Origin: Candidatus Latescibacterota bacterium
GTDB lineage: Bacteria > Latescibacterota > UBA2968 > UBA8231
DNA length: 64,000 nucleotides
NCBI GenBank assembly: GCA_965217585.1
Contig: OZ244561.1
Span: 5,824,001-5,888,000 of the forward strand
Direction: 5' to 3'
Shown: positions 1-64,000 of the stretch, one piece after another
Position numbering within the stretch: the first letter of the stretch is position 1
Layout of the letters: each line of letters starts with the position of its first letter
The notes under the pieces: model-generated
What the model was told of the DNA's origin: nothing
What the model saw: only the letters and a program-made list of their open reading frames with translations
Databases searched by the model: none
Translations under genes and position numbers: made by a program

Positions 1-1
1 C

Positions 2-424
2 CCGGTTCATCGCAATTACCTGTGCAACGCCGGTCACTTCGAGTTTGGCCACGAGCGCATCCCCATTACCATCGACGCGGAGAAAACGCGGCACATCCAG
101 ACGCTGTGGGGCGAAGGGCGCGATACCGAAGGGTGGGCTGAATACTGGAATGCGATCTACGCTTGGACCTACGAGGAGGTGCTGCAGCACGAAGCGCTTA
201 AGACGCGCTGTTTGGTGGTGCCGTTTGAGCACTTGTGCGCGGCAGCCGAGCAAAAAATTACGGACATTGTGGCGTTTTGCAACTTGGACGCTGACGAGGC
301 ATGGGCGAAGGGCTGGGCCGAGCAAGTTGCGTATCAGCCCCAATACGAAGCGGCATTCAGCGCGGCCGAGCGCGACGCTATCATGCAGATATGCGGCGCG
401 ACCGCGAAGAATTATGGCCTATAG
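2..424 (+). CDS. Sulfotransferase-family protein, 3' part (truncated by window start)
   Basis: Frame is open from base 2 (PVHRNYL...GWAEYWNAIY...LVVPFEHLC...IVAFCNL), resembling the W..W...(Y/F)E.L C-terminal half of sulfotransferase folds; stop at 424. Confidence 0.55.
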   Translation, partial: PVHRNYLCNAGHFEFGHERIPITIDAEKTRHIQTLWGEGRDTEGWAEYWNAIYAWTYEEVLQHEALKTRCLVVPFEHLCAAAEQKITDIVAFCNLDADEAWAKGWAEQVAYQPQYEAAFSAAERDAIMQICGATAKNYGL

Positions 425-458
425 CTACAGTCATCCCAAACCGATATGAGGTTATCCA

Positions 459-1286
459 ATGAATCAGCTTGAAAACCGTCCACTGGACGGACAAATCGCC
501 GTCGTCACAGGCGGTGCCCAAGGTCTAGGGCTGGGGATCACCCGGCAATTGGCCAGCGACGGGGCCAGCGTGGTCATCGCCGACCGGCAGGAGGATAAGG
601 CGCGCGAGGAGGCTGCGAAGCTCCAAGACGAGGGCCTAACCGTGCGGGCCGTGGCGCTCGATATAACCGACAGCGCGGCGGTGACTGCCTTTTTCGCCGC
701 GCTCGTCGCCGAAGAGGAGCGAGTGGACATCCTGATCAACAACGCCGGCACTGGCCAGCAGGTCGCCCCGATAGTCGAGTTGGAGGACGCCGAATGGCAC
801 CGGGTGATGGATGTGACCCTGACCGGAGCCTTTTACTGCTGTCGCGCTGTCGGACGCATCATGGAAGAACAGGAGGCCGGTTGTATCGTCAATATCTCCT
901 CGATCAACGGCCAGAATCCGGCCGCGCTGGTGGCCGCGTACAATGTGGCCAAAACCGGTATCATCAGCCTCACCCGGACCTTGGCGCTGGAGTTGGCCGC
1001 GTACGGCGTGCGGGTCAACGCCGTGTGTCCGGGGCCAGTGTACACGGAATTCAACCAGCGCAATATGGCCCAGCGCCGCGTCACCTTAGGGATATCCGAA
1101 GAAGAAATGATCGAGCGCATTCGCGCGGCCATTCCCTTGGGACGCTGGGGCGAGCCGGAGGATATTGCCCAAGGCGTGGCCTTTTTGTGCAGCCCGGCGG
1201 CGTCTTGGATCACCGGCGAAGTGCTCCGCGTTAGCGGCGGCATGGAAGGCGTATCGGCCACGCCGCCGAAAAGGCCGCAGCAGTAG
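459..1286 (+). CDS. Short-chain dehydrogenase/reductase (FabG-like)
   Basis: TGGAQGLG, NNAG, catalytic YNVAK and IPLGRWGEPEDIA motifs; GAGG RBS. Confidence 0.92.
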   Translation: MNQLENRPLDGQIAVVTGGAQGLGLGITRQLASDGASVVIADRQEDKAREEAAKLQDEGLTVRAVALDITDSAAVTAFFAALVAEEERVDILINNAGTGQQVAPIVELEDAEWHRVMDVTLTGAFYCCRAVGRIMEEQEAGCIVNISSINGQNPAALVAAYNVAKTGIISLTRTLALELAAYGVRVNAVCPGPVYTEFNQRNMAQRRVTLGISEEEMIERIRAAIPLGRWGEPEDIAQGVAFLCSPAASWITGEVLRVSGGMEGVSATPPKRPQQ

Positions 1287-1336
1287 AGGAGTTCGTATGA
1301 CTACAACTAAGCCGACGCAACTATTGGTGGCATAAT

Positions 1337-1610
1337 ATGGCAGTAATAGATCGAGTTTATCTGGATACAACGGTTCCTAGTGCCTACTACGATGATCGCG
1401 CACCAGATCGTCAACGCCTAACGCAAGAATTCTGGCAGGGTAGATGCCTTGAAATGGATGCCTGCATTTCAACGATTACCCTGGATTGGTTATCTTGCTA
1501 GTTGGAACTTTCGCCATCTAGTCAAAGTCAATACCCGCCGAGAGGTTAACTTGGTCAACGCCTTAGAAGGCTACAATCCCATCGAGATCGTTGCTCCACC
1601 CGAGTTATAG
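1337..1610 (+). pseudogene. PIN-domain toxin with internal deletion and frameshift
   Basis: MAVIDRVYLDTTVPSAYYDD... in one frame and ...YLASWNFRHLVKVN...IEIVAPPEL* in another; the middle of the PIN fold is missing. Confidence 0.75.
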
Positions 1611-1620
1611 GAGATGGACT

Positions 1621-1809
1621 GTGAACACATTGACAAAGGACGCAAGAGATCGACTTTGGGAGGAAGTCAGGGGGGAGTTTCCGCAGGACGAGATGATGCA
1701 GGAGGTACACTTCGTACGTCTTGTACACTTTTTACAGACGAAAGATCTTACTCCGGAAGAACGTGTAAGATTCTTTGGACAGTCAGAAAAGGCTGACTCG
1801 ATCTCATAA
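1621..1809 (+). CDS. Small hypothetical protein, probable antitoxin partner of the PIN gene
   Basis: GGAG RBS then GTG start; 62 aa charged helical protein directly after the PIN remnant. Confidence 0.55.
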   Translation: MNTLTKDARDRLWEEVRGEFPQDEMMQEVHFVRLVHFLQTKDLTPEERVRFFGQSEKADSIS

Positions 1810-1813
1810 CTCA

Positions 1814-3769
1814 ATGAACCCAATGCAATTGTGGACGTCCTATCTGCTGCCCTTGCCGCACGAGATTCGCATTGCCGACAGCGTCCGCTGTAGGCCGGGC
1901 GAAGTGGGTATTGCGCTGCGGGACCAAGCTGGGCCAATCGAGCAGCAGGGTGCCGCCGAGTTGGAAGCACTCTTCGTTGAAAAGGGAAAAGCACAGCCGG
2001 ATGGTGGAGCCTTTACCATCGACATTGGCGTGGCTCCGGCAAACAGCGCGGCCACGGAACGGCTCCAGAGCTTGAAGAACAAGGCCCAGGCGTACCTCAT
2101 TGAGCCACGGGGACGAGATGGTTTGGTGCTGACGGGTTTAGACGAGCGCGGTGTGTACTACGCCTGCCAGACCCTGATCCAATTGCTCGAACCCGAAATG
2201 AGCCAAGAGCAGGTGCACATCCCCTTGGCACAGGTGCTCGACTGGCCCGATATGGACGAGCGGGGCTTGTGGAATTTTCCCGAGCCTGCAACTTGGATCC
2301 CGTGGCTGGCCACGCTCAAATTGAACTACGGCAAAATGGCCTCGACGCAATTGCACCCCATTGAACGCGGTCGGCGCAACCGGGCCACCATCGCCCGCGA
2401 ACAGTTCGAAGCGGCGCGGCAGCGGGCGTTCAATTATCTGCCCTACATTCTGCACCTCAACTTCCTGCACGACTGCGGCCTTTTCAGGACCTATCCCGAA
2501 CTGGCCGGCAAGGGAGACGGGGCTTTGACTGGGCGCTATTTCGCCCACAAGGCGGGCAATCAGCACCGGGTTCCCTGCGCTGCGCAACCGCTACTGGTGC
2601 AAATTCTACAAGAGTGGATGGAGGATATCGCCGGGCAGGGGGCCGAGGAAATAAGCTGCTGGTTGAGCGAACGGCCGGGGCAGTGCGGCTGTCTGGAATG
2701 CTCTGCGGTGGGGCAGTTCGTGCTGGAGGCGCGGGCTTTTGTCGCGGCTTGGCGGCGGGCCCAAAAGCGCTGTCCCAATTTGCAGATTCGCATCTTTTTA
2801 TCGACCACCACCACCGTGCGCAACTATCGGGTGCTGGACGAGTTGCCTCCGGAGGTGAAGGTCGAGCGGGCCTGCGTCACCGAGCTGGAGAGGGTGCTAC
2901 ACCGGCCGCGCGATTTAATGGCCAATCCGCTGCTGGACCACTATGCCGCTGAGGGGCGCTGGATCGCCAGCTACGATGTGCCCATTGCGGCTAACGGCAA
3001 GGTGGACACGCCCGAGTTCAAGGTGCCGCAGCGCTCGGCTCACCGCATGCGGGATTACGTCGGCCAACTGGTGCGGCGGGGCTATAGCGGAGCGTACGCC
3101 ATGATGGCTTGGGGTGGTCCAGAGCGTCAGATTTGCAGCTTCAATATCCACGCCTTGGCCGAGTGGGCTTGGAATATGCAAGGTCGTGACGAGACGGAGT
3201 TCGCCTTGGCGTGGGCACGGCGGGAAGGCTATGCCCATCCAGAGGCCGTGGCCGAATGGGCCGCCTTGATGGGGCCGGTGGAATTCGACGTGTACGATTC
3301 CGATTTTCCGATATGCTATTCTTGGGGCAAGGCCGCGGAGATGGTGCGGCAGCGGCAGCGGCCTTATTTGGGCGAGGGGATGTTCCGCTATTATCTCACT
3401 GCCGAGGACTTCGACGCCAAAGTCGCGATCTGCGACCGGGCTTTGGAAATTGTCGAGGGCCTTGGGGAAGCGGAGCTGGCCCACGAGACGCGGGTGGTGC
3501 GGTCCTATGTGGAATTGGCGCGCGGCGTCTATTGGGTAGCTGAACAGATGGCCACGCTCGACTTAGGGGATATGGCAAACCAAGCGCTGGTGCGCGGCAG
3601 TCTGGATCAGTTGCAAAAGGCGGGCCAAGACAATGTCCAGGCCATTCGGGATTGGCGCGCCGGCTTGGGCAGCGAGCCGTGGCACTACCGGGTACACGAT
3701 GCTATGAAGGGCACGGAGACGACCGTGGCGGAGATCGTCCAATGCGTCGCCGACTGCTACTTGTACTGA
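1814..3769 (+). CDS. Hypothetical glycoside hydrolase with GH20-type zincin-like N-terminal domain
   Basis: LLPLPHE...QAYLIE...GLDERGVYYACQTLIQL...DWPDMDERG is typical of GH20b/GH67 N-terminal domains; start uncertain. Confidence 0.7.
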   Translation: MNPMQLWTSYLLPLPHEIRIADSVRCRPGEVGIALRDQAGPIEQQGAAELEALFVEKGKAQPDGGAFTIDIGVAPANSAATERLQSLKNKAQAYLIEPRGRDGLVLTGLDERGVYYACQTLIQLLEPEMSQEQVHIPLAQVLDWPDMDERGLWNFPEPATWIPWLATLKLNYGKMASTQLHPIERGRRNRATIAREQFEAARQRAFNYLPYILHLNFLHDCGLFRTYPELAGKGDGALTGRYFAHKAGNQHRVPCAAQPLLVQILQEWMEDIAGQGAEEISCWLSERPGQCGCLECSAVGQFVLEARAFVAAWRRAQKRCPNLQIRIFLSTTTTVRNYRVLDELPPEVKVERACVTELERVLHRPRDLMANPLLDHYAAEGRWIASYDVPIAANGKVDTPEFKVPQRSAHRMRDYVGQLVRRGYSGAYAMMAWGGPERQICSFNIHALAEWAWNMQGRDETEFALAWARREGYAHPEAVAEWAALMGPVEFDVYDSDFPICYSWGKAAEMVRQRQRPYLGEGMFRYYLTAEDFDAKVAICDRALEIVEGLGEAELAHETRVVRSYVELARGVYWVAEQMATLDLGDMANQALVRGSLDQLQKAGQDNVQAIRDWRAGLGSEPWHYRVHDAMKGTETTVAEIVQCVADCYLY

Positions 3770-3782
3770 GGGGTCATTAGGT

Positions 3783-5612
3783 GTGAGTGAGCGGATAAGT
3801 CGGCTATCTACCCTTGTAAGTCTCCTGCCGCGTTTGCTGGCGTTTATTTGGCGAACCAGCCCGTTCCTCACCTCTGTTGCCGTGCTGCTGGCGATCGGTA
3901 ATGCCGCAGTCGTTCCTTCCCAGATTTGGCTTACTAAGGTCATAATCGATCAGATCGCCGAAAACGTATCTTCAGCTATAGAAGGCAGCTATGCGCTAAC
4001 CAACTTTGTTCTCCCAGTCGCTGGTATCGTTGGCATTTGGATACTTGGCGTAATTACTCAATCTCTTGCCGTGCATGTCCGGCGGCTTCTTGGCCAGCGG
4101 AGTAGCCACCGGGCACGAATGCAGGTGTTTGCCAAGATGGCGGCGTTGGACCCGGCGCTCCTTGAAACTCCTGCTGTGCATGACTCATTCAACAATGCAC
4201 TGGAGGAAACAGAGCAGGTTCACGAGACAGCGTTCTTTGTGTTCGGTTGGATTTCTGATCTGTTGTCCTTGGTTGCAATAATCGGACTGCTCGCACATAT
4301 ACATCCTGGGGCGGTCGTGGTGATCATCCTCACTGCTGCCCCTGGAGCAATTGCACAGGCTGGCTTTCTCGCCCATTACTACAACATAGTTCGCGGAAGA
4401 TCTGAACTACGTCGCCGGGTCCAGTACCTTGGCGACCTCTTATCGAACGCGCCAGGGCTCCGTGAACTAAGGCTCTTTGGGCTAATAGAATACTTGTTAG
4501 ATCAGTATCGCCGATTGTGGAAAGTACAACATGCTGATGACCGCAACCATTGGCTGCGCCTAGGTCGGACCGATTTGCTTTATGGTTTATTGTCTGTTGC
4601 CGGCACTCTGGCAATTTGGTGTTACGCAATCTTCCGTGGTCTCATGGGCATGATCACCATCGGCGACGTTAGCTTGGCCTTCCAAGCTGCCGAGCAAGGA
4701 CGCTCCCGTTTCAACAGTGCTTTTGGTAGCGGCGCTCGGGGTTTTGAGCGCCTATTGTATGCGTCGAACCTTTTTGAGTTCCTGGATCGGGAATGGGAAG
4801 ATGCTGAAGGAAGACTCCAGTCCCTAGGCACAAAAGGTGTTGCCATTCCTAAGCCCATCCAAAAAGGGATCGAATTCCGCGACGTATCGTTTTGCTATCC
4901 AGGGTCTAATGAGTACGTGCTGCGCAATATTTCCTACCATCTTCCCGTCGGGCATACGACGGCTATCGTCGGTCCTAATGGAGCTGGCAAGACGACGCTA
5001 ATTAAGCTGTTGGTTCGACTATACGATCCAACCGAGGGGGCGATTCTGGTAGATGGAATAGACCTGCGCGAGGTCGAACCCGAGGCGTGGTGGCGTCATG
5101 TGAGTGTTATCTTCCAAGACTTCCAGCGCTACAATCTATCTGCACGGGAAAACATCGGCTTTGGCGAATTGCAGCACTTGCATGACGACGATAAACTCAT
5201 GCAAGCAGCACGCCTTGCTGGAGCTGAGACGCTGATACAACAGTTCCCGAGGGGACTTGACACCATGTTTGGCCGCATGTTCTCCGACGGGATCGAAATT
5301 TCCGGCGGGGAGTGGCAGCGCATTGCCCTTAGCAGAGCGTTTATTCGGGATGCACAAGTAATTGTATTGGACGAGCCGACGGCAGCGCTCGATGCTTTCA
5401 CCGAGCAGGCAATATACGAAGGATTCGCGCGAGCGATTGTCGGCAAAACAGGGTTGTTGATCTCGCACCGATTTCCCACTGTTCGCATGGCGGACAGTAT
5501 TCTCGTTCTAGAGGATGGGCAACCCGTTGAACATGGAACGCACGAGCACCTCATTTCGACAAACGGCCTCTATGCCGAGATGTTCACAACTCAAGCAAAT
5601 CAATACAGGTAG
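3783..5612 (+). CDS. ABC exporter, fused permease/ATPase (peptide/multidrug type)
   Basis: N-terminal TM helices, GPNGAGKT, ISGGEWQR, LDEPT; visibly more AT-rich than the upstream gene. Confidence 0.92.
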   Translation: MSERISRLSTLVSLLPRLLAFIWRTSPFLTSVAVLLAIGNAAVVPSQIWLTKVIIDQIAENVSSAIEGSYALTNFVLPVAGIVGIWILGVITQSLAVHVRRLLGQRSSHRARMQVFAKMAALDPALLETPAVHDSFNNALEETEQVHETAFFVFGWISDLLSLVAIIGLLAHIHPGAVVVIILTAAPGAIAQAGFLAHYYNIVRGRSELRRRVQYLGDLLSNAPGLRELRLFGLIEYLLDQYRRLWKVQHADDRNHWLRLGRTDLLYGLLSVAGTLAIWCYAIFRGLMGMITIGDVSLAFQAAEQGRSRFNSAFGSGARGFERLLYASNLFEFLDREWEDAEGRLQSLGTKGVAIPKPIQKGIEFRDVSFCYPGSNEYVLRNISYHLPVGHTTAIVGPNGAGKTTLIKLLVRLYDPTEGAILVDGIDLREVEPEAWWRHVSVIFQDFQRYNLSARENIGFGELQHLHDDDKLMQAARLAGAETLIQQFPRGLDTMFGRMFSDGIEISGGEWQRIALSRAFIRDAQVIVLDEPTAALDAFTEQAIYEGFARAIVGKTGLLISHRFPTVRMADSILVLEDGQPVEHGTHEHLISTNGLYAEMFTTQANQYR

Positions 5613-5628
5613 GGATTGTACCACTAAC

Positions 5629-5679
5629 ACGACCGTGGCGGAGATCGCCCAATGCATCGCCGATTGCTACCTTTACTGA
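5629..5679 (+). repeat. Diverged duplicate of the last 51 bp (3719-3769) of the upstream hydrolase gene
   Basis: 46/51 identity by manual alignment; encodes TTVAEIAQCIADCYLY* versus TTVAEIVQCVADCYLY*. Confidence 0.93.
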
Positions 5680-5690
5680 AGGAGGGAAAC

Positions 5691-6677
5691 ATGACTGAGC
5701 AAAATAATGCACTGTCCCAGGAAGAAATGGATTTTAAAGCATGGCAAAGGGCCGCCTGGGAAGAGGTTGAGCAGTTCCGCGAGACGGCAGAGGATTATTT
5801 TGGTGAGGACAACCCCCAACATCGACTCGCCGCAGAATTTTTCCAGATGTATCTGGAGAAGAGGCCTTCAGAGATAGCCACAAAGGCTTTGTCCAATGCT
5901 TTCACCATGTGGGGAAATCTGAAGGGCGTCAGTGACCAAGTTCAAGCGGCCCTCAAGCACATTTCTTATACCGAAGATGTGTGGGATGAAGTCAAGTATG
6001 GTTTGTGGAACAGTTCCGCACGTGATGGCCGAGAAAAAGAAGCAATTCTCCTATTGGAGGAATTGGTCGAAAAGGTCGTTCCCTTGAAGAGTCGATCGTC
6101 CTTGCTGTGCACTTTAGCCGATATTTGGGAACTCGAAGGTGAGACGGGAAAAGCTCGTCGAGGATTTGAACAAATCATCGCATGGGATGCTTCTGAACGG
6201 CATGTAGATCACGCCCGAGGACATCTGTACGAGCTTGACACTTTAAACGTCGGACAGTTGGCCCCTCAATTCAGGTTGTCCGATATAGATGGCAATCACA
6301 TAGATCTTGCAGATTATCAAGGTAAAGTCGCGGTTTTGCATTTTTGGAGTACAACCTGTAGCGGGTGTAAATTTATTTACCCTTCTCTGCGCAACATTGC
6401 CCAGGAGTATTCTGAGGACGAGGTAGCCCTCATTGGTATATCAGATGATATAGACTTTGATGCTCTTCGTGCTGCGATAACGGAAGAGCAATTCACGTGG
6501 CCTCAGATATGTGAAGGCAATGGCTGGCAAGATACGGTTTTTAAGCTCTACAATGTGGATAGAATGCCTATCGAGTATATCATTGATCGAGGTGGAAAGA
6601 TAGCCTTTAAATTCGGGGGCGGGGGCAAAGGTAGCGGTGAAGAGCTTGAAGAAGCAGTGCGATCTCTCGTGATTTGA
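5691..6677 (+). CDS. TlpA/ResA-like thioredoxin-fold protein with helical (TPR-like) N-terminus
   Basis: GQLAPQF...GKVAVLHFWSTTCSGCK CxxC motif; AGGAGG RBS. Confidence 0.85.
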   Translation: MTEQNNALSQEEMDFKAWQRAAWEEVEQFRETAEDYFGEDNPQHRLAAEFFQMYLEKRPSEIATKALSNAFTMWGNLKGVSDQVQAALKHISYTEDVWDEVKYGLWNSSARDGREKEAILLLEELVEKVVPLKSRSSLLCTLADIWELEGETGKARRGFEQIIAWDASERHVDHARGHLYELDTLNVGQLAPQFRLSDIDGNHIDLADYQGKVAVLHFWSTTCSGCKFIYPSLRNIAQEYSEDEVALIGISDDIDFDALRAAITEEQFTWPQICEGNGWQDTVFKLYNVDRMPIEYIIDRGGKIAFKFGGGGKGSGEELEEAVRSLVI

Positions 6678-6693
6678 TGAGGTGCAGTGTCAG

Positions 6694-6774
6694 CGTCGTG
6701 GCTCATCAGGGCCAGCCCACCCTCTCCGGTGCCCAGCTTGCCGACGATGGAGAGCTTGGCCACGCTCGCCGCAT
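6694..6774 (-). repeat. Orphan internal fragment of the argE-like gene (copy of 16661-16741)
   Basis: 81 bp with about 3 mismatches; encodes AKLSIVGKLGTGEGGLALMSHD. Confidence 0.92.
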
Positions 6775-7885
6775 GCCCGCCGACACGCTCTGCCCGCTAT
6801 TGTCGGTAGCATCCCATTCCACTACACGTAGCGCCCCGGGAGCTGGTGTTTGGCAACGAGGGAGCGGACAGATTGCCCTACCACGTTGAACGGATTCGGG
6901 AAGTTATCCGCCAGTGCAAAGGCGGCTGGATTGGCCTTGCCCGCTGCGCCGAAGAGATCGCCAAAGCTCAAGGCCGGGTTGACGGTGATAGAGAAGGTCA
7001 ATGTGGCGGCGGCTCCTGCGCTGTCTTGCGCCGTGTAGGTGATCTCGACGGCCCCATCGGTGGCGGCTGTGGGCGTGCCCGAAATCGTCCGCGTGGCCGC
7101 GTCAAACGACAGGCCAGTAGGCAAGCCTAAGACGCGGTACGTTACCTCGCCTTCACCGCCCGTAGCTTCCGGCAATACCAGCGCACTAATCGCCGTACCA
7201 GCGGTGTATGCTTGGTCTTCGACCTCTTCGGCGAAACCGAAGGCCAGCTCTCCATCGTCCTCTTCGCCATCGTCCATCTCGCCGTCGGAATCGGCCGTCG
7301 CTTGACCGATGGCGGTAAAGGTTTCGGGTTCAAGCCCCTCAACGGTAGCCGTAACGGTGTTGGTCCCCGGATCGCTCCCCAGCGTCAGCGTGCTTCTGGC
7401 TCGACCATTGGCATCGGTGGTGGCGGTGGTGGCCGAGAGCGTCCCTCCACCGGCCGTGACCGAAAAGGTGACGACCGCCCCGGCAAAGGCCGACCCGTTT
7501 TGATCCAACACGGAAACGACGAATGGCTTGGCCAACGCCGCGCCGACAGTGCCTTCTTGTTCATCGCCGGAGACTTTCGTCAAGGTATGGGGCATGGCCT
7601 GCTCGACGGCGGTTATCGTCTGTCCGCCAGTCCACTCAGATAAATCCCACAGTCGTACTATGTAAGATGAATTCTCTGCCAAAAATCTCATGTCGGAAGA
7701 AAAATCCAATTCCTCAATCCGCCCGACCGGCGGGAAGCTGACGATAGGCTTTCTTGTAGCCACATCCCATAGCTTGACCGATGAACCCCCGATCGTACTG
7801 GCTTGACCGGTTCCTCCCTTCACACCATCTAAATCAACCCATCTTGTCTGCGACGCCGACGCGGACGCCAAAAACCTGCCGTCTA
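6772..7885 (-). pseudogene. Orphan C-terminal remnant of a WD40/Big-1/Ig/FlgD-type secreted protein
   Basis: No start or signal peptide; partial WD40, Big-1 domain nearly identical to the one at about 9085-9440, He_PIG-like Ig domain, and a deleted and frameshifted NFPNPFN...EWDATDNSGQSVSAGM tail. Confidence 0.8.
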
Positions 7886-7906
7886 TAAGTAGCCTCCGCT
7901 CTATGT

Positions 7907-10900
7907 TTACCTTAGCAGGGTAAATTTTTGGGCAAAACGGCCTTCAGGGGTTGTCAACCGATAGAGATAAACGCCGCTGGCCCAAGCCGAGGCGTCCATA
8001 GATATCGTGTGATAGCCAGCCGCTTGAAACCCTTCGTGCAGGACCGCCACTCGTTGTCCGTTAAGGGTGAAGACCTCCAGTCGAATATCAGAGGCGGTTG
8101 GCAACGTATAAGAAAGGATCGTCTCGCTGTTAAAGGGGTTGGGATAGCTCGGGTTGAGCGTCGTCGTGGCTGGTATGCCGGTGTCTTCTTCGACATTGAC
8201 CTCATATTGCTGCACGACCGCGTCTGTATCGTAGTCGATGAGCAGGATCTTTGTTCGCCCTGCTTGGCACGCTTTTACATGCAGGCTCCAGCCATCTCGG
8301 CGCCCCCTTGTGGGTCTATCGTTGCCTTCGGCTGGACAGTAGGCTCTGGAGGGCACCTGTTGGCCGCCGGCGATCTCTATGGCCGGATCGGAGCCGGACG
8401 GGTTGGCTCTCACCAGCACGCTGTCGAGGTTGGTGTGCACTGTAAATGTTTTCCACGCTGGATCGTCGGCATAGAATTCGACCTCAGACGGATCGGGCAC
8501 CAGCCATGCTTGGGGCTCGCTGGCCGAATCATTGTCGATGATTTTGATATTGATCCGAGCTTGGTGTCCACTCGACGAAGTAGCCTGCACCGCGAAGGCC
8601 CTATCCCCATCCGCCGTCGTGTTGTCCTTGGGCGTCAGGGTAAGCTGCGCCGTGCCCGTTCGCTGGCCTTTTGCAATGGTGAGGGTTTCTGGAAATGTCG
8701 CGTCGAAGTCCTCACCGCGCTTGGCTGTCTTGCCTTGTGTTGGAGAGACAAGGGCGAGTGTGATCGTCTCGTTAGCCGCCACGGCTTTGTCCAACGTCAC
8801 GGTCAGCGTGATGGTCGTTGCCTGCCCGTCGTCCTCGCGGACCGAATCATGGCTTGCGGATATACCCTCGAGCGCAACCGTGGCCGTTGGCTGCTCCTCG
8901 GACTCGGGTTGATCCTCGCCGGAGGCCTCGTCATCGGCTAGCTCGCCATCGTCCTCGCTATCAGCCACCTCGTCCTCGGAATCGGTGGTTGGCTGCTCCT
9001 CGGACTCGGGTTGATCCTCGCCGGAGGCCTCGTCATCGGCCAGTTCGCCATCTTCCTCGCCCGAAGCCTCTTCGCCGTCGGAATCGGTGGTCGCTCTTCC
9101 GATGGCGGTAAAGGTTTCGGGTTCAAGCCCCTCAACGGTAGCCGTAACGGTGTTGGTCCCCGGGTCGGCCCCCAGCGTCAGCGTGCTTTTGGCTCGGCCG
9201 TTGGCATCGGTGGTGGCGGTGGTGGACGACAGCGTCCCCCCGCCAGCGGTGACCGAAAAGCTGACGACCGCCCCGGCAAAGGCCGACCCGTTTTGATCTA
9301 ATACGGAAACGACGAATGGCTTGGCCAATGGCTCGCCGACCGTGCCTTCTTGTCCATCGCCGGAGACTTTCGTCAAGGTATGGGGCATGGCCTGCTCGAC
9401 GGTGGTTATCGTCTGCTCGACGGTCCACTCAGAAACATCCCATAGCCGAACCCTTTGATCGCTTGACCCGACGGCCAGAAGGGCCCCGTCGGGAGAAAAC
9501 GATACATCAGAGAGAAAGCCCGGATTCGCGAAGGTGGTGGCAAGCTGCCTGCTGGCCACGTCCCACAGCCGGACATGGCCCTTTGACCCGACGGCCAGCA
9601 GGGCCCCGTCGGGAGAAAACGACAGCGAACTGCCCCAACTCTCAGGCTGGAGGGTGACCTCTTGTCCGGTGGCTACGTCCCACAACTGATTGAAATCTCC
9701 TGAGGTGGCCAGCAGGGTGCCGTCGGGAGAAAACGATACATCAGAGATATAGATATAATCGCCCCTAGGCTGGAAGGTGTCGACTTTTTGCCTGCTGGCT
9801 ACATCCCACAGCGTGACCGCGTCCTTGTTCTCTCCTGCCGCCTCTGCGATGGCCAGCAGGGTGCCGTCGGGAGAAAACGACAGTGACCTGACCCAATCCG
9901 CTTGGAGGGTGGCGACCTGCTGTCTGCTCACCACGTCCCACAGTGAGACCGCGTTCTCTCCTGATCCCCCAATAGCCAGCAGGGTGCCATCGGGAGAAAA
10001 CGCCAACTTAAAATCCCAACTCCCAGGCTGGAGGGTGGCGACCTGCTCTCTGCTCGCTACGTCCCACAGCGAGACCTGCTCCTCTGCGATGGCCAGCAGG
10101 GCTCCGTCGGGAGAAAACGACAGCGCGGTGCTCCAATACTCAAGCTCAAGGGTGGCCACCTGCTGTCTGGTGGCTACGTCCCACAGCCGGACCGTAGGAA
10201 TAAGTTCCTCTGAGGTGGCTAGGAGGGTGCCGTCGGGAGAAAACGATGCCGATCTGATATACGCTGTATGGTCGAGGGTGGCGATGTGGTATGATGAAGC
10301 TTTCGAAAGCCCAATACTCGCGCCGTGGGTCACCTCCCCATCTGTATCAACTACCTGAATAGACAGGGAATGAACCTCAGGATCTGAAGGATCCCGACGA
10401 TAGGGGGGAATCGAGACATCATACTCGAATTCGACGATGGCGTCTTTTTCACCGTCCAATCCACGGCATGCTGCCAATCCTCCCAGTCCGGCGGCGCCGC
10501 TGCTTTCTTTTCTTTCCACGTCAATCAGGAGCACCTGATGAAGCCCTTCCGCATCGCTGACCTTGAATCGGACGGAGATGATGGTTGATCCGGCCGGATA
10601 GTCCGACGGCGAAATCATTTGGATGGTGGATGGGTCGCTGAGGGTTCCCCCTCCGAAGACACTACGACTGAGGCTCGTTTCTCCTCCAAGGGATATATCA
10701 GAATTAAAGTAGGGGTGCACGGACAAAAATTCGGCGGCGCACGCCGACAGTCGATCTGGGTTGCCGCCATACGACATGATGTAGGCATCGTCGCGGAAGT
10801 CGTGCCACAAGCCGAAAGTATGCCCAAGCTCATGGGCTATTGTGCTAAAGTGAAGGCTACTAGGAACCAACGTAATTCCGCCACGTTTGCCAAAATCATT

Positions 10901-11463
10901 ATTTACTCCTCCGGCCTTATAACCATCTACATCAATTGTGCCTGTACTATTGTCAATGACGATGAGGTAATCATTGGCCAAGACATCAAATTGAAGCGGA
11001 CCTTCGCCAAAGAATATCTCGTCAAGCACCTCTATAGTAGTGTTGTTATCATAGTGCCTATGGGATGCTGCCCATCGACTCGATGCACCAGCGGCTCGCC
11101 TTGGGCATCGGTTTCAATGCGGAAGGTTGTGTTGCCGTAGCCATGCGCTTGCATCTGCTCGGCATAAAAGGTCTGAACCCGGCGCATCATCGTTTTCATT
11201 TCATCAACCACTTCTTGACGATACGGACGGTCATTGGGCAAGAAATAGATCATCCGCACCGTGCGCTCCTCACCCACGTTCCGATCGGCCAGCCGCTTGC
11301 CAGCAGAGAGGGGGTGATCGCGCTGCCACCGCTCGTAATCGAACGGCAAGCAGAAATGCACGCTATCAGCCGGCGAGGGCGACGCATGGGCCACCGCCAG
11401 CGGCGAAAGAATCAGGCCGATTAACGCGCAAAGGGGGTACGATGTGAAGCAATACCGTTTCAT
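7907..11463 (-). pseudogene. Secreted Zn-metallopeptidase/WD40/Big-1/Calx-beta-like/T9SS-A-type CTD protein, frameshifted near 11061
   Basis: Signal peptide at 11463 with AGGAG RBS; HELGHTFGLWH zinc motif; about 7 SFSPDG WD40 repeats; YPNPFN...KFTLLR end. One added base after CAT CCC fuses the two ORFs (HP[D]RHYDNNTTIEVLDEI). Could be a sequencing error. Confidence 0.8.
8880..9060 (-). repeat. Duplicated acidic linker (EDDGELADDEASGEDQPESEEQPT x2)
   Basis: Near-identical DNA repeat ggctgctcctcggactcgggttgatcctcgccggaggcctcgtcatcggc occurs twice. Confidence 0.85.
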
Positions 11464-11854
11464 CAATCTTCTCCTTATAAGGTTGAGGATTTTACGCTGG
11501 CACATGAGGTGTGATGCAGATGAGAAAATGCCTTAGCGTGTTGAAGAGATAGTAATCGTGTGCAATTAGGCACAGAAAAGGCAGCAAGCGTTTGTAAATA
11601 AAGAACAAACGTGTATCGCAGGTCGCACAACAAGGGCGACCTCCGGCTGGGGCCACCGTACTAAGCGCTGTTTTATCAGATGTCGGGGTATGTACCATTG
11701 TCTATTTTCGGCCATGAACACACAAACGTTTGTGCTTGACAGCAGTATATATTAGGGCAATCAACCAAGATGTCAAATAAATAATTGACGTTACGCAGAC
11801 TTATGTAGTGTCTGCCGCCTTGCTGCCCTGCCTGTCGTCATTTGTATGTTGCAA

Positions 11855-12032
11855 AAGCCTTTCAGATTGGCCAATCTGAAAGGCCTGCGTGAGGGGCGCG
11901 TCGTCCGTCATTGGGTGAGCAGGCACGACAGTGCCCACGGCACCGTGCGGGAGTAAGACACCCCTCACGCTAGGTTGTCGCTCCGAACAGATACAGGGGC
12001 CTTGGGCCCGTATTACAAGTGTGGAGGACAGC
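11855..12032 (+). ncRNA. IS110 bridge RNA (left non-coding end)
   Basis: 5' palindrome 11857-11884; stem 11887-96/11961-70 enclosing CGTCATT and GCGGGA (target guides); second stem-loop enclosing ACAGATAC and TACAAGT (donor guides). Confidence 0.82.
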
Positions 12033-12059
12033 ACCCATTATAACAGGGAGGCTACCAGC

Positions 12060-13001
12060 ATGAAAGTCGTTGCCGGTATAGACGTAGGAAAAAGCAGTCT
12101 GGACGTGTCGGTGTCGGCGGGTCCGGTGCGTCGATTCGACAACGCCCCCGCGGGCCTTTCGGCCCTGGTGGGCTGGTTGGAGCGCGAGGGGGCGACCCAC
12201 GTGGTGTGTGAATCGACCGGGGGCTATGAGCGGGAAGTGGTGCGACGGTTGCGGAGCACGGCATGGTCGGTGCACATAGCGCACCCCAACCGAGTGCGCC
12301 ACTTCGCGCGGGCGGCTGGCCGCCAAGCCAAGACCGACGCGCTGGACGCGCAGATGCTGTCGCGGTATGGGCAGGTATTCGAGGTGCCTAGCTCGGTGGC
12401 GGCGGCGGCGGACAGTGAGGTCCTGCAAGACCTGCTGCGCCGACGCAAGCAGTTGGTGGACCAGCGCGTGCAGGAGCGCCATCGGCTGGACCAAGGACGG
12501 ACCGAAGCCGCCCGCACCTCTACCCAGCGGCACCTCCAGTGGCTGGATGAAGAGATCGGACGGTTGGAAGAGGAATACCGCAAGGCGTTGGAAAACAGCG
12601 GCGAGTTGTCCGAGTCCGCGGCCCTGTACCGGAGTGTGCCGGGCGTGGGCGAGCTGACCGCGGCCACGCTGGTAGTGTATCTGCCGGAGTTGGGGCAGTA
12701 CCGTGGAAAGGAGTTGACCTCGCTGGTGGGACTGGCCCCGTGGTCCAACGACAGTGGGCGCCAGCAGGGGTATCGCTCGATCCGGGGCGGACGGGGAACC
12801 GTGCGTAGGGTGTTGTACCTGGCCGCCTTGTCGGCGATACGCTACAACGACGACCTGAGCCGTTTCTATCAGGGACTGCGCCAGCGGGGCAAGACGGGCA
12901 AGGTGGCGGTGGTGGCGGTGATGCGCAAGCTGCTGCTGTTGCTGAACGCCATTGCCCATCGAGGAACGCCCTGGGTGGAACACCAGGCCCCAGCAGGGTA
13001 G
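12060..13001 (+). CDS. IS110-family recombinase (DEDD RuvC-like + Tnp domain)
   Basis: GIDVGK, CESTGGY, AKTDALDA, VPGVG, GLAPWSNDSG, VAVMRKLL; GGGAGG RBS. Confidence 0.95.
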   Translation: MKVVAGIDVGKSSLDVSVSAGPVRRFDNAPAGLSALVGWLEREGATHVVCESTGGYEREVVRRLRSTAWSVHIAHPNRVRHFARAAGRQAKTDALDAQMLSRYGQVFEVPSSVAAAADSEVLQDLLRRRKQLVDQRVQERHRLDQGRTEAARTSTQRHLQWLDEEIGRLEEEYRKALENSGELSESAALYRSVPGVGELTAATLVVYLPELGQYRGKELTSLVGLAPWSNDSGRQQGYRSIRGGRGTVRRVLYLAALSAIRYNDDLSRFYQGLRQRGKTGKVAVVAVMRKLLLLLNAIAHRGTPWVEHQAPAG

Positions 13002-13030
13002 AAAAGGGCTGGACGCAGAACACAGATACT

Positions 13031-13133
13031 CCCGCGAAAGAACGTCACCCCGTGCCCCGACACGGGGCGGGAATCCAGCCCAGCGCCCTAGCCTCAAACG
13101 GCCTTTCTGGATGCCTGCTTTCGCAGGCATGAC
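13031..13133. repeat. REP doublet (GTCATTCCCGCGAAAG...CGGGAATCCAG and inverted CTGGATGCCTGCTTTCGCAGGCATGAC)
   Basis: Palindromic REP-like units in inverted orientation, with an extra CCCCGTG-CCCCGA-CACGGGG hairpin inside the first unit. Confidence 0.75.
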
Positions 13134-13328
13134 ACCGGGACCGCACAGGCACCAAGCGGGCGGAAGAGGCTGCCCTAAGAAGACAGAGGCTGCGTAACAT
13201 CAGTCAATAATTTTTCGCTGGAGTCCAATTTCTGAAAATTCGAGGGCGAGACGCCCTCAATCCCAGATGCTTTGATGAAACGCGGCGGCAACAATCCTCT
13301 TCACTTGGGCTTTACCCAGTTTCGGCTC

Positions 13329-13384
13329 CTACACGCAGGTTTGCGGCGGCCCGTTAGCTTGAGCGCCGTGCGGACCAGCGGGGC
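13329..13384 (-). repeat. Internally deleted duplicate of the argE-like 3' region
   Basis: 13338-13384 is identical to 15931-15977 (47 bp) and is fused to CTACACGCAG, the last 10 bp of the gene including the stop. Confidence 0.9.
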
Positions 13385-13732
13385 CTTTATCTGCGTGCCG
13401 GGGTTCCACCAGCGCTTAGAGGCGTGGCTCGACGCACTGCCGGAGGGGCCAATCCCCGCGAGCAAGACCTGCTGGCTTTGGGAGCGCATCACATCGGTGC
13501 CGAAGCGGGCGACTTGGTTATCTGGCGCACTACCCTGCCGCGCGTGGCGCAGTACATCACCATGAGTCCAGCAGGCGAGGGTGAAGAGGCGCGGCGGTTG
13601 CGCACGGACTTTTGGCAGCGGCGGTTGTCTGGGTTAGGGCGCTACGCTGAGGAACGCGAGTACTACGAAGAAAAGACGGCTGAGTTGACGAGTGTGGGGC
13701 GGAAGCTGGCTGGGGTGGATCCTTGGGATTGA
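13380..13732 (+). pseudogene. PhyH-like dioxygenase 3' fragment
   Basis: GAFICVPGFH...(frameshift)...AGDLVIWRTTLP...RVAQYITM...GRKLAGVDPWD*; no N-terminus. Confidence 0.65.
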
Positions 13733-13851
13733 GGGAGGGAGAAGCGCAACTACGACTTGTCTCGGTTTTTTAGCATAAAGGCCATGACCGCTAGGACCGC
13801 AATAAGCATGACTAAGCTGCCAACGACGGTGATTTTTAGCAAAAGTCTATA

Positions 13852-14711
13852 GAAGCTGTTGAGTTAAAAACGTATCTTTGTAAGTTATTTGGTACCATAG
13901 CCCTATTGCTGTAGGAGGATTCTGTTATGCCAGGGTATCCAAGTGACTTGACGGATGAAGAATGGGCGTTGATCGCCCCTTTTTTTGACCGCCCCGATCC
14001 TCGGGGTAATCCGGGTCGGTATGAAAAACGCGATGTGGTCAATGCCATTTTGTATGTGCTCAAAGGGGGCATCCCGTGGCGGATGATGCCGCTTGATTTT
14101 CCGCCTTGGGATACGGTCTATGATCATTTTCGTCGCTGGAATAAACGCGGCGTGTGGGAGCAAGCCTTGGACTTTCTCAATGAGCAAGCGCGCCTAAAGC
14201 AAGGCAAGAAGCCACAGCCCACCTATGCGCTTTTGGATTCGCAATCGGTCAAAACGCAGTATGCTAGTCAGGATCGAGGCACCGATGGGGGAAAAAAAGG
14301 TCAAAGGCCGTAAACGCCACCTCGCCACCGATACGCTGGGCAATATGCTCGCGATCCAAGTACATGCAGCCAATGTAGCCGATACCAGCCAAGGCTGGGA
14401 AGTGTGTGATCGCGTCGCAGAAAAGTATGATTCGGTCGAAGCCTTCTGCGGCGACCAAGGCTATCGCGGCACTACGGTTGAATTCGTCGAGAACCTGCTG
14501 GGGTTACGACTCGACATCACCTCGAAACCAGCGCAAGGATTCCAAGTGATTCCCAAACGGTGGATTATCGAACGAACCTTTGCTTGGTTGGGTGGATTTC
14601 GGCGCTTGGCCAAGGACTTTGAAATCCTCACCCAATCTGCAGAAAATATGATCCGGATTGCCATGATTAAAATTACCGTCGCTAAATGCATCTGAATAAC
14701 TCAACAGCTTC
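13852..14711 (+). mobile_element. IS5-family element (two-ORF type)
   Basis: Perfect TIR GAAGCTGTTGAGTTA / TAACTCAACAGCTTC with TA target duplication. Confidence 0.92.
13927..14695 (+). CDS. IS5 transposase expressed by -1 frameshift
   Basis: YPSDLTDEEW...DSQSVK and KVKGRKRH...DQGY...RWIIERTFAWL; GGGGGAAAAAAAGG slippery site near 14290. Confidence 0.9.
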
Positions 14712-14999
14712 TAAGGCTCTAGCGATGGCTCGTAGACCAATAAGAACGATACTCCGATGGCAAGAACGATGATCCATGTTGCTAGACGTAGGCGATGAAT
14801 GGGTTTGGGCAGGTTGCGCCTGAAGAGGGAAGGAATGCATTCAGCAGCTATATAAAAAGCTGTTCCTAAGACTATTTCTAAGATTAGAAGCGACATAAGC
14901 GTCTCGTAGTGTTCTACCTGACGTGTGTGTCGGCTGGCGTTCTTGCAAGAAGCGGGTCGTGTGATCGTCGTACCCAACAGAACAGCGCTTCAACTATCC

Positions 15000-15076
15000 C
15001 TCTACACGCAGATATGCTGGATGAAGCGGGCGTAGAGATCGACGCTGGTGCGCAATTGGTCGGTTTTGATCCATTC
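15000..15076 (-). repeat. Diverged duplicate of the argE-like 3' tail (15751-15827)
   Basis: 72/77 identity; EWIKTDQLRTSVDLYARFIQHICV* versus EWIKTDQLRASVDLYARFIDHICV*. Confidence 0.93.
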
Positions 15077-15140
15077 CATCCCGCGAGCGGCGCGTGATGG
15101 ACCAAACGAATCGCATAGAAAATCGTCTCAAGACACCCTC

Positions 15141-15494
15141 TTAGAGTGCTAACACTTCGCGGAGTAACCTATCCACTTCTGCTTGCAATTGTGGACCAAG
15201 ATGGCCGAGACGGCGGGTAATGACCGACCGTTCTACTGTAGCCAATTTATGCATCCGGAAGACAGACATAACGCGCAAGCCTGTCAGGATAAATTCCGGG
15301 TGGTTGGGCTCAATGGTATAATCGGTGGGAGCGAGCGTACCGCGCACAACGCTAGAAATCGCCACGAGTACCATGTCGTGGCCGAATTGCCCTTGGGACA
15401 CGATTACTGCGGGGCGAAGGGAGGCACCAGTCAAATCGGTAAATGGAAACCGCGTCAGCACCACATTACCGCGTGCGAGCGTTGGGTGCGTCAC
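15141..15494 (-). CDS. PemK/MazF-family toxin
   Basis: RGNVVLTRFPFTDLTGASLRPAVIVS...VAISS...TGLRVMS; GTG start overlaps the antitoxin stop. Confidence 0.88.
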   Translation of the reverse strand: MTHPTLARGNVVLTRFPFTDLTGASLRPAVIVSQGQFGHDMVLVAISSVVRGTLAPTDYTIEPNHPEFILTGLRVMSVFRMHKLATVERSVITRRLGHLGPQLQAEVDRLLREVLAL

Positions 15495-15721
15495 ACCGGT
15501 TCTCCGTCTTCGGAGGAGTAAATATCTTCCCCTTCCTCTTCCCAAAAGCCAAATGCGCCACTTTGTTCGACCAAACGCATGATATCCCATGTTGGCACAT
15601 CATCTTCCTGCCTTTGCACGGTAATCTCTTCATAGCGCTGTGCCAATTCCACCAGCCGTTCTAATTCGCTCTGTGGAACCAGCACTTTCTCACCGATACA
15701 TTGGATGTGAATTGTTGTCAT
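15491..15721 (-). CDS. Putative antitoxin
   Basis: 76 aa with FGFWEEEGEDIYS C-terminus, typical of antitoxins found upstream of PemK; GAGG RBS. Confidence 0.75.
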   Translation of the reverse strand: MTTIHIQCIGEKVLVPQSELERLVELAQRYEEITVQRQEDDVPTWDIMRLVEQSGAFGFWEEEGEDIYSSEDGEPV

Positions 15722-15752
15722 TTCGCCTCTCAGGGTTTTGAGAAGACAACCT

Positions 15753-16883
15753 CTACACGCAGATATGATCAATGAAGCGGGCGTAGAGATCGACGCTGGC
15801 GCGCAGTTGGTCGGTTTTGATCCATTCGTTGGCGGTGTGGGCTTGGGCAATGTCGCCTGGGCCGAGGACGATCATTTGTTTCATCTTCTCGACAAAAGCC
15901 ATGCCGTCGGTGCCGTAGGCCACCGTGGTGGGTTTGCGGCGGCCCGTTAGCTTGAGCGCCGTGCGGACCAGCGGGGCGTCCACCGCGGTATAGAGTGGCT
16001 CGCCGCGATGCTTGAGCGCGAAGTCGAGGCCGTGCTTTTCCGCGCTTTTGCGGCTTTTGTCGATCAAATCATCGACGTCGATGCCGGGCATGGGGCGGTA
16101 GTTGAGGGTGCAGATGCTCTGGGCGGGGGAGATGTTGGTGGCGCGGTTGTGATCGTTGATGCCGATGCACCACTCGGAATGCGGCGGTGCGAATTCCTCG
16201 TTGCGGTAGCGGCGCGCGCTGAGCACCCGCTCGTTGAATCGCTTCATCTCCGCGAGAAAGGGAATCATCTTGAGGTTCGCGTTGATGCCCTTCAAGGTGC
16301 TGGTGTGCGCGGGGCGTCCCTTGGCGGTGACTTGGATGGCGAGCGAGCCTTTGTGGGCGTGGACGACGCGGAGGCTGGTGGGTTCGCAGATGATGCCGCA
16401 GCCGGTGCTGGCCTCGGCAAAGAGCTTGGAATGGGCCGTGACCTTTTGCGCGCCGACGCCGTGAACCTCTTCGTCGGCTGTGACGACGATGTAGAGCGGG
16501 GCAGTGAGATCGGCGGCCTTGAAGCGGGCGGCCGCGCAAATCGAAGCGGCAAGAGGGCCTTTCATGTCGCAGGAACCGCGGCCGTAGAGCTTGCCGTTGG
16601 CCTCGTAGGGGTCGTAGGGATCGCGGTGCCAGCCGTCGGCGGGATTGGCGGGTACGACGTCGTCGTGGCTCATCAGGGCCAGCCCGCCCTCTCCGGTGCC
16701 CAGCTTGCCGACGATGGAGAGCTTGGCCACGCCCGCCTCATCTGTGTAGGGTACCTCTTCTATTTGGAAACCAAGCTGGTCTAAGACTCCAGCTATGTGT
16801 TGGGTGACTTCGACGTTGCTGGTTTGGCTTTCCGAGGGATAGGCGACTATTGCCTTGGTCAGTTTGACGACATCGAGTTTCAT
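15753..16883 (-). CDS. argE: M20 metallopeptidase, ArgE/acetylornithine deacetylase-like
   Basis: SHDDVVP, GRGSCDMKG, DEE, ICEPT, YGTDG, GPGDIAQAHTANE. Confidence 0.8.
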   Translation of the reverse strand: MKLDVVKLTKAIVAYPSESQTSNVEVTQHIAGVLDQLGFQIEEVPYTDEAGVAKLSIVGKLGTGEGGLALMSHDDVVPANPADGWHRDPYDPYEANGKLYGRGSCDMKGPLAASICAAARFKAADLTAPLYIVVTADEEVHGVGAQKVTAHSKLFAEASTGCGIICEPTSLRVVHAHKGSLAIQVTAKGRPAHTSTLKGINANLKMIPFLAEMKRFNERVLSARRYRNEEFAPPHSEWCIGINDHNRATNISPAQSICTLNYRPMPGIDVDDLIDKSRKSAEKHGLDFALKHRGEPLYTAVDAPLVRTALKLTGRRKPTTVAYGTDGMAFVEKMKQMIVLGPGDIAQAHTANEWIKTDQLRASVDLYARFIDHICV

Positions 16884-16918
16884 CGCAGATTCGCTTTCGC
16901 CGAAGGGGTAGGTGGCAC

Positions 16919-16947
16919 AAGGTACAACTTTGGCAGAAGGCTATCAA
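16919..16947 (-). promoter_or_regulatory. Putative sigma70 promoter of the argE-like gene
   Basis: TTGATA-N17-TACCTT on the minus strand. Confidence 0.45.
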
Positions 16948-16952
16948 GGGCG

Positions 16953-16981
16953 TTGACAGCCCAGCCAAAAGGCGGTATGAA
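16953..16981 (+). promoter_or_regulatory. Putative sigma70 promoter pointing into the 3' end of the DUF5069 gene
   Basis: TTGACA-N17-TATGAA. Confidence 0.5.
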
Positions 16982-16999
16982 TAGGCGGGCGAGAAGCAA

Positions 17000-17036
17000 C
17001 AAAGCGGCCCGCCTCCAAAGAGCGGAAGCGGGCCGG
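17000..17036 (-). terminator. Probable terminator after the DUF5069 gene
   Basis: GGCCCGC...GCGGGCC stem followed by TTTGTT on the minus strand. Confidence 0.45.
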
Positions 17037-17058
17037 CAGACGAGTGGGACAGGTCCTT

Positions 17059-17493
17059 TTAGCTCAGGGCGTCGTGCAGTTCAGTCCAGTCGTCGAGGTT
17101 GTTGAGGTTGACGGCGTCGAGGATGCTGCCGTCGTCGCTGAGGCCAGCGGCGTCGAGGACGCTGCCGCGGGTCTCGTCGTCGTGGTTGTAGCCGCGGATG
17201 GCGGCGTTGGAAGCGTCGATCTCGCTCTGCGGAATGGAGCCGCCGCGCTGGGCCTTGACCCAGTTTTCAAATTCGGTATAGCTGGCCTTGTTGTCCTTGA
17301 CATAGTCCACGGCTGCGTCGCGGTCGATGCCGAGGCCGTCGAGAACCATCTGATCGAAGCCCGCGCCGCATTCATCGTAGCCTTCGGACAATTCGCCGGC
17401 CGCGCTCAGACGCAGCTTAGACCACAGGCGGGGCAGGTGAATCGCGCCGAGCGGCCCGGCGATATCCGAACTGACGTTAGGTATAATGGCCAT
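17059..17493 (-). CDS. DUF5069-like small acidic protein
   Basis: GPLGAIHLPRLWSK...GFDQMVLDGLGID...LNNLDDW; AGGAGG RBS. Confidence 0.75.
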   Translation of the reverse strand: MAIIPNVSSDIAGPLGAIHLPRLWSKLRLSAAGELSEGYDECGAGFDQMVLDGLGIDRDAAVDYVKDNKASYTEFENWVKAQRGGSIPQSEIDASNAAIRGYNHDDETRGSVLDAAGLSDDGSILDAVNLNNLDDWTELHDALS

Positions 17494-17535
17494 GAGGTTC
17501 CTCCTATAGAGAATGGGTTGGGTAAACGGCCTACA

Positions 17536-17564
17536 ACAGTACGGTCGCTCCGGCCGGTTGTCAA
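17536..17564 (-). promoter_or_regulatory. Putative sigma70 promoter of the DUF5069 gene
   Basis: TTGACA-N17-TACTGT on the minus strand. Confidence 0.5.
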
Positions 17565-17574
17565 ACGGATAGCA

Positions 17575-18678
17575 ATGGACAAAATACGCTTTGGTGTCAT
17601 TGGGGCTGCTGGCCGCGGAAGCGGCTTTATCCCCACCCTACTGGCCCATCCAGCCACGGAAGTTGCCGCGCTGTGCGACATCCGCCGGGAAGAGGTCGAG
17701 CGCCACGCGGCTGAATTGGGCATTGAACAGGTCTTTACAGACGCCGGCGAAATGCTCGATGACGGGGGGGTGGACGCGGTCGTCGTGGGTACGCCCATGC
17801 CGTGGCACGCGCCTCAGGCCATCGCGGCCTTGGAGCGCGACATCCACGTGCTCAGCGAGGTGACGGCCGGGGTGTCGGTCGAGGAGTGCCGCGATTTGAC
17901 GCGAGCAGCGCGGCGCAGCCGAGCCGTCTATATGATGGCCGAGAACTACGTGTACACCAAGTCCAATACACTGGTGAACGCACTGGTCGAGCGCGGCTTT
18001 TTCGGCGAGCTGTACTACGCCGAAGGGGCCTATATCCACGAACTGAAACAGCTCAACGAGACCACACCTTGGCGGCGGCGCTGGCAGACGGGCGTCAATG
18101 GCTGCACCTATGCCACGCACAGCTTGGGGCCGGTGCTGACGTGGTTTGCCAGACAGCGGGTGGTGGCCGTCTGCGCCGTGGGCACCGGGCACCACTACCT
18201 AGATCCGCGCGGCGCTTTGTACGAAATGGAGGACTCGGTGACCATGATGTGCCGCCTCTCGGGCGGTGGGCTGGCGCATATCCGGGTCGATATGCTCTCG
18301 GACCGGCCGCACCACATGGTGCACTACGCGTTGCAGGGGACCGATGGCGCGTACGAGTCGGCCGACGGGTTTGCGGCCGCGGCCAAAATCTGGCTGCGCA
18401 GCCGCAGCGCGCAGCCGCGCTGGGAGCCTTTGGAGGCCCTAGAGGAACTTTTGCCTGATTATTGGCAGCACCCGCCCGCAGAAGCCCTCGCCGCTGGACA
18501 CGGCGGCGGCGACTATTGGGAAGTACAGGACTTTGTCGCGGCCATCCGCGAGGAAAAGGCGCCGGCCATTGGCATCGACTTGGCGATGGACATGACCTTG
18601 CCCGGCCTCGTCAGCCAACAGTCGCTCGCCCAAGGGTCGGCCTGGGTGGCCGTGCCCGATTCACGCAACTGGACTTAA
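17575..18678 (+). CDS. Gfo/Idh/MocA oxidoreductase (GH109-like)
   Basis: RFGVIGAAGRG, HVLSEV, MMAENY, YATHSLGP, GHGGGD. Confidence 0.88.
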   Translation: MDKIRFGVIGAAGRGSGFIPTLLAHPATEVAALCDIRREEVERHAAELGIEQVFTDAGEMLDDGGVDAVVVGTPMPWHAPQAIAALERDIHVLSEVTAGVSVEECRDLTRAARRSRAVYMMAENYVYTKSNTLVNALVERGFFGELYYAEGAYIHELKQLNETTPWRRRWQTGVNGCTYATHSLGPVLTWFARQRVVAVCAVGTGHHYLDPRGALYEMEDSVTMMCRLSGGGLAHIRVDMLSDRPHHMVHYALQGTDGAYESADGFAAAAKIWLRSRSAQPRWEPLEALEELLPDYWQHPPAEALAAGHGGGDYWEVQDFVAAIREEKAPAIGIDLAMDMTLPGLVSQQSLAQGSAWVAVPDSRNWT

Positions 18679-18690
18679 AGGAGCGAGACC

Positions 18691-20274
18691 ATGCACAAGC
18701 CTAAAATCATGTTTTACCACGACGGCCGGCACCCGCTGATTTACATGTACGAGCCGCCGATGCAGAAGGAGGAGTACGAGCAGGGGGTGGACGAGCTGTT
18801 GGGCACGCCGGTCGAAGCCATCATGTTTTGCCTCGGCGATGGCCGCACCGTGCTGCACGACACGGAAGTAGGGGAGCTGTGGGGCCACAATGTGAAGCGG
18901 TGGCCGCATTTGATCTTTCGCCGTGCCCACCAAAATGCCCGCGATCTAATCCGCAAGGGGCACGACCCTCTGCGCCTGATTTGCGACCGCGCCCACCAGT
19001 ACGGCAAGCAGGTCTATCCGACGCTGTTGGTGCAGCAGGGCCGGGGGCTGCGGGAAGAGGACGTGCGCTGCTCGGACTTCCGCTTTGACAACGCCCATCT
19101 CGAAATCGGCGCCCAAGACGATGTACCCGCCGACTTTCCCGGTCACACCTGCCTCGACTTCAAGCACCAAGAAGTCCGCGACGAGCGCTTTGCCCTGATC
19201 GCCGAGACCCTAGAAAAGTATCCGGTCGATGGCTTTGAGCTGCAGATGAACTACCAGCCTTACTACTTCCATCCAGACGAGGTCGCCGCTGGCCGCGAGA
19301 TTATGACTGAGTGGGTGCGTCAGGTGCATCGCGCCGTCAAGCAGAGCGGGAAGCAACGCGAATTGGCCATCCGCATTCCCTACAGTATCGAGGGGTGCTA
19401 TGCCGTCGGCATGGATGTCGAAGCATGGTTGCGCGAAGGGCTAGTCGATGCGCTAATCGGCCAAGCGTTTTCCGGCCCTGAACTGCTGGATTCGACCGTT
19501 GATTTCCGGCCCTTGGTTGCGGCGGCCGAAGGCACGGATTGTCGGGTGCATGCGGCCTTGCAAAGCCACGTGGACTCGGATCGTCTGGGGGAGGCGACCA
19601 TTGAGATGGTGCGCGGGGCCGCATGCAACTACTGGGCGCAAGGCGTCGATGGCCTGTACTTGGCGCACTGGTTTGGGAACTGGCCGTACCAGGCCTCCTT
19701 CTACGAGAAGCTGCGAGAATTGCCCTATCCAGAGGTCATGGCCGCCCGCGACAAAATCTACTACATACCAACCGTGACCGGGCGCTACCCCAATCCCACC
19801 ACCGAGCCGGGGACGACCATGCAGCTACCGGCCTATTTGCAAAAGGGCCACAAGGCTTCCATCACCCTGGCGGTCAGCGACGATCTGCGGCGCTGGGCCA
19901 AGGTCGGCCGGATCCACGAAGTGTTGCTGCGGGTGCGGGTGATGGGTCACACCGAGCGCGACCGGCTGAAATTCTACCTCAATGGCCGGGAATTGCCCGC
20001 CAGCCTGTTGCGCAAGATCAACGAATTGTACCGGATGTCAGCCCCGCGCTATCGCACGGGATCGGGGTATTGGTATGCGTTTAAGCTGGACGCTAAACAC
20101 TGGCCGAAAAAAGGGAACAACACGCTCGCAGTCGAATTGGTGCGGCGGGACGCTCAGGCGTTGCCGGAGATTTTTGTGCGCGATGTGGAGTTAGATATCA
20201 AATACCTGATGGGGCGCAATTTTCATCGCGGTCAAGACTTGGATCTGGGGCCAAGCGAACCGTCGGGGCTGTGA
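18691..20274 (+). CDS. GHL10/DUF187-like TIM-barrel putative glycosyl hydrolase
   Basis: MFYHDG...DPLRLICDRAH...LDFKHQEVR...DGFELQ...GVDGLYL plus C-terminal beta-sandwich. Confidence 0.65.
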   Translation: MHKPKIMFYHDGRHPLIYMYEPPMQKEEYEQGVDELLGTPVEAIMFCLGDGRTVLHDTEVGELWGHNVKRWPHLIFRRAHQNARDLIRKGHDPLRLICDRAHQYGKQVYPTLLVQQGRGLREEDVRCSDFRFDNAHLEIGAQDDVPADFPGHTCLDFKHQEVRDERFALIAETLEKYPVDGFELQMNYQPYYFHPDEVAAGREIMTEWVRQVHRAVKQSGKQRELAIRIPYSIEGCYAVGMDVEAWLREGLVDALIGQAFSGPELLDSTVDFRPLVAAAEGTDCRVHAALQSHVDSDRLGEATIEMVRGAACNYWAQGVDGLYLAHWFGNWPYQASFYEKLRELPYPEVMAARDKIYYIPTVTGRYPNPTTEPGTTMQLPAYLQKGHKASITLAVSDDLRRWAKVGRIHEVLLRVRVMGHTERDRLKFYLNGRELPASLLRKINELYRMSAPRYRTGSGYWYAFKLDAKHWPKKGNNTLAVELVRRDAQALPEIFVRDVELDIKYLMGRNFHRGQDLDLGPSEPSGL

Positions 20275-20290
20275 GCCGACGGACGAAAGG

Positions 20291-22720
20291 ATGCGATTGA
20301 ACAGGTACTACAGGGCTATGCTGGCGGCGTGCGTCGCCTGCTGGTGCAGCGCGGGGCCGACGGAGGCCGGCTACATCCCGGATGTGCCCTATTTTCATCA
20401 GCAGAGCAACCGCATCAATCCTTCTGGCTCCTGCCAAAACACCTGCATCGCTATGGTCCTCAAATACTACGGAGCCGATGACATCACCCCCGACATGATC
20501 TCCGCCAAATGGGGCACGTACGTCGCCCAGACCACCGGCGGCCTCGAATCGATCTTCAACGAGGAAGCCGCGCTGCGCGGTCTCACTGTCCGCGACCAAT
20601 CGACCGAAACCGGGCTGTTGCGGGAATTGCACGCGCTGTTGGACGTTGGCCGGCCAGTAATCGTCCACGGCGGCTTTTCCTCGGTCGGGCATCTAATGGT
20701 GCTAGTCGGGTATGACGAGCGCTTTTACTACGCGATGGATCCGGCGAGCCAGTGGACCGAGCGGCTCAACGGGGGATTTATCCACACCGACGATCCGCAC
20801 ATTGGTCGCTACACGCGCTATGGCCGCGACGCGGTAGAAAACGCCATCGTCTCCCGGGGCTTCATACGCCTGCACCAGATTTATTTTGCTCCGGAGGCGC
20901 TGGCTGCCGAGTGGGAAGGGAGCTTCTCCGATTCGGTCGCTGTGGGTGCGGCGGTGGAGTTTGCTGGCGGCATTCGCATCCGCGATGTGCCAGCCGATGG
21001 CCTGCGCGTATCTGCCGACCTGAGCGCGTTGGGTGGGCCGTCGGCCCAAGTGCTGACCGAAGCCTCACTGGGGTTTTATCCTTTCGTGGAGACTTTAGTC
21101 GCCGGTGGGAGTGCAGGGCGCAAGAGCGTCGTCTTTCACATTCGCCAGGGCGAAGCCGCCGTCGAGGTCAAGCGGACCGTGGTGCTGATGCCAGCCGAGA
21201 ACCAAGTCGTCTTCGACGGAGGGTTAGGCGCTGGTTGGAACGTAGGTTTTACCACTGGTGCGGAGCTTGCAGTGGCAGCGGGGGCACCGCTGGCTGTGGA
21301 GACTCGCGGCTTCACGTTGGAATTGCTTCCCTCTGCGCCCGTGGAACCGGTCGGCTATCGCGCCCTGCGCTTTTCCTTCCACCCCGGCGATGCGACGGCT
21401 GGGTCGAGAGGGGCGTTCTCAGTGCAACTCAACGAGAATCCGCGCAAGATCGAACCGCTAATCGACGGGTTTTTCCGCGGCATTGACATGGCACGGGCCG
21501 AGTGGCAGACGGTGGAAGTGCCGCTGTGGGCCTTCGCGCCGCTGGAAGAGTCGATCGAGTCCATTCGCTTCTTCGGCAATCTGCGCGGCACCTTCTATCT
21601 CGACGAGATAGAACTGGTCAGCGCCCTGTTTCCGCCTCCGCGCCTAGTGGCCGATTGGCAGAGTGCGTTGCCGGACTCCGCGCTAGCCGGGGCCGAGTTG
21701 ATCCTGCGCGAGCGCTTGCGCGTTACCAGCCCCGTGCCCGACGGTCCCGAGCCTAGGGTCTTCGCCGATCTGAGTGCGCTGGGAGGAACTTCGGAGGTCG
21801 AGTTAGAACGGATCGGCAAGGAGTTATACCAACTAACGGGGACGCTGTATGCCGATGTACCCAATGGTCTGAAGCCGGTGCGGATCCACCTGTATCAGGA
21901 GACTCCAGATGGGCCGCTGGAGACGACGTTGGTGAAGGAGTTAGTGCTGCTGCCAGTAGCGGATCAAGTCATTTTTGCCGACCAGTACGGCGAGAACTGG
22001 ACTCAGGGGTTTACCTCCAATGTCGAGGTAGATGAACAGGTCTTTGCCGGCACTTGGGCACAGGCGCTTGTCGCCGAAGCGTTTACCCTCGAGTACAAGC
22101 CACTGGTGCCGGTGGATCCGGTAGGGTACCGCGCCCTGCGGCTGGCCTTCCACCCCGGCGATGCCGAAGGTGGCACCCGGCCTGTTTTCAACGTCATGGT
22201 CAATAGGGATACGCCGTCGCTGGTCGCGTTGTTCGCAGGGGATGGCTTGGATCTCGCGCGGAAAGAATGGCAGGTAGTAGAGATTCCGCTGAAGCGCTTC
22301 TCTCGGCTCGATGGGCCGATTGAATCCATCCGCCTGTTCGGCAACTTGCGCGGCACGTTCTACTTAGACGATGTGCGCTTGGTCGCCGCTAGGGCTTCCG
22401 CGCCCACGGCGGTGCTGCAACAGCGGCAAGCGGTAGTACCAGAGGCGTTCTCCCTAGCGCAGAACTACCCCAATCCATTTAACAGTACCACTGCGATTGG
22501 CTTTGCTCTGCCGCGAGCAGGGGCAATCCGGCTCGCAGTCTTTAACTTGCTCGGCCAGCAGGTTGCCGTCTTGGCTGAGGGAACCTATCCGGCCGGCTCA
22601 TACACCCTGCGCTGGGATGGAATAAACGACGGCGGGCGCGCACTGGCTGCGGGCCTATATTTCTATCGGCTGCAAACCCCTTGGGGTGTGCAAACGCGCA
22701 AACTGCTTTTATTAAAGTAA
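20291..22720 (+). CDS. Secreted C39-like peptidase with duplicated CBM-like modules and FlgD/T9SS-A-type CTD
   Basis: Signal peptide; VPYFHQ...SCQNTCIAM...[10 protein letters not shown]...MDP; internal repeat (GYRALR.FHPGDA...[10 protein letters not shown] x2); NYPNPFN...RKLLLLK. Confidence 0.8.
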
Positions 22721-22755
22721 AGCTGCCATCCCACCATAAAACCGAAAGGAACCAC

Positions 22756-24474
22756 ATGCCCAAAGGCATTCGCAACTTCGCCATCTTTGCCATCGCCCTG
22801 CTCGCGTCTTGGATCATAGGCGTCAATGTGTCGCCGACGTGGACGGTCGAAAAGGTCGAGTTAGACGTGAAAACGGACAGCGACGGCAAGCTATACTACG
22901 TCTACCGCGAAAAGCCGGCCTACTTCGAGGCCGTGCCTATGGCACAAGCCCAACTCGACCCGGCTAAGATTCACGGGTCGCGGACGGCACCTCCGGTCAG
23001 CGAAGAATTTGTCGCGGTGGCGGAGAGCGGCCGCTACTACAAACTGGTGGCCAAGCGCCACTGGAGCTATTGGTCGCTGTTGCCGGCGGTGGTGGCTGTG
23101 ATGTTGTGTTGGCTGACCAAGGAACCGGTGACCTCGTTGTTGGGCGGCATCCTCGCCGGCGCTCTCCTGATGGGCCGCTACGACTTCACTGGCGAGGTGC
23201 TGATCCCCTCATTGGCAACCAAAAGCTCAGCCGGAATCCTGCTGCTCTACTTGTGGCTGTTGGGCGGGTTGATGGGGGTATGGTCGCGCACGGGCGCGGC
23301 CCAGGCCTTTGCCGAGTTTATGACCGTGCGCTTTGTGCGCGGCCCCCGAAGTGCCAAGCTGGTCGCCTGGCTGCTCGGGGTCGTCTTCTTCCAGGGCGGC
23401 ACCGTCAGCACGGTGCTGGTCGGCACCACGGTCAAACCCATTGCCGACAGCGAAAAAATTAGCCACGAAGAGCTGGCGTACGTGGTGGATTCAACGGCCT
23501 CGCCGATTGCCTCCCAGCTCGCGTTCAATGCTTGGCCCGGCTATGTGCAGGCGTTCATTTTCGTCTCCGGCGTCAGCTTTTTAGCCACGGAAACCGATCG
23601 CATTGCCTTCTTTTTTAAAAGCGTGCCCTTTTGCTTTTACGCCATTTTTGCCGTCTTGGGCACGCTCCTCCTCAGCATTGAAAAACCGCTCTTTTTGGGT
23701 GCGCAAATGAAGGCGGCGATCCAGCGCGCGCGCACGACCGGCCAGCTCGACGCCCCAGGTGCCGATCCCTTGAGTGCCAAGGAGCTGCAAGGGAGCAACG
23801 TGCCCGAAGGCTACACTCCGCACGTCCTCGAATTCTTCTTGCCGCTGGGCACGCTTATCGCCATTGCCGTCGGCACCTTTATCGTCGGTGGAGCGCCCAA
23901 TGTGCAGTGGGCCTTTGGCATTGCGCTCCTGTTGGCCGCGGGCATGGCCTTGGCCAAGGGCATGGCGCTCAAAGACCTCATCGCTGGCGTTCACGATGGC
24001 TTTAAGGGGGTGGTGCTCGGCTCGGTGATTTTGCTGCTGGCGATCACCATCGGCGGCATTAGCAAGGAGACGGGCGGCAGCATCTTTTTGGTCGAACAGC
24101 TCGGCGAGGCCATTCCGTATTTCCTCCTGCCGGTGTTGCTCCAGCTTCTCACCATGGTCATCGCCTTTTCCACTGGCACGAGTTGGGGCACGTATGCGGT
24201 GGCCTTCCCGCTGGCCATGCCGCTTGCTTGGGCGGTGGCTGGTGCTAACGGCCTAGCGCATCCAGAGCTTTTTATGACGTTGTGTTTTGCCGCGGTCATG
24301 GATGGTAGCGTGTACGGCGACCAGTGCTCGCCGATTTCGGATACTACCGTGCTTAGTTCCATGTGTACGGGTTGCGACCTGATGGATCACGTCAAGACGC
24401 AAATCCCGCAGGCGTCGATCGCGGCGGGCTTGGCGGCTTTGTGCTGGACCCTCGTGGCGTTCTTCACCGCCTAA
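22756..24474 (+). CDS. NhaC-family Na+/H+ antiporter / ion transporter
   Basis: [43 protein letters not shown]. Confidence 0.88.
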
Positions 24475-24490
24475 GAAAAGGGATTACTAC

Positions 24491-25468
24491 ATGATTCCAG
24501 GCGTCTCTGCTCGTCGAAGGTTTGCCGATCTTTCCGAACGGGAAATCCTCGCCCTCGCCATTTCGTCTGAGGAAGACGATGGTCGCATCTATCTGACCTA
24601 CGCGGAAAGTCTGCGCACGGACTATCCGCGGTCGGCCGAGATGTTCGAGACCATGGCCGCGGAAGAAGACGAGCATCGCCGTCGCTTGATCGAAGAGTAC
24701 CGCCGTCGCTTTGGCGATTTCATTCCGCTGATTCGCCGGGAGCACGTCGCCGGCTGGTACAACCGACGGCCGGTGTGGTTGGTGGAAAGCCTCGGTCTGG
24801 ACCGGATTCGTCAGGAGGCGTCCAAAATGGAGGGCGATGCACAGCGCTTCTATTTAAGGGCAGCCCAGCAAACCTCTGACGCGGGAACGCGCCAGCTACT
24901 GGGCGATCTGGCCGCAGTGGAGGCCGGCCATCAGAAAACCGCCAATCAGCTGGAAGAAGATCTACTATCCAACGATGTGCGGTCGGAGGAGGATGCGACG
25001 GCACATCGCCAGTTCATCCTCACCTGGATACAGCCGGGTCTCGCCGGCTTGATGGACGGCTCCGTGTCCACCTTGGCCCCGATCTTTGCCACGGCCTTTG
25101 CCACTCAGGACACTTGGACGACCTTTGTCGTCGGTCTTGCTGCAGCGGTGGGTGCCGGCATTTCAATGGGCTTCACGGAAGCGGCTTCCGACGACGGCGA
25201 GTTGTCCGGCCGTGGTTCTCCGTTCAAGCGCGGCTTGGCATCCGGGTTTATGACCGCGGTCGGCGGCTTGGGCCACGCTTTGCCCTACCTCATCCCGCAC
25301 TTTGGTACGGCGACTGCGCTCGCCATTGCGATTGTGTTCGTCGAACTGTGGGCTATCGCTTGGATTCAAAACCGCTTCATGGAAACCCCGTTCTGGCGGG
25401 CGTCGATGCAGGTGGTGCTCGGTGGGGCCTTGGTGTTTGCCGCGGGGGTGCTCATCGGCGGCCTCTAG
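24491..25468 (+). CDS. mbfA: Iron exporter MbfA (rubrerythrin-like + VIT1/CCC1)
   Basis: LSEREILALAISSEEDD, EDEHRRRL, QPGLAGLMDGSVSTLAP. Confidence 0.9.
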   Translation: MIPGVSARRRFADLSEREILALAISSEEDDGRIYLTYAESLRTDYPRSAEMFETMAAEEDEHRRRLIEEYRRRFGDFIPLIRREHVAGWYNRRPVWLVESLGLDRIRQEASKMEGDAQRFYLRAAQQTSDAGTRQLLGDLAAVEAGHQKTANQLEEDLLSNDVRSEEDATAHRQFILTWIQPGLAGLMDGSVSTLAPIFATAFATQDTWTTFVVGLAAAVGAGISMGFTEAASDDGELSGRGSPFKRGLASGFMTAVGGLGHALPYLIPHFGTATALAIAIVFVELWAIAWIQNRFMETPFWRASMQVVLGGALVFAAGVLIGGL

Positions 25469-25648
25469 GTTTGTGTCGCCATTGTAGTGCGGGCTGCGAC
25501 GAGTTGATCGATGATGGCAAAACATTTAGCGATGTAGTCCAACCCGCTCGAAAGGCCGACGGCATCTTTTGGTCTCTGACAAAACTCCGTACTATTTTAA
25601 GAAATACGTATCAATTTAGTATTCTTCTCTAGTTTGGGAGCCTGCGCT

Positions 25649-26656
25649 ATGCCTACTTTTCTCGACTCGACCCCTATCATCGACGACCCGCCCGCGCTCC
25701 GCGCCCGCATGCAGCGCGACGGCCATCTCTTTGTCCGCGGCTTGCTGCCCGCCGACGAACTCGAAGCGCTCAGGCTGAGCTTTTTGGCTATTGTCCGCGA
25801 CGCCGGCTGGGTCCAGGCCGACACGCCGCTCGAGGACGCCATTGCCGACCAAGACGGCTTCTGCGTTGAGCCGACGCCCGAGTATATGGACGTCTATAGC
25901 CGGATGTACGCGCTGCCGCAATTCCACGCCTTGCAGCACCACCCCGCGCTCGTCGGCCTGCTCGAAAAACTGCTCGACGGCCCGGTGTTGCCCCACCCCC
26001 GCCTCATCGGCCGCACCATCTTTCCCAAGCGCGAATCCTTTACCACGCCGCCGCATCAGGACTTCATCCCCATTCAGGGCACAGCCGAAACCTATACAGC
26101 TTGGTTCCCGCTCCACGATTTGCCGCCGACTATGGGTGGGCTGGAGGTGGCCGCTGGTGCGCATCGGGGGGGCGTGTATGAGTTCCAGCCGGCCCTAGGC
26201 GCTGGGGGATTGGCGATTACCGACTCGCTTGAAGGCGCTTGGACCGGCGGCCCTTTCGCGCAAGGGGATGTGCTCTTCTTCCACAGCATGATGCCCCATC
26301 GCGGCGTCCCCAACACCGGCGAGCAACTGCGCCTGTCCATCGACGCCCGCTATCAGCGCGTTGCCGACCCCATCGCCCCAGGTAGCCTGCTGCCGCACAG
26401 CCAGCCCAACACCTGGAAGGCTATCTACGCCGAGTGGCCCGACGACCACTTGCAATACTACTGGCGCGAGCACGAACTGGACGTGGTTGACTACGACGAC
26501 AGCTATCACGAGGAACGCGACCGCCAGGCCCTGGAGCTGGGCGAGCAAGGCGATCCGCTCTCCGTCTCAGTTCTCCAGCGCATCGTCGCCCGCGACAGGG
26601 ACCCCGACAAGCGCCAGCGGGCTGCCGACCTCCTCGCGGCCATCGAGAAAAAATAG
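25649..26656 (+). CDS. Phytanoyl-CoA dioxygenase (PhyH) family
   Basis: TPPHQD, GDVLFFHSMMPH, RLSIDARYQ. Confidence 0.88.
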   Translation: MPTFLDSTPIIDDPPALRARMQRDGHLFVRGLLPADELEALRLSFLAIVRDAGWVQADTPLEDAIADQDGFCVEPTPEYMDVYSRMYALPQFHALQHHPALVGLLEKLLDGPVLPHPRLIGRTIFPKRESFTTPPHQDFIPIQGTAETYTAWFPLHDLPPTMGGLEVAAGAHRGGVYEFQPALGAGGLAITDSLEGAWTGGPFAQGDVLFFHSMMPHRGVPNTGEQLRLSIDARYQRVADPIAPGSLLPHSQPNTWKAIYAEWPDDHLQYYWREHELDVVDYDDSYHEERDRQALELGEQGDPLSVSVLQRIVARDRDPDKRQRAADLLAAIEKK

Positions 26657-26690
26657 CGCTTGATTTGGGGAGATTCTTTAGGAAGTATCG

Positions 26691-26727
26691 CAAGAGCCGG
26701 CGGCCAGACCGTCGGCTCTTGTTGTTT
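26691..26727 (+). terminator. Probable intrinsic terminator
   Basis: CAAGAGCCGGCGG-CCAGA-CCGTCGGCTCTTG followed by TTGTTT. Confidence 0.6.
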
Positions 26728-26846
26728 GATGCCGTCTGTGAGCAGCATCTTGTAAATTGAGTACTTAGGGGCCTAATTTTTTGTCGCAGCAGAAGTAACA
26801 CCTCGCACCGTTATAGGTGTTTAAGTAGTACACCGCCAGGGAATAC

Positions 26847-27320
26847 ATGGACGTAGATACACTGTACCGTCGCTACGGGCCGATGGTCATGCGTCGTTGT
26901 CGGCAATTACTGCGCGACGAAGACCAGGCGCTCGACGCCACTCAGGATGTGTTTGTGCGGCTATTGACGCGGCGCGACCGTCTGCGGGACGACGCGCCCT
27001 CCAGTCTGCTCTATCGCATGGCCACTAACCTCTGCCTCAATCGCATCCGCGATACCCGGCGGCGGAAGACCACGGCCGACTCGACGCTGCTGGAGCAGAT
27101 AGCCTGCTTGGAGGACGCCGAGGGCCAGATAGATGCACGCGCCGTGCTGGCCAAGCTCTTTGGCCAACAGCTTGAGTCAACGCGCACGATGGCCGTTTTG
27201 TACTACGTTGACGGCATGACCTTGGAGGAGGTAGCTAGGGAAGTGGGCATGTCCATATCCGGTGTGCGTAAGCGGTTGCTCGGCCTGCGAGCGTCGCTGC
27301 AAGAGATGGAGAAGCTATGA
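26847..27320 (+). CDS. ECF sigma-70 factor
   Basis: ALDATQDVF, LLYRMATNLCLN, region 4 GMTLEEVAREVG. Confidence 0.9.
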   Translation: MDVDTLYRRYGPMVMRRCRQLLRDEDQALDATQDVFVRLLTRRDRLRDDAPSSLLYRMATNLCLNRIRDTRRRKTTADSTLLEQIACLEDAEGQIDARAVLAKLFGQQLESTRTMAVLYYVDGMTLEEVAREVGMSISGVRKRLLGLRASLQEMEKL

Positions 27321-28078
27321 ACCAGCAAGACAAGCGCCCCATAAGCGACTACCAGCTAGAGCGCTACCTGTTGCGCGAGGGTACCGACGACGAATTGGCG
27401 GCTTTGGAACGCCAGTTGGCAGTCGACCCAAAGCTCGCGCAGCGGCTAGCGGCCCTAGAGCGTTCCAACGAGGAATTGCATCGGCGCTATCCACCCGAAT
27501 GGATGCGCGGCCAGATCGAACTAAAACTCAAGCGGGCGCAGGGCCGGCGCGTCCAACGAACGTGGAGTGGGTATCGCCTTTGGGCCGTGCCGGCCGTGGC
27601 CCTGATCCTGGCGGTGGTGGCGGTGCCCACTCTCCTTGACGAAGAAACCTCGGAAGCACCCGCGCTGCGGATCAAGGGCGGCGAACAGGAGCCGAGTTTG
27701 CTGATTTTCCGCAAACTGGCCAGCGGTGCGGAGCGTCTGCAAGACGGAGCCTTGGCCCAAAGCGGGGATTTGGTGCAGCTCGCCTACCGCTCGGGTGGCT
27801 TGCAGTACGGGGCGATCCTGTCCGTCGATGGGCGCGGTACCGTAACTCAACACCTGCCCGCGACTGGAGCAGAAGCCGTGCCGCTGGCGGCGCAGGATAC
27901 TCTCGACGTTGCCTACGAACTGGACGACGCGCCGCGGTGGGAGCGGTTTTATCTGGTGGCGGCCGACCGTCGCTTTGGCCTAGCAGCGGTCAAGGCCAAG
28001 CTGGCCGCCGACGATGTGGCGTTGGGGGATGATATCCGCCTGTACCGATTTACCATAAAGAAACCTAGGGAGCCCTAG
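27317..28078 (+). CDS. Putative transmembrane anti-sigma factor (ActD-like / DUF4384-like)
   Basis: LERYLLRE N-terminus, one TM helix, RIKG motif, GDLVQLAY...SVDGRG...LDDAP; ATGA overlap with the sigma gene. Confidence 0.72.
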   Translation: MNQQDKRPISDYQLERYLLREGTDDELAALERQLAVDPKLAQRLAALERSNEELHRRYPPEWMRGQIELKLKRAQGRRVQRTWSGYRLWAVPAVALILAVVAVPTLLDEETSEAPALRIKGGEQEPSLLIFRKLASGAERLQDGALAQSGDLVQLAYRSGGLQYGAILSVDGRGTVTQHLPATGAEAVPLAAQDTLDVAYELDDAPRWERFYLVAADRRFGLAAVKAKLAADDVALGDDIRLYRFTIKKPREP

Positions 28079-28085
28079 CCCCGCC

Positions 28086-28186
28086 TAGGGCAACCACGAG
28101 AGTTGCCCCTACAATGGCGGTTAGCAACCAACGACGATGAGTGGGCGTCGTATTGCCGTTGTAGGGGCGACCTTGTGGTCGCCCTA
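28086..28186. repeat. GTAG-type REP doublet (REPIN-like)
   Basis: GGGCAACCACGAGAGTTGCCCCTAC and inverted GTAGGGGCGACCTTGTGGTCGCCC. Confidence 0.8.
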
Positions 28187-28208
28187 TCGTCTCTGAGGAG
28201 TTGTATCC

Positions 28209-30281
28209 ATGTCTTTGGTGCGCGCCTTGTTGATTGTTGTCGCTGCGGTGGGTCTGTCCCAGCCGGTGGAGGCCGAGGTGCGTCGATTGATCCTGGCTGC
28301 GGGGGCCAACAACGGCGGGGTGGATCGCGAACTGCTGCGCTATGCGGTCTCGGACGCGGAACACTTCGTCGAGGTGTTGCAGGAGATGGGGGGCCTGGAC
28401 CCAGCCGATGTATTGCTGTTGCGCGATCCCGACCTAGCCGCCTTCGAGCAGGGGCTGGCCGATCTAGGTCGGCGGGTAAAGGCAGCCAGCCGGCGGGGGG
28501 ACCGCTTAGAGGTGCTGCTGTACTACTCGGGCCACGCCGACGAAGAGGGTTTGCTGTTGGCCGGAGATCACCTTGGCTATCAGCAGTTGCTCGACTCGCT
28601 GAAGACGGCCGAGGTCGCCGTCCGCATCGCCGTCCTCGACGCCTGCAACTCCGGGACCATAACCCGCATCAAGGGGGGCAAGCCGCAGCCGCCCTTTTTG
28701 ATCGATGAGTCCTTCGACATGCGCGGGTACGCCTTCCTCACGTCGAGTTCGGCCGACGAAACGGCGCAGGAGTCGGATCTGATCGAGGCGTCCTTTTTTA
28801 CCCACTATCTAGTTTCCGGGATGCGCGGCGCAGCCGACGTTACCGGCGATGGCCGGGTGACCCTCCACGAGGCGTACCAGTTCGCATTCGATGAGACACG
28901 GGCGCGGACTCTTGGCACCGCCGGGGGCACTCAGCATCCAGCCTATGAGGGCCAGATGCGCGGCACCGGCGGCGTGGTGATGACCGAGGTGCGCCGCAAC
29001 GCTGCGGGCCTGTCGCTGGACGAGACCCTCGCCGGTCGGATCTCTATCCGCAATGCCCAGCAGCGCCTAGTCGCCGAACTGAACAAATCCCCCGGGCGGG
29101 AGGTCGAGCTGGGATTGGTGCCAGGGAGCTATACCCTGTTCTTCGAAACGTGGGACGCGGACTGGTATTTGGCCGAATTGGCCCTGACCGAAGGGGAGTT
29201 CGCCGAGGTGAGTACCGGCGACTTCCGCGTCCTGACCCCAGAGGATACTAAGCGGCGCGGCGGCTCGGGGCGGAGGATTACCTTGGGACGCCAAATCGAG
29301 GTTGCCACCAGCGAGGGCTATACCCTGTCGCTGGGGCTGTTGACCAATACGCAGGACGAGGCGTTCCGCGGCGTCCAGTTCGCTTGGCTGGTCAATCAGG
29401 CGCGCGAGCGGACGGGCAATCAGATCGGCGGGTTGGGCAACTTGGCGCTCAAAGAAGTCGATGGCTGGCAGGCATCCGTCGTAGGCGTCAACTGGGCGAT
29501 GGGGCCGTTGCAGGGTGGACAAGTGGGCTTGATTAATATCGCCTCGCAGGTGCGTGGCTGGCAGGTGGCGCAAACGACCAACGTCGTCGGCAAGATTCGC
29601 GGTTGGCAAGTGGCCGGAGTTACCAATTTCGTCGGCGAGGTCAAGGGCGGTCAGATCGGATTATTGAACGTGGCGAGCGAGGTCAAGGGCTGGCAGGTGG
29701 GCTTGGTCAACCTTTCCGGCCACATCGAGGGCGGCCTGCCCATCGGGTTGATCAACTACTCGCACAGCGGGCTTTTCAACCTCAGCACTTGGCGCGACGA
29801 AGTCGGCTTTACCATGTTCACCCTCGCCTCGGGCAGCCGCTCGTTTTACACCGCTTTTACCACTGGCTTTGCCGACCAAGACGGCCAGCGGCGCTGGGCA
29901 CTGGGCGTGGGAGGTGGGGTGCAGAAGCGCGGGCGGCGGTTTTTCTTGGGCCTCGATGTACATAGCTATCGGATCAGTCGCGCCCTCGATGACGATTACA
30001 AAGCGGGCATTGGGTTTTGGCCACCCTCAGTGGACTTTGGCCTAGACCGATTGGCCCGAGACAACTACTTGGCGCGGATCAAACTTGAGACAGGGATGGT
30101 TCTTGCCGAGGAAATCACTTGGCTCGGTCATCTGTCGCTGTTTGGCGGCGTCTCCTTGAACCAGTTGTGGACCGATGGCCATCTGCGGCTGATCGAGTCG
30201 GATAGCCGCTATGAGAAGGAGTGGGAGGATGGGCTTTTCGCGTGGCCGGGTTTTTTCTTTGGCCTGCGCTACGGGCGTTAG
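28209..30281 (+). CDS. Secreted caspase-family (peptidase C14) protein with GxQxxxxN repeats
   Basis: Signal peptide; YYSGHAD and LDACNSG catalytic dyad; about 9 G(W/G)Q(V/I)GLxN repeats; aromatic beta-strand C-terminus. Confidence 0.85.
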   Translation: MSLVRALLIVVAAVGLSQPVEAEVRRLILAAGANNGGVDRELLRYAVSDAEHFVEVLQEMGGLDPADVLLLRDPDLAAFEQGLADLGRRVKAASRRGDRLEVLLYYSGHADEEGLLLAGDHLGYQQLLDSLKTAEVAVRIAVLDACNSGTITRIKGGKPQPPFLIDESFDMRGYAFLTSSSADETAQESDLIEASFFTHYLVSGMRGAADVTGDGRVTLHEAYQFAFDETRARTLGTAGGTQHPAYEGQMRGTGGVVMTEVRRNAAGLSLDETLAGRISIRNAQQRLVAELNKSPGREVELGLVPGSYTLFFETWDADWYLAELALTEGEFAEVSTGDFRVLTPEDTKRRGGSGRRITLGRQIEVATSEGYTLSLGLLTNTQDEAFRGVQFAWLVNQARERTGNQIGGLGNLALKEVDGWQASVVGVNWAMGPLQGGQVGLINIASQVRGWQVAQTTNVVGKIRGWQVAGVTNFVGEVKGGQIGLLNVASEVKGWQVGLVNLSGHIEGGLPIGLINYSHSGLFNLSTWRDEVGFTMFTLASGSRSFYTAFTTGFADQDGQRRWALGVGGGVQKRGRRFFLGLDVHSYRISRALDDDYKAGIGFWPPSVDFGLDRLARDNYLARIKLETGMVLAEEITWLGHLSLFGGVSLNQLWTDGHLRLIESDSRYEKEWEDGLFAWPGFFFGLRYGR

Positions 30282-30290
30282 GGGAGCATC

Positions 30291-31838
30291 CTAGCCGTAG
30301 CGGATTAATACCTCGACATCGGTTAGAATCAAATCGCAAGCAAGTTGGGGATGGCGTTGCAAGAGAACGACTTCTAAGCGATGGAGGCCACAGGCGGCTT
30401 GGTCGGCCGTGAGCGCGAAGCTGTACCAGGCGGCGGCGCTGACATCGGAGATAGGTTGGGGGTCGCCGCCGTGGCAATAGCTGATATCCGGGTCGGCTAA
30501 TACCTCGCCGTCCCAGCAGCAGCGAATCTGGTCGCCGGCGACCCATTCTTGCAGGCGCAGACGCAGGATAATGGTCGCCGGTGGGTCTGTACTCAGGTCG
30601 TCGGCGAGGTCGAGGTCGAAGTGGGGGCCGGTTTCCTGCATGGTTGGGTAGAGAGGAACGGGTAGGGTTCCACGCAGCCGGTCGTGCTGGTACGCACCGC
30701 GCCACTCCCCGGTGTGCTGGCGGAAGCGGTGGGTCGCGCTGTAGAGCTTGTCTTGGCGGCGCAAGGTCTGCACCGCGCCCACTTGGGTTAGCAACTCGCG
30801 CTTTGAATCGCGATTGGCGTGCCAGTTGAAGGCGTAGATACCGGTCGCGCCCTGGCCGTGATACTGCATGGCTGTGGCCTTGGTGCGCATGTTGTGGCGG
30901 GCCGCTTCGCCTTCGGGACCGGCAGCCGGGCCGGGGACGCCGCCATCGAAACCTGGGTAGAGGGCGATGTCGCGGTCGGCGCAGAGGGCGCGGAAGGCGC
31001 TGACTTCAATGGCTGGGTCGGTAGCGGCGGCACCGGCTGGGAGCAGGATATCGACGAGGTTTTCCTTTACCCAGGTCTCCACATCGTAGCCAATGCGGTG
31101 ACAGCCCTCGATGGAGCCAGCGACGCGAGCCGCTAGGTAAAAGGGCCGGCCGCGCTGTTGGGCTAGTTCGTTGGTTAGTTGCCGCGCCGCTCGCATGAAG
31201 TCGGTGAGGACGTAGCGCAGGCGATAGGCATAGTCGGCGGGGAAGTGGAAGGGGTGGCGTTGCCAGTCGAGTTCGACGCCATCCCAGGGGTAGTTTTGGC
31301 AGACTTCGCGCAAGTGTTGGAAGCGATTCTCGCGCACTTGGGGGATGGCCATATTCCACGACAGGGCAAACCACTCCTCGGTATCCTCGCCGAGCAGCCA
31401 TTCGGGGTGGTCCTTGCGCAGTTGGGTCAGCTCGGAGTGGTGCAAAGTCTGGAGGTCGCTTAGCTGAGCACCGTTGAAGTGATTGTCGTTCATGCGCAGC
31501 GAGGCATAGACGTGCAGGCCGAGTTGGTGGCCGCGGTCGATGAGCGCCTCGTGGGGGTCTTCGCCGCGCTCCAACATGCGGCGGATGTTTTCAGTGTGGG
31601 TGTAGCTAGCGGCGTTCTCATAGCGGCGCTGGTGGAGGTCGCCGACGAATTCGAGCGCGCCGCTTGGCCAGCGCGTGGCGTGTTCGCCCACGCACCAAAA
31701 CAGGGCACCGACTTGGGTGTCTTCGAGAGGGGCATACGTCTTGTCGAGAAAGGCGTCCATGGACTGGGGAACGGGCGAGTAGCCGTGGGGTGCGCCGTCC
31801 CAGTTGTAGATGATGCCGTAGTCAGGGGGATGGGACAT
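30291..31838 (-). CDS. GHL10/DUF187-like putative glycosyl hydrolase
   Basis: IYNWDG, ASLRMNDNH, DGVELDWQR, GATGIYAFN. Confidence 0.68.
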   Translation of the reverse strand: MSHPPDYGIIYNWDGAPHGYSPVPQSMDAFLDKTYAPLEDTQVGALFWCVGEHATRWPSGALEFVGDLHQRRYENAASYTHTENIRRMLERGEDPHEALIDRGHQLGLHVYASLRMNDNHFNGAQLSDLQTLHHSELTQLRKDHPEWLLGEDTEEWFALSWNMAIPQVRENRFQHLREVCQNYPWDGVELDWQRHPFHFPADYAYRLRYVLTDFMRAARQLTNELAQQRGRPFYLAARVAGSIEGCHRIGYDVETWVKENLVDILLPAGAAATDPAIEVSAFRALCADRDIALYPGFDGGVPGPAAGPEGEAARHNMRTKATAMQYHGQGATGIYAFNWHANRDSKRELLTQVGAVQTLRRQDKLYSATHRFRQHTGEWRGAYQHDRLRGTLPVPLYPTMQETGPHFDLDLADDLSTDPPATIILRLRLQEWVAGDQIRCCWDGEVLADPDISYCHGGDPQPISDVSAAAWYSFALTADQAACGLHRLEVVLLQRHPQLACDLILTDVEVLIRYG

Positions 31839-31905
31839 AGGTCAGCTCCTTTGCGAATTGGTGTCAAAGTACGGAGATTGTCAGAGGCGGGCAATGGAGG
31901 TCAGT

Positions 31906-32121
31906 ATGGCGACAAAGTGGATGCTCTGCATGGCGTTGGTCGGTTGCGGACTGGATAATCCCCAAGGGCCGACCGATCTGCCCAAGGATCCGTGGAAGCG
32001 AACCGAGGAGCAGCGGCTGGAAGAGCTTGGGGAACCGTGTAGCGGCCAGCCCTGGGAACGCGGGTTGCTCTGTCCGCGCGGCGTGGCCGATGTCGATACA
32101 ACGAAGTCTCAAGGCGGATAA
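31906..32121 (+). CDS. Small putative lipoprotein
   Basis: GGAGG RBS; MATKWMLCMALVGC lipobox; two further Cys. Confidence 0.6.
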   Translation: MATKWMLCMALVGCGLDNPQGPTDLPKDPWKRTEEQRLEELGEPCSGQPWERGLLCPRGVADVDTTKSQGG

Positions 32122-32133
32122 AGGAGTGCTAGG

Positions 32134-33288
32134 ATGAAAGACAACATACTACAGGCCGTCGATGAGCAACGCCTAATTGATACGGCCAAGGCGCTGATTG
32201 CAGTGCCCAGCCCGACGCTAGACGCCGGCGCGGTGGCTGATGCGTTGGCGTCCATATTAGCTGCGGAGGGATTTGCCGTAGAGCGGCCCCAAGCCGATTG
32301 GCCGCAAGCACCGGCCGTGGTCGCTCGTCTCGACAGCGGCCAGCCCGGGCGGGTGTTGCAATTCGATGGGCACTTGGACACGGTGCATTTGCCCTTTGTG
32401 CCGCCCAAGGTAGCCGACGGCCAGCTCTATGGGTCGGGGGCGTCCGACATGAAGGGGGGAATCGCCGCCTTCGTCGAGGCGCTCAGGGCGTTAAGGGATG
32501 CGGGTGCATTGACCAAGGGGGCGGTCTTACTTACAGCCCACGACCACCACGAAGCGCCTTGGGGCGACCGCCGCCAGCTTTTGGCCTTGATCCGCGAGGG
32601 TTTCGTCGGCGACGGGGTGCTGCTGCCGGAGTATCTGGGCGACGCGTTGCCGGTCGCCGGTCGCGGGATGGCCGTGTTTAGCGTGGAGATCGAGCGCGAC
32701 GGCGAGCCAGTACACGAGGTGCTGCGGCCCGCCGGGCTACCGGACGTGATCGCCGTGGGGGCCGAGGTGGTTTTGCGGCTGAACGCGCTAAACGAGCATC
32801 TGCGCGAGCAAACCGCGCCCTATGTCGGCAGCGACACACTGTTTATCGGCCGGATCGAAGGCGGCCAGCTCTACAACCAAGTGCCAGTCCAATGCCGGAT
32901 TGAAGGGACCCGCCGCTGGATAGCGGCTGGTGCGGGGCCGGCGGCGCGGCGCGAAATGGAGGACCTGCTCGCCGATGTGGCCGAGACAAGCGGCACCCGC
33001 ATCCGGCTCGCGGATTGGAACATGCCCGGCGATGCCTTTGCGGTCGATCAAAGCAGCCCGCTGGTGGGCGCGTTCCAGTCGGCATATGAACAGGTAACCG
33101 GGGCACCGTTGCGCTTAGGCGGCAAGCCCTTCATCGACGACGGCAATGTCTTTATGGCTGCCGGAATTGAGGCCCTAACCCACGGTCCCTGTGCCACGGG
33201 GGCGCATACGACCGACGAGCAGGTGCCGGTGGCCGAGTTGGTGCGGGTGGCGAAGGTGTATGCGCTGACGGCGCAGGCGTTTTGCTAA
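32134..33288 (+). CDS. M20/ArgE-DapE family peptidase
   Basis: GHLDTV, GSGASDMKGG, GAHTTDE. Confidence 0.85.
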   Translation: MKDNILQAVDEQRLIDTAKALIAVPSPTLDAGAVADALASILAAEGFAVERPQADWPQAPAVVARLDSGQPGRVLQFDGHLDTVHLPFVPPKVADGQLYGSGASDMKGGIAAFVEALRALRDAGALTKGAVLLTAHDHHEAPWGDRRQLLALIREGFVGDGVLLPEYLGDALPVAGRGMAVFSVEIERDGEPVHEVLRPAGLPDVIAVGAEVVLRLNALNEHLREQTAPYVGSDTLFIGRIEGGQLYNQVPVQCRIEGTRRWIAAGAGPAARREMEDLLADVAETSGTRIRLADWNMPGDAFAVDQSSPLVGAFQSAYEQVTGAPLRLGGKPFIDDGNVFMAAGIEALTHGPCATGAHTTDEQVPVAELVRVAKVYALTAQAFC

Positions 33289-34568
33289 GCGGCCTCAAGG
33301 GCGCGCGCTGCGGCCGTGCCTCGCTCTTCATCGACGAAGTAGAGGCAGGCTCCGCCCGCGACAAAGAGGATGACGATCGACAAAATCCCCACGCGCGGGC
33401 TGCCGGTCAGCACCCCAATCCAACCGACGAGCACCGGGCCGATGACCGCGGCGAATTTGCCCAGCATGTTGTAAAAGCCGAAAAACTCCGCCGCGCGGTC
33501 GCGGGGAATGAGCCTTGAGTAGAGCGAGCGGCTCAGGGCTTGCACCCCGCCTTGGACTAGGCCGACGGCGATGGCCAAAGCGTAAAATTCCCAGACGGCA
33601 TTCAGAAAGTAGCCCCACACCGTTGCCGCGATATAGACGGCTAGGCCGATGAAGATCCCCTTGCGGGTGCCGATCCGCTCACCGATCCAGCCGAAGGCAA
33701 GCGCCGCGGGGAAGCCCACGAACTGGGTAATGCCCAAGGCGATAAGCAGGTCGTTGGTGGCAAGGCCCAGCGACAGGCCGTAGTCGATGGCCATGCGGAT
33801 GATGGTATCGACGCCGTCGATGTACAGCCAATAGCCGATGAGAAAGACAAAGGTGGTGCGTAGCTGTCGAATGTCGCGGCCGGTGGAGATGAGCTGCCGA
33901 TAGCCGGCCGAGATCGCGCTCCAGCCGCGATGAGCGCGCACCGGCGGCGATTCCTCGACCCACAAAAAGAGCGGCAGCGAAAATCCGGCCCACCAGATGG
34001 CGACCAGCAAAAAGCACACGCGCACCGCCGCGCTGGCATCGGCCAATCCGAAGGTCGTGGGGTACAGGACCATCGCCACATTGACCGCAAACAGCAAGCC
34101 GCCGCCCAGATAGCCGAGGCTGTACCCGAGTGCCGAGACCGAGTCGGACTTGTCGCGCTCGGCCACCTCCACGAGGAGCGCATCGTAAAAAGCATTGCCA
34201 CCGGAGAAGCCGATGGCGGCCAAGACATAGACCACAACCGCTATCTCCCATGCCCCTTCGGCGACCATGTAGAGGCACCCCGTGGCGAGGACTCCCAAGA
34301 AGGCGAAGGCAAAGAGGAATTTGCGCCGGGTGCCGCCTTGGTCGGCAATAGCCCCCAAGAAGGGGGCTAGCAGCACGACGATCAGGCTGCTGAGCGAGTT
34401 GGCCAGCCCCAGTTGTAAGGTGCTCTCGGTGACGTCGCTGCCGGCACTCCAATAGGACTTAAAAAACACCGGGAAGAAGGCGGCGATGACCGTGGTGGCA
34501 AAGGCCGAGTTGGCCCAGTCGTACAAGGACCAGGCGATGATTGGTTTTTTGGCGTTGGTCGCAGGCAT
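33285..34568 (-). CDS. MFS transporter (UMF1/Atg22-like)
   Basis: WSLYDWANSAF, VQALSRSLYS, EFFGFY; about 12 TM helices. Confidence 0.88.
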   Translation of the reverse strand: MPATNAKKPIIAWSLYDWANSAFATTVIAAFFPVFFKSYWSAGSDVTESTLQLGLANSLSSLIVVLLAPFLGAIADQGGTRRKFLFAFAFLGVLATGCLYMVAEGAWEIAVVVYVLAAIGFSGGNAFYDALLVEVAERDKSDSVSALGYSLGYLGGGLLFAVNVAMVLYPTTFGLADASAAVRVCFLLVAIWWAGFSLPLFLWVEESPPVRAHRGWSAISAGYRQLISTGRDIRQLRTTFVFLIGYWLYIDGVDTIIRMAIDYGLSLGLATNDLLIALGITQFVGFPAALAFGWIGERIGTRKGIFIGLAVYIAATVWGYFLNAVWEFYALAIAVGLVQGGVQALSRSLYSRLIPRDRAAEFFGFYNMLGKFAAVIGPVLVGWIGVLTGSPRVGILSIVILFVAGGACLYFVDEERGTAAARALEAA

Positions 34569-34721
34569 AATACCGTCCCCATTCCCCTTTGTGGTTGCCC
34601 ATTTTCTGGCTAGTCCCCATCGCGCCGATACGCTAGGGCACGTATCGCGTAAATATATAGTATAGCAATCCGCAATCATCATTTATAAGATTATCCGCAG
34701 ATGGACGCAGATGGAGGTAGC

Positions 34722-34759
34722 AGATTCTTCGACTCCGCTGCGCTCCGCTCAGAATGACA
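34722..34759 (-). repeat. REP-like palindrome TGTCATTCTGAGCGGAGCGCAGCGGAGTCGAAGAATCT
   Basis: GTCATTC-headed imperfect palindrome in an intergenic region. Confidence 0.65.
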
Positions 34760-34902
34760 GGGTAATTGCAAAACGTAGATTCACCGCGCCTTTAGACGAG
34801 ACTAACCTACTTATGAATGACGTCGGCGTGGTTGCCGCTGGCGTCCTTTATGGATAGCCTAGGGGTCACCGGATTATTTGTCCCTCCAAAGGACGATTTC
34901 TT

Positions 34903-35955
34903 ATGAACGACGAAATGTTCCACCCTGCGACACTTGATGTCGCAGAATGGCTGCGTTTTGACGCGGCGACCAATCCGTATGGGCCGTCGCCCAAGGTCCG
35001 GGAGGCGACGGCCGCCTTTGCCCGCACCGGCGATTTCAGTCGCTACGACGACGAGGAGCGCGCCGAGTCGCTGCGCGGGGACTTGGCGGCGCATTGGGGG
35101 CTTTCACCCGATCACTTCATAGTGTACAACGGGTCTGGGGAAGCCGTGGTGTGGCTTTTCTTGGCGCGATTGCTGCTAGAGCGGCAGCGCCTGCTCATCC
35201 CGTCTCCGTCGTACGAGCGCTTTGTCGCGTTGGGGCAGCGGTGCGCAGCCGAAGTGATTCCGGTGCCGCTGCACGAGGAGGACTTTGCGCTGGTGCCCGA
35301 GCGTTTCATCGAGGCAGGTCGGCAGTCGGGAGCGCGGGTATTACTGCTGAGTAGCCCCAACAATCCCACCGGCAATCTCCTGTGCGACGAGTGGGAGATT
35401 GCGCGTTTGCTCGACGGGTTGCCCGACTGCCTGTGCATCGTCGATGAGGCGTATGCAGACTATGCCGGCCACAGCTGTGTGCCTTGGGTGCAAGAGCGAG
35501 GAAACTTGGTGGTGCTGCGGACCTTTTCCAAAGCATACGGCATGGCTGGTTTGCGGATCGGCTACGCCATTGGGCCTAAACCCATTATCACCGCCCTGAG
35601 TCAGATGCAGGTTCCTTGGGCGGTCAATGCGCTGTCGCTGGTAGCGGCGCGGGCGGCGCTGGCCGACCAAGGCTATTTGCACCAGATCGTCGCCCAGATC
35701 CGCAGCGATTGTCAGGCGCTCTACGAGGGGCTGAATTCACGACCGTGGTTGCGGGCCTATCCGAGCGCGGCGAATTTCTTCTGGGTGCGCTGCGAGGGGA
35801 TCGGCCCAGAGCGGCTGCGGGCGGGTTTGGAAAAACGGCGGATGCGCGCCCGCTGGCGCCAAGACGCGCCCGGTTTTGTGCGGCTTACGTCGCTGCGCCC
35901 CCAAGACAACGAGTATTTGTTGGCGGTGCTCGATGAGATCGGACACGCAGACTAA
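34903..35955 (+). CDS. HisC-like PLP class I/II aminotransferase
   Basis: NPYGPSP, SPNNPTG, DEAY, RTFSKAYGMAGLRIGY. Confidence 0.88.
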   Translation: MNDEMFHPATLDVAEWLRFDAATNPYGPSPKVREATAAFARTGDFSRYDDEERAESLRGDLAAHWGLSPDHFIVYNGSGEAVVWLFLARLLLERQRLLIPSPSYERFVALGQRCAAEVIPVPLHEEDFALVPERFIEAGRQSGARVLLLSSPNNPTGNLLCDEWEIARLLDGLPDCLCIVDEAYADYAGHSCVPWVQERGNLVVLRTFSKAYGMAGLRIGYAIGPKPIITALSQMQVPWAVNALSLVAARAALADQGYLHQIVAQIRSDCQALYEGLNSRPWLRAYPSAANFFWVRCEGIGPERLRAGLEKRRMRARWRQDAPGFVRLTSLRPQDNEYLLAVLDEIGHAD

Positions 35956-35970
35956 CACAAGGGGAGAGTT

Positions 35971-36951
35971 ATGGAATACCGCAATTTGGGCAAGGCCGGC
36001 GTCAAGGTGTCCAAAGTGTGCTTGGGCACGGCTTTTCGCGGCCAGGAGGACGAGGGGGTCTGCATCGAGGTGGTGCAGCGGGCCTTGGACTTGGGCTGCA
36101 ATTTCATCGATACGGCGCTGTATGGTGGGGGACGTTCCGAACAGGTGGTGGGTAAGGCTATCAAGGGACGGCGCGAGGAAGTGGTGTTGACCACCAAAAT
36201 TTTCGGCACCTTGGGCGGTAGCCCCAATCACGTGGGGCTGTCGCGGGTCAATCTGCTGCGGGGTATTGAGGCGTCGTTGCAACGGCTACAGACTGATTAC
36301 GTCGATCTGTACTTGCTGCACAGTTTTGATCCGGTCACGCCGCTGGAGGAGACCTTGGGTGCCCTAGACGACATTGTGCGGCAGGGCAAGGCGCGCTACG
36401 TGGGGTGCTCTAATTTTCCGCCGTGGAAGATTGTCGAGGCTCTGTGGATTTCGCAGCGCGAGCGCTTGGCCTCCTTCGCCTGTATCCAAAATCAGTACAA
36501 TCTGCTCAATCGCTGGGAGATGGAGCCAGAACTGATGCCCATCTGCCGTCAGTTCGGCTTGGGCATTATGACCTATAGCCCACTGGCCATTGGCCTGCTC
36601 TCCGGCCGCTTCCGTCGCGGGCAAGCACCGCCGCCGGGGACGCCGTGGAGCACGGACGAGCTGCGCGGCATGAGTCCGGGTAAATACAATTTCGCCGAGG
36701 CCATGACCGAGCGGGTCGATACCATCGTCCAGACGCTGATCGATATTGGGGCGCAGCACGGCAAGACCCCGGCGCAGGTGGCCATCGCTTGGATTTTAGA
36801 TCACGACGAGATCAGCGCCCCTATTTTGGGGGCTGACGAGCCGGCGCATGTCGAAGAGGTCTGCGCGGGCTTGGACTGGTCCTTGGCACCGGAAGAGCGG
36901 GCTTTGTTAGACGAGGTCTCGGAGGTGAAGGGGCGGCAGAAATACGCCTGA
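35971..36951 (+). CDS. Aldo/keto reductase
   Basis: NFIDTALYG, SLQRLQTDYVDL, GCSN, YSPLAIG. Confidence 0.92.
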   Translation: MEYRNLGKAGVKVSKVCLGTAFRGQEDEGVCIEVVQRALDLGCNFIDTALYGGGRSEQVVGKAIKGRREEVVLTTKIFGTLGGSPNHVGLSRVNLLRGIEASLQRLQTDYVDLYLLHSFDPVTPLEETLGALDDIVRQGKARYVGCSNFPPWKIVEALWISQRERLASFACIQNQYNLLNRWEMEPELMPICRQFGLGIMTYSPLAIGLLSGRFRRGQAPPPGTPWSTDELRGMSPGKYNFAEAMTERVDTIVQTLIDIGAQHGKTPAQVAIAWILDHDEISAPILGADEPAHVEEVCAGLDWSLAPEERALLDEVSEVKGRQKYA

Positions 36952-37054
36952 AGGCGATTGGAGCGACCTTAGACATCGGCTCCCCAAAAAAGTTCAGAGA
37001 GCCTACGCTGGCTTCCAGTTACTAGCCAAAGGCTATCTTCCTCGCCGAACGTAG

Positions 37055-37250
37055 TCATCTCGTCCCAGAGATACTTCGTGATGCCACTCTCTGCGACTCG
37101 TCATCGGTCTTGGGGGGGTGAAGTCCGAGATTCCAGTACAGGGTGGTGACGTAGTGATCGCTTTTGTCCTTGAAGTAGGAAGCGAGGTGCTTCAGGAGTA
37201 CCGATTTTCCGAACCGCGGAGGCCCTACAACACACACGTGCCTCGGCGTT
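37055..37250 (-). pseudogene. P-loop (AAA/STAND-like) ATPase N-terminal fragment
   Basis: VCVVGPPRFGKSVLL Walker A; truncated at both ends. Confidence 0.55.
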
Positions 37251-37420
37251 AGCTTATACCAATTGCCTATTGAAGCGCCATGTTTTCATCGGCTAACGCC
37301 TCGACCGACTCTCGGATCCATTGCCATCCGGTCATCTGTCTGACCTTGTCGGGTGAAGCGGCTAATTCCTTTTCAAGAAAATATAACAATTCAAGGCTCA
37401 AGGCGGCAGATATTGCCTGA

Positions 37421-38013
37421 GAAGCTGTTGAGTTATTCAGACACATTTAGCGACGGTAATTTTTATCATGGCAATGCGAATGATATTTTCGGCGGATTGG
37501 GTGAGGATTTCGCAGTCTTTGGCCAAGCGTCGAAATCCGCCTAGCCACGCCAAGGTGCGTTCGACAATCCAGCGTTTAGGAATCACCTCGAATCCGTGCT
37601 GTGGTTTAGCGGCGATATCGATGCGCAACCCGAACAGGTCTTCGACGAATTCAACGGTAGTACCGCTGTATCCTTGGTCGCCGCAGAAGGCTTCGACCGA
37701 CTCATACTTTTCGGCGACTCGGTCGCAGACTTCCCATCCTTGGCTGGTGTCGGCCACATGGGCGGCATGGACGTGGACGGTGAGCATGTTGCCCAAGGTA
37801 TCCTTTGACCACATAGAAAATGGCATTGACCACATCGCGTTTGGCATACTGGCCCGGATTGCCCCGAGGATCAGGGCGAGCAAAGAAAGGAGCCAGCAAA
37901 GCCCATTCTGCATCGGTCACGTCACTGGGATACCCAGGCATAACACAAGCCTCCTATCGAAAAGAGCCATTGAGACAAATAACATACAAAATAGCTTTTA
38001 ACTCAACAGCTTC
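37421..38013 (-). mobile_element. Internally deleted IS5 relative of the 13852-14711 element
   Basis: Same TIRs; transposase jumps from ...NAIFYVVKG to DTLGNML... at about 37800. Confidence 0.9.
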
Positions 38014-38098
38014 TAAAGACGGCCATGCGCCGAGAAATATCAATGCCTATTCCTATTCCCATCTTGGGTCTCCTTTCTGGATTGCTATGGTATGATGC

Positions 38099-39301
38099 TT
38101 ATTGAGATGCCACGACATTGATGTCATATCGTTGCAAGACATCGTGCGTACGGTAGGAAACGAGCAAGATTTCTGTTCGTCCTGCTTGGCACGCTTTTAC
38201 GTGGAGTTTATAACCGTCCCTGCGGCCCCTCTTGGGGCTATCGTTTCCTTCGGCTGGACAATATCCCCCAGAGGGAGGATCATTCCCTCCGGCAACCTCC
38301 ACAGCTTTATCAGATCCAGACGGGTTGGCTTGGACTAGCACGCTATCAAGGTCGGTGTGGACTGTAAAGGTTTTCCACGTCGGATCGTCGACAGAAAATT
38401 CTACCGTAGACGGATCGGGCGTCAGCCTTGTTTGAGACTCGCTCTCTTCCTCGGATGCGGACACCACTATTGGATCGGGTTCTGAGCGTGTTACTCCCTC
38501 TCCTTTTCGACGTATATCCCATCCGATCCCTTCAAGGGCACACCAAGTGGCTGGTGCTATATTGACCCGTGACAGTGTGACAGCAGCCATCAATGGATAA
38601 TATCCTCCTGGGTCATCAAGATCCCAATGTCCAGTATCCCAACTACCACGAACCTCCCTATCGCATACATAAAAACGTCTCCGCCGTTTTTCTTCTACAA
38701 GATCATCCCACTTAGGAGACGTTCCAAACCCAAGGACATGGAATGTCTCATGCAGAAATACAAGATACCAGTGCGAGAAGGAGCCTATGTGTTCAGCGTT
38801 GTCATATTCTTCGTATAACTCGTCTTCGTAAATCAGAATGCTGACCTCTCCGCTTTCGGGAAGACCATACTTAGAGCCGGTTGTGTGGTAGCGCCCCCCT
38901 CCGATGGCTATTGTGGAAGAGTCAAAAAGATCGTCGTCAGTAGATGTTGCAACATTGACGACAAGGGTCTCGATGCCTTTTGTCGGAAGAATCTTGGCGT
39001 ATATAGTATCCGAAACCAAGTCTAAGGCTTGACGAACTACTACAAAATCTCTCAGAACGTCTCCCCTCGGGATGTTGAATTGTATTTCTAAGCCTTCTCC
39101 ATAGCGATCCTTGGCCCAAGAGTTGGCTTTTGCGGCGGGCAACAAAGTAGAAAAAAGTTGCGAAAAGTCGCAGCCATGCGACCATCTAAGTTCAGGGCCA
39201 ATGCCTGATCCTACGGACCCCGTCGGCGTGTTTTCGTGCTCGCTACACGCGGCCAAAACGGCGGCGGTCATAAAAGACATAAAAACATTCATCACTTTCA
39301 T
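38099..39301 (-). CDS. Lipoprotein Zn-metallopeptidase (leishmanolysin/M8-like) with a shared C-terminal module
   Basis: LAAC lipobox; HETFHVLGF...GHW...LM; C-terminal ~120 aa homologous to the region encoded near 8200-8510. Confidence 0.75.
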   Translation of the reverse strand: MKVMNVFMSFMTAAVLAACSEHENTPTGSVGSGIGPELRWSHGCDFSQLFSTLLPAAKANSWAKDRYGEGLEIQFNIPRGDVLRDFVVVRQALDLVSDTIYAKILPTKGIETLVVNVATSTDDDLFDSSTIAIGGGRYHTTGSKYGLPESGEVSILIYEDELYEEYDNAEHIGSFSHWYLVFLHETFHVLGFGTSPKWDDLVEEKRRRRFYVCDREVRGSWDTGHWDLDDPGGYYPLMAAVTLSRVNIAPATWCALEGIGWDIRRKGEGVTRSEPDPIVVSASEEESESQTRLTPDPSTVEFSVDDPTWKTFTVHTDLDSVLVQANPSGSDKAVEVAGGNDPPSGGYCPAEGNDSPKRGRRDGYKLHVKACQAGRTEILLVSYRTHDVLQRYDINVVASQ

Positions 39302-39660
39302 TTTCCCTCTCTCCTCTCGTTTCAAGTTACGTGTATCTCCAGCGTCTCGCACCTAGTCCCGTTGAGCGCGTTGCTCGTGCCGGGGGCTTAGTTGCGATTG
39401 GTCATTGGGACTCCTGTTCGGAGGCATTGGGAGGATCTATTCCAGCCTTTTCCCAAGCCTGCTTTCCTTCTTCGGTCCAGAAATTCCAAAATTTCAAAAC
39501 ACATGCACGACACCACCTCCCGTTGTCTACGGGACTTCCGGGGAAACCCAAATTCAGAGCGACCGCATTGTCCCAGCTAGTGGAATGCTCCTCTTTTAAT
39601 TCTTCTCCACAAGCAGCAGTAAGCCTTCTTTTTCCATACTTGCCCCGATAAGAGGCACTA

Positions 39661-40816
39661 AGTAGGTGACAAAAAGTTCGTTTACACCAGGTTTATGACT
39701 TCAGCCAGAAATTATCAGCGTAGACGCCGGCTTTTTGCAATCGCTCCTGCGGCCTCAGTTGCCAGATATACTGGCATGCCCTATCGGCGGACTCATCGAT
39801 GGAGGCGGTGGGTTGGTTGGCCAACCCGCGTCCTTTCACCCAACGCCATAAATGATCCATCGCATTCAACTCCGGGGTGGCCCGCGGTAATAGACGAATT
39901 TCCATATTCAGGTCGGCCGCCAACCGCAAACTGCCTTCCGCTTTATGAGGCGAGCCCCGATCTTCAAAGAGGACGATCTGCCATCCGCGCCAGTGGGCGC
40001 GTATGAGACGCAGAAAAATCTGGTGGGTATCTTGCGTCCATTCCTGCGAAATCAGCAGCGCGACCTCGCCACTTTTGATGTTAAGCGCGCCGTGCAGAAT
40101 CCGTTTGGCGCGCTGGCCGGTGATCGGCACCTGCACCGGTTGGCCACGGTGCCCATAACAACTATACAACGGCGGCGTTTCGGTGAGAATGACTTCATCC
40201 AGCATGAGGATTACGGTGCGTTTCCGCGTCGCCAGCCCCTTTTTAACCCGCCTTTGGCTTGCCGCCAAGTCGGCGAGCGCAAGGACAAGGTATGCCGAGG
40301 CCGTTTCCATTTAATATCTAATCGAACCAGCGCTTGGCGGATACTAGACACCGAAACGCAGAGGGTATGCTCTGCGTGTAGATACTGCGCCAATAACGAC
40401 GCGGTCCATACCGTTGAATTGAGGCCGAAAAGACGAGGATCGTGATCGATGACTTCGTCTAGCAGGGGCTCAATCACGCCTTTTACTTTACCCGGTCGTC
40501 CACTGCGGGGGGCGGCTTGAAGGCGCGTCGCCAGATTCGAGATCGACGATTGCTCAAACAGCCGGATCCATTTATAGATGGCTTGACGCGTAACACACAG
40601 GCGTTGAGCAACATGAGTTACCGAATCGCCCGCCGCCACCCAAAGCAGGGCTTGCGCTCGACGTAAGACCATCGCATCCGGGGTTTGGACGACCAAAGCC
40701 TCCAACAAGCGGCGCTCGCGGCGGGGAAGGGAAAACGGAGTCATAAGCGGCCTCCGGGCATACAACTAAGTTTAGAGGGCAAGGGAAAAGTGTCAACGGA
40801 CTTTTTGTTAACTACT
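39661..40816 (-). mobile_element. IS630-family element
   Basis: Imperfect TIRs (AGTAGGTGACAAAAAGTTCGTTTACAC / AGTAGTTAACAAAAAGTCCGTTGACAC) with TA duplication. Confidence 0.9.
39693..40744 (-). CDS. IS630 transposase (HTH ORF + DDE ORF joined by frameshift)
   Basis: RSGRP HTH; LDE, EDRGSPH, PELNAMD; TTAAAAAGGGG slippery site near 40240. Confidence 0.85.
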
Positions 40817-40884
40817 TAGGTTCAAGAATGTGAAGATCTGAAAATTTATTAGTCGGCATCTTATTATTTCCTCTCGTTTCAAGT

Positions 40885-41217
40885 CTAGTGCAACAAGTCG
40901 CCCAGCCCAAGCGCCTCGAAGCGCTCGACGAGGTGCTCGTCAAACCCCGGGTCGATCCCGAGGAAGCGGTCGCCATGAAAGTCGGCGGCTTGGCGGACGA
41001 GACCGACGAACTCCTCGTCGGTCTCACAGGTCTGGCGGGTCACGTCTCCCTCGGCGTAGCTGACGAACTTTAGGACATGCGGGTTGACCCACTGGCCGTA
41101 GTAGTTAGCGTCCTCCCGGGTATCGAACTGCGCAAAGCCTTTGTCAGGCGAGCACTCGCCGCAGTCGAAGGCGTAGCGGTCTGATAGCATCCGGTGACTG
41201 CGTTCTGTCTTTACCAT
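40885..41217 (-). CDS. Plasmid/phage-type hypothetical protein
   Basis: SDRYAFD...AQFDT.EDA.YYG.W.NP...YAEGD pattern that I recall from mobile-element small proteins; AGGAG RBS. Confidence 0.65.
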   Translation of the reverse strand: MVKTERSHRMLSDRYAFDCGECSPDKGFAQFDTREDANYYGQWVNPHVLKFVSYAEGDVTRQTCETDEEFVGLVRQAADFHGDRFLGIDPGFDEHLVERFEALGLGDLLH

Positions 41218-41439
41218 TGCTCTGCTCCTTTCTCCTCCAGTTAAAAGTTACGTACCCCCAGCGGCTTATCCGGGCCCAGTCTTTAGCGCCGATCCTAGCG
41301 CGACCCGGGGAGCCTCGTGCTCCAAGCCGCTGGGGGCTATTGCTTTTTTTGCAACAATTCAAACTCAACTACTTGTATCTTTGGGTGCTATCTATTCCCA
41401 TTCCCTCACATAGGAGACAGCATGAATATACAAGTGGAG

Positions 41440-42324
41440 TTACCCCGTTTTGGTGGACAGGTTTGGACTTGGGATTTCTGGACGTTGGTCCCATCTCCTT
41501 TCGTAGTTGATGGGCGACATATAGTCAAGGGCAGAGTGGCGGCGATGGGGGTTGTACCAACCTTTAATAAAACGGAAGAGGGCGATGCGAGCCTGGGCAT
41601 GAGAGCGGAAGGTATAGCGATCAATGAGTTCACATTCTAAGGTGGCAAAGAAACTTTCGCACAGGGCCTTGTCAAAGCAATCGCCCGCCGAGCCCATCGA
41701 CGGCCGTACCCGAGCGGCTGTACAGCACTGGCCAAAGGCGATGGAGGTGTATTGGCTGCCTTGGTCGGAATGATGAATGACGTCCTTCGGGCGACGCTGA
41801 GCCAGCGCCATATTGAGGGCATCCAGCACCAATTCAGTGCATAGATGGGCGCTGATGGCCCAGCCGATAATGCGCCGACTGAAGGCATCCAGGACGACGG
41901 CTAGGTAGATAAAACCCGCCCAGGTGGGCACATAGGTGATATCGGCGACCCACAGTTGATCGGGACCAACGGCGCTAAAGTCCCGGTTCACCAAATCAGG
42001 GGCTGGACGCCGGTCTTTCGCCTGGCGGGTCGTGGTAGCCTGGGGGCGACGACTCACCCCTTGCAAGCCCGCTTGGCGTAACAGGCGCGCCACCCGCTTG
42101 CCGCCGACGTGCACGCCTTCCTGGCGTAGTTGCGCCAGGATGCGCGGGGTGCCATAGGTGCCATCCGACCAGGCATGGATCGTCTCAATGTGGGCTTGGA
42201 GCCGGGCATCGGCCTGGCTACGGGCCGAGGGCGGTCGCCCCCGCCACGCGTAGTAGCCGCTGGAGGAGACACCCAACACACGGCACAGCGTGGTCACCGG
42301 ATAGACGGCCTGATACGCCTTCAC
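41440..42324 (-). CDS. IS3 OrfB (DDE transposase)
   Basis: WVADITY, HHSDQGSQY, ESFFATLECE, YNPHRRHSAL. Confidence 0.92.
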   Translation of the reverse strand: MKAYQAVYPVTTLCRVLGVSSSGYYAWRGRPPSARSQADARLQAHIETIHAWSDGTYGTPRILAQLRQEGVHVGGKRVARLLRQAGLQGVSRRPQATTTRQAKDRRPAPDLVNRDFSAVGPDQLWVADITYVPTWAGFIYLAVVLDAFSRRIIGWAISAHLCTELVLDALNMALAQRRPKDVIHHSDQGSQYTSIAFGQCCTAARVRPSMGSAGDCFDKALCESFFATLECELIDRYTFRSHAQARIALFRFIKGWYNPHRRHSALDYMSPINYERRWDQRPEIPSPNLSTKTG

Positions 42325-42635
42325 GAATTCGAAGGCTCCTTGGGGATCGAATCGGTCTCCCGAGCCAACCAGGCCGCCGCTTTTGCCAAGAGGTCGCGCT
42401 CGGTGCGCAACTGCTTGATCTGGCGGCGTAAGCGCCGGACTTCCGTGCGTTCGGTCGTGGTCAAGCCATCGGGGCGTTGGCCGCGATCGAGATCGGCCTG
42501 TTTGACCCAGGTGTGGATCGTCTGGGCAGAAGGCTCGAACTCTTTGGCCAAGGCACCCGGCGAGTGGCCTGAGCGAACCAGCTCGACCATCTGCTGGCGA
42601 AACTCGGCCGGATAGGGACTACGCGATTTAGGCAT
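42321..42635 (-). CDS. IS3 OrfA (HTH)
   Basis: YPAEFRQQMV...ERDLLAKAAAW. Confidence 0.9.
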   Translation of the reverse strand: MPKSRSPYPAEFRQQMVELVRSGHSPGALAKEFEPSAQTIHTWVKQADLDRGQRPDGLTTTERTEVRRLRRQIKQLRTERDLLAKAAAWLARETDSIPKEPSNS

Positions 42636-42926
42636 AAGGGGCTCCTTTGCATCAAGGGATAAAATACCCACCAAACCGGGTCAACTCCACAAGCGTACTC
42701 CGCAGAAGTCGAGACACTCGCCCGAGACATCAACGAGCTGATAGACCTCGGCTTTACCGGCCAGCCCTTGCAGGGCGGCATCGTCGCCTTGGCTCTACGT
42801 AGCATCGCACGCACGCACAGCTCGCCTACCCCAGCACGTCTCCCTTCGACCCTTCCTCCCCTTACGGCAGAGGAAGAGGTTGAGCTGGAGCAGGATGAGG
42901 ATGGCGTCGTCCCAGGATAACCCCTA

Positions 42927-43151
42927 ATGGCGTACACGTATACACCCAAGGGCAACTTCCCATGGGCTCGCTTTGGCATCACGGTCGTCTACCTACTGAT
43001 CTTCACCGGCGTCTTGCTAGGCATCCTTACCGGCAAGGCGACGATGTCAACGGAGGAGAGCAACTTGATTTTCTTGCTGGCAGGTGCCTTATCAACCGGC
43101 CTCAAGGACATCGTCAACTGGTGGTTCCAGAGACCGGGAGCCGACGTGTAA
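42927..43151 (+). CDS. Small 2-TM protein, holin-like
   Basis: Two TM helices ending LAGALSTGLKDIVNWWF, resembling phage membrane proteins and holins. Confidence 0.5.
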   Translation: MAYTYTPKGNFPWARFGITVVYLLIFTGVLLGILTGKATMSTEESNLIFLLAGALSTGLKDIVNWWFQRPGADV

Positions 43152-43169
43152 AAAATCCCGGTTCGACAA

Positions 43170-44573
43170 TCAATCGACGATGCCGCAGGCCACGTCCGTC
43201 AGGTTGTCGTAGTAGTGTACGTAGGTCACTCCGTCGATGACTATGCGGTCGGTGTGGGGCAGGTCCTCTTCCCAAGTCATCTCCTCGCCCCAGTTGTGCG
43301 GCGGGGCGTCTCTTTTGGCCCAGCGGTTGCCGTTGTAGCGGCGGAATAGCACTGTGCGTCCGGCCTGGGTGATATAGGCTTCGACCATGACATCGCGCTC
43401 GGTGGCCTCTTGCTCGATTTCGAAGACGCGCAGGCAAGTAAAACGCTGCTGGCCGATATGCACGTTGAACACCCCTGCGCCTATTATTTTGGGTGCGTCG
43501 GCCTGGCTTGTGAACGAGCCGTCGGTCTGAGGGCGCAGGCATCCACAATCCTCGATCAGGCGCGGCGAAGGGTCCCAATCATCGTAAAATCCTTCGTCGA
43601 GAAAAGTCATCAGTTCCCTCGTGCCATCGGGTTGCAGCGATTCTACGGCGATCCACTCCACCGCGTCCTCGGTCAGAGCACCCCAGACTTTGGTGCGGCT
43701 ATCCTTTTTTTTGCTGGGCGTATTGTCGCCCGTCATTCCCGCTAGATGCTGGTTCTCCGCCTCGATTTCGACGCAGGGACGGCCGTGAATGACCGCGGGT
43801 CGGCAGGCTGCTAGTGAGACGGTTTCGGACAGTCTCCAGGGAGCGTCGCCTTCTTTGGGTGGCCCATACGAGCCGAAGCGGACGCGGTCGCCTACTTCCG
43901 GCACGATGAACCACCAAGCCATCTCCTTGAAATCAATGCGGAAGGGGGCCTCTTGGCTCGCCTCAATGTGTATCTCTGGGCGGTACTGGGGAAAGGGTCG
44001 TTGTTGGTTAGTACTCATGGTCTTGCTCCTCGGCTTGGGGGTGAGGCCCAACACCGTGCGAATTCGGTCGCGCCCGTGCGACAGGCGGCGCTTGACGGTG
44101 CCGTCGGGACAGCGGTGGCGGGCAGCTATTTCGGCAATGCTCAGGCCATCCAGGTAAAAGGCCTGCAGGGCAGCTCGCTCGCGGTCGGGCACTTCCTCCA
44201 TGGCCTCGACGATGGCCGCGGCGGCTTCTCGCTGCCGGGCTTGAGCCACGCCAAAGCGATTGACCATAGGTGCCAAAGCCTCTGTCTCGACAAACAGCTC
44301 GCGGCGCTGGGTCGAGCGGAAGTAATCGCGGCAGCGGTTGCGGGCTACTTGCAGCAACCAAGCCCGCACATCGCGGGGAGTGTCTCGGCGCAGGCCGCTC
44401 CAGACGTGTACTAGGGTTTCCTGCAGTACGTCCTGCACTTGGTCGCCGGAGCCGACCCGGTAGCGGATTAATCCCACTAGGGTGCGCTCGTAGCGCCGAA
44501 TCAGGCGGACGAAAGCTTGCTCGTTGCCCTGCCGCACTTGCTCGGCTAATAGCTGGTCGCTTGGACTGGTCAT
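43170..44573 (-). CDS. ECF sigma factor with long soluble C-terminal extension
   Basis: DVLQET, WLLQVARNRCRD, GLSIAEIA...GTVKRRL followed by about 280 aa of unknown beta-rich domain. Confidence 0.88.
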   Translation of the reverse strand: MTSPSDQLLAEQVRQGNEQAFVRLIRRYERTLVGLIRYRVGSGDQVQDVLQETLVHVWSGLRRDTPRDVRAWLLQVARNRCRDYFRSTQRRELFVETEALAPMVNRFGVAQARQREAAAAIVEAMEEVPDRERAALQAFYLDGLSIAEIAARHRCPDGTVKRRLSHGRDRIRTVLGLTPKPRSKTMSTNQQRPFPQYRPEIHIEASQEAPFRIDFKEMAWWFIVPEVGDRVRFGSYGPPKEGDAPWRLSETVSLAACRPAVIHGRPCVEIEAENQHLAGMTGDNTPSKKKDSRTKVWGALTEDAVEWIAVESLQPDGTRELMTFLDEGFYDDWDPSPRLIEDCGCLRPQTDGSFTSQADAPKIIGAGVFNVHIGQQRFTCLRVFEIEQEATERDVMVEAYITQAGRTVLFRRYNGNRWAKRDAPPHNWGEEMTWEEDLPHTDRIVIDGVTYVHYYDNLTDVACGIVD

Positions 44574-44596
44574 GCGTCATCTGTCCTTTACCTTAC

Positions 44597-44624
44597 AAGG
44601 CGGACATTAGCGAGTAAAGGTTCA
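44597..44624 (-). promoter_or_regulatory. Possible ECF-type autoregulatory promoter
   Basis: TGAACC-N16-CGCCTT upstream of the ECF gene. Confidence 0.4.
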
Positions 44625-44659
44625 CCGAATCCATCCACCCCTTTAGAAGAGAATCTACC

Positions 44660-45808
44660 ATGCAACTGTTTTACATCGTCTGTATTGCGGCCATCGCGTT
44701 CGCCGCTTGTTCAGATAAGGCTTCTCTATCTTCCTCTGCGGACGGCGATGGTGCCCCCGTTAAAATTGGGTTCCTCGTTTCGGGCGACCGCACTACCTAT
44801 CCAAATGGGGCGAAGATCGCGGTGGACGAAGTCAACGAGCGCGGGGGGCTGTTGGGCCGGTCTGTTGAATTGGTCACGCGGATTAACATAGAGGAAGCGG
44901 CGGCGGCCGTGCAGGCCGCTGAGACCATGATCCTCACAGACGAAGTCGTTGCCCTCATTGGCCCCAACCGCTCCTCGCACGCCATTGAGGTAGGGGCCAT
45001 AGCCCAGCGCCACGGCGTGCCGATGATTACCACGGCGGCCACCAACCCAGCCGTGACTGCAGCCGGCGACTTTGTCTTCATGGCCGCTTTCACCGACCGG
45101 TTTCAAGGGCGGGTCATGGCACAGTTTGCCAAAGAGACGCTCGGGGTGGATACAGCCGCTGTTTTGACGCAGCGCGGGGAAGTCTATACCGAGGGAATCG
45201 CCGAATTTTTTACCGCCCATTTTAGCGGCTTTGGGGGAGAGATCGTCGCCGACGAGTTCTACGAAAGCGGTGCGACGGATTTCGCCGCGCAATTGACCCG
45301 CATCGCGGCGGCGGCTCCCGAGGCGGTTTTCCTATCGGGACTGCCGCCAGAAGTCGCGTTGGTGACCAAGCAGGCGCGTGCTCTACCGCTGCAAAATGCA
45401 GCCGGGGAACCGACGCTTTTTCTCGGGGCTGATGCCTGGGACAATCCGACGCTGTTAGACAATGAAGCCGCCGCCGTGGATGGCAGCTTTTTCAGCAGCC
45501 ACTTTTCGCCGGACACGGACGAGCCGAGTGCGCGTGCGTTTATCGACACATACCAAGCTTTGCACGGGATTGCACCTACTGGCGGCGATGCGGTGAGCTA
45601 CGATGCGGTGCGCTTGCTCTTGGAAGCCGCAGAGCGCGCGGGTAGCCTCGACGCGGACGCGATACGGCGGCAACTGTTGGCTACCGAACAGTACGCTGGG
45701 GCGACGCGCATTGCCGGCTACGACGAAAACCGCCATCCGACCAAAAGCGCGGTGATTATGACCATTGAGAATGGCGCGAAGCAGTTCTACCAGCAGGTGG
45801 ATCCGTAG
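44660..45808 (+). CDS. LivJ-type branched-chain amino acid ABC substrate-binding lipoprotein (no adjacent permease)
   Basis: FAAC lipobox, GGLLGR, TDFAAQLT, YDAV. Confidence 0.88.
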   Translation: MQLFYIVCIAAIAFAACSDKASLSSSADGDGAPVKIGFLVSGDRTTYPNGAKIAVDEVNERGGLLGRSVELVTRINIEEAAAAVQAAETMILTDEVVALIGPNRSSHAIEVGAIAQRHGVPMITTAATNPAVTAAGDFVFMAAFTDRFQGRVMAQFAKETLGVDTAAVLTQRGEVYTEGIAEFFTAHFSGFGGEIVADEFYESGATDFAAQLTRIAAAAPEAVFLSGLPPEVALVTKQARALPLQNAAGEPTLFLGADAWDNPTLLDNEAAAVDGSFFSSHFSPDTDEPSARAFIDTYQALHGIAPTGGDAVSYDAVRLLLEAAERAGSLDADAIRRQLLATEQYAGATRIAGYDENRHPTKSAVIMTIENGAKQFYQQVDP

Positions 45809-45962
45809 GGGATGTGTATAGGAAAGAATCGGATTCAGATATCCGTCACGTGCTGACACACCAAGCCTACGGCCGTGGAGAATGGACGACATGAGTGTCA
45901 TTACCCCACAGCTTCAGCAATTCGCCGGGGAAGCACCCTGAACCCGACCGCGGAATGGGCTG

Positions 45963-46802
45963 TCAGCTTTGGCCTTTAAAGTAGATCTCTAGAGCGTTCT
46001 TCCCCAGAATCCACGCCTTGTCTTCAGCGCTGAAAAAGGGGATCAACTCCTGCATAATGAGCAGTTCGTAAAAATTGGCCCATACCATCCGCCGCGGCCC
46101 AAAGCGGTCGTACACCCGCTCCAAAAAGGGCCATACATCGCGGAAGGGCAGTCGTTCCTTGGAAGGATTGTGCAGCGAGGTGCGGATGTACACATTGGGC
46201 CAGCAGGCTAGATCGAGCAGCGGCCCAAAGCCCTCGCTATCGGGGGCGCTGATGTCGATCATCGCCAGATGGTCGATGACCACTTTGACCCCGGGGAAGC
46301 GCTCGGCCATGGCCGCCACCTGCCCCACTTGGTGCGGCGCTAGGAAGATGTTGAACACCGCGCCCAACTCCTCGGCCCGGTGCCACAGCGGATAGCTGAC
46401 CTCATCACTGAGCCAGACCACATCGCGGTCGTAGATGGGACTCAAGCGTAGCCCTGCCAAGCCCTCCTCTCGCACGGCCCGTTCCAAGCGCGCCGGATTC
46501 TCCGGATCGGCCGGATCGTGCAGCCGGTGTCCCACTAAAAGGCCGATGGCGGCAAAGCGGTCGGGATAGCGCTGTACGCAGTGGCTGGCATAGCGGTTGT
46601 CGCGGCCGTAGTAGCACACCTGGCTGATGACGACCTTGTCGACTCCATAGGTCCGCATGTGTTCGATGAGGTCTTCGGCCGACTGCTCATAGTCGGGCTT
46701 GGCGTCGGGGCAGTTGGACAGACGCGGGTCGGGCTTAAAGCGGGGATCGTGGAGCACCCAGGCGTGCTCGGCACCGTTGACAATGGGGTAAGAGGCGGCC
46801 AT
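45963..46802 (-). CDS. Amidohydrolase-2 family protein
   Basis: TIM-barrel motifs GLRL, VVIDHL, FGPRRMVWA; HxH is degenerate (AEH). Confidence 0.8.
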   Translation of the reverse strand: MAASYPIVNGAEHAWVLHDPRFKPDPRLSNCPDAKPDYEQSAEDLIEHMRTYGVDKVVISQVCYYGRDNRYASHCVQRYPDRFAAIGLLVGHRLHDPADPENPARLERAVREEGLAGLRLSPIYDRDVVWLSDEVSYPLWHRAEELGAVFNIFLAPHQVGQVAAMAERFPGVKVVIDHLAMIDISAPDSEGFGPLLDLACWPNVYIRTSLHNPSKERLPFRDVWPFLERVYDRFGPRRMVWANFYELLIMQELIPFFSAEDKAWILGKNALEIYFKGQS

Positions 46803-47090
46803 GGCTCACGAAGCGGCGGCGCTGAGCGTGGGCGCGTGCAATGCACTCATAGACAATCTCTTGGTTGCGGATTTGCCGGACGGAGCGAGCCTAAAAATGC
46901 GCGCTAAAAGTACCTCCTACCGCGGCCCCGGGCAATCTGCTCAACGAAATGATGCTTTAATGCACGCCCAGGTATCGACCGCTACCGACGACTCTTCGAT
47001 CAGACTGCAATCCTTGCTCGTTCTCCTGTATTCCTGTAATTTCGCTTGAAGAATCGATTTTTTAATCCCAAGCGAAGAGGCATATAAGCG

Positions 47091-47441
47091 ATGGTAGAAC
47101 TGCCACATCAGAAGGCTATCACGCTGTCTGAGGAGGATTACGACGTATCTGTTTCTGCTGATTTACTTGAGAATCCAGTAGATGCTCAACTTCGTCAGTG
47201 GGGCTTAACGGGCCATGCCGATATAGCCATTTCATTAGCGAAGAAGTGTTTTGGAGCAGATATAAAGTTTGAAAAGTCGATACTTGAGCGGGAAGAGAAT
47301 GAGGTATTGCTAATTGAGGTGCATACCTCCGGTGAGGCCGAGGTAGTTCGGCGGCAATATCATCGGTGCGTTGCGCTCGCCGTAGAGCAAATCCCTTGGC
47401 CAGAGATCGGTCGTATAAGTCTTATTTATTACCGCGAGTAG
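47091..47441 (+). CDS. Hypothetical protein upstream of a HEPN fragment (probable antitoxin-like partner)
   Basis: AT-richer cassette; GAGG RBS; stop directly abuts the HEPN start. Confidence 0.55.
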   Translation: MVELPHQKAITLSEEDYDVSVSADLLENPVDAQLRQWGLTGHADIAISLAKKCFGADIKFEKSILEREENEVLLIEVHTSGEAEVVRRQYHRCVALAVEQIPWPEIGRISLIYYRE

Positions 47442-47648
47442 ATGCACCAGAAAGAATTTTACACCTTAGCTGAAGAGCTGTTGCAGGTTAGAACAGCCGC
47501 TCGAAACCGTAGTGCAATTAGCCGGGCGTGGCTTGCAGTCGAGCACTACGGTAAGAAATATCTCTCTCATCACTTCAATTTCAAAGTCGCGTATATAATG
47601 AGGATATTCCCGGCGTTGGGAAGTTCGTTTCTTAGGCTAGCCGTGTAG
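47442..47648 (+). pseudogene. Truncated HEPN-domain protein
   Basis: EFYTLAEELL...RSAISRAW(Y)...H N-terminal HEPN motif; C-terminal RxxxxY/H half absent. Confidence 0.62.
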
Positions 47649-47658
47649 GGACAACGTC

Positions 47659-49482
47659 TTACTCCTCGCCGTACCACTGCGCCTGCAAAGCCCATAAGCG
47701 GGCGTATTCTCCTCCTTGAGACAGCAATTCGCCGTGCGTCCCATTTTCGAGCAGGCGGCCCTCTTTTAGAACCAAGATCCGGTCGCACAGCCGGGCGGAG
47801 CCCAAGCGGTGGGAGACCACGATGGTGGTCCGCTCGCCGGATATGGCGAGGAAGCGCCGGAACACGTCGGCCTCGGCCTGGGGATCGAGCGACGCGGTCG
47901 GCTCGTCGAGTACGATCAGGGCCGCGTTGCGCATGAACCCCCTCGAGATGGCGACGCGCTGCCACTCGCCGCCGGACAGTTCGGTGCCGCCGGCAAATTC
48001 CTTGGTGAGGAGGGTGTGGTAGCGTTCCGGTAGTTGCTCGGCGATGGAGGCGGCTCCGCCTTGGTGGGCAGCGCGCTCGACGGCAGCTTGATCACCCATT
48101 CGCTCGGTGCGCCCCAAGCCGATGTTCTCGCCCAGAGAAAAGGCGAAGCGGGTGTAATCCTGGAACACGGCGGTCGATTGGTCCCAAAGGCCGTTTCGGT
48201 CCGCTTGGTTCAGATCAATGTCGTCGTAGAGCACTTTTCCTTCCGTGGGGTGGAACAAGCCCAACAGCACCTTGACGAGCGTGGTCTTGCCCGAGCCGTT
48301 GGCACCGACGAGGGCTACGCGCTCACCGGGCTGGATGGTGAATGAGATGCCGTCGATTGCTAGGCGTTCCGCCTGTGGATAGCGAAAGGAGAGACCGTTG
48401 GCCGCAATCGGGACCTCGCCGACGCGGTCGATTGGCACGCCATCCTTTGGTTCTTCCGGGCCTAGGTCGAGGTAGGTGAAGAGATCGGCGATGTACAGGA
48501 GGCGATTGGCGAGATAACCAAACCGCCAGAAGACCAAATCGACATGCGTACTGACTTGCTGCAGCGCCACCATCATGGCGGCGAATTGCCCAGGGGAAAG
48601 GCCGCCGTTGGCCACGGCCCAAGCCGACCAGCCGATGCCGACGGCCAGACCGGTCAGACTAAAAGTCGATAGCAAGATATTGACCAGAGACTGCGAGCGG
48701 CGCTGATGAAAGAGCTGGTCGGCCACCTGCCAGTAGAGATGCTCCCACCAACCGAGTAGGGCCGATCCCAGGTTGAAGACTCGCACTTCCTTGGCGGCGG
48801 CGCGCTCGGTGAGAATACGCTCCAAGTAGGCCCGCAGGCGCTCGCGCTGGGTCTGCTCGCGCTTGAGGAGAAAGGTATTCTTCTCTTGGAGCACCCGCGC
48901 CAGTGGCGGCGGCACCGAGACTAAGGCGATGGCGACTAGGAGCAGCGGATTCCACAGCCCGACGACCAAGGCGACGGAGACGGCCGTCAGCGTTCCGGTG
49001 ATTATTGTATTGATCTCGCCGATGAGGTTGAGAAAGAAGCCGGGCGTAGCCGCCTCCTGTGCCCGGCGCAGCACGTCGTGGAAATCGGCGCGCTCGAAGG
49101 TTTCAAGCCGCAGGACGCTTGCTTTACGCTGAAGTTGGGCGAGTAGATGATCCTCCATCTCTTGTTTTAGCCGCTCGCGGAGAAGGGTACGGGTCCAGAT
49201 GAGGATTCCTATATCGGCCAAGGTCAGCACGGCCCACAGGGAGACCCACACCAGCATGTCCGCCACGGGTAGGCGGCCCTCGTACACCTCGAGGCTGCGA
49301 TCGAAGAGTGCCCGCACGACCCACACCAACGCGGCCGGCAGCAGACCGATGGCGAATTGGAGCACCAATAAGACGATGGAGTGGCGGGGCTCCGTCTGGA
49401 CCATCCACCATAGAAATCGCAACAGTGTGCGCACGGTAGGCGGGCGGGTCGCCTCTGCGTTCTGTAGGGCTACCGGTACCAC
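47659..49482 (-). CDS. ABC exporter, fused permease/ATPase
   Basis: GANGSGKT, LSGGEWQR, LDEPT; GTG start overlaps the upstream ABC gene. Confidence 0.9.
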   Translation of the reverse strand: MVPVALQNAEATRPPTVRTLLRFLWWMVQTEPRHSIVLLVLQFAIGLLPAALVWVVRALFDRSLEVYEGRLPVADMLVWVSLWAVLTLADIGILIWTRTLLRERLKQEMEDHLLAQLQRKASVLRLETFERADFHDVLRRAQEAATPGFFLNLIGEINTIITGTLTAVSVALVVGLWNPLLLVAIALVSVPPPLARVLQEKNTFLLKREQTQRERLRAYLERILTERAAAKEVRVFNLGSALLGWWEHLYWQVADQLFHQRRSQSLVNILLSTFSLTGLAVGIGWSAWAVANGGLSPGQFAAMMVALQQVSTHVDLVFWRFGYLANRLLYIADLFTYLDLGPEEPKDGVPIDRVGEVPIAANGLSFRYPQAERLAIDGISFTIQPGERVALVGANGSGKTTLVKVLLGLFHPTEGKVLYDDIDLNQADRNGLWDQSTAVFQDYTRFAFSLGENIGLGRTERMGDQAAVERAAHQGGAASIAEQLPERYHTLLTKEFAGGTELSGGEWQRVAISRGFMRNAALIVLDEPTASLDPQAEADVFRRFLAISGERTTIVVSHRLGSARLCDRILVLKEGRLLENGTHGELLSQGGEYARLWALQAQWYGEE

Positions 49483-51383
49483 GAGGCTTGTTCCTCCCAC
49501 ATGGCAGCGTACACGCCGCCCTTTGCCACTAAGTCGTCGTGATGTCCTTCCTCGACGATGCGCCCACCCTTGAGAACGAGAATGCGGTCGGCCATGCGGG
49601 CCGAGCCCAGCCGATGGCTGATCAATAGAGCGGTGCGGCCGGCGAGCAGGTCGCCGAACTGCCGGTACACCTCGGCCTCGGCCATGGGGTCTAAAGCTGC
49701 GGTTGGCTCGTCGAGGATCAGCAACTCGGGCTGGCGGATGAATGCGCGGGCAATGGCGAAGCGCTGCCACTCGCCCCCGGAAAGCCCTTGTCCGCCATCG
49801 AGGACGTGTCCTATGGGGGTGTCGTAGCCTTGGGGCAGGCGCGCGGCGATGGCATCGGCTCCGGCTCGTCGCGCCGCGTTTTCTACTACCGCTGGATCGG
49901 GTGGCAGCCACGCTGGCCACAGGTCATTCTCCCGGTCGCTACCGCCGGTTCCGAGGGCGCCGATTCCGATTGACTGGGAGGCCGTGAGTTCAAAGTTGAA
50001 GAAGTCCTGGAACGCAGCGCTGACCGCGCCTGCCAAGCTCGTCCGGTCGATCTCGTCGTAGCAGATGCCGTCCACCGCGATCTCGCCCGATGTTGGTTGG
50101 TACAGACCCAACAGGAGCTTGGCGAGGGTCGATTTTCCCGCGCCGTTCTCGCCGACGAGGGCCACTCGTTCTCCTGGCTTGAGGCGCAGGTTCACTCCTC
50201 GCAGGACGGGACGGGGGTTCTCGGCTTTGGTAGCACTCGCTGCTGGATAGGCGAACCAGACATCTTCGACGGCAAACCCCTCGCGCAGCGGTTTGGGAAA
50301 GGGCCGGGTTGGTTCGCGGTCGGCTGGTGGTTGTTGCAGCCAAGCGCTGTCGTCCTCGGGCAGGTCGAGAAACTCGCGCACATAGCTGATTTCGGCGTTT
50401 TGGTTTTGCAGTGTCATCGAATGGTAGCCTAGGCTGGAACCGGCTCCCAGCATGTCGTCCACTCCCCGGAATAGGGCGACAAAGCGGCCGGACGTGAGGA
50501 GCCGGTCGCCGAGAAAATAGGCCAAAGCAACGGCGACGCCGGCCGAGACGCCGGTGCGCAAGCCGGCGACGGGAAGCTCTCGTCGGACCAGTTGCTTTTG
50601 TTGTCGCCAGAGTTGATCTCGCAATGCCCGGCGCATGGCCTGCCACCACTGGCTCAGCGTCTGATGGAGGGCAAAGAGGCGCATCTCTTTTTGTTCGTCC
50701 CGCCCGGTGAGAATCCCATCGACGTAGTCAGCCCGGCGCATTTCCTCGGTCTGGCCGTAGGTGAAGCTCATGAATCGCCGGCTTTGTTCGATGGACATTC
50801 GGATCTGCGGTACCAGTACAATTAGAAGAGTTAGTGAGATCCACAGAGAGACTGGGGCGAACATGGCCGTAATGGAAAGGACTCGGATGCCGGCTTGGAA
50901 TGTAAGCATGGCCGAGAAGAAGAACCGATCGACCGTGCGCCCCGGATTCTTGGCGCGCTCCAGCCGGTCGTAAAACGCGCTTACCTCAAAGAAGACGAGT
51001 GGCAGCCGGGATGCCTTGGCTAGAAAGCGTTGGCCCAACGCGTGCTCAAGGTTCTGTTCGAGCCGCAGGTGGAGCGCATCCCGAATCTGCCACTGCACAT
51101 CGCTGGTGAGCAGGAGCACGAGCCCAAATGCTATAAGCCACGGCAGAGTCTGTTCAAAGCCAGCGCCCCCTGCACCGGCGGAGGCGACAACAGTGTCGAT
51201 GAGATGCTGGGTTATGTAGATGAGCAGCGCGGGCTGGATGCCTAGGAGTATTTGTACGGCGACGATGCCCAAGGCCGGTGCCCGCCCATGTTCCCAGATG
51301 TGGGCGAGGGTCCAGCGCAGGTTGGTCCATAGGGTCGCCGCGCTCGCACGCCGGTTCCAGAACTCGGGATCGCTTCTCGGCAA
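49470..51383 (-). CDS. ABC exporter, fused permease/ATPase (probable heterodimer partner)
   Basis: GENGAGKS, LSGGEWQR, LDEPT; AAGGAGG RBS before TTG. Confidence 0.9.
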   Translation of the reverse strand: MPRSDPEFWNRRASAATLWTNLRWTLAHIWEHGRAPALGIVAVQILLGIQPALLIYITQHLIDTVVASAGAGGAGFEQTLPWLIAFGLVLLLTSDVQWQIRDALHLRLEQNLEHALGQRFLAKASRLPLVFFEVSAFYDRLERAKNPGRTVDRFFFSAMLTFQAGIRVLSITAMFAPVSLWISLTLLIVLVPQIRMSIEQSRRFMSFTYGQTEEMRRADYVDGILTGRDEQKEMRLFALHQTLSQWWQAMRRALRDQLWRQQKQLVRRELPVAGLRTGVSAGVAVALAYFLGDRLLTSGRFVALFRGVDDMLGAGSSLGYHSMTLQNQNAEISYVREFLDLPEDDSAWLQQPPADREPTRPFPKPLREGFAVEDVWFAYPAASATKAENPRPVLRGVNLRLKPGERVALVGENGAGKSTLAKLLLGLYQPTSGEIAVDGICYDEIDRTSLAGAVSAAFQDFFNFELTASQSIGIGALGTGGSDRENDLWPAWLPPDPAVVENAARRAGADAIAARLPQGYDTPIGHVLDGGQGLSGGEWQRFAIARAFIRQPELLILDEPTAALDPMAEAEVYRQFGDLLAGRTALLISHRLGSARMADRILVLKGGRIVEEGHHDDLVAKGGVYAAMWEEQASWYR

Positions 51384-51410
51384 GCATTCCTCCTTAGCTG
51401 AAAAGCGACA

Positions 51411-51506
51411 ACTAGCGCGGGAGTACGGTAACTTCCACCTCGTCGATGACGACAGCCCCTTCGGGGAGGCCGGAGAAGAGCAAGCGGACGCCGAGGGCAT
51501 TGTCGC
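51411..51506 (-). repeat. Diverged duplicate of the 3' 96 bp (52365-52460) of the GHL10-like gene
   Basis: 89/96 identity; DNALGVRLLFSGLPEGAVVIDEVEVTVLPR* versus ...EGTVVIDELEVTVLPR*. Confidence 0.94.
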
Positions 51507-51532
51507 TGGCTTTGCCCTTCCTTAGGCGGCCG

Positions 51533-51985
51533 TCAGTTTTCCAGCCACGCCTCAATCTCGGTCTTGGTCCGTGCCCACGTTGACGCCAACCCATTCACCA
51601 GATCACGCATCTCTTCCCAGTGCAGCACATATGCGTAGGCTTGCCGGAAGAAGTGCCGGAAGGCGAGGTATGCCTGCAAGGACTCCTTGGTTTCTTTGGA
51701 GATGAGGGAAGGGCGCAAGTCCGTGGCTGCGGCGACTTGGTCCAGCAGGTCCCTATGCCACCGATCTCCCGAAGGCACTTGCTCATCAACGCGCTTGGCT
51801 ACAGTGAGGAAAATACCCTCTAGGCCGGTATAGAACGAATGAAGTACCGATCCCAGTGCAGTCCTCTCAACAATGCTAGGCTCAGTCTTCGCCGACTTGT
51901 CGAGCAATTCCGAGAACTCCGCAAACAGATCCTCAATCTGCAGAATCTCAGAGCGGAGTTGATCGCGCACGATATCACCCAACAT
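51533..51985 (-). CDS. HEPN-domain (HepT-like) toxin
   Basis: LHSFYTGLEGIF, WHRDLL, FRHFFRQAY. Confidence 0.85.
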   Translation of the reverse strand: MLGDIVRDQLRSEILQIEDLFAEFSELLDKSAKTEPSIVERTALGSVLHSFYTGLEGIFLTVAKRVDEQVPSGDRWHRDLLDQVAAATDLRPSLISKETKESLQAYLAFRHFFRQAYAYVLHWEEMRDLVNGLASTWARTKTEIEAWLEN

Positions 51986-52286
51986 GGACAAGCAGCCAGT
52001 GTTTCTGTAGGAAACCAACTAGGCGGGACTCCCGGTCCAAATCGACCAAATCCACGGGGTGTTCCAGTTCAGTCAGTAATTCCCCGAGCAGTGAGAAGAA
52101 GCGCCCCGGCTGACAGCCACGGACCGCTAGGTCTATATCTGATCCCTTTCGAGGGCGACCTTCGGCTACAGAGCCAAACACATGAACCTCGCTGCAACCG
52201 CCTTTTCTGAGAATCTGTACCGCACGTTCGATGTCGGCCCGGTACTCCTCTGGAAAAATCTGCAATTTTGCGGTTTGTTCAGTCAT
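51975..52286 (-). CDS. Minimal nucleotidyltransferase (MntA-like) antitoxin
   Basis: FGSVAEG...SDIDLAV...VDLVDL. Confidence 0.88.
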   Translation of the reverse strand: MTEQTAKLQIFPEEYRADIERAVQILRKGGCSEVHVFGSVAEGRPRKGSDIDLAVRGCQPGRFFSLLGELLTELEHPVDLVDLDRESRLVGFLQKHWLLVHVG

Positions 52287-52365
52287 ACTCTCCAGTTCCT
52301 CCCGACGCAGTTGGAAACCGTTATAGTAATCCAATAAGCTCTATCGCACATGACTAGCTAAAAAA

Positions 52366-53940
52366 CTAGCGCGGCAGCACGGTAACTTCCAATTCGTCGA
52401 TGACGACAGTTCCTTCGGGGAGGCCGGAGAACAGCAAGCGGACGCCGAGGGCATTGTCGCCGTTGCATATAGGCGGCGACGACAGATCGATGATGCAGGT
52501 TGTATGCGCGGGGAGCGGCCGTCCCTGATTTGGGTGCCGGCCGTCGCTGTGCCAGATGTGGCGCACCCTGTCGGCGGGGATGGCCGTGCCGTTGATATCG
52601 ACTTCAATCTGATCATAAGGCCCCAAGCCCGTAGCGCGGAAGAACAGCTTGGCGAAGACGATCTCGTCGAAGTTTTCGTACAGGCGAAAATGATACTGCC
52701 CATAAGGCTGCTTCTCGGTCCGCTCAAGCAGGATATTGTCGTCCCTGACGATCCCACCTGCGGTCATGCCCGGGGAGCCAAAGGCCATAGAACCGCCCCA
52801 CATGGGGTGAAAGAGATAGTGCCGAGCGCCAGCGGCAATTTTGGCCGGATCCCGCAGGTCTCGCAGGTAGCTAAGGGCTAGGGGATACATGGCCTCCGAC
52901 CCTGGATCTCGGGTCGATTTCCAGAAGGCATCCCAGTGCATCTGAAAATTGTACATGGAGACCCCATCGGCACCTTGGCGGGCAAACGAGTGGGCCAAGG
53001 CGCGGTAGTTTTCGAGCGTCAACGGCGGCCCGGTGCGGTCGAGGTTGGCGCAATAGGGGAGGAGGCCGGGGATGAGTTCGCACTTGGTGGCCTTGGTGAG
53101 TTGGCTGAATTCTTGGTGTGGAGCGTTGCAATCCGAATACATGGCATCTTGGGGAGCGACGTAGTCGATGAGCGCTTCCGCTATCCAAGTGGGCACATCG
53201 AGACCGCAGTTGTGGCACTCCTCCAACGCCTCCGGGACGCGGACCCCCAACACTAGGTCGCGGCCTCGGCTGCTTCCGGCTTGGTCGAGCATGTCCCGCA
53301 CTCGCCGGATCAATTCAGTCATAAGCGGTTGGCGCTCGCGCGCTAGGCTTCTATCGCCTTGGGGGGCCGGAAAGTAAAGACCTTCGCGGAAGACCAGCTC
53401 AAGCCCATCTACGTCGAATTGATCGACGACCTCCTTCATCACTGAAAAGAGGTAATCGCGCACCCCATCAAAGGTGAAATCCATCCTGTTGCCGGGAACG
53501 AAGGCCATGCCCTGTGGCATCTCCGCAATTTTCCACTGTGGGTTCTTGTGGAGAAACATCCCTCCTTGGTCGGGCGCGCCGTGGCTGTCGTTCATGCGAA
53601 AACCAGCGAGAAAATTCATCCCGTGCTTGCGCGCTTGGTCGAGCATCACCTGCAGCGGCATGATCCCGTCGTCCATCATGGGAATAAAGCGCCGGTGCTG
53701 GGGACGGGCGTCGTACTCGAAGCGCGGGGAGCGAAAGTACAAGGTCCAGCCGGCGTTATAGACCTCTTGGATAAAGGTATCGGGCCTGTTGGCGGCGACG
53801 TTGTCGATTATGCGCCGCAACTCCTCCGGCTTGGCGGGGTGTGAGGTGATGAGGGGACGCGCTTTGCCCGGGTCAAAGTCGTAGTTGGCATTGCCCGAGG
53901 GGTCGCTGACGTAGATGAGCCTCCATTTGTCGTGCGGCAT
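52366..53940 (-). CDS. GHL10/DUF187-like putative glycosyl hydrolase
   Basis: GFRMNDSH, DGLELVFR, GADGVSMYN. Confidence 0.68.
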   Translation of the reverse strand: MPHDKWRLIYVSDPSGNANYDFDPGKARPLITSHPAKPEELRRIIDNVAANRPDTFIQEVYNAGWTLYFRSPRFEYDARPQHRRFIPMMDDGIMPLQVMLDQARKHGMNFLAGFRMNDSHGAPDQGGMFLHKNPQWKIAEMPQGMAFVPGNRMDFTFDGVRDYLFSVMKEVVDQFDVDGLELVFREGLYFPAPQGDRSLARERQPLMTELIRRVRDMLDQAGSSRGRDLVLGVRVPEALEECHNCGLDVPTWIAEALIDYVAPQDAMYSDCNAPHQEFSQLTKATKCELIPGLLPYCANLDRTGPPLTLENYRALAHSFARQGADGVSMYNFQMHWDAFWKSTRDPGSEAMYPLALSYLRDLRDPAKIAAGARHYLFHPMWGGSMAFGSPGMTAGGIVRDDNILLERTEKQPYGQYHFRLYENFDEIVFAKLFFRATGLGPYDQIEVDINGTAIPADRVRHIWHSDGRHPNQGRPLPAHTTCIIDLSSPPICNGDNALGVRLLFSGLPEGTVVIDELEVTVLPR

Positions 53941-53992
53941 CTTGTCCTCCTTTATAGACCTTTGAGTTGATTACCGGGGCGAGTACAAAAAC

Positions 53993-54041
53993 AGAAGCGG
54001 ATCTTAGACGCAAGTTGTGTGCTTGTTCTAGATCCGCTTCT
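53993..54041. terminator. Long hairpin downstream of tRNA-Ala
   Basis: AGAAGCGGATCT...AGATCCGCTTCT 12-bp stem, followed by GTTTTT on the minus strand. Confidence 0.6.
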
Positions 54042-54055
54042 CTGTTACAGTTAAA

Positions 54056-54131
54056 TGGTGGAGCTGATCGGGATCGAACCGACGACCTCAGGCTTGCAAA
54101 GCCCGCGCTCTCCCAGCTGAGCTACAGCCCC
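54056..54131 (-). tRNA. tRNA-Ala (TGC)
   Basis: GGGGCTGTAGCTCAGCTGGGAGAGCGCGGGCTTTGCAAGCCTGAGGTCGTCGGTTCGATCCCGATCAGCTCCACCA; cloverleaf, G3:U70, encoded CCA. Confidence 0.97.
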
Positions 54132-54137
54132 ATATCT

Positions 54138-54338
54138 TTAATTCCCTCCCCCTTTCAGAGCCACAAACAAAGAGACCACACTCCCGAGGATGACGAGGAA
54201 GCCGGTCACCTGAATGCCGACAATCCAACGAAAATCTCGGCGATACTCTAGGAGGAGTTGACTCAATTGTTCAGAAATCCCTTCTAATTTTGCAATGCGC
54301 TCGGCGTGGGTGATGACGCGCTCGGTGGGTTCGGTCAT
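54138..54338 (-). CDS. Small coiled-coil + C-terminal TM protein
   Basis: ERIAKLEG...FRWIVGIQ TM pattern (XhlA/CCDC90-like). Confidence 0.65.
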   Translation of the reverse strand: MTEPTERVITHAERIAKLEGISEQLSQLLLEYRRDFRWIVGIQVTGFLVILGSVVSLFVALKGGGN

Positions 54339-54391
54339 AACGGCGACGTTCTTTCTGTAAACTCGATTTCGAGCTTACTTTAAGAGTTAAA

Positions 54392-54420
54392 AAAATAGGC
54401 AGCGCGACTCGCTGCGTCAA
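54392..54420 (-). promoter_or_regulatory. Putative sigma70 promoter for the small ORF and tRNA-Ala
   Basis: TTGACG-N17-TATTTT. Confidence 0.5.
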
Positions 54421-54438
54421 CGAAATAGAGGTGAAACC

Positions 54439-55620
54439 ATGGCAGATCCAGTTGTAGTCAGCGCCCGGCGCACGGCCACAGGCCGCTTTGGTGGTGCGCT
54501 GCAAGACGTGACGGCGGCGGAGTTGGGCGGCAAGGTGCTCGCCGCTGCATTGACGGAGAGCCAAGTGGAAGCACGCGAAGTAGATGAAGTGCTGATGGGC
54601 ATGGTGTATCAGGGCGGGGCCGGGGCCAATCCGGCGCGCCAGGCGGCCATCGCTGCCGGACTGCCGTACGAGGTGCCGTCAATGACGGTCAACAAACTCT
54701 GCGGCTCGGGGCTGAAGGCGATTGCGCTGGCTGCGCAAGCCTTGCGGGCCGGCGAGGCCGAGGTGGTGCTGGCGGGGGGCATGGAGAATATGAGCCAAGC
54801 ACCCTACGTCCTGCACGGGGGGCGATGGGGACAGCGACTGGGGCACGGCCAAGTCGAGGACATGCTACTGCTCGATGGGCTGTGGGATTGTTTTTACGAC
54901 TGCCACATGGGGGTTACGGCCGAAAACTTGGCCGCAGAATACGGGATTACCCGCGCCGAACAGGACCAATTCGCCGCGCGGAGTCAACAGCGGTGGGCCA
55001 GTGCCCAAGAACAGGAGGCGTTTGCAGGCCAGATTGTGCCAATAGCCATCGCGCAAAAAGGCGGGGAGACCGTCTTTGCAACAGATGAGCATCCGCGTCC
55101 TAGTACCACCGTCGAGCAGCTAAGTCAGCTCAAACCAGCGTTCAAGAAAGATGGGACCGTGACCGCGGGCAATGCTTCGGGCATCAACGATGGGGCCGCC
55201 GCGCTGCTGTTAATGACCGAAGAGGGGGCCAAGGCGCGCGGGCTGGTTCCGCTGGCCTATCTCCGGGGGACGGCCAGTGCTGGCGTCGATCCCCGCATTA
55301 TGGGTATCGGCCCGGCACCAGCGATCCGCAAGCTGTTGGCTCAGACCGGTACCCGGCTAGAAGACGTAGATGGAATCGAACTCAACGAAGCCTTTGCTGC
55401 CCAGAGCTTGGCCGTGGGTCGGGAGCTGGATTGGGACTGGGATAAGGTCAACGTCCAAGGCGGGGCCATTGCTATGGGCCACGCTGTCGGCGCCAGTGGC
55501 GCGCGCATCGCCACCACGCTTTTGCACCAGATGCAGCAGCGCAGCGTCAGGCTGGGTATAGCTGCGCTGTGCATTGGCGGAGGGATGGGCATTGCTGCCC
55601 TCTTCGAGCGAGTGGAATAA
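54439..55620 (+). CDS. atoB: Acetyl-CoA C-acetyltransferase (thiolase)
   Basis: [39 protein letters not shown]. Confidence 0.93.
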
Positions 55621-55689
55621 GCGCGGGCCGGGCGCGGCGCGTCTCGTTCGTCCGCCGACTGCACCCGCCTGCCCGCGCACATTCCTTGC

Positions 55690-56091
55690 TCAAGCCGCTC
55701 GGAGGGCGGTTTCTTCCTGCACGTTTTCCTCTAGCGTGTCTTCCTCATCTTTTTCCAGAACTTGCAGGTTCCGCACCTGCACTTGGACGCGGAAGTGGGG
55801 CTGGTCGGCGTCGTCTCGCCAAGAATGGCTTTGCAGACGGCCGGTGATAAAGACCGGCGTGCCCTTGTGCAGGCGTTTGGCCAAGGTCTCGGCCGCTTTC
55901 TGCCAGAGGATGATGTCGAAGAAGGAGGTCTCCTCTTGCCATTCTTGCTTGCGGTCGCGATAGGAGCGGTTGACGGCGACCCGCCCCCGGAGGCGGGCGG
56001 CGCCGTTGTCCATGAAGCGGAAGTCGGGCTCTTGCACCAAGCGGCCGCTGAGGGCGACTTGGTTGATGTTGGGCATCCTTAGGGTCGGCAT
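55690..56091 (-). CDS. ssb: Single-stranded DNA-binding protein (short, no DDDIPF-type tip)
   Basis: NQVALSGRL...KGTPVFITGRLQ OB fold; AGGAGG RBS. Confidence 0.9.
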   Translation of the reverse strand: MPTLRMPNINQVALSGRLVQEPDFRFMDNGAARLRGRVAVNRSYRDRKQEWQEETSFFDIILWQKAAETLAKRLHKGTPVFITGRLQSHSWRDDADQPHFRVQVQVRNLQVLEKDEEDTLEENVQEETALRAA

Positions 56092-56150
56092 GAAGTTCCT
56101 CCTGATAGATGAGTGAGGCGTCCGTTGGCGGACCGCATGACTATGGCGTT

Positions 56151-56166
56151 AGCAGAAAGTGTGCCA
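56151..56166 (-). promoter_or_regulatory. Putative sigma54 (-24/-12) promoter upstream of ssb
   Basis: TGGCACACTTTCTGCT has GG-N10-GC spacing, about 60 bp upstream of the start. Confidence 0.55.
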
Positions 56167-56265
56167 GCGAGCCGCCTGCACGCTCAATGGTTTGTTCGGC
56201 AATTCGTTATATAGGTTGTTTGACGAGCCGCGATAAGAGGCAATTGCCCCAAATGGGATACACTG

Positions 56266-57729
56266 ATGAGTAACGAAGGAAACGCGAAGAGCCTAGCGCA
56301 GCACTTTACGCCCGCAGCGGTAGCGCAACTGGCTTGGGACGCGGTGCGCACGCTCGCGGGAAAAGAGTTGGGTGCCGGTGCGCGCGTGATCGATCCAGCC
56401 GCGGGCGAAGGGGCGTTGTTGGCCGTGGTCGGACGAGCCTATCAGACCACGGGCATTGAGATCGACGAGGGGCTAGCCGAGCGGGGGCGCAGTCAAGCGG
56501 ATCGGTTTTACACCGGAGACGGCTTGCTCGGCACCTTTCCCGAGGTGGCGGACGAGTCGTTCGATTGCGTGTTGGCCAATCCGCCTTTTGGCAAGTTGGG
56601 GACGATGCTGCCCTTGTTGGGGGTGGATGGCTCTCGTCGGCTCGCCCAGCGCTTTAGGCTCCTCGATGGACAAAAGCAGATGCGCACCTTCCCGGTGGAG
56701 TCGCTTTTTGTCGAGCGCGCACTGCAACTGACTCGGCCCGCTGGTTGGATGGCCCTGATATTGCCCGAGGGGTTCTTCGCCAATGCTCGGCGGCAGGGCA
56801 TGCGCGACTGGTTGCTCGCGCGCGCTGAGGTGCGAGCCGTCGTCGCCCTGCCTGGAGCCTTCAACAAGGTGCAGACGGCCTTAGTCGTCTTGTGCTGCAG
56901 CCAGCCGCTGGCCCGGACCAAGACGCGGCTGATCGCACCGGCTGGGAAGAGGCCGAGCGTGGAGCAGTACGCGCAGCGCACCCAACTCTTGCTCGGTGCG
57001 CCAGCCCGCCGCGGGCCGGAGGCCGCGCTCCTGAGCGTAGGGCAGTGCGCGCTGTGCGCCCGGCGTTGGGACCCGCGCTTCTGGCAAGGGCGCGCCGCCG
57101 TGCGCCGCATGGCGGGCCGCTTGCGGCTGGTCCCGTTGGGGGAGTACATCTGCCATTTGACATACGGGCCGATTGTCACAGGCAGCCGCCCTCAGCACGT
57201 AGAGGCCGGAGTGCCGGTCATCCGGCAGGGCGACATCGCCGAAACCGGTCTCGACGCGCGCGCGCTTTTGTGCGTCGCGCCCGCAGGTACGCACGATCCT
57301 CCACGCAGCCGCGTGTGCCCCGGGGACTTGCTGTTGCCGCGGTCTGGAGCCGGGGCCTTGGGCCGGAACCGCCTCGCGGTCTATTTGGGGAGCGGGCCGG
57401 CTAATGTGGGCTGTTTTGTCGATCTGATTCGGTTGGAGGGGCTCAATCCGTTTTACGCTTGGTTTTTTTTGAAGACGCGGCTGGGCCGCGAGCAGATCGC
57501 CGCGCAGGCCAACGGAGTGGGTACGCCGAATATCAGCTTTGGCGAAATTCGCGCGTTGCAGATTGCGGCCTTGCCCTCGGCCCATCAGGAAGCACTCGAA
57601 AGGCGCTATCGGGAGCAAGTGTGGCCCCTGCACTGCCGCCGCGAGCGTGCGGAAATTCGCGCCGAGGCAGAGCGGCGCTTCCGCGCCATCGTCGGCGAGC
57701 TAGAAGACTACCTGCAGACGCGACATTAA
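56266..57729 (+). CDS. N6-adenine DNA methyltransferase fused to a type I-like target recognition domain
   Basis: QHFTP, DPAAGEG (motif I), NPPF (motif IV), ILPEG; C-terminal GDLLLPRSG...PNISFGEIRALQI. Confidence 0.85.
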   Translation: MSNEGNAKSLAQHFTPAAVAQLAWDAVRTLAGKELGAGARVIDPAAGEGALLAVVGRAYQTTGIEIDEGLAERGRSQADRFYTGDGLLGTFPEVADESFDCVLANPPFGKLGTMLPLLGVDGSRRLAQRFRLLDGQKQMRTFPVESLFVERALQLTRPAGWMALILPEGFFANARRQGMRDWLLARAEVRAVVALPGAFNKVQTALVVLCCSQPLARTKTRLIAPAGKRPSVEQYAQRTQLLLGAPARRGPEAALLSVGQCALCARRWDPRFWQGRAAVRRMAGRLRLVPLGEYICHLTYGPIVTGSRPQHVEAGVPVIRQGDIAETGLDARALLCVAPAGTHDPPRSRVCPGDLLLPRSGAGALGRNRLAVYLGSGPANVGCFVDLIRLEGLNPFYAWFFLKTRLGREQIAAQANGVGTPNISFGEIRALQIAALPSAHQEALERRYREQVWPLHCRRERAEIRAEAERRFRAIVGELEDYLQTRH

Positions 57730-57804
57730 TAGGCAAGTACGCAGGTCATTCGTTCCTACGTAGCTCTATCGCCAACGGCCATCGAATCGTATTATTATCA
57801 TACC

Positions 57805-59861
<2,057 letters not shown>

Positions 59862-59865
<4 letters not shown>

Positions 59866-60815
59866 GCAAGCGCAAGACCGCAGACGACATGTTGCAATTA
59901 GTGGGGGACACGCCTCTCGTGCGCCTCTACCGCGTCGTGCCCGCCAACGGCAGCCAGCTTTACGGCAAACTCGAAGCGCGCAATCCAACCGGCAGCGTCA
60001 AAGACCGCATCGGCGTTAGCATGATCCGCGCCGCCGAGGCAGCCGGCCAGCTCAAAAAGGGCATGACCATCGTCGAGCCTACCAGCGGCAATACCGGAAT
60101 TGCGCTGGCCCTCGCCGCGGCCGTACTGGGCTACCGGCTGGTGCTGACCATGCCCGAGAGCATGAGCTTGGAGCGGCGGCAAGTCATGGCTAGTTACGGT
60201 GCGGAGATCGAGTTGACGCCCGCAGCCGAAGACATGCCCGGGGCCATCCGCAAGGCCGAAGAGCTCAAGGCCGCCGATCCCGAGGGCGTGTTTATTCCGC
60301 AGCAATTTGCCAACTTGGCCAACCCGGAGGCCCATCGCCAGACTACGGCCGAGGAGATCCTCGCGGCCACCGGAGGCGAACTAGACGCCTTTGTCGCCGG
60401 GGTAGGGACTGGCGGCACCATAACCGGCGTTGGGGAGGTGCTCAAGCAGGCTGTGCCAGACGTGCGCGTAGTGGCGGTCGAGCCTAAGCGCTCGCCCGTG
60501 CTTTCAGGGGGGGCAGCCGACTTGCACGGCATTCAGGGGATTGGCGCGGGTTTTGTCCCCGAAGTCCTCGACCGGGAATTGATCGACCAGATCGTGCAGA
60601 TAGACGACGAAGAGGCCTTTCACTACACCCGCCGCTTGGCCCGTGAGGAAGGGTTGCTGTTGGGGCCTTCGTCTGGGGCTAATGTGGCGGCTAGTTTGCA
60701 GGTGGCCAGTGCTCTAGGCCTGGAGGCCCGTCTGGTGACCATGCTTTGCGATACGGGGTTTCGCTATTTCAGCGTCGATGGGTTTATTGACTCAGGAGAA
60801 TCAGCGCAGGAGTAA
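59862..60815 (+). CDS. cysK: Cysteine synthase A
   Basis: [31 protein letters not shown]. Confidence 0.92.
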
Positions 60816-63338
60816 CATCTTCGTCGCTTGGCGGGCCGCGCCGGCGCGCATGATGAGCAAATAGGTGCCGCTGGCCAGCGGCCGTCCCTGATCGTCCTTT
60901 CCATCCCAATGAATCTGATATGTCCCCGCTTCCCGATGCTGGCGCAAGAGGGTGCGCACGGCTTGGCCGAGGGCGTTGTACACGCGCAGTTCTACCAAGG
61001 TACCGGCGGCGAGTGTGTAGGTGATTTGCGTCGAGCCATTGAAGGGGTTGGGGAACGCAGGCGCAAGGGCGAAGTGGGTCGGGTGGGTCGGGTGTTGGCC
61101 TATGGTCGTGGGCCAAACCGGCTGTGCCAGCGCGATGCCGCGTGGATTCTGGCCTAAGGCGTAGCGGTCGACGACCTCGTCGCGCACGGCATCGACGATG
61201 TGGATCTCATTGGAAAAGGAACTGGTGACGTACGCCTGGGTGCCGTCGGGCGAGAAGGCAATGGCCCGTGGATTGCGGCCGATGGCGAGCTTTTTGCGCA
61301 GTGTTCCGCTGGCGGCATCGACGACTAGTAGGGAGCCTTCGTCGTGCGCGGTCAAATAGAGCTTGTGGCCGTCGGGGCTGGGCGCGATGGCAAAGGTACC
61401 GCTGACGCCTAAGTCGGTGGAGCGCGAGACGGTTGCGCCATCGGCGTCGATGGCGGTCAAGCGGCCCGTGTCCATGCTGGTTACGTAAAGCGTCTTTCCG
61501 TCAGGCGCAAGAGCGAGAGAACGCGGTCGTGGCGGTACAGGTATGCGGCCGGTTATGTGGCCTTGCGGCGAGAGGATGAGTACGCGGCTACCAGCGATGT
61601 CGGTGGTGAATATCTTGTCGGCGGTGGCGGCGACGCCGTACAGCCCTTCACTCGTGCTGGCGAGTGAAACGGTGCGCGCTTGGCTCGACTCGATATCGAC
61701 GATGGTCAGCGCACTCGTGCCCGAGTTGGTCGCATAGAGGGTTTTGCCGTCGGGCGCGAGGGCCATGTCGAGGGGCTGGACGGCGGTCTCGATGCGCGCT
61801 TGGACCTGGAAGGTCGCGATGTCGATGACGCGGAGGTCGTTCGACGAGAGGTTGGACACGAAGAGTTGCTCGCCGGCTAGGAGCACTTGGATCGGCTCGT
61901 CGCCAACGGGGATGCGCGCTAGCTCGCGATGGGTGTCCGTATCGACGACGCCGATAGCGTCGTCGCCGCGCAAGGCGGTAAAAGCTAACGGGCCCCCGGT
62001 CAACTCGACGATGGTGAAGTCGAGCCAAGCGTCCGCGTAGGGAAAGTACGAGACCTTGCCGTCGGCACCGTGGGCTTTGATCTGATAGGCGATGTGCGTG
62101 CCGACGTGCTGTCCGGGAATTTGGGCGACGAAGGAGCCGTCTTGCTGCTGCATCTGCAGGTGCTGTATGCTCCCTCCGTCAATCTGATAGAGGAGCCACA
62201 AGCTGGCGGCATCGCGGGCTTCGACGCGCACTGGATAAGGGCCTTGTGTATCAGGGGTGTTGGTGACCAGCGCTATGGGGAGGACGAAGGGATAGCCGGG
62301 CACGGCAAAACCGGTGACGAAATCGACATCGCCGATGTGCTGAGCAGCAGCCAAGTCGAGGATGGGGGCATAGGTGTCGTCGCGGGCGTTGTCGTAGAAC
62401 TCCACGGGGAATCCAGTGGCAAAATCAGTGAAAATACCGCCGAAGTTATCTTCGTTAATCGCCCCGGCAATGGGCGCGAGGCTCAGGCGGTAGCGGCCTG
62501 GTGTCAAGCCGTACAGCCGGTAGTGCCCGACCGTGGCGGCACTTGGGTCGGCACCCGAGACGGTGCTGAACAGTTGGCCGGTGTCGAGGTTTTCAGCCTT
62601 GATATGGGTGCCGAAGAGTGGCTGTTGGTCGAAGTTGCGGACTTGGCCGGCGATGCTGCCGACGCTGGCTTGGTAGCCAACGGCCGGATAGAGGAAGCTG
62701 ACGCCGGCGATGTCGTCGGGTTCGAGGCTTTGCGCTTCGCCGGAGTCGTCGCCGTGGTTGAAGGGGTTCATGGTCGGGCGGATATGCGGGGGACCGTCGA
62801 GAGGGGTGTGTTCAAGCCCGAGCAGGTGGCCGATTTCGTGGACGGCCACGTCTTTGAGGTTTACTAAGCGGCCGGGCCGAACAAATAGACCAGCGGAAAA
62901 GCGGAAGTCGCGCCCGTTAAAGATGATGTCCGCGTCGGTGATATGGCCGGTCGAGAAATGGGACCTGATGCGGGTTACGGCGATGACGCCGGTCCCGGGC
63001 GGGGCGTCCAGGTAGCGTCCGGTCTCGTCGAAGTAGATCAGGTTGCGCCCATCTCTTTGCGTTGGGACGCTGCTTTGGGTTGTGCCCTGATCGACAAAGT
63101 CCACCTGCGCCGTAGCTACGTCACTCCAGACCTGAAAGCTTTCGCGTATCAACGCATGGGTCTGGGCGGGAGAAAGGTCGTCGGAACCAGCGGCGTGAAG
63201 CGCAAAAGGAATGCGGTCGGGGTGGCGCCAAGTCTGCTGGATTTGGTGCCCAAATGGGGATTCAACGGTCTGGATGAGAAAGCCGTGGCTGGGCATGGCG
63301 ACGAGCAGGCCGCCAAGCAGCAGGCCGCTAGTGCGCAT
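60801..63338 (-). CDS. Secreted matrixin (M10)-type metalloprotease with YVTN beta-propeller and FlgD/T9SS-A-type CTD
   Basis: HEIGHLLGLEH with Met-turn; YncE-like repeats; FPNPFN...KMLLLR. Confidence 0.85.
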   Translation of the reverse strand: MRTSGLLLGGLLVAMPSHGFLIQTVESPFGHQIQQTWRHPDRIPFALHAAGSDDLSPAQTHALIRESFQVWSDVATAQVDFVDQGTTQSSVPTQRDGRNLIYFDETGRYLDAPPGTGVIAVTRIRSHFSTGHITDADIIFNGRDFRFSAGLFVRPGRLVNLKDVAVHEIGHLLGLEHTPLDGPPHIRPTMNPFNHGDDSGEAQSLEPDDIAGVSFLYPAVGYQASVGSIAGQVRNFDQQPLFGTHIKAENLDTGQLFSTVSGADPSAATVGHYRLYGLTPGRYRLSLAPIAGAINEDNFGGIFTDFATGFPVEFYDNARDDTYAPILDLAAAQHIGDVDFVTGFAVPGYPFVLPIALVTNTPDTQGPYPVRVEARDAASLWLLYQIDGGSIQHLQMQQQDGSFVAQIPGQHVGTHIAYQIKAHGADGKVSYFPYADAWLDFTIVELTGGPLAFTALRGDDAIGVVDTDTHRELARIPVGDEPIQVLLAGEQLFVSNLSSNDLRVIDIATFQVQARIETAVQPLDMALAPDGKTLYATNSGTSALTIVDIESSQARTVSLASTSEGLYGVAATADKIFTTDIAGSRVLILSPQGHITGRIPVPPRPRSLALAPDGKTLYVTSMDTGRLTAIDADGATVSRSTDLGVSGTFAIAPSPDGHKLYLTAHDEGSLLVVDAASGTLRKKLAIGRNPRAIAFSPDGTQAYVTSSFSNEIHIVDAVRDEVVDRYALGQNPRGIALAQPVWPTTIGQHPTHPTHFALAPAFPNPFNGSTQITYTLAAGTLVELRVYNALGQAVRTLLRQHREAGTYQIHWDGKDDQGRPLASGTYLLIMRAGAARQATKMLLLR

Positions 63339-63897
63339 CGCGTGTCTCCAGCCTTTGGTCTTTGCTCAGGGCGCGCACCCGCACTAAAAACTGGTTGAGC
63401 GGCATGCCTTGGACCGGTTCGTCGGGCGGTGCCTTTTTGGGCGCGCTCTGCGGCTCGGCGTGCAGCGTAAGGCCGTCTAGCTCTTGGAAGACGTGTGGCT
63501 TGTTGGCTGCGCTGCGCTTGATGGCGAAGTGTCCTTGGGCCAGTCCGACCGGCCAGGGGTGGCCCGATGCGTTCACCGCGGTGAGAAAGAGCACAGCCTC
63601 GTCTCCGGGGGCGAAGACGGGCATGCCGACGATGCGGGTAAAAGCGCCTTGTAGATGTCCACCGGGCAGGTGCAATTCCAGTTGCGAGATCGCAGGCCCT
63701 TTGATGGCTTGGGAGACGGAGAACACATAGCGGGTATAGATCTGTCCGCGCACCCATTGGGGCTGGGCCTGTCTACAGACCCCGACGACGATGCGTTCGG
63801 CGCTGGTGGTCAGAGCCGCCAAATCGAAGCGCTGGACTGTAGTAGCCGCAAGTGGAGTGGTTAGCCAGACTAGGCAGAATGCAATGCGAGCGACCAT
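63328..63897 (-). CDS. Secreted hypothetical protein coupled to the matrixin gene
   Basis: Signal peptide; LTTSAERIVVG...PGG...GMPVF.PGDEAVLFL; overlaps the protease start. Confidence 0.75.
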   Translation of the reverse strand: MVARIAFCLVWLTTPLAATTVQRFDLAALTTSAERIVVGVCRQAQPQWVRGQIYTRYVFSVSQAIKGPAISQLELHLPGGHLQGAFTRIVGMPVFAPGDEAVLFLTAVNASGHPWPVGLAQGHFAIKRSAANKPHVFQELDGLTLHAEPQSAPKKAPPDEPVQGMPLNQFLVRVRALSKDQRLETRDAH

Positions 63898-64000
63898 GGC
63901 GTTTATCTCCTCAGGGATACTCGCTCTTTGATCAGTAGAATCAATATCGACTCAGACGCTAGGGAGCGGTTAAAGTTGTCCAAGGGACTTGGGGTACTCG

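Follow-up and report, generated by a model that had tools for sequence, protein, structure and literature searches.

In the genome of a sponge-type Latescibacterota, dozens of ordinary genes have a small foreign cassette behind them, and after it a second, slightly diverged copy of the gene's own tail (its last 50-250 bases). Three of these arrangements lie in the window (the whole stretch of DNA that was analysed, 64,000 nucleotides), where we have located the following features by ORF and Pfam searches and by comparison of the repeats. The tail copy inside the gene is called c1 and the orphan copy c2.

1775..3769, + strand: anchor gene 1, intact, 664 aa, Glyco_hydro_20b domain (ORF and Pfam)
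3712..3772, + strand: pair 1, in-gene tail copy c1, 61 nt, 85% identical to c2, ending 3 nt past the TGA stop
3783..5612, + strand: cargo 1, ABC transporter of 609 aa with membrane and ATPase domains (Pfam)
5622..5682, + strand: pair 1, orphan tail copy c2, with the same boundary in genome G028 (repeat comparison)
5691..6677, + strand: downstream resident gene, AhpC/redoxin-like (Pfam), likely start at ATG 5691 behind AGGAGG
6694..6774, - strand: fragment of the 5' region of the M20 gene, 96% identical to 16661-16741 (repeat comparison)
13338..13384, - strand: internal fragment of the M20 gene, 100% identical to 15931-15977 (repeat comparison)
13850..14711, + strand: IS4/5-like insertion sequence (DUF4096 and DDE_Tnp_1, Pfam), outside the repeat-bounded cassette
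14999..15076, - strand: pair 2, orphan tail copy c2, 78 nt, 94% identical to c1
15077..15749, - strand: cargo 2, MazF/PemK toxin ORF (15141-15590, Pfam) and a short upstream ORF
15750..15827, - strand: pair 2, in-gene tail copy c1, ending 3 nt past the TAG stop (repeat comparison)
15753..16883, - strand: anchor gene 2, M20/ArgE-type peptidase, 376 aa, intact (Pfam)
49470..51500, - strand: downstream resident gene, ABC ATPase, longest ORF (Pfam)
51410..51506, - strand: pair 3, orphan tail copy c2, 97 nt, 93% identical to c1
51507..52363, - strand: cargo 3, toxin-antitoxin pair of a nucleotidyltransferase (51975-52334) and a HepT-like protein (51533-52018) (Pfam)
52364..52460, - strand: pair 3, in-gene tail copy c1, ending 2 nt past the TAG stop (repeat comparison)
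52366..53940, - strand: anchor gene 3, intact, 524 aa, GHL10 domain (ORF and Pfam)

The copies of the three pairs are 85-94% identical, and each repeat begins within the 3' end of the gene and stops 2-3 nt past the stop codon. In every pair one copy belongs to an intact ORF, of which it forms the 3' end (1775-3769 +, 15753-16883 -, 52366-53940 -), and the cargo between the copies is an ABC transporter in pair 1, a MazF module in pair 2 and an MNT/HepT module in pair 3. The original prediction had described this succession of gene, cassette and second tail at three genes, with the host gene kept intact and with extra fragments of argE (the M20 gene) nearby, and all of it was recovered, including both fragments. 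As for the individual genes, the short ORF upstream of MazF/PemK had no Pfam match and is presumed to be the antitoxin. The longest ORF of the redoxin-like gene opens at 5652, upstream of the likelier ATG, and the ABC ATPase gene that comes after pair 3 has its likelier start behind an AAGGAGG about 25 nt after c2.

Empty alleles were sought in relatives, as had been proposed, and there are genus members that hold a single copy of the repeated segment with both flanks contiguous. Orthologues of anchor gene 1 occur in 29 of 30 genus genomes (88-94%), and both types of neighbour, ABC transporter and redoxin gene, are found behind it within the genus. Empty sites were present in 5 (plus 2 variants) of the relatives' 29 loci; gene and redoxin gene are contiguous in L073, L075, L078, L080 and L084. 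The ABC transporter is missing in 7 relatives where the two genes abut; G028 and G034 have it, and G054, G039 and G038 have it in part. Over 54 nt, c1 is the allele of G039 with 0 differences, and it is in G039 that gene and ABC transporter are adjacent, while the orphan c2 is nearest to the empty allele of G048.

The M20 gene of pair 2 was compared in 24 relatives (91-96% amino acid identity). Its orphan tail is contiguous with the flank downstream, and both match two relatives (L002 and L011). The MazF cassette occupies the M20 locus in G000 only, being present at none of the relatives' loci that hold the gene (0/27), and in G052 (L031) and G049 (L033) its upstream half is found again, directly after another ORF. 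Both extra M20 fragments are missing from the loci of 26 relatives. Besides, the IS4/5-like element is polymorphic in the population, where contigs of X19, X20 and X22 join 13849 to 14712.

At pair 3, 19 of 21 relatives' loci lack cargo 3 and have a single copy and contiguous flanks. G052 also has this cargo, and G026 has it in a form with an internal deletion. In G052 and G026, and in part in G000, the two copies of the same genome have rare variants in common, which fits a duplication in place (followed by allelic replacement) or gene conversion better than a simple origin from two alleles.

The genome is a metagenome-assembled single contig and the copies resemble two alleles, as they would in an assembly chimera of two strain haplotypes. 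The repeats (46-246 nt) are, however, far below any assembler overlap, and the same structures appear in assemblies of other species (G052, G026, G028 and G054). Moreover, independent short-read contigs of the Logan collection, from 4 runs of 2 studies, span the junction between the orphan tail and the MazF cassette (14710/14807-15604, 0-3 mismatches). Because these contigs cross one of the junctions we take the layout to be no assembly artefact, and give chimerism next to no probability.

Among other repeat loci of the genome, empty sites were found for L098 (5 genomes), L105 (10 genomes) and L112 (1 genome); no clean one was found for L097, and L113 has a different history. The locus L105 is a stack of gene, cassette, tail (89%), PIN/HicB cassette, tail (100%) and flank, and the intermediate predicted for such stacking is present in G037. 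At L098 the cargo is a DAO cassette. In 15 genomes of the genus it lies apart from this anchor gene; G043 and G048, the two that were checked, have it at a common 'home' locus, and G000 has nothing at that locus. The cassette starts 2 nt past the stop and its ends carry 22 and 37 nt of unmatched filler. The home locus elsewhere and the filler indicate that the cassette has come to lie next to the anchor gene by at least one de novo event. L113 is the sole case in which the sequence of the native partner is known, and it shows a 7-nt microhomology at the illegitimate joint and a tail patch of 57-64 nt. The three joints of the window are uninformative on microhomology.

No integrase, terminal inverted repeats or shared att motif had been noticed at the cassettes, and Pfam, inverted-repeat and tail-similarity tests found none. 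Recombinase families were absent from the three window cassettes and from the 55 cargo ORFs of 20 other loci (0/55), among which there was one transposase. The whole genome has 5 tyrosine (PF00589) and 0 serine (PF00239) recombinase matches, none within a cassette; the one closest to a repeat locus is some 9.5 kb away. The three regions scanned had 0 pairs of inverted repeats at cassette ends, nor did a general inverted-repeat scan of the three cassettes (not attC-specific) detect a palindrome there, such as the imperfect attC palindrome that an integron cassette would have at its 3' end. A transposon or insertion sequence was discarded on this ground and on the variable length of the duplications (46-246 nt). 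The repeats have no common core either: the mean local score among 36 distinct tails was 7.3 vs. 7.0 for shuffled or random gene tails, the exceptions being two paralogous pairs. Integrases that insert into the 3' ends of genes or tRNAs produce direct repeats that restore the target, and arrays of partial targets can accumulate in this way. Direct repeats rebuilding a gene's 3' end are thus the classic signature of such insertion, and a recombinase acting in trans could have used gene ends as att sites; but cassettes with no integrase, shared core or tRNA target, repeats varying from 46 to 246 nt and a genome so poor in recombinases make this extremely improbable.

The genome codes for ComEC and DprA homologues and lacks Ku; ComEC and DprA homologues are so widespread that their presence does not demonstrate competence. 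The cargo ranges from toxin-antitoxin and defence modules to ordinary metabolic, transport and surface genes. No pair of restriction and modification genes was found in it, only GmrSD and Uma2-type nuclease homologues at the other loci. The window anchors are a GH20-like, an M20 peptidase and a GHL10-like gene and none is a polymorphic toxin gene, for which reason an Rhs/CDI/T6SS toxin displacement locus was rejected. The anchors outside the window seem to be other ordinary ORFs.

Genome-wide we have identified 39 repeat rows at 36 anchor genes, with repeats of 46-246 nt spaced by 551-16,591 nt. Recurrence was measured on 4,545 called genes of at least 150 aa, looking for 60-nt segments with at least 85% identity within 15 kb. 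A direct, downstream copy of the last 60 nt alone was found for 45 genes. The same segment gave 14 genes with direct upstream copies and 2 with inverted downstream ones, the first 60 nt gave 16 and 10, and the middle 60 nt 11 and 11, all counts that may shift by a few as the genes were called with a home-made ORF scorer. The prediction that such duplicates would exceed chance is therefore borne out (45 vs. 2-16 genes in the control categories). This asymmetry bears on the idea that the orphan tails are leftovers of tandem duplications or decayed paralogues, in which the second gene was mostly deleted and the tail alone kept. This genome is rich in tandem paralogues (for about 45-59 genes the head, the middle and the tail all have a match close by), L113 can be expressed as a microhomology-mediated duplication plus deletions, and at L105 the orphan fragment of G048 is longer (at least 371 nt). 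Nevertheless, tail-only cases outnumber middle-only (11, 11) and head-only (16, 10) ones, the relatives show single-copy empty sites instead of second gene copies, and several precise deletions would be needed at each locus. We regard this origin as very unlikely.

The ends of the repeats are not placed at random. In 24 of the 39 rows the repeat ended within -2 to +7 nt of the stop codon, vs. 4.2 expected for a stop placed at any point of the repeat; none of 200,000 simulations came to as many as 24. The stop codon is where homology ends between orthologous alleles with different neighbours, and in several pairs a weaker similarity continues beyond it.

Many of the differences between copies had been noted to be synonymous, and most of them are. 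Over 38 pairs we counted 160.5 synonymous vs. 101.5 non-synonymous differences (pS 0.194, pN 0.041, omega 0.19), distributed as 68/38/156 over the three codon positions. As a reference for orthologous tails, the last 75 nt of the M20 gene compared with 19 orthologues gave pS 0.24 and omega 0.19, within a between-species pS of 0.20-0.24. The two copies thus differ like functional orthologues of different species, which supports the reading of each pair as two alleles. Four repeats are 98-100% identical and carry no allele signal. For individual pairs the claim of two strain alleles stands only in part: the affinities of pairs 1 and 2 agree with it, as does the orthologue-like divergence, and the rare variants shared by the copies of pair 3 speak against it. 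Similarly, the downstream copy was expected to match the empty allele. At pair 1 it is nearest to an empty allele, and at pair 2 it matches relatives together with its flank; pair 3 and L112 do not clearly fit. At L112, 7 sites separate the copies, and the empty allele has the letter of c2 at 3 of them and that of c1 at 2.

The same values weigh on a duplication in place, by which a staggered break, or a switch of replication template re-entering 50-250 nt back, would duplicate resident sequence around the insert, the copies diverging afterwards where they stand. Empty sites with exactly one copy and both flanks syntenic are in keeping with it, as are the four nearly identical repeats, the DAO gene relocated with filler nucleotides at both ends and the variants shared within pair 3; the layout also agrees with that of restriction-modification genes in Furuta et al. 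(2010; PMC2853133). However, an orphan drifting neutrally since its duplication should show an omega of about 0.55 or more, which the observed value rejects (binomial p = 2e-14). The pS of 0.19 between copies equals that between species even for the MazF cassette, present at its locus in G000 only, and a random staggered cut leaves the 24 of 39 ends at stop codons unexplained. Because the mostly synonymous differences match those of true between-species orthologues, two alleles are favoured over duplication in place, which we judge improbable as the general origin.

A different use of the repeats would be a Campbell-type cycle, in which recombination between them excises a circle of cassette plus one tail that, once transferred, enters that gene's end in a naive genome through a single homologous crossover and so restores the repeats. 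Repeat boundaries are common to G000 and G028 (pair 1), to G000, G052 and G026 (pair 3) and to G000 and G054 (L098), the empty sites are as exact as repeat-mediated excision predicts and the copies diverge in the manner of coding sequence, which fits too; for restriction-modification units a similar life cycle has been hypothesised (PMC2853133). Common descent, or ordinary recombination with homology on two sides, would equally account for shared boundaries, though, and no MazF circle junction or excision joint was present among the joints listed (15 of 49, contigs only). The cycle leaves the origin of the first copy unexplained, and the same MazF cassette is found behind different genes in other genomes. 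We think it a rather doubtful alternative.

The explanation that we prefer, and to which we give slightly better than an even chance, is a one-sided homologous recombination, similar to homology-facilitated illegitimate recombination (HFIR), with sequential displacement, the orphan tails being scars of two alleles. In the scheme that we infer for the donor, the way of uptake, the succession of events and the chemistry of joining, the incoming DNA would come from a related species or strain with the same gene and different genes downstream. A single ordinary homologous crossover would take place inside or upstream of the resident gene, and the other end would be joined illegitimately at a microhomology situated upstream of the resident stop codon, at a distance between a few dozen and about 250 bases. 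The anchor gene would thereby acquire the incoming tail, with the cargo next to it, and the resident tail with its stop would be displaced downstream, still attached to its old neighbour. Repeated rounds would stack cassettes and orphan tails. No recombinase encoded by the element would be required, host RecA-type recombination being enough, and uptake of the ComEC/DprA type is a possible route.

Some observations do not sit easily with one-sided recombination. The MazF and MNT/HepT cassettes have no donor arrangement at these genes among the relatives' loci, the internal M20 fragments require extra deletions, and the DAO cassette of L098, although placed de novo, still starts 2 nt past the stop. 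In fact, since the 98-100% identical repeats and the relocated gene begin 0-6 nt past the stop, a bolder reading would be that something beyond selection steers the joins to the ends of coding regions. More tentatively, and a little short of an even chance, one-sided recombination with co-resident congeners may be a routine way of gaining genes in these sponge-associated Latescibacterota, with dozens of events per genome and any gene 3' end usable. If so, orphan tails would be a datable fossil record of single transfers, with donor, recipient and order.

Some known systems share part of this pattern. The minimal mobile elements of Neisseria are cassettes between conserved genes, exchanged by transformation and host homologous recombination; they are likewise recombinase-free, but have two-sided homology and no duplicated gene end. 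In short-patch double illegitimate recombination, a short ectopic patch is integrated at microhomologies, similar to the 57-64 nt patch of L113 at its 7-nt microhomology; the products are microindels without cargo, and it is no general explanation for kilobase cassettes.

Closer to our case are two systems that have the same layout with other cargo, for which reason the original claim that it was not recognisable as described was overstated. One is the insertion with long target duplication of restriction-modification gene units (Furuta et al., 2010; PMC2853133; earlier Helicobacter pylori work is its reference 37). In that article, the insert was to be smaller than 20 kb, with no mobility gene and flanked by direct repeats of more than 30 bp that align once in an 'empty' relative; repeat lengths vary and differ between sites, identity can be imperfect, and two Haemophilus influenzae repeats overlap a gene 3' end (its Figure 3 legend). 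The Latescibacterota rows have repeats and inserts within the same limits (46-246 nt and 551-16,591 nt), single-copy empty sites at pairs 1 and 3, L098, L105 and L112, and inserts nearly free of mobility genes (0 integrases and 1 transposase in 55 ORFs, none in the window cassettes). That screen required R and M genes, whose DNA-breaking activity was suggested as the cause, whereas our inserts lack an R plus M pair and have a broader cargo, and the repeats are pinned to stop codons at about 36 anchor genes in one genome with orthologue-like divergence.

The other is the HFIR with sequential displacement described in T6SS effector-immunity arrays and Rhs loci (Kirchberger et al., 2017; PMC5361080, which cites de Vries and Wackernagel, 2002; Prudhomme, 2002; Meier and Wackernagel, 2003; Jackson, 2009). 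It has no integrase, as in Latescibacterota, and has one homologous anchor in a conserved gene and a non-homologous other end, as is proposed here; older 3' parts are shifted downstream and can be stacked into arrays, like in L105. In those loci a polymorphic toxin gene provides the anchor with its conserved 5' part, and selection keeps the toxin tip that is displaced, along with its immunity gene; in Latescibacterota any ordinary gene serves as anchor, and what is displaced is a tail of 46-246 nt with no evident function.

For annotation, short orphan gene ends beside toxin-antitoxin or defence cassettes should be taken neither as att sites nor as assembly errors. The synonymous/non-synonymous test on the copies is simple and portable to any genome, and separates two alleles joined from one duplicated in place. 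HFIR has been mostly a rare event measured in the laboratory; for natural genomes it has been invoked above all at toxin loci, while most long target duplications have been described for restriction-modification genes. In the present case, about 36 scarred anchor genes in a single complete genome, and thirty related genomes, many complete, that display empty, intermediate and stacked states, make gene gain with one anchor and no recombinase countable in a wild uncultured lineage.

The three duplicated gene ends of the original prediction are present as described, and their coordinates and identities have been recomputed (listed below with the anchor genes, i.e., the genes whose 3' ends are duplicated, and the DNA located between the copies). 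In all three pairs, one copy is the terminal part of an intact ORF and the repeat extends merely 2–3 nt beyond the stop codon. The cassettes had also been claimed to lack inverted repeats at their ends, and an inverted-repeat scan of the three cassettes of the window found none bounding them.

Repeat pairs, anchor genes, cargo and gene fragments (window positions)
3712–3772 and 5622–5682: pair 1 repeats, 61 nt, 85% identity, 54-nt core
1775–3769, + strand: anchor gene 1, GH20-domain protein (ORF call, Pfam)
3783–5612: cargo 1, ABC transporter gene between the pair 1 copies (Pfam)
14999–15076 and 15750–15827: pair 2 repeats, 78 nt, 94% identity
15753–16883, - strand: anchor gene 2, M20/ArgE-type peptidase (ORF call, Pfam)
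15077–15749: cargo 2, MazF/PemK toxin ORF and short upstream ORF between the pair 2 copies (Pfam)
51410–51506 and 52364–52460: pair 3 repeats, 97 nt, 93% identity
52366–53940, - strand: anchor gene 3, GHL10-domain protein (ORF call, Pfam)
51507–52363: cargo 3, nucleotidyltransferase and HepT pair between the pair 3 copies (Pfam)
13338–13384: downstream fragment of the M20 gene, 100% identity
6694–6774: downstream fragment of the M20 gene, 96% identity

One simple event does not account for the internal fragments of the M20 gene. Directly behind the orphan tail of pair 2 (the second copy, beyond the cassette) there is a short ORF (14711–14977) that partially matches Cation_efflux; it is shared with the relative's locus L002 and is probably the remnant of the former downstream gene. 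The population is polymorphic for an 862-nt IS4/5-like element with DUF4096 and DDE_Tnp_1 ORFs (13850–14711): three sequencing runs have contigs connecting 13849 straight to 14712. Around an IS110-family transposase gene (11931–13001), the summed contig depth between 11.6 and 13.2 kb reached as much as tens of times the flanking depth in four of four runs, and therefore this element is probably multi-copy. Besides, 371 nt are repeated at 91% identity (7279–7649 and 9072–9442) in adjoining genes, an Ig-domain gene (6822–7871) and a WD40/Big_1 gene (7907–11029) of 1,040 aa that also has internal repeats of ~120 nt.

The window (bases 5,824,001–5,888,000) belongs to a 7.32-Mb single-contig genome. 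The close relatives of its M20 gene come from MAGs of Candidatus Latescibacterota, many being complete chromosomes, and sponge metagenomes are among the runs containing the sequence. A chimeric assembly can be rejected and the structures are real. Four runs belonging to two studies have Logan contigs that cover the junction between orphan tail and MazF cassette (14710/14807–15604) with 0–3 mismatches, and the same structures appear in the assemblies of other species: G052 has the repeat-cassette-repeat arrangement at the pair 3 site, as does G026 with part of the interior deleted, while G028 has it at the pair 1 site and G054 at a further locus, L098. In run X23, from another study, one contig connects the stop of the ABC gene (5612) to 5681 without the orphan tail and may represent a scar-less variant; the same run also has a joint from 13325 to 15750, and in both joints the two sides are separated by unknown letters.

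To look at the whole genome, a k-mer diagonal scan for direct repeats (at least 40 nt, at least 80% identity, spacing 150–20,000 nt) was joined with a home-made gene call. We left out a region of tandem repeats (around 1.128 Mb), a cluster of paralogous ABC genes (6.815–6.833 Mb) and all repeats in which the second copy also formed the 3' end of a gene or fell within one. The tail-cassette-tail layout was found in 39 repeat pairs on 36 anchor genes, with medians of 88 nt for the repeat, 92.5% for identity and 3.3 kb for spacing. These counts are lower bounds, since the scan (20-nt minimum seed cluster) overlooked pair 1. As a control, we counted the 60-nt pieces of 4,545 genes that recur alone within 15 kb.

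Recurrence of 60-nt gene pieces
Last 60 nt: downstream direct 45, upstream direct 14, downstream inverted 2
First 60 nt: downstream direct 10, upstream direct 16, downstream inverted not seen
Middle 60 nt: downstream direct 11, upstream direct 11, downstream inverted not seen

The layout is thus in excess genome-wide, with 45 direct downstream recurrences of the tail alone against lower control values. The end of the repeat was located between -2 and +7 nt from the stop codon in 24 of the 39 pairs; 4.2 would be expected if the stop could lie anywhere in the repeat, and 24 was reached in none of 200,000 simulations. Even perfect repeats and a de novo placed DAO gene (see below) start 0–6 nt past a stop codon. 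A common att motif, whose absence had been noted originally, was not apparent either, the 36 tails being no more alike than shuffled sequences with the exception of two paralogous pairs. Of the 36 anchor genes, 19 stop with TAG, a codon that ends 31% of the whole set of called genes (binomial p = 0.011, home-made gene calls).

We considered that the repeat could be an overlap between the anchor and the next gene, duplicated to keep both intact. This was rejected because the likelier downstream starts sit after the repeat, behind strong ribosome-binding sites, and because many loci have a convergent neighbor into which the repeat does not extend. Nor can selection alone cause the pinning to the stop, since a repeat running into the neighbor would leave both genes intact.

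If the copies had arisen by duplication in place followed by drift, about half of their divergence should be neutral and omega (the non-synonymous to synonymous ratio between copies) should approach (omega of the gene + 1)/2, i.e., at least 0.55. Pooling 38 pairs (3,306 nt), we found 160.5 synonymous vs. 101.5 non-synonymous differences (pS 0.194, pN 0.041), distributed as 68/38/156 over codon positions 1/2/3. The resulting omega of 0.19 bears out the many synonymous differences noted originally, and a value of 0.55 was rejected (p = 2e-14). For reference, the whole M20 gene compared with 19 orthologues gave pS 0.198 and omega 0.135, and its last 75 nt pS 0.24 and omega 0.19. Therefore, both the amount and the kind of divergence between the copies resemble those of functional orthologues from different species of this genus. 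Duplication in place with subsequent allelic replacement or gene conversion is also possible. The boundary at the stop is explained by the copies being orthologue-like alleles, because homology among relatives is lost directly past the M20 stop; a weaker similarity extends beyond the stop in several pairs.

The original prediction held that the downstream copy is the allele of the empty site, and this was supported at two of the window pairs. The in-gene copy of pair 1 is identical to the allele of G039, in which the gene is followed by the ABC gene, and its orphan is closest to the allele of G048, of the empty type. At pair 2, the orphan tail and its flank are L002-like, continuing into L002 and partly into L011. 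The allele comparisons of pair 3 (97 nt), where the copies within G052, G026 and partly the genome under study (G000) have rare variants in common, and of the locus L112 (136 nt) were non-decisive.

Empty sites could be read directly in the relatives. At pair 3, the flanks overlap by exactly the repeat (~97 nt) in 19 of 21 relatives' loci, i.e., a single copy without cassette. At pair 1, the GH20-like gene leads directly into a redoxin gene with one 54-nt copy in G043, G048, G045, G052 and G042, plus two variants; in G034, G054, G039 and G038 the ABC gene or its start follows the anchor without orphan tail. G050, another species, carries at this site (L124, G050:C1:2612360-2616500) a different insert of 253 nt and a second tail copy of 160 nt, indicating that the same gene end was used independently. 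The MazF cassette was found in none of 27 relatives' loci of pair 2, twelve of which have a conserved neighbor ~90 nt past the stop. Its upstream half was found again in five other genomes of the genus, and in G052 (L031) and G049 (L033) it directly follows the end of another ORF (two junctions read). No clean empty site was found for L097, where the left flank is a dispersed repeat: a ~200-nt stretch (L097:1-200, G000:C1:8760-8960) with up to ~10 copies per genome at 70–82% identity across the genus, which is a dispersed repeat or the conserved end of a multi-copy gene.

Other loci have more complex histories. At L105 the order is gene, cassette, tail (89%), PIN/HicB cassette, tail (100%) and flank; the locus is empty in ten genomes, and G037 has the PIN/HicB cassette directly after the gene, the expected intermediate. 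At L113, the gene in the position of the cassette natively adjoins the downstream flank in most genomes, and the orphan tail is a patch of 57–64 nt joined at a 7-nt microhomology (GAGGGTG). Duplication followed by deletion is possible at some loci. In 15 genomes of the genus, the core of the DAO gene of L098 is located elsewhere than at this anchor gene. In the two of these checked, G043 and G048, this DAO-type FAD oxidoreductase has one common home locus. The G000 copy (G000:C1:161069-162262) is behind a different gene, and the home site in G000 (G000:C1:2340171-2340179) is cleanly empty, with a 9-nt overlap; two convergent genes there have stops that overlap in CCTAGG. Behind the L098 anchor, the DAO copy is accompanied by a perfect repeat of 46 nt and by unmatched filler sequences of 22 and 37 nt.

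In 20 further loci, 32 of 55 cargo ORFs matched a Pfam family. Toxin-antitoxin and defence functions were represented by GmrSD, DUF5615/DUF433 (twice), PIN_3 with HicB, Uma2, DUF4258, DUF6088, HTH-Peptidase_M78, DUF6932 and HATPase_c_4, and ordinary ones by FAD oxidoreductase, radical SAM, GFO/IDH/MocA oxidoreductase, SusD with TonB receptor, redoxin, ankyrin repeats and aldo-keto reductase. One ORF was a DDE transposase and none of the 55 matched an integrase or resolvase. The whole genome has five tyrosine-recombinase matches, all outside the cassettes, and no serine recombinase, so the cassettes are integrase-free as claimed. ComEC and two DprA-family matches are present in the genome, and no Ku was found.

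One-sided homologous recombination is the best fit to these scars. DNA from a congener would enter the cell and pair within the shared gene, its far end would be joined illegitimately inside the tail of the resident gene, and the resident tail would be pushed downstream; repeated events would stack cassettes. This is the route proposed originally, and that interpretation is largely supported, the mechanism itself being our inference. A Campbell-type cycle through a circle is possible as well; among the 15 contig joints listed (34 further exist), none was an excision joint or a circle junction of the MazF cassette, which is neutral evidence.

The observation was confirmed, on solid statistical grounds. 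Word searches of the literature found no earlier genome-scale description of such a layout on ordinary genes, although such absence is unproven. The inferred mechanism is the one put forward for Rhs loci and T6SS effector-immunity arrays (PMC5361080), and the structural class is that of the "insertion with long target duplication" described for restriction-modification units lacking mobility genes (PMC2853133). The novelty is moderate: the kind of scar is known, and here it affects ordinary genes with mixed cargo at the scale of a genome in an uncultured symbiont lineage.

What the first reader, a model, noticed from the sequence alone, without database searches (positions are those of the whole stretch)
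11835..13040. IS110 bridge RNA with all four guides readable, programmed against a REP
The reconstructed target is TCGTCA-TT-CCCGCG and the donor junction is ACAGATA-CT-TGTAT. In the left non-coding end, one loop carries CGTCATT (11906-12) and GCGGGA (11947-52, complement of TCCCGC). A second loop carries ACAGATAC (11987-94) and TACAAGT (12014-20, complement of ACTTGTA). This matches the IS621 bridge-RNA architecture. The target core (TT) and donor core (CT) differ at the first base, so only one T is shared. This would be a natural core-mismatch variant of a compact 313-aa recombinase, of interest for genome-editing tools.
Basis: partly seen in the sequence, partly recalled or inferred. Interest (0 to 1): 0.75.

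Follow-up and report, generated by a model that had tools for sequence, protein, structure and literature searches.

The report
IS110 element with readable bridge RNA
This is an intact IS110-type jumping gene whose guide RNA is set to insert into a short palindromic repeat; it is an ordinary member of a known family, except that its target and its own joined ends share one base instead of the usual two.

Summary
Window 11843-13030 is an intact 1,188-bp IS110-group insertion sequence. It has a 217-nt left end, a 313-aa RNA-guided recombinase (12060-13001) with the IS621 catalytic residues, and a 29-nt right end. An identical second copy and three empty paralogous sites fix the ends.

The left end folds like the IS621 bridge RNA: a 5' hairpin and two stem-loops with internal loops. 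17 pairs show compensatory changes across 13 relatives. All four guides sit where the published model puts them.

Guides covary with targets in relatives. The RTG change GCGGG to GCCGG goes with CCCGC to CCGGC. An LTG change CGTCATT to CGTGGAT goes with flanks ending GTGGAT.

The target is a real REP-like hairpin family, with 36 members here and 90-505 12-mer target sites in five relatives' genomes.

The position-8 difference is systematic. Left junctions read TT in 29 of 32 and never CT. Right junctions read CT in 29 of 29. It fits top-strand exchange after T9. A G in RTG and RDG can pair C8 and wobble with T8.

This is a new member of a known kind with a modest rule variant. Transcription and activity are not shown.

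The parts
11834..11842 (+). Left target, positions 1-9 (GTCGTCA-TT). This is the left half of a REP-like hairpin. T8 and T9 are 11841-11842.
   Evidence: Empty site L003 and the second copy; junction census.
11843..13030 (+). IS110-group insertion sequence, 1,188 bp. The CT at 13029-13030 is counted with the right end.
   Evidence: Identical second copy over 1188 of 1188 bases; empty sites; relatives share the same ends.
11845..11850 (+). -10 hexamer TATGTT of the composite promoter that would form at the circle junction.
   Evidence: 17-nt spacing to the right-end -35 in 11 of 11 elements scored. No + strand promoter is found in the linear context. This is a consensus match only.
11857..11884 (+). 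5' stem-loop of the bridge RNA (a perfect 28-nt palindrome).
   Evidence: MFE fold; 4 of its 6 scored pairs have compensatory changes; self-hit on the minus strand.
11889..11968 (+). Target-binding stem-loop. Outer stem 11889-11896 with 11961-11968. Inner stem-loop 11914-11944. Between them is the internal loop that carries LTG and RTG.
   Evidence: 4 of 8 outer pairs and 8 of 12 inner pairs have compensatory changes.
11906..11912 (+). Left target guide (LTG), CGUCAUU. It equals target top-strand positions 3-9, so it would pair with the bottom strand. The nominal 9-nt guide is 11904-11912, and positions 1-2 do not match either local target.
   Evidence: In a Chloroflexota genome the 9-nt guide matches 5 of 6 flanks at 9 of 9 positions.
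11947..11955 (+). Right target guide plus handshake guide, GCGGG-AG-UA. 11947-11951 pairs with target positions 10-14 (CCCGC). 11952-11953 pairs with positions 9 and 8. 11954-11955 pairs with donor positions A7 and T6. The whole 9-mer is the exact complement of the right junction TACT|CCCGC.
   Evidence: The handshake model is from PMC11208158. GGAGTA is invariant in 13 of 13 relatives.
11977..12029 (+). Donor-binding stem-loop. Outer stem 11977-11984 with 12023-12029. Inner hairpin 11997-12009.
   Evidence: The outer-stem pairs are invariant, so they give no covariation evidence either way.
11987..11994 (+). Left donor guide (LDG), ACAGAUAC. It equals donor top-strand positions 1-8 at the right end.
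12014..12021 (+). Right donor guide plus handshake guide, UACA-AG-UG. It is complementary to donor A7-C8-T9-TGTA. It is also complementary to the left junction CA-TT-TGTA if G pairs with T8 as a wobble.
   Evidence: Model.
12060..13001 (+). Recombinase gene, 313 aa plus stop. A Shine-Dalgarno-like AGGGAGG lies at 12045-12051.
   Evidence: D8, E51, D93, D96 and S232 align with IS621 D11, E60, D102, D105 and S241.
13010..13015 (+). -35 hexamer of the junction promoter, TGGACG here. The 10 relatives scored have TTGAC plus one variable base.
13022..13030 (+). Left donor positions 1-9, ACAGATA-CT. C8 and T9 are 13029-13030.
13031..13078 (+). Right target (CCCGC, 13031-13035) and the rest of the REP-like hairpin. 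Here the hairpin carries a 27-nt insertion in its loop (13041-13067).
   Evidence: An unoccupied repeat with the same loop insertion exists elsewhere in the genome.

Best explanation
Window 11843-13030 is an intact IS110-group insertion sequence. It encodes a DEDD/serine RNA-guided recombinase and, in its 217-nt left end, a bridge RNA built like that of IS621.

The first internal loop reads the insertion site, a REP-like hairpin. [quoted passage not shown] The second loop reads the element's own joined ends, ACAGATA-CT-TGTA, through the LDG (11987-94) and the RDG (12014-20).

By analogy with IS621, both top strands are cut after T9 and swapped. That gives a left junction target(1-9)+TGTAT and a right junction donor(1-9)+CCCGC.

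Position 8 differs: T in the target and C in the donor. Each 5' guide reads its own position 8 by Watson-Crick pairing (U in the LTG, C in the LDG). Both 3' guides carry a G that pairs with C8 and can wobble with T8. After exchange the RTG plus its handshake bases (GCGGGAGUA) is perfectly complementary to the new right junction.

Shown here: element ends, homology, fold covariation, guide complementarity, guide-target covariation and the junction census. Inferred: transcription, wobble pairing, order of strand exchange and present activity.
For: Ends: there is an identical second copy and there are three empty sites.

Protein.

Fold: z = -4.1 with 0 of 200 shuffles folding as well. 17 of 37 pairs have changes on both sides against 9.7 +/- 1.6 in shuffles (0 of 500), and 4-7 pairs in the slid controls.

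Covariance model: it finds exactly the two copies in the 7.3-Mb genome at E 4e-27. It also hits the same position upstream of the gene in more distant relatives, at E 0.0019 to 0.08.

Guides against chance.

RTG covariation: genomes with RTG GCCGG have right targets CCGGC in 7 of 10 and CCAGC in 3 of 10. Genomes with GCGGG have CCCGC in 18 of 19.

LTG covariation: in one MAG, two full-length copies carry LTG CGTGGAT and a truncated third carries a decayed version (CGTGGTT). Three left flanks there end GTGGAT(T).

Junction census: positions 8-9 at the left junction are TT 29, AT 2, TC 1 and CT 0, of 32 junctions in 9 genomes. The right junction is CT in 29 of 29.

Site preference: in two Chloroflexota genomes CT-version sites are common (89 and 49, against 178 and 90 TT sites). 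All 10 insertions there are at TT sites, as the LTG's U predicts.

[quoted passage not shown] Top-strand-dominated integration comes from passages of two preprints.
Against: No transcript start, RNA-protein binding or recombination is shown. RNA-library contigs cover 11857-12091, but contigs cannot show transcription.

Rfam has no match.

The local LTG matches only 7 of 9 target positions at both insertions. 12 free 12-mer targets, 2 of them with the full 14-nt match, are unoccupied. The -35 here is TGGACG, 8 of 12 consensus matches against 9-10 in relatives.

Imperfect fits in relatives:
- The Binatia LTG has A at position 9.
- Several LDGs differ from the donor at position 3.
- 3 of 4 insertions in one genome have a C-A mismatch to the RTG.
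- The handshake bases of the RKRN MAG copies do not fit their targets.

The guide covariation rests on few independent events, about one lineage each.

The right-junction count was made with a pattern that contained CT. However, no full-length locus lacked that pattern.
Confidence: 0.85

Rival explanations
1. Canonical two-base core with a tolerated heteroduplex. Both strands are exchanged around positions 8-9. The T/C difference leaves a mismatch at each junction. Replication or repair then resolves it at random, so the TT-left/CT-right pattern in this window is one of two equally likely outcomes.
For: Hiraizumi et al. allow that mismatched nucleotides are repaired after bottom-strand exchange (PMC11208158 discussion passage). 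Two copies alone could not exclude chance.
Against: 0 of 32 left junctions in 9 genomes read CT and 29 of 29 right junctions read CT. Random resolution would give roughly half of each.
Confidence: 0.03
2. The junction asymmetry needs no wobble pairing. Only the top strand is ever transferred (copy-out-paste-in) and the bottom strand is filled in by the host. Any target with T9 could then be joined to the donor, and the G opposite position 8 would just be inherited from CT/CT ancestors.
For: Passages of two preprints report single-strand, top-strand-dominated excision and integration for CazIS110 and IS621. The distant relative L049/L050 has CT in both target and donor and the same G. Two insertions sit at A8 sites, where G cannot pair.
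Against: This does not conflict with the main reading on what the element is. It differs only on whether the G-T8 pair contributes. The LTG position-8 base tracks the target (U with T8, A with A8). All 10 insertions avoid the abundant C8 sites. So position 8 is read at least by the LTG.
Confidence: 0.3
3. The element is a recently acquired, now weakly active or inactive passenger in this genome. The guides are relics tuned to the repeats of another host.
For: There are only 2 copies while 12 free 12-mer targets exist, 2 of them with the full 14-nt match. The LTG matches 7 of 9 positions here but 9 of 9 in a Chloroflexota genome. The -35 hexamer is weaker than in all 10 relatives scored. Relatives occur in four groups of MAGs at 59-83% protein identity, which suggests horizontal spread.
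Against: The two copies are identical over 1,188 bp at different sites. The reading frame and catalytic residues are intact. That speaks for a recent transposition.
Confidence: 0.2
4. The matching strings are protein-binding subterminal repeats, or by-products of the palindromic target, and not RNA guides.
For: The target is a palindrome. RNAalifold pairs part of the LTG with part of the RTG.
Against: The RTG change in Chloroflexota breaks that intramolecular pair (C-C in 2 of 13 sequences) but matches the DNA target. The strings sit in the internal loops of a covarying fold that corresponds to the IS621 bridge RNA. The polarity is exactly as published.
Confidence: 0.02

Closest known systems
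IS621 of Escherichia coli (bridge recombinase and bridge RNA; PDB 8WT6)
   Same: Same protein family, E 1.5e-35, with all five catalytic residues aligned. The left end is long (217 nt) and the right end short (29 nt). The RNA has a 5' hairpin plus a target-binding and a donor-binding stem-loop. The guide polarity is the same. Handshake bases follow the core-pairing bases. The donor is nearly the same (ACAGATA-CT-TGTAT here; ACAGTAT.CT.TGTAT for IS621). The target is REP-like. A -35/-10 promoter is split across the circle junction.
   Different: Target position 8 is T while donor position 8 is C; IS621 has CT in both. Position 7 is A in both target and donor; in IS621 positions 6-7 differ, and a preprint's design rule advises against a matching position 7. 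The protein is 313 aa against a 328-residue IS621 chain. The host is an uncultured bacterium.
ISCro4 / IS622 (PDB 9T56)
   Same: Best solved-structure match, E 4.5e-40, aligned over residues 5-305.
   Different: In the passages read, it is used with identical CT or GT cores in target and donor. No natural non-identical core is described there.
ISPpu10 and ISPpu9 of Pseudomonas putida
   Same: IS110-family elements that insert into REP hairpins. For ISPpu10, wobble pairs are tolerated at guide-target interfaces (preprint passages; the ISPpu9 abstract was seen in the listing).
   Different: The ISPpu10 wobble is reported at LTG-LT and at RTG position 3, not at the core. Its core is CT. Whether the hairpin shape of the target also matters here was not tested.
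CazIS110-1 (Caloranaerobacter azorensis)
   Same: Its top-strand-dominated copy-out-paste-in model predicts exactly the junction pattern seen here.
   Different: No sequence comparison was made here. Its core is not described in the passages I read.

Membership tests
IS110 family, IS110 group (bridge-RNA-guided recombinase elements) | Recombinase with an N-terminal DEDD RuvC-like domain and a C-terminal Tnp domain carrying the catalytic serine | tested here: met
   PF01548 at 77.6 bits and PF02371 at 58.1 bits. NF033542 'IS110 family RNA-guided transposase' at 202.4 bits against a cut-off of 140. D8, E51, D93, D96 and S232 align with IS621 D11, E60, D102, D105 and S241. The chain numbering is offset by 2, which is my reading of the alignment.
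IS110 family, IS110 group (bridge-RNA-guided recombinase elements) | Long non-coding left end and short right end, with the RNA encoded in the left end | tested here: met
   The left end is 217 nt (11843-12059) and the right end is 29 nt (13002-13030). The criterion is from PMC11208160 section 12.
IS110 family, IS110 group (bridge-RNA-guided recombinase elements) | [quoted passage not shown] | tested here: met
   94.1% of cells are paired. 17 pairs have changes on both sides, and 0 of 500 shuffles reach that number.
IS110 family, IS110 group (bridge-RNA-guided recombinase elements) | [quoted passage not shown] The 3' side complements the top strand (4-7 nt) of the target and of the donor respectively. 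| tested here: met
   LTG 7 nt (9 in relatives). RTG 5 nt plus 2 core-pairing and 2 handshake bases. LDG 8 nt. RDG 4 nt plus 2 plus 2.
IS110 family, IS110 group (bridge-RNA-guided recombinase elements) | Guides covary with natural targets across orthologues | tested here: met
   RTG GCGGG/GCCGG goes with CCCGC/CCGGC. LTG CGTCATT/CGTGGAT goes with flanks CGTCATT/GTGGAT. The independent events are few.
IS110 family, IS110 group (bridge-RNA-guided recombinase elements) | The same core dinucleotide in target and donor, hence at both ends of the element | tested here: not met
   T9 is shared but position 8 is not. The left junction is TT in 29 of 32 and the right junction is CT in 29 of 29. The empty site read (L003) has TT. 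I keep the element in the family because every other feature is met and the literature says the first core base is less conserved.
IS110 family, IS110 group (bridge-RNA-guided recombinase elements) | Promoter reconstituted across the circle junction | tested here: inconclusive
   The -35 lies in the right end and the -10 in the left end, 17 nt apart, in 11 of 11 elements. The match is 8 of 12 here and 9-10 of 12 in relatives. This is a consensus match only. No circle junction was seen in contigs.
IS110 family, IS110 group (bridge-RNA-guided recombinase elements) | RNA is made, binds the recombinase and is required for recombination | not testable with these tools
   RNA-library contigs cover the left end but cannot show transcription.
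REP (repetitive extragenic palindromic) elements | A short imperfect palindrome present in many copies, with compensatory stem variants | tested here: met
   There are 12 exact 27-mers and 36 family members with paired stem variants (TCCCGC/GCGGGA, GCCTGC/GCAGGC, TCCTGC/GCAGGA, TCCGGC/GCCGGA) in this genome. Five relatives' genomes hold 90-505 copies of the 12-mer target, against 0-1 per strand for the reversed control.
REP (repetitive extragenic palindromic) elements | Associated RAYT (Y1 transposase) flanked by the repeats | tested here: not met
   No PF01797 match in this genome, which is 94.6% complete. 4 of 5 relatives' genomes have matches. One match in the Binatia genome has two inverted copies of the repeat about 110-210 nt upstream. 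Hence I write 'REP-like' for this genome.
REP (repetitive extragenic palindromic) elements | Extragenic location | not tested
   Only the two occupied sites and one empty site were read. All lie between open reading frames.

The most novel reading that the evidence does not exclude
In this clade the sequence that target and donor must share has shrunk to the single T9, plus an incidental A7. Position 8 has been recruited as an extra handshake position.

The two 5' guides tell T8 (target) from C8 (donor). The wobble-capable G in the RTG accepts T8 before exchange and gains a full Watson-Crick pair with the incoming C8 afterwards. This gives a built-in push towards insertion.

If so, bridge recombinases can be programmed to join sites with non-identical 'cores'. 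The published design rules (identical core, non-matching position 7) would then be narrower than what nature uses.
Probability: 0.35. Interest if true: 0.6.

Novelty: new member of a known kind. Interest (0 to 1): 0.4.

Why it matters
Bridge recombinases are being developed as programmable tools for inserting, excising and inverting DNA. In the passages I read, design rules ask for the same core dinucleotide in target and donor.

This natural clade has 32 insertions in 9 genomes of four groups of uncultured bacteria. It consistently joins a T8 target to a C8 donor. It also avoids abundant C8 sites.

That suggests only T9 needs to be shared and that position 8 is read separately on each DNA. 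If an assay confirms this, the set of site pairs that can be joined would widen somewhat. It would also offer a natural case for studying what drives strand exchange forward.

For genome annotation the locus is an ordinary IS110 element in a REP-like repeat.

Tried and rejected
Rfam 15 with permissive thresholds over 11500-13400 gave no match. I take this as showing only that none of its families matched.

Reads: all four runs were contigs. No joint such as a circle junction was listed. Several contigs start at 11857, but that is the first base of a perfect 28-nt palindrome. One non-RNA-labelled run starts there too. I therefore do not read it as a transcript start. Parts without cover are not evidence of anything.

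A promoter scan of the linear locus found no + strand site.

A RAYT search in the own genome was negative.

The simple pairwise boundary finder failed for L045/L060 and L056/L057, so those elements were not used. The weak model hits in L043, L040, L041 and L063 (E 0.03-0.6) were not analysed further.

The random-resolution heteroduplex model was rejected on the junction census.

A search for papers on non-identical cores found nothing relevant. The terms 'bridge RNA' + 'core dinucleotide' + 'wobble' gave one paper, whose wobbles are not at the core. IS110 combined with five phrases for mismatched cores gave only a Methods sentence on the two bases next to the core. Durrant et al.'s Supplementary Data 1-2 (target and donor pairs of thousands of elements) may already contain such cases.

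No structure or complex prediction was run, because the family assignment did not need it.
Full report
WHAT IS THERE.

Window 11843-13030 (+ strand) is a 1,188-bp element. Its left junction reads ...GTCGTCATT|TGTATGTTGC... and its right junction reads ...AACACAGATACT|CCCGCGAAAG....

A search of the window's own 7.3-Mb genome found a second copy. It is identical over all 1,188 bases and lies between ...GTGACGTCATT| and |CCCGCGAAAGCGGGAATCC.

The same search found three paralogous sites that match both flanks of the window's copy but lack the element. The one read directly, L003, reads ...CCTGTCGTCATT|CCCGCGAAAGCGGGAATCCAG. The exact 27-mer repeat lies at all three.

So the ends are fixed. The pre-insertion target is ...CGTCA-TT-CCCGC.... 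Only one base, a T, is common to the target and to the joined ends ACAGATA-CT-TGTAT.

THE PROTEIN.

The frame 12060-13001 gives 313 aa behind an AGGGAGG ribosome-binding site.
- It carries Pfam DEDD_Tnp_IS110 and Transposase_20.
- It passes NCBIfam NF033542, 'IS110 family RNA-guided transposase', at 202 bits against a cut-off of 140.
- It aligns over residues 5-305 with the solved ISCro4 (E 4.5e-40) and IS621 (E 1.5e-35) recombinases.
- D8, E51, D93, D96 and S232 stand opposite the IS621 catalytic residues D11, E60, D102, D105 and S241. The two-residue offset of the chain numbering is my reading of the alignment.

These two copies are the only IS110-type genes in the genome.

THE RNA.

The 217-nt left end folds at -94.2 kcal/mol. 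The z-score is -4.1, and 0 of 200 shuffles fold as well. The fold has a 5' hairpin (11857-11884) and two stem-loops with internal loops.

The search for related loci returned 49 loci. About 30 of them belong to a close clade with 54-83% protein identity and the same end sequences. They come from MAGs labelled Latescibacterota, Chloroflexota, Dehalococcoidia and Binatia. Four further copies in one of those MAGs were added.

I aligned 13 distinct left ends. On a structure without any LTG-RTG pairing:
- 94.1% of cells pair.
- 17 of 37 pairs show changes on both sides.
- Shuffles give 9.7 +/- 1.6 such pairs, and 0 of 500 reach 17.
- Slid controls give 4-7.

The compensatory changes lie in the 5' hairpin, the outer stem of the first loop and its inner stem. 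The stems of the second loop never vary, so they say nothing either way.

I built a covariance model of the two loops.
- It finds only the two copies in the own genome, at E 4e-27.
- It finds weaker matches at the same place upstream of the gene in more distant relatives: L049/L050 at E 0.0019, and three more loci (L043, L040, L041) at E 0.03-0.08.

Rfam has no matching family.

THE GUIDES.

Durrant et al. (PMC11208160, sections 6, 7 and 12 read) state three points.
- The 3' side pairs with the top strand over 4-7 nt.
- The core is included in all four pairings.

Here the guides are as follows.
- First loop, 5' side: CGUCAUU (11906-12). It equals target top-strand positions 3-9.
- First loop, 3' side: GCGGG (11947-51). 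It complements target positions 10-14.
- Second loop, 5' side: ACAGAUAC (11987-94). It equals donor positions 1-8.
- Second loop, 3' side: UACAAG (12014-19). It complements donor positions 8-13.

A simple score of these four matches is 27, in the right order. The null is 18.6 +/- 1.6. 2 of 20,000 shuffles and 0 of 20,000 genome windows reach 27.

Hiraizumi et al. (PMC11208158, passages) add that two 'handshake' bases follow the core-pairing bases of the RTG and the RDG. These pair with positions 7 and 6 of the incoming strand after exchange.
- Here the RTG continues AG-UA. GCGGGAGUA (11947-55) is therefore the exact complement of the right junction TACT|CCCGC.
- The RDG continues AG-UG. UACAAGUG (12014-21) complements the left junction CA-TT-TGTA with one G-T8 wobble.

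GUIDES FOLLOW TARGETS IN RELATIVES.

RTG:
- The two Chloroflexota genomes carry RTG GCCGG. Their right targets are CCGGC in 7 of 10, CCAGC in 3 of 10 and CCCGC in none.
- All other genomes carry GCGGG. Their right targets are CCCGC in 18 of 19.
- This RTG change breaks the intramolecular LTG-RTG pair that RNAalifold had drawn (C-C in 2 of 13 sequences). The base therefore tracks the DNA, not the fold.

LTG:
- In one Latescibacterota MAG, two full-length copies carry LTG CGTGGAT instead of CGTCATT, and a truncated third copy carries a decayed version (CGTGGTT).
- Three left flanks in that MAG end GTGGAT(T).
- One copy with each full-length guide sits at the other guide's kind of site. This would fit RNA acting in trans on sibling circles, because the donor ends are identical.
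- In one Chloroflexota genome the full 9-nt LTG matches 5 of 6 flanks at 9 of 9 positions. In the window's genome it matches 7 of 9 at both sites.

A more distant pair, L049/L050, has CT in both target and donor, and guides that fit at the model-aligned positions.

THE TARGET IS A REP-LIKE REPEAT.

In the window's own genome:
- The 27-mer GTCATTCCCGCGAAAGCGGGAATCCAG occurs 12 times exactly.
- A looser pattern finds 36 hairpins. Their stem variants change on both arms together.

In other genomes and as free sites:
- Five relatives' genomes hold 90-505 copies of the 12-mer target. The reversed control gives 0-1 per strand.
- The window's genome has 12 free 12-mer targets, 2 of them with the full 14-nt match.

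No RAYT-type gene was found in the window's genome, so I call the repeat REP-like.

The window's own site is a variant of the repeat with a 27-nt hairpin inserted in its loop (13041-13067). An unoccupied copy of that variant exists elsewhere in the genome.

POSITION 8.

The census covers 32 left junctions in 9 genomes.
- Positions 8-9 at the left junction are TT in 29, AT in 2, TC in 1 and CT in none.
- All 29 right junctions read CT.
- The right-end search pattern contained CT. However, no full-length locus lacked the pattern; only three truncated copies did.

Random resolution of a heteroduplex is therefore excluded.

In the IS621 structures the top strands are cut after T9. The bottom strands are cut between 9* and 10*. 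By the paper's own numbering (G7* opposite C8) that lies between top positions 5 and 6. The overlap is thus positions 6-9, and IS621's target and donor already differ at positions 6-7. Natural junctions follow the top strand.

The clade here extends the difference to position 8.
- The target is C6 A7 T8 T9.
- The donor is T6 A7 C8 T9.

Two preprints report that integration is dominated by the top strand (passages). That predicts the same junction pattern.

The guides fit this picture.
- The LTG has U opposite the target's A8* on the bottom strand.
- The LDG has C opposite the donor's G8* on the bottom strand.
- The RTG and the RDG both have G, which pairs with C8 and can wobble with T8.

The LTG position-8 base follows the target across the 13 left ends. 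It is U in 10, A in the 2 whose guide variant matches A8 sites, and C in one truncated copy.

In the two Chloroflexota genomes a C8 version of the site is common: 89 and 49 copies, against 178 and 90 T8 sites. All 10 insertions there are at T8 sites. If position 8 did not matter, the chance of that would be about (2/3)^10 = 0.02. This rough figure assumes independent insertions and equal access to sites.

WHAT IS KNOWN.

- Durrant et al. changed the core to AT, GT or TT in target, donor and guides together (section 10 passage). Their natural-target analysis kept only guides with a CT core (Methods passage).
- Hiraizumi et al. note that the first core base is less conserved.
- Two literature searches found no description of naturally non-identical cores. 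Supplements were closed and may hold such cases.

WEAK POINTS.

- Nothing here shows the RNA is made. RNA-library contigs labelled sponge metagenome cover 11857-12091 at 95-99% likeness, but contigs cannot show transcription, and no circle junction was seen.
- The junction promoter is a consensus match only. The -35 lies in the right end and the -10 in the left end, 17 nt apart, in 11 of 11 elements. It is weaker here (TGGACG, 8 of 12 matches) than in relatives (9-10 of 12).
- Several relatives show imperfect guide fits.
- The covariation events are few.

VERDICT.

The locus is a new member of the IS110 bridge-RNA family, in an uncultured bacterium. Position 8 differs consistently between target and donor. 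In the papers and passages I read, this is not described.

Noticed in passing
window 13041-13067: A 27-nt GC-rich hairpin (AACGTCACCCCGTGCCCCGACACGGGG) sits inside the loop of the REP-like repeat. There are 3 copies in this genome, one of them in an unoccupied repeat. Near-identical insertions lie in the right flanks of relatives in a Dehalococcoidia MAG and a Latescibacterota MAG (L029, L030, L042, L052, L068). It scores as terminator-like on the minus strand. It may be a second small mobile or nested repeat.
   Followed up: partly
window 11780-11842 and 13067-13180; L003, L004, L005: The element sits in a larger repeated intergenic module. The flanks on both sides recur together at three other places in the genome without the element. 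The module holds a second repeat subfamily, GTCATGCCTGCGAAAGCAGGCATCC, on the minus strand at about 13112-13136.
   Followed up: partly
G002-G006 (genomes of L023, L031, L029, L018, L019): The same REP-like target 12-mer is abundant (90-505 copies) in MAGs labelled Chloroflexota, Dehalococcoidia, Binatia and Latescibacterota. So both the repeat and the IS that targets it are shared across distant groups. In the Binatia genome a Y1-transposase (PF01797) match has two inverted copies of the repeat about 110-210 nt upstream (L075 1289 and 1366; gene from 1501).
   Followed up: partly
L066, L067, L068, L069 (one Latescibacterota MAG): Two guide variants (LTG CGTCATT and CGTGGAT) and two kinds of site coexist. 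One copy with each guide sits at the other guide's kind of site. This suggests bridge RNAs act in trans on sibling copies. L068's right target CTCGT differs from CCCGC by two C-to-T changes that the RTG could still wobble-pair. L069 is internally deleted.
   Followed up: partly
L029 left junction: One Dehalococcoidia copy has ...CGTCATC|TGTATG, that is C instead of T at position 9 of the left junction. The other three copies in that genome have T.
   Followed up: no
window 13927-14695 (+): A second, unrelated insertion sequence gene lies about 900 bp downstream. It is an IS4/IS5-family transposase in two overlapping frames, DUF4096 (13927-14313) and DDE_Tnp_1 (14225-14695). This is probably a programmed frameshift or a broken gene.
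   Followed up: partly
window 7907-11029 (-) and 11032-11505 (-): Upstream lie a 1,040-aa WD40-repeat protein with a bacterial Ig-like domain and a 157-aa fragment with a weak metallopeptidase match. The two frames abut, so together they may be one gene or a split gene.
   Followed up: no
runs X1 and X5, loose ends at window 13028: Contigs in two runs not labelled as RNA read ...CTCGTC followed by ACTCCCGCG. That is an unoccupied repeat with C at position 8. The own genome has 2 such 12-mers against 12 with T.
   Followed up: no
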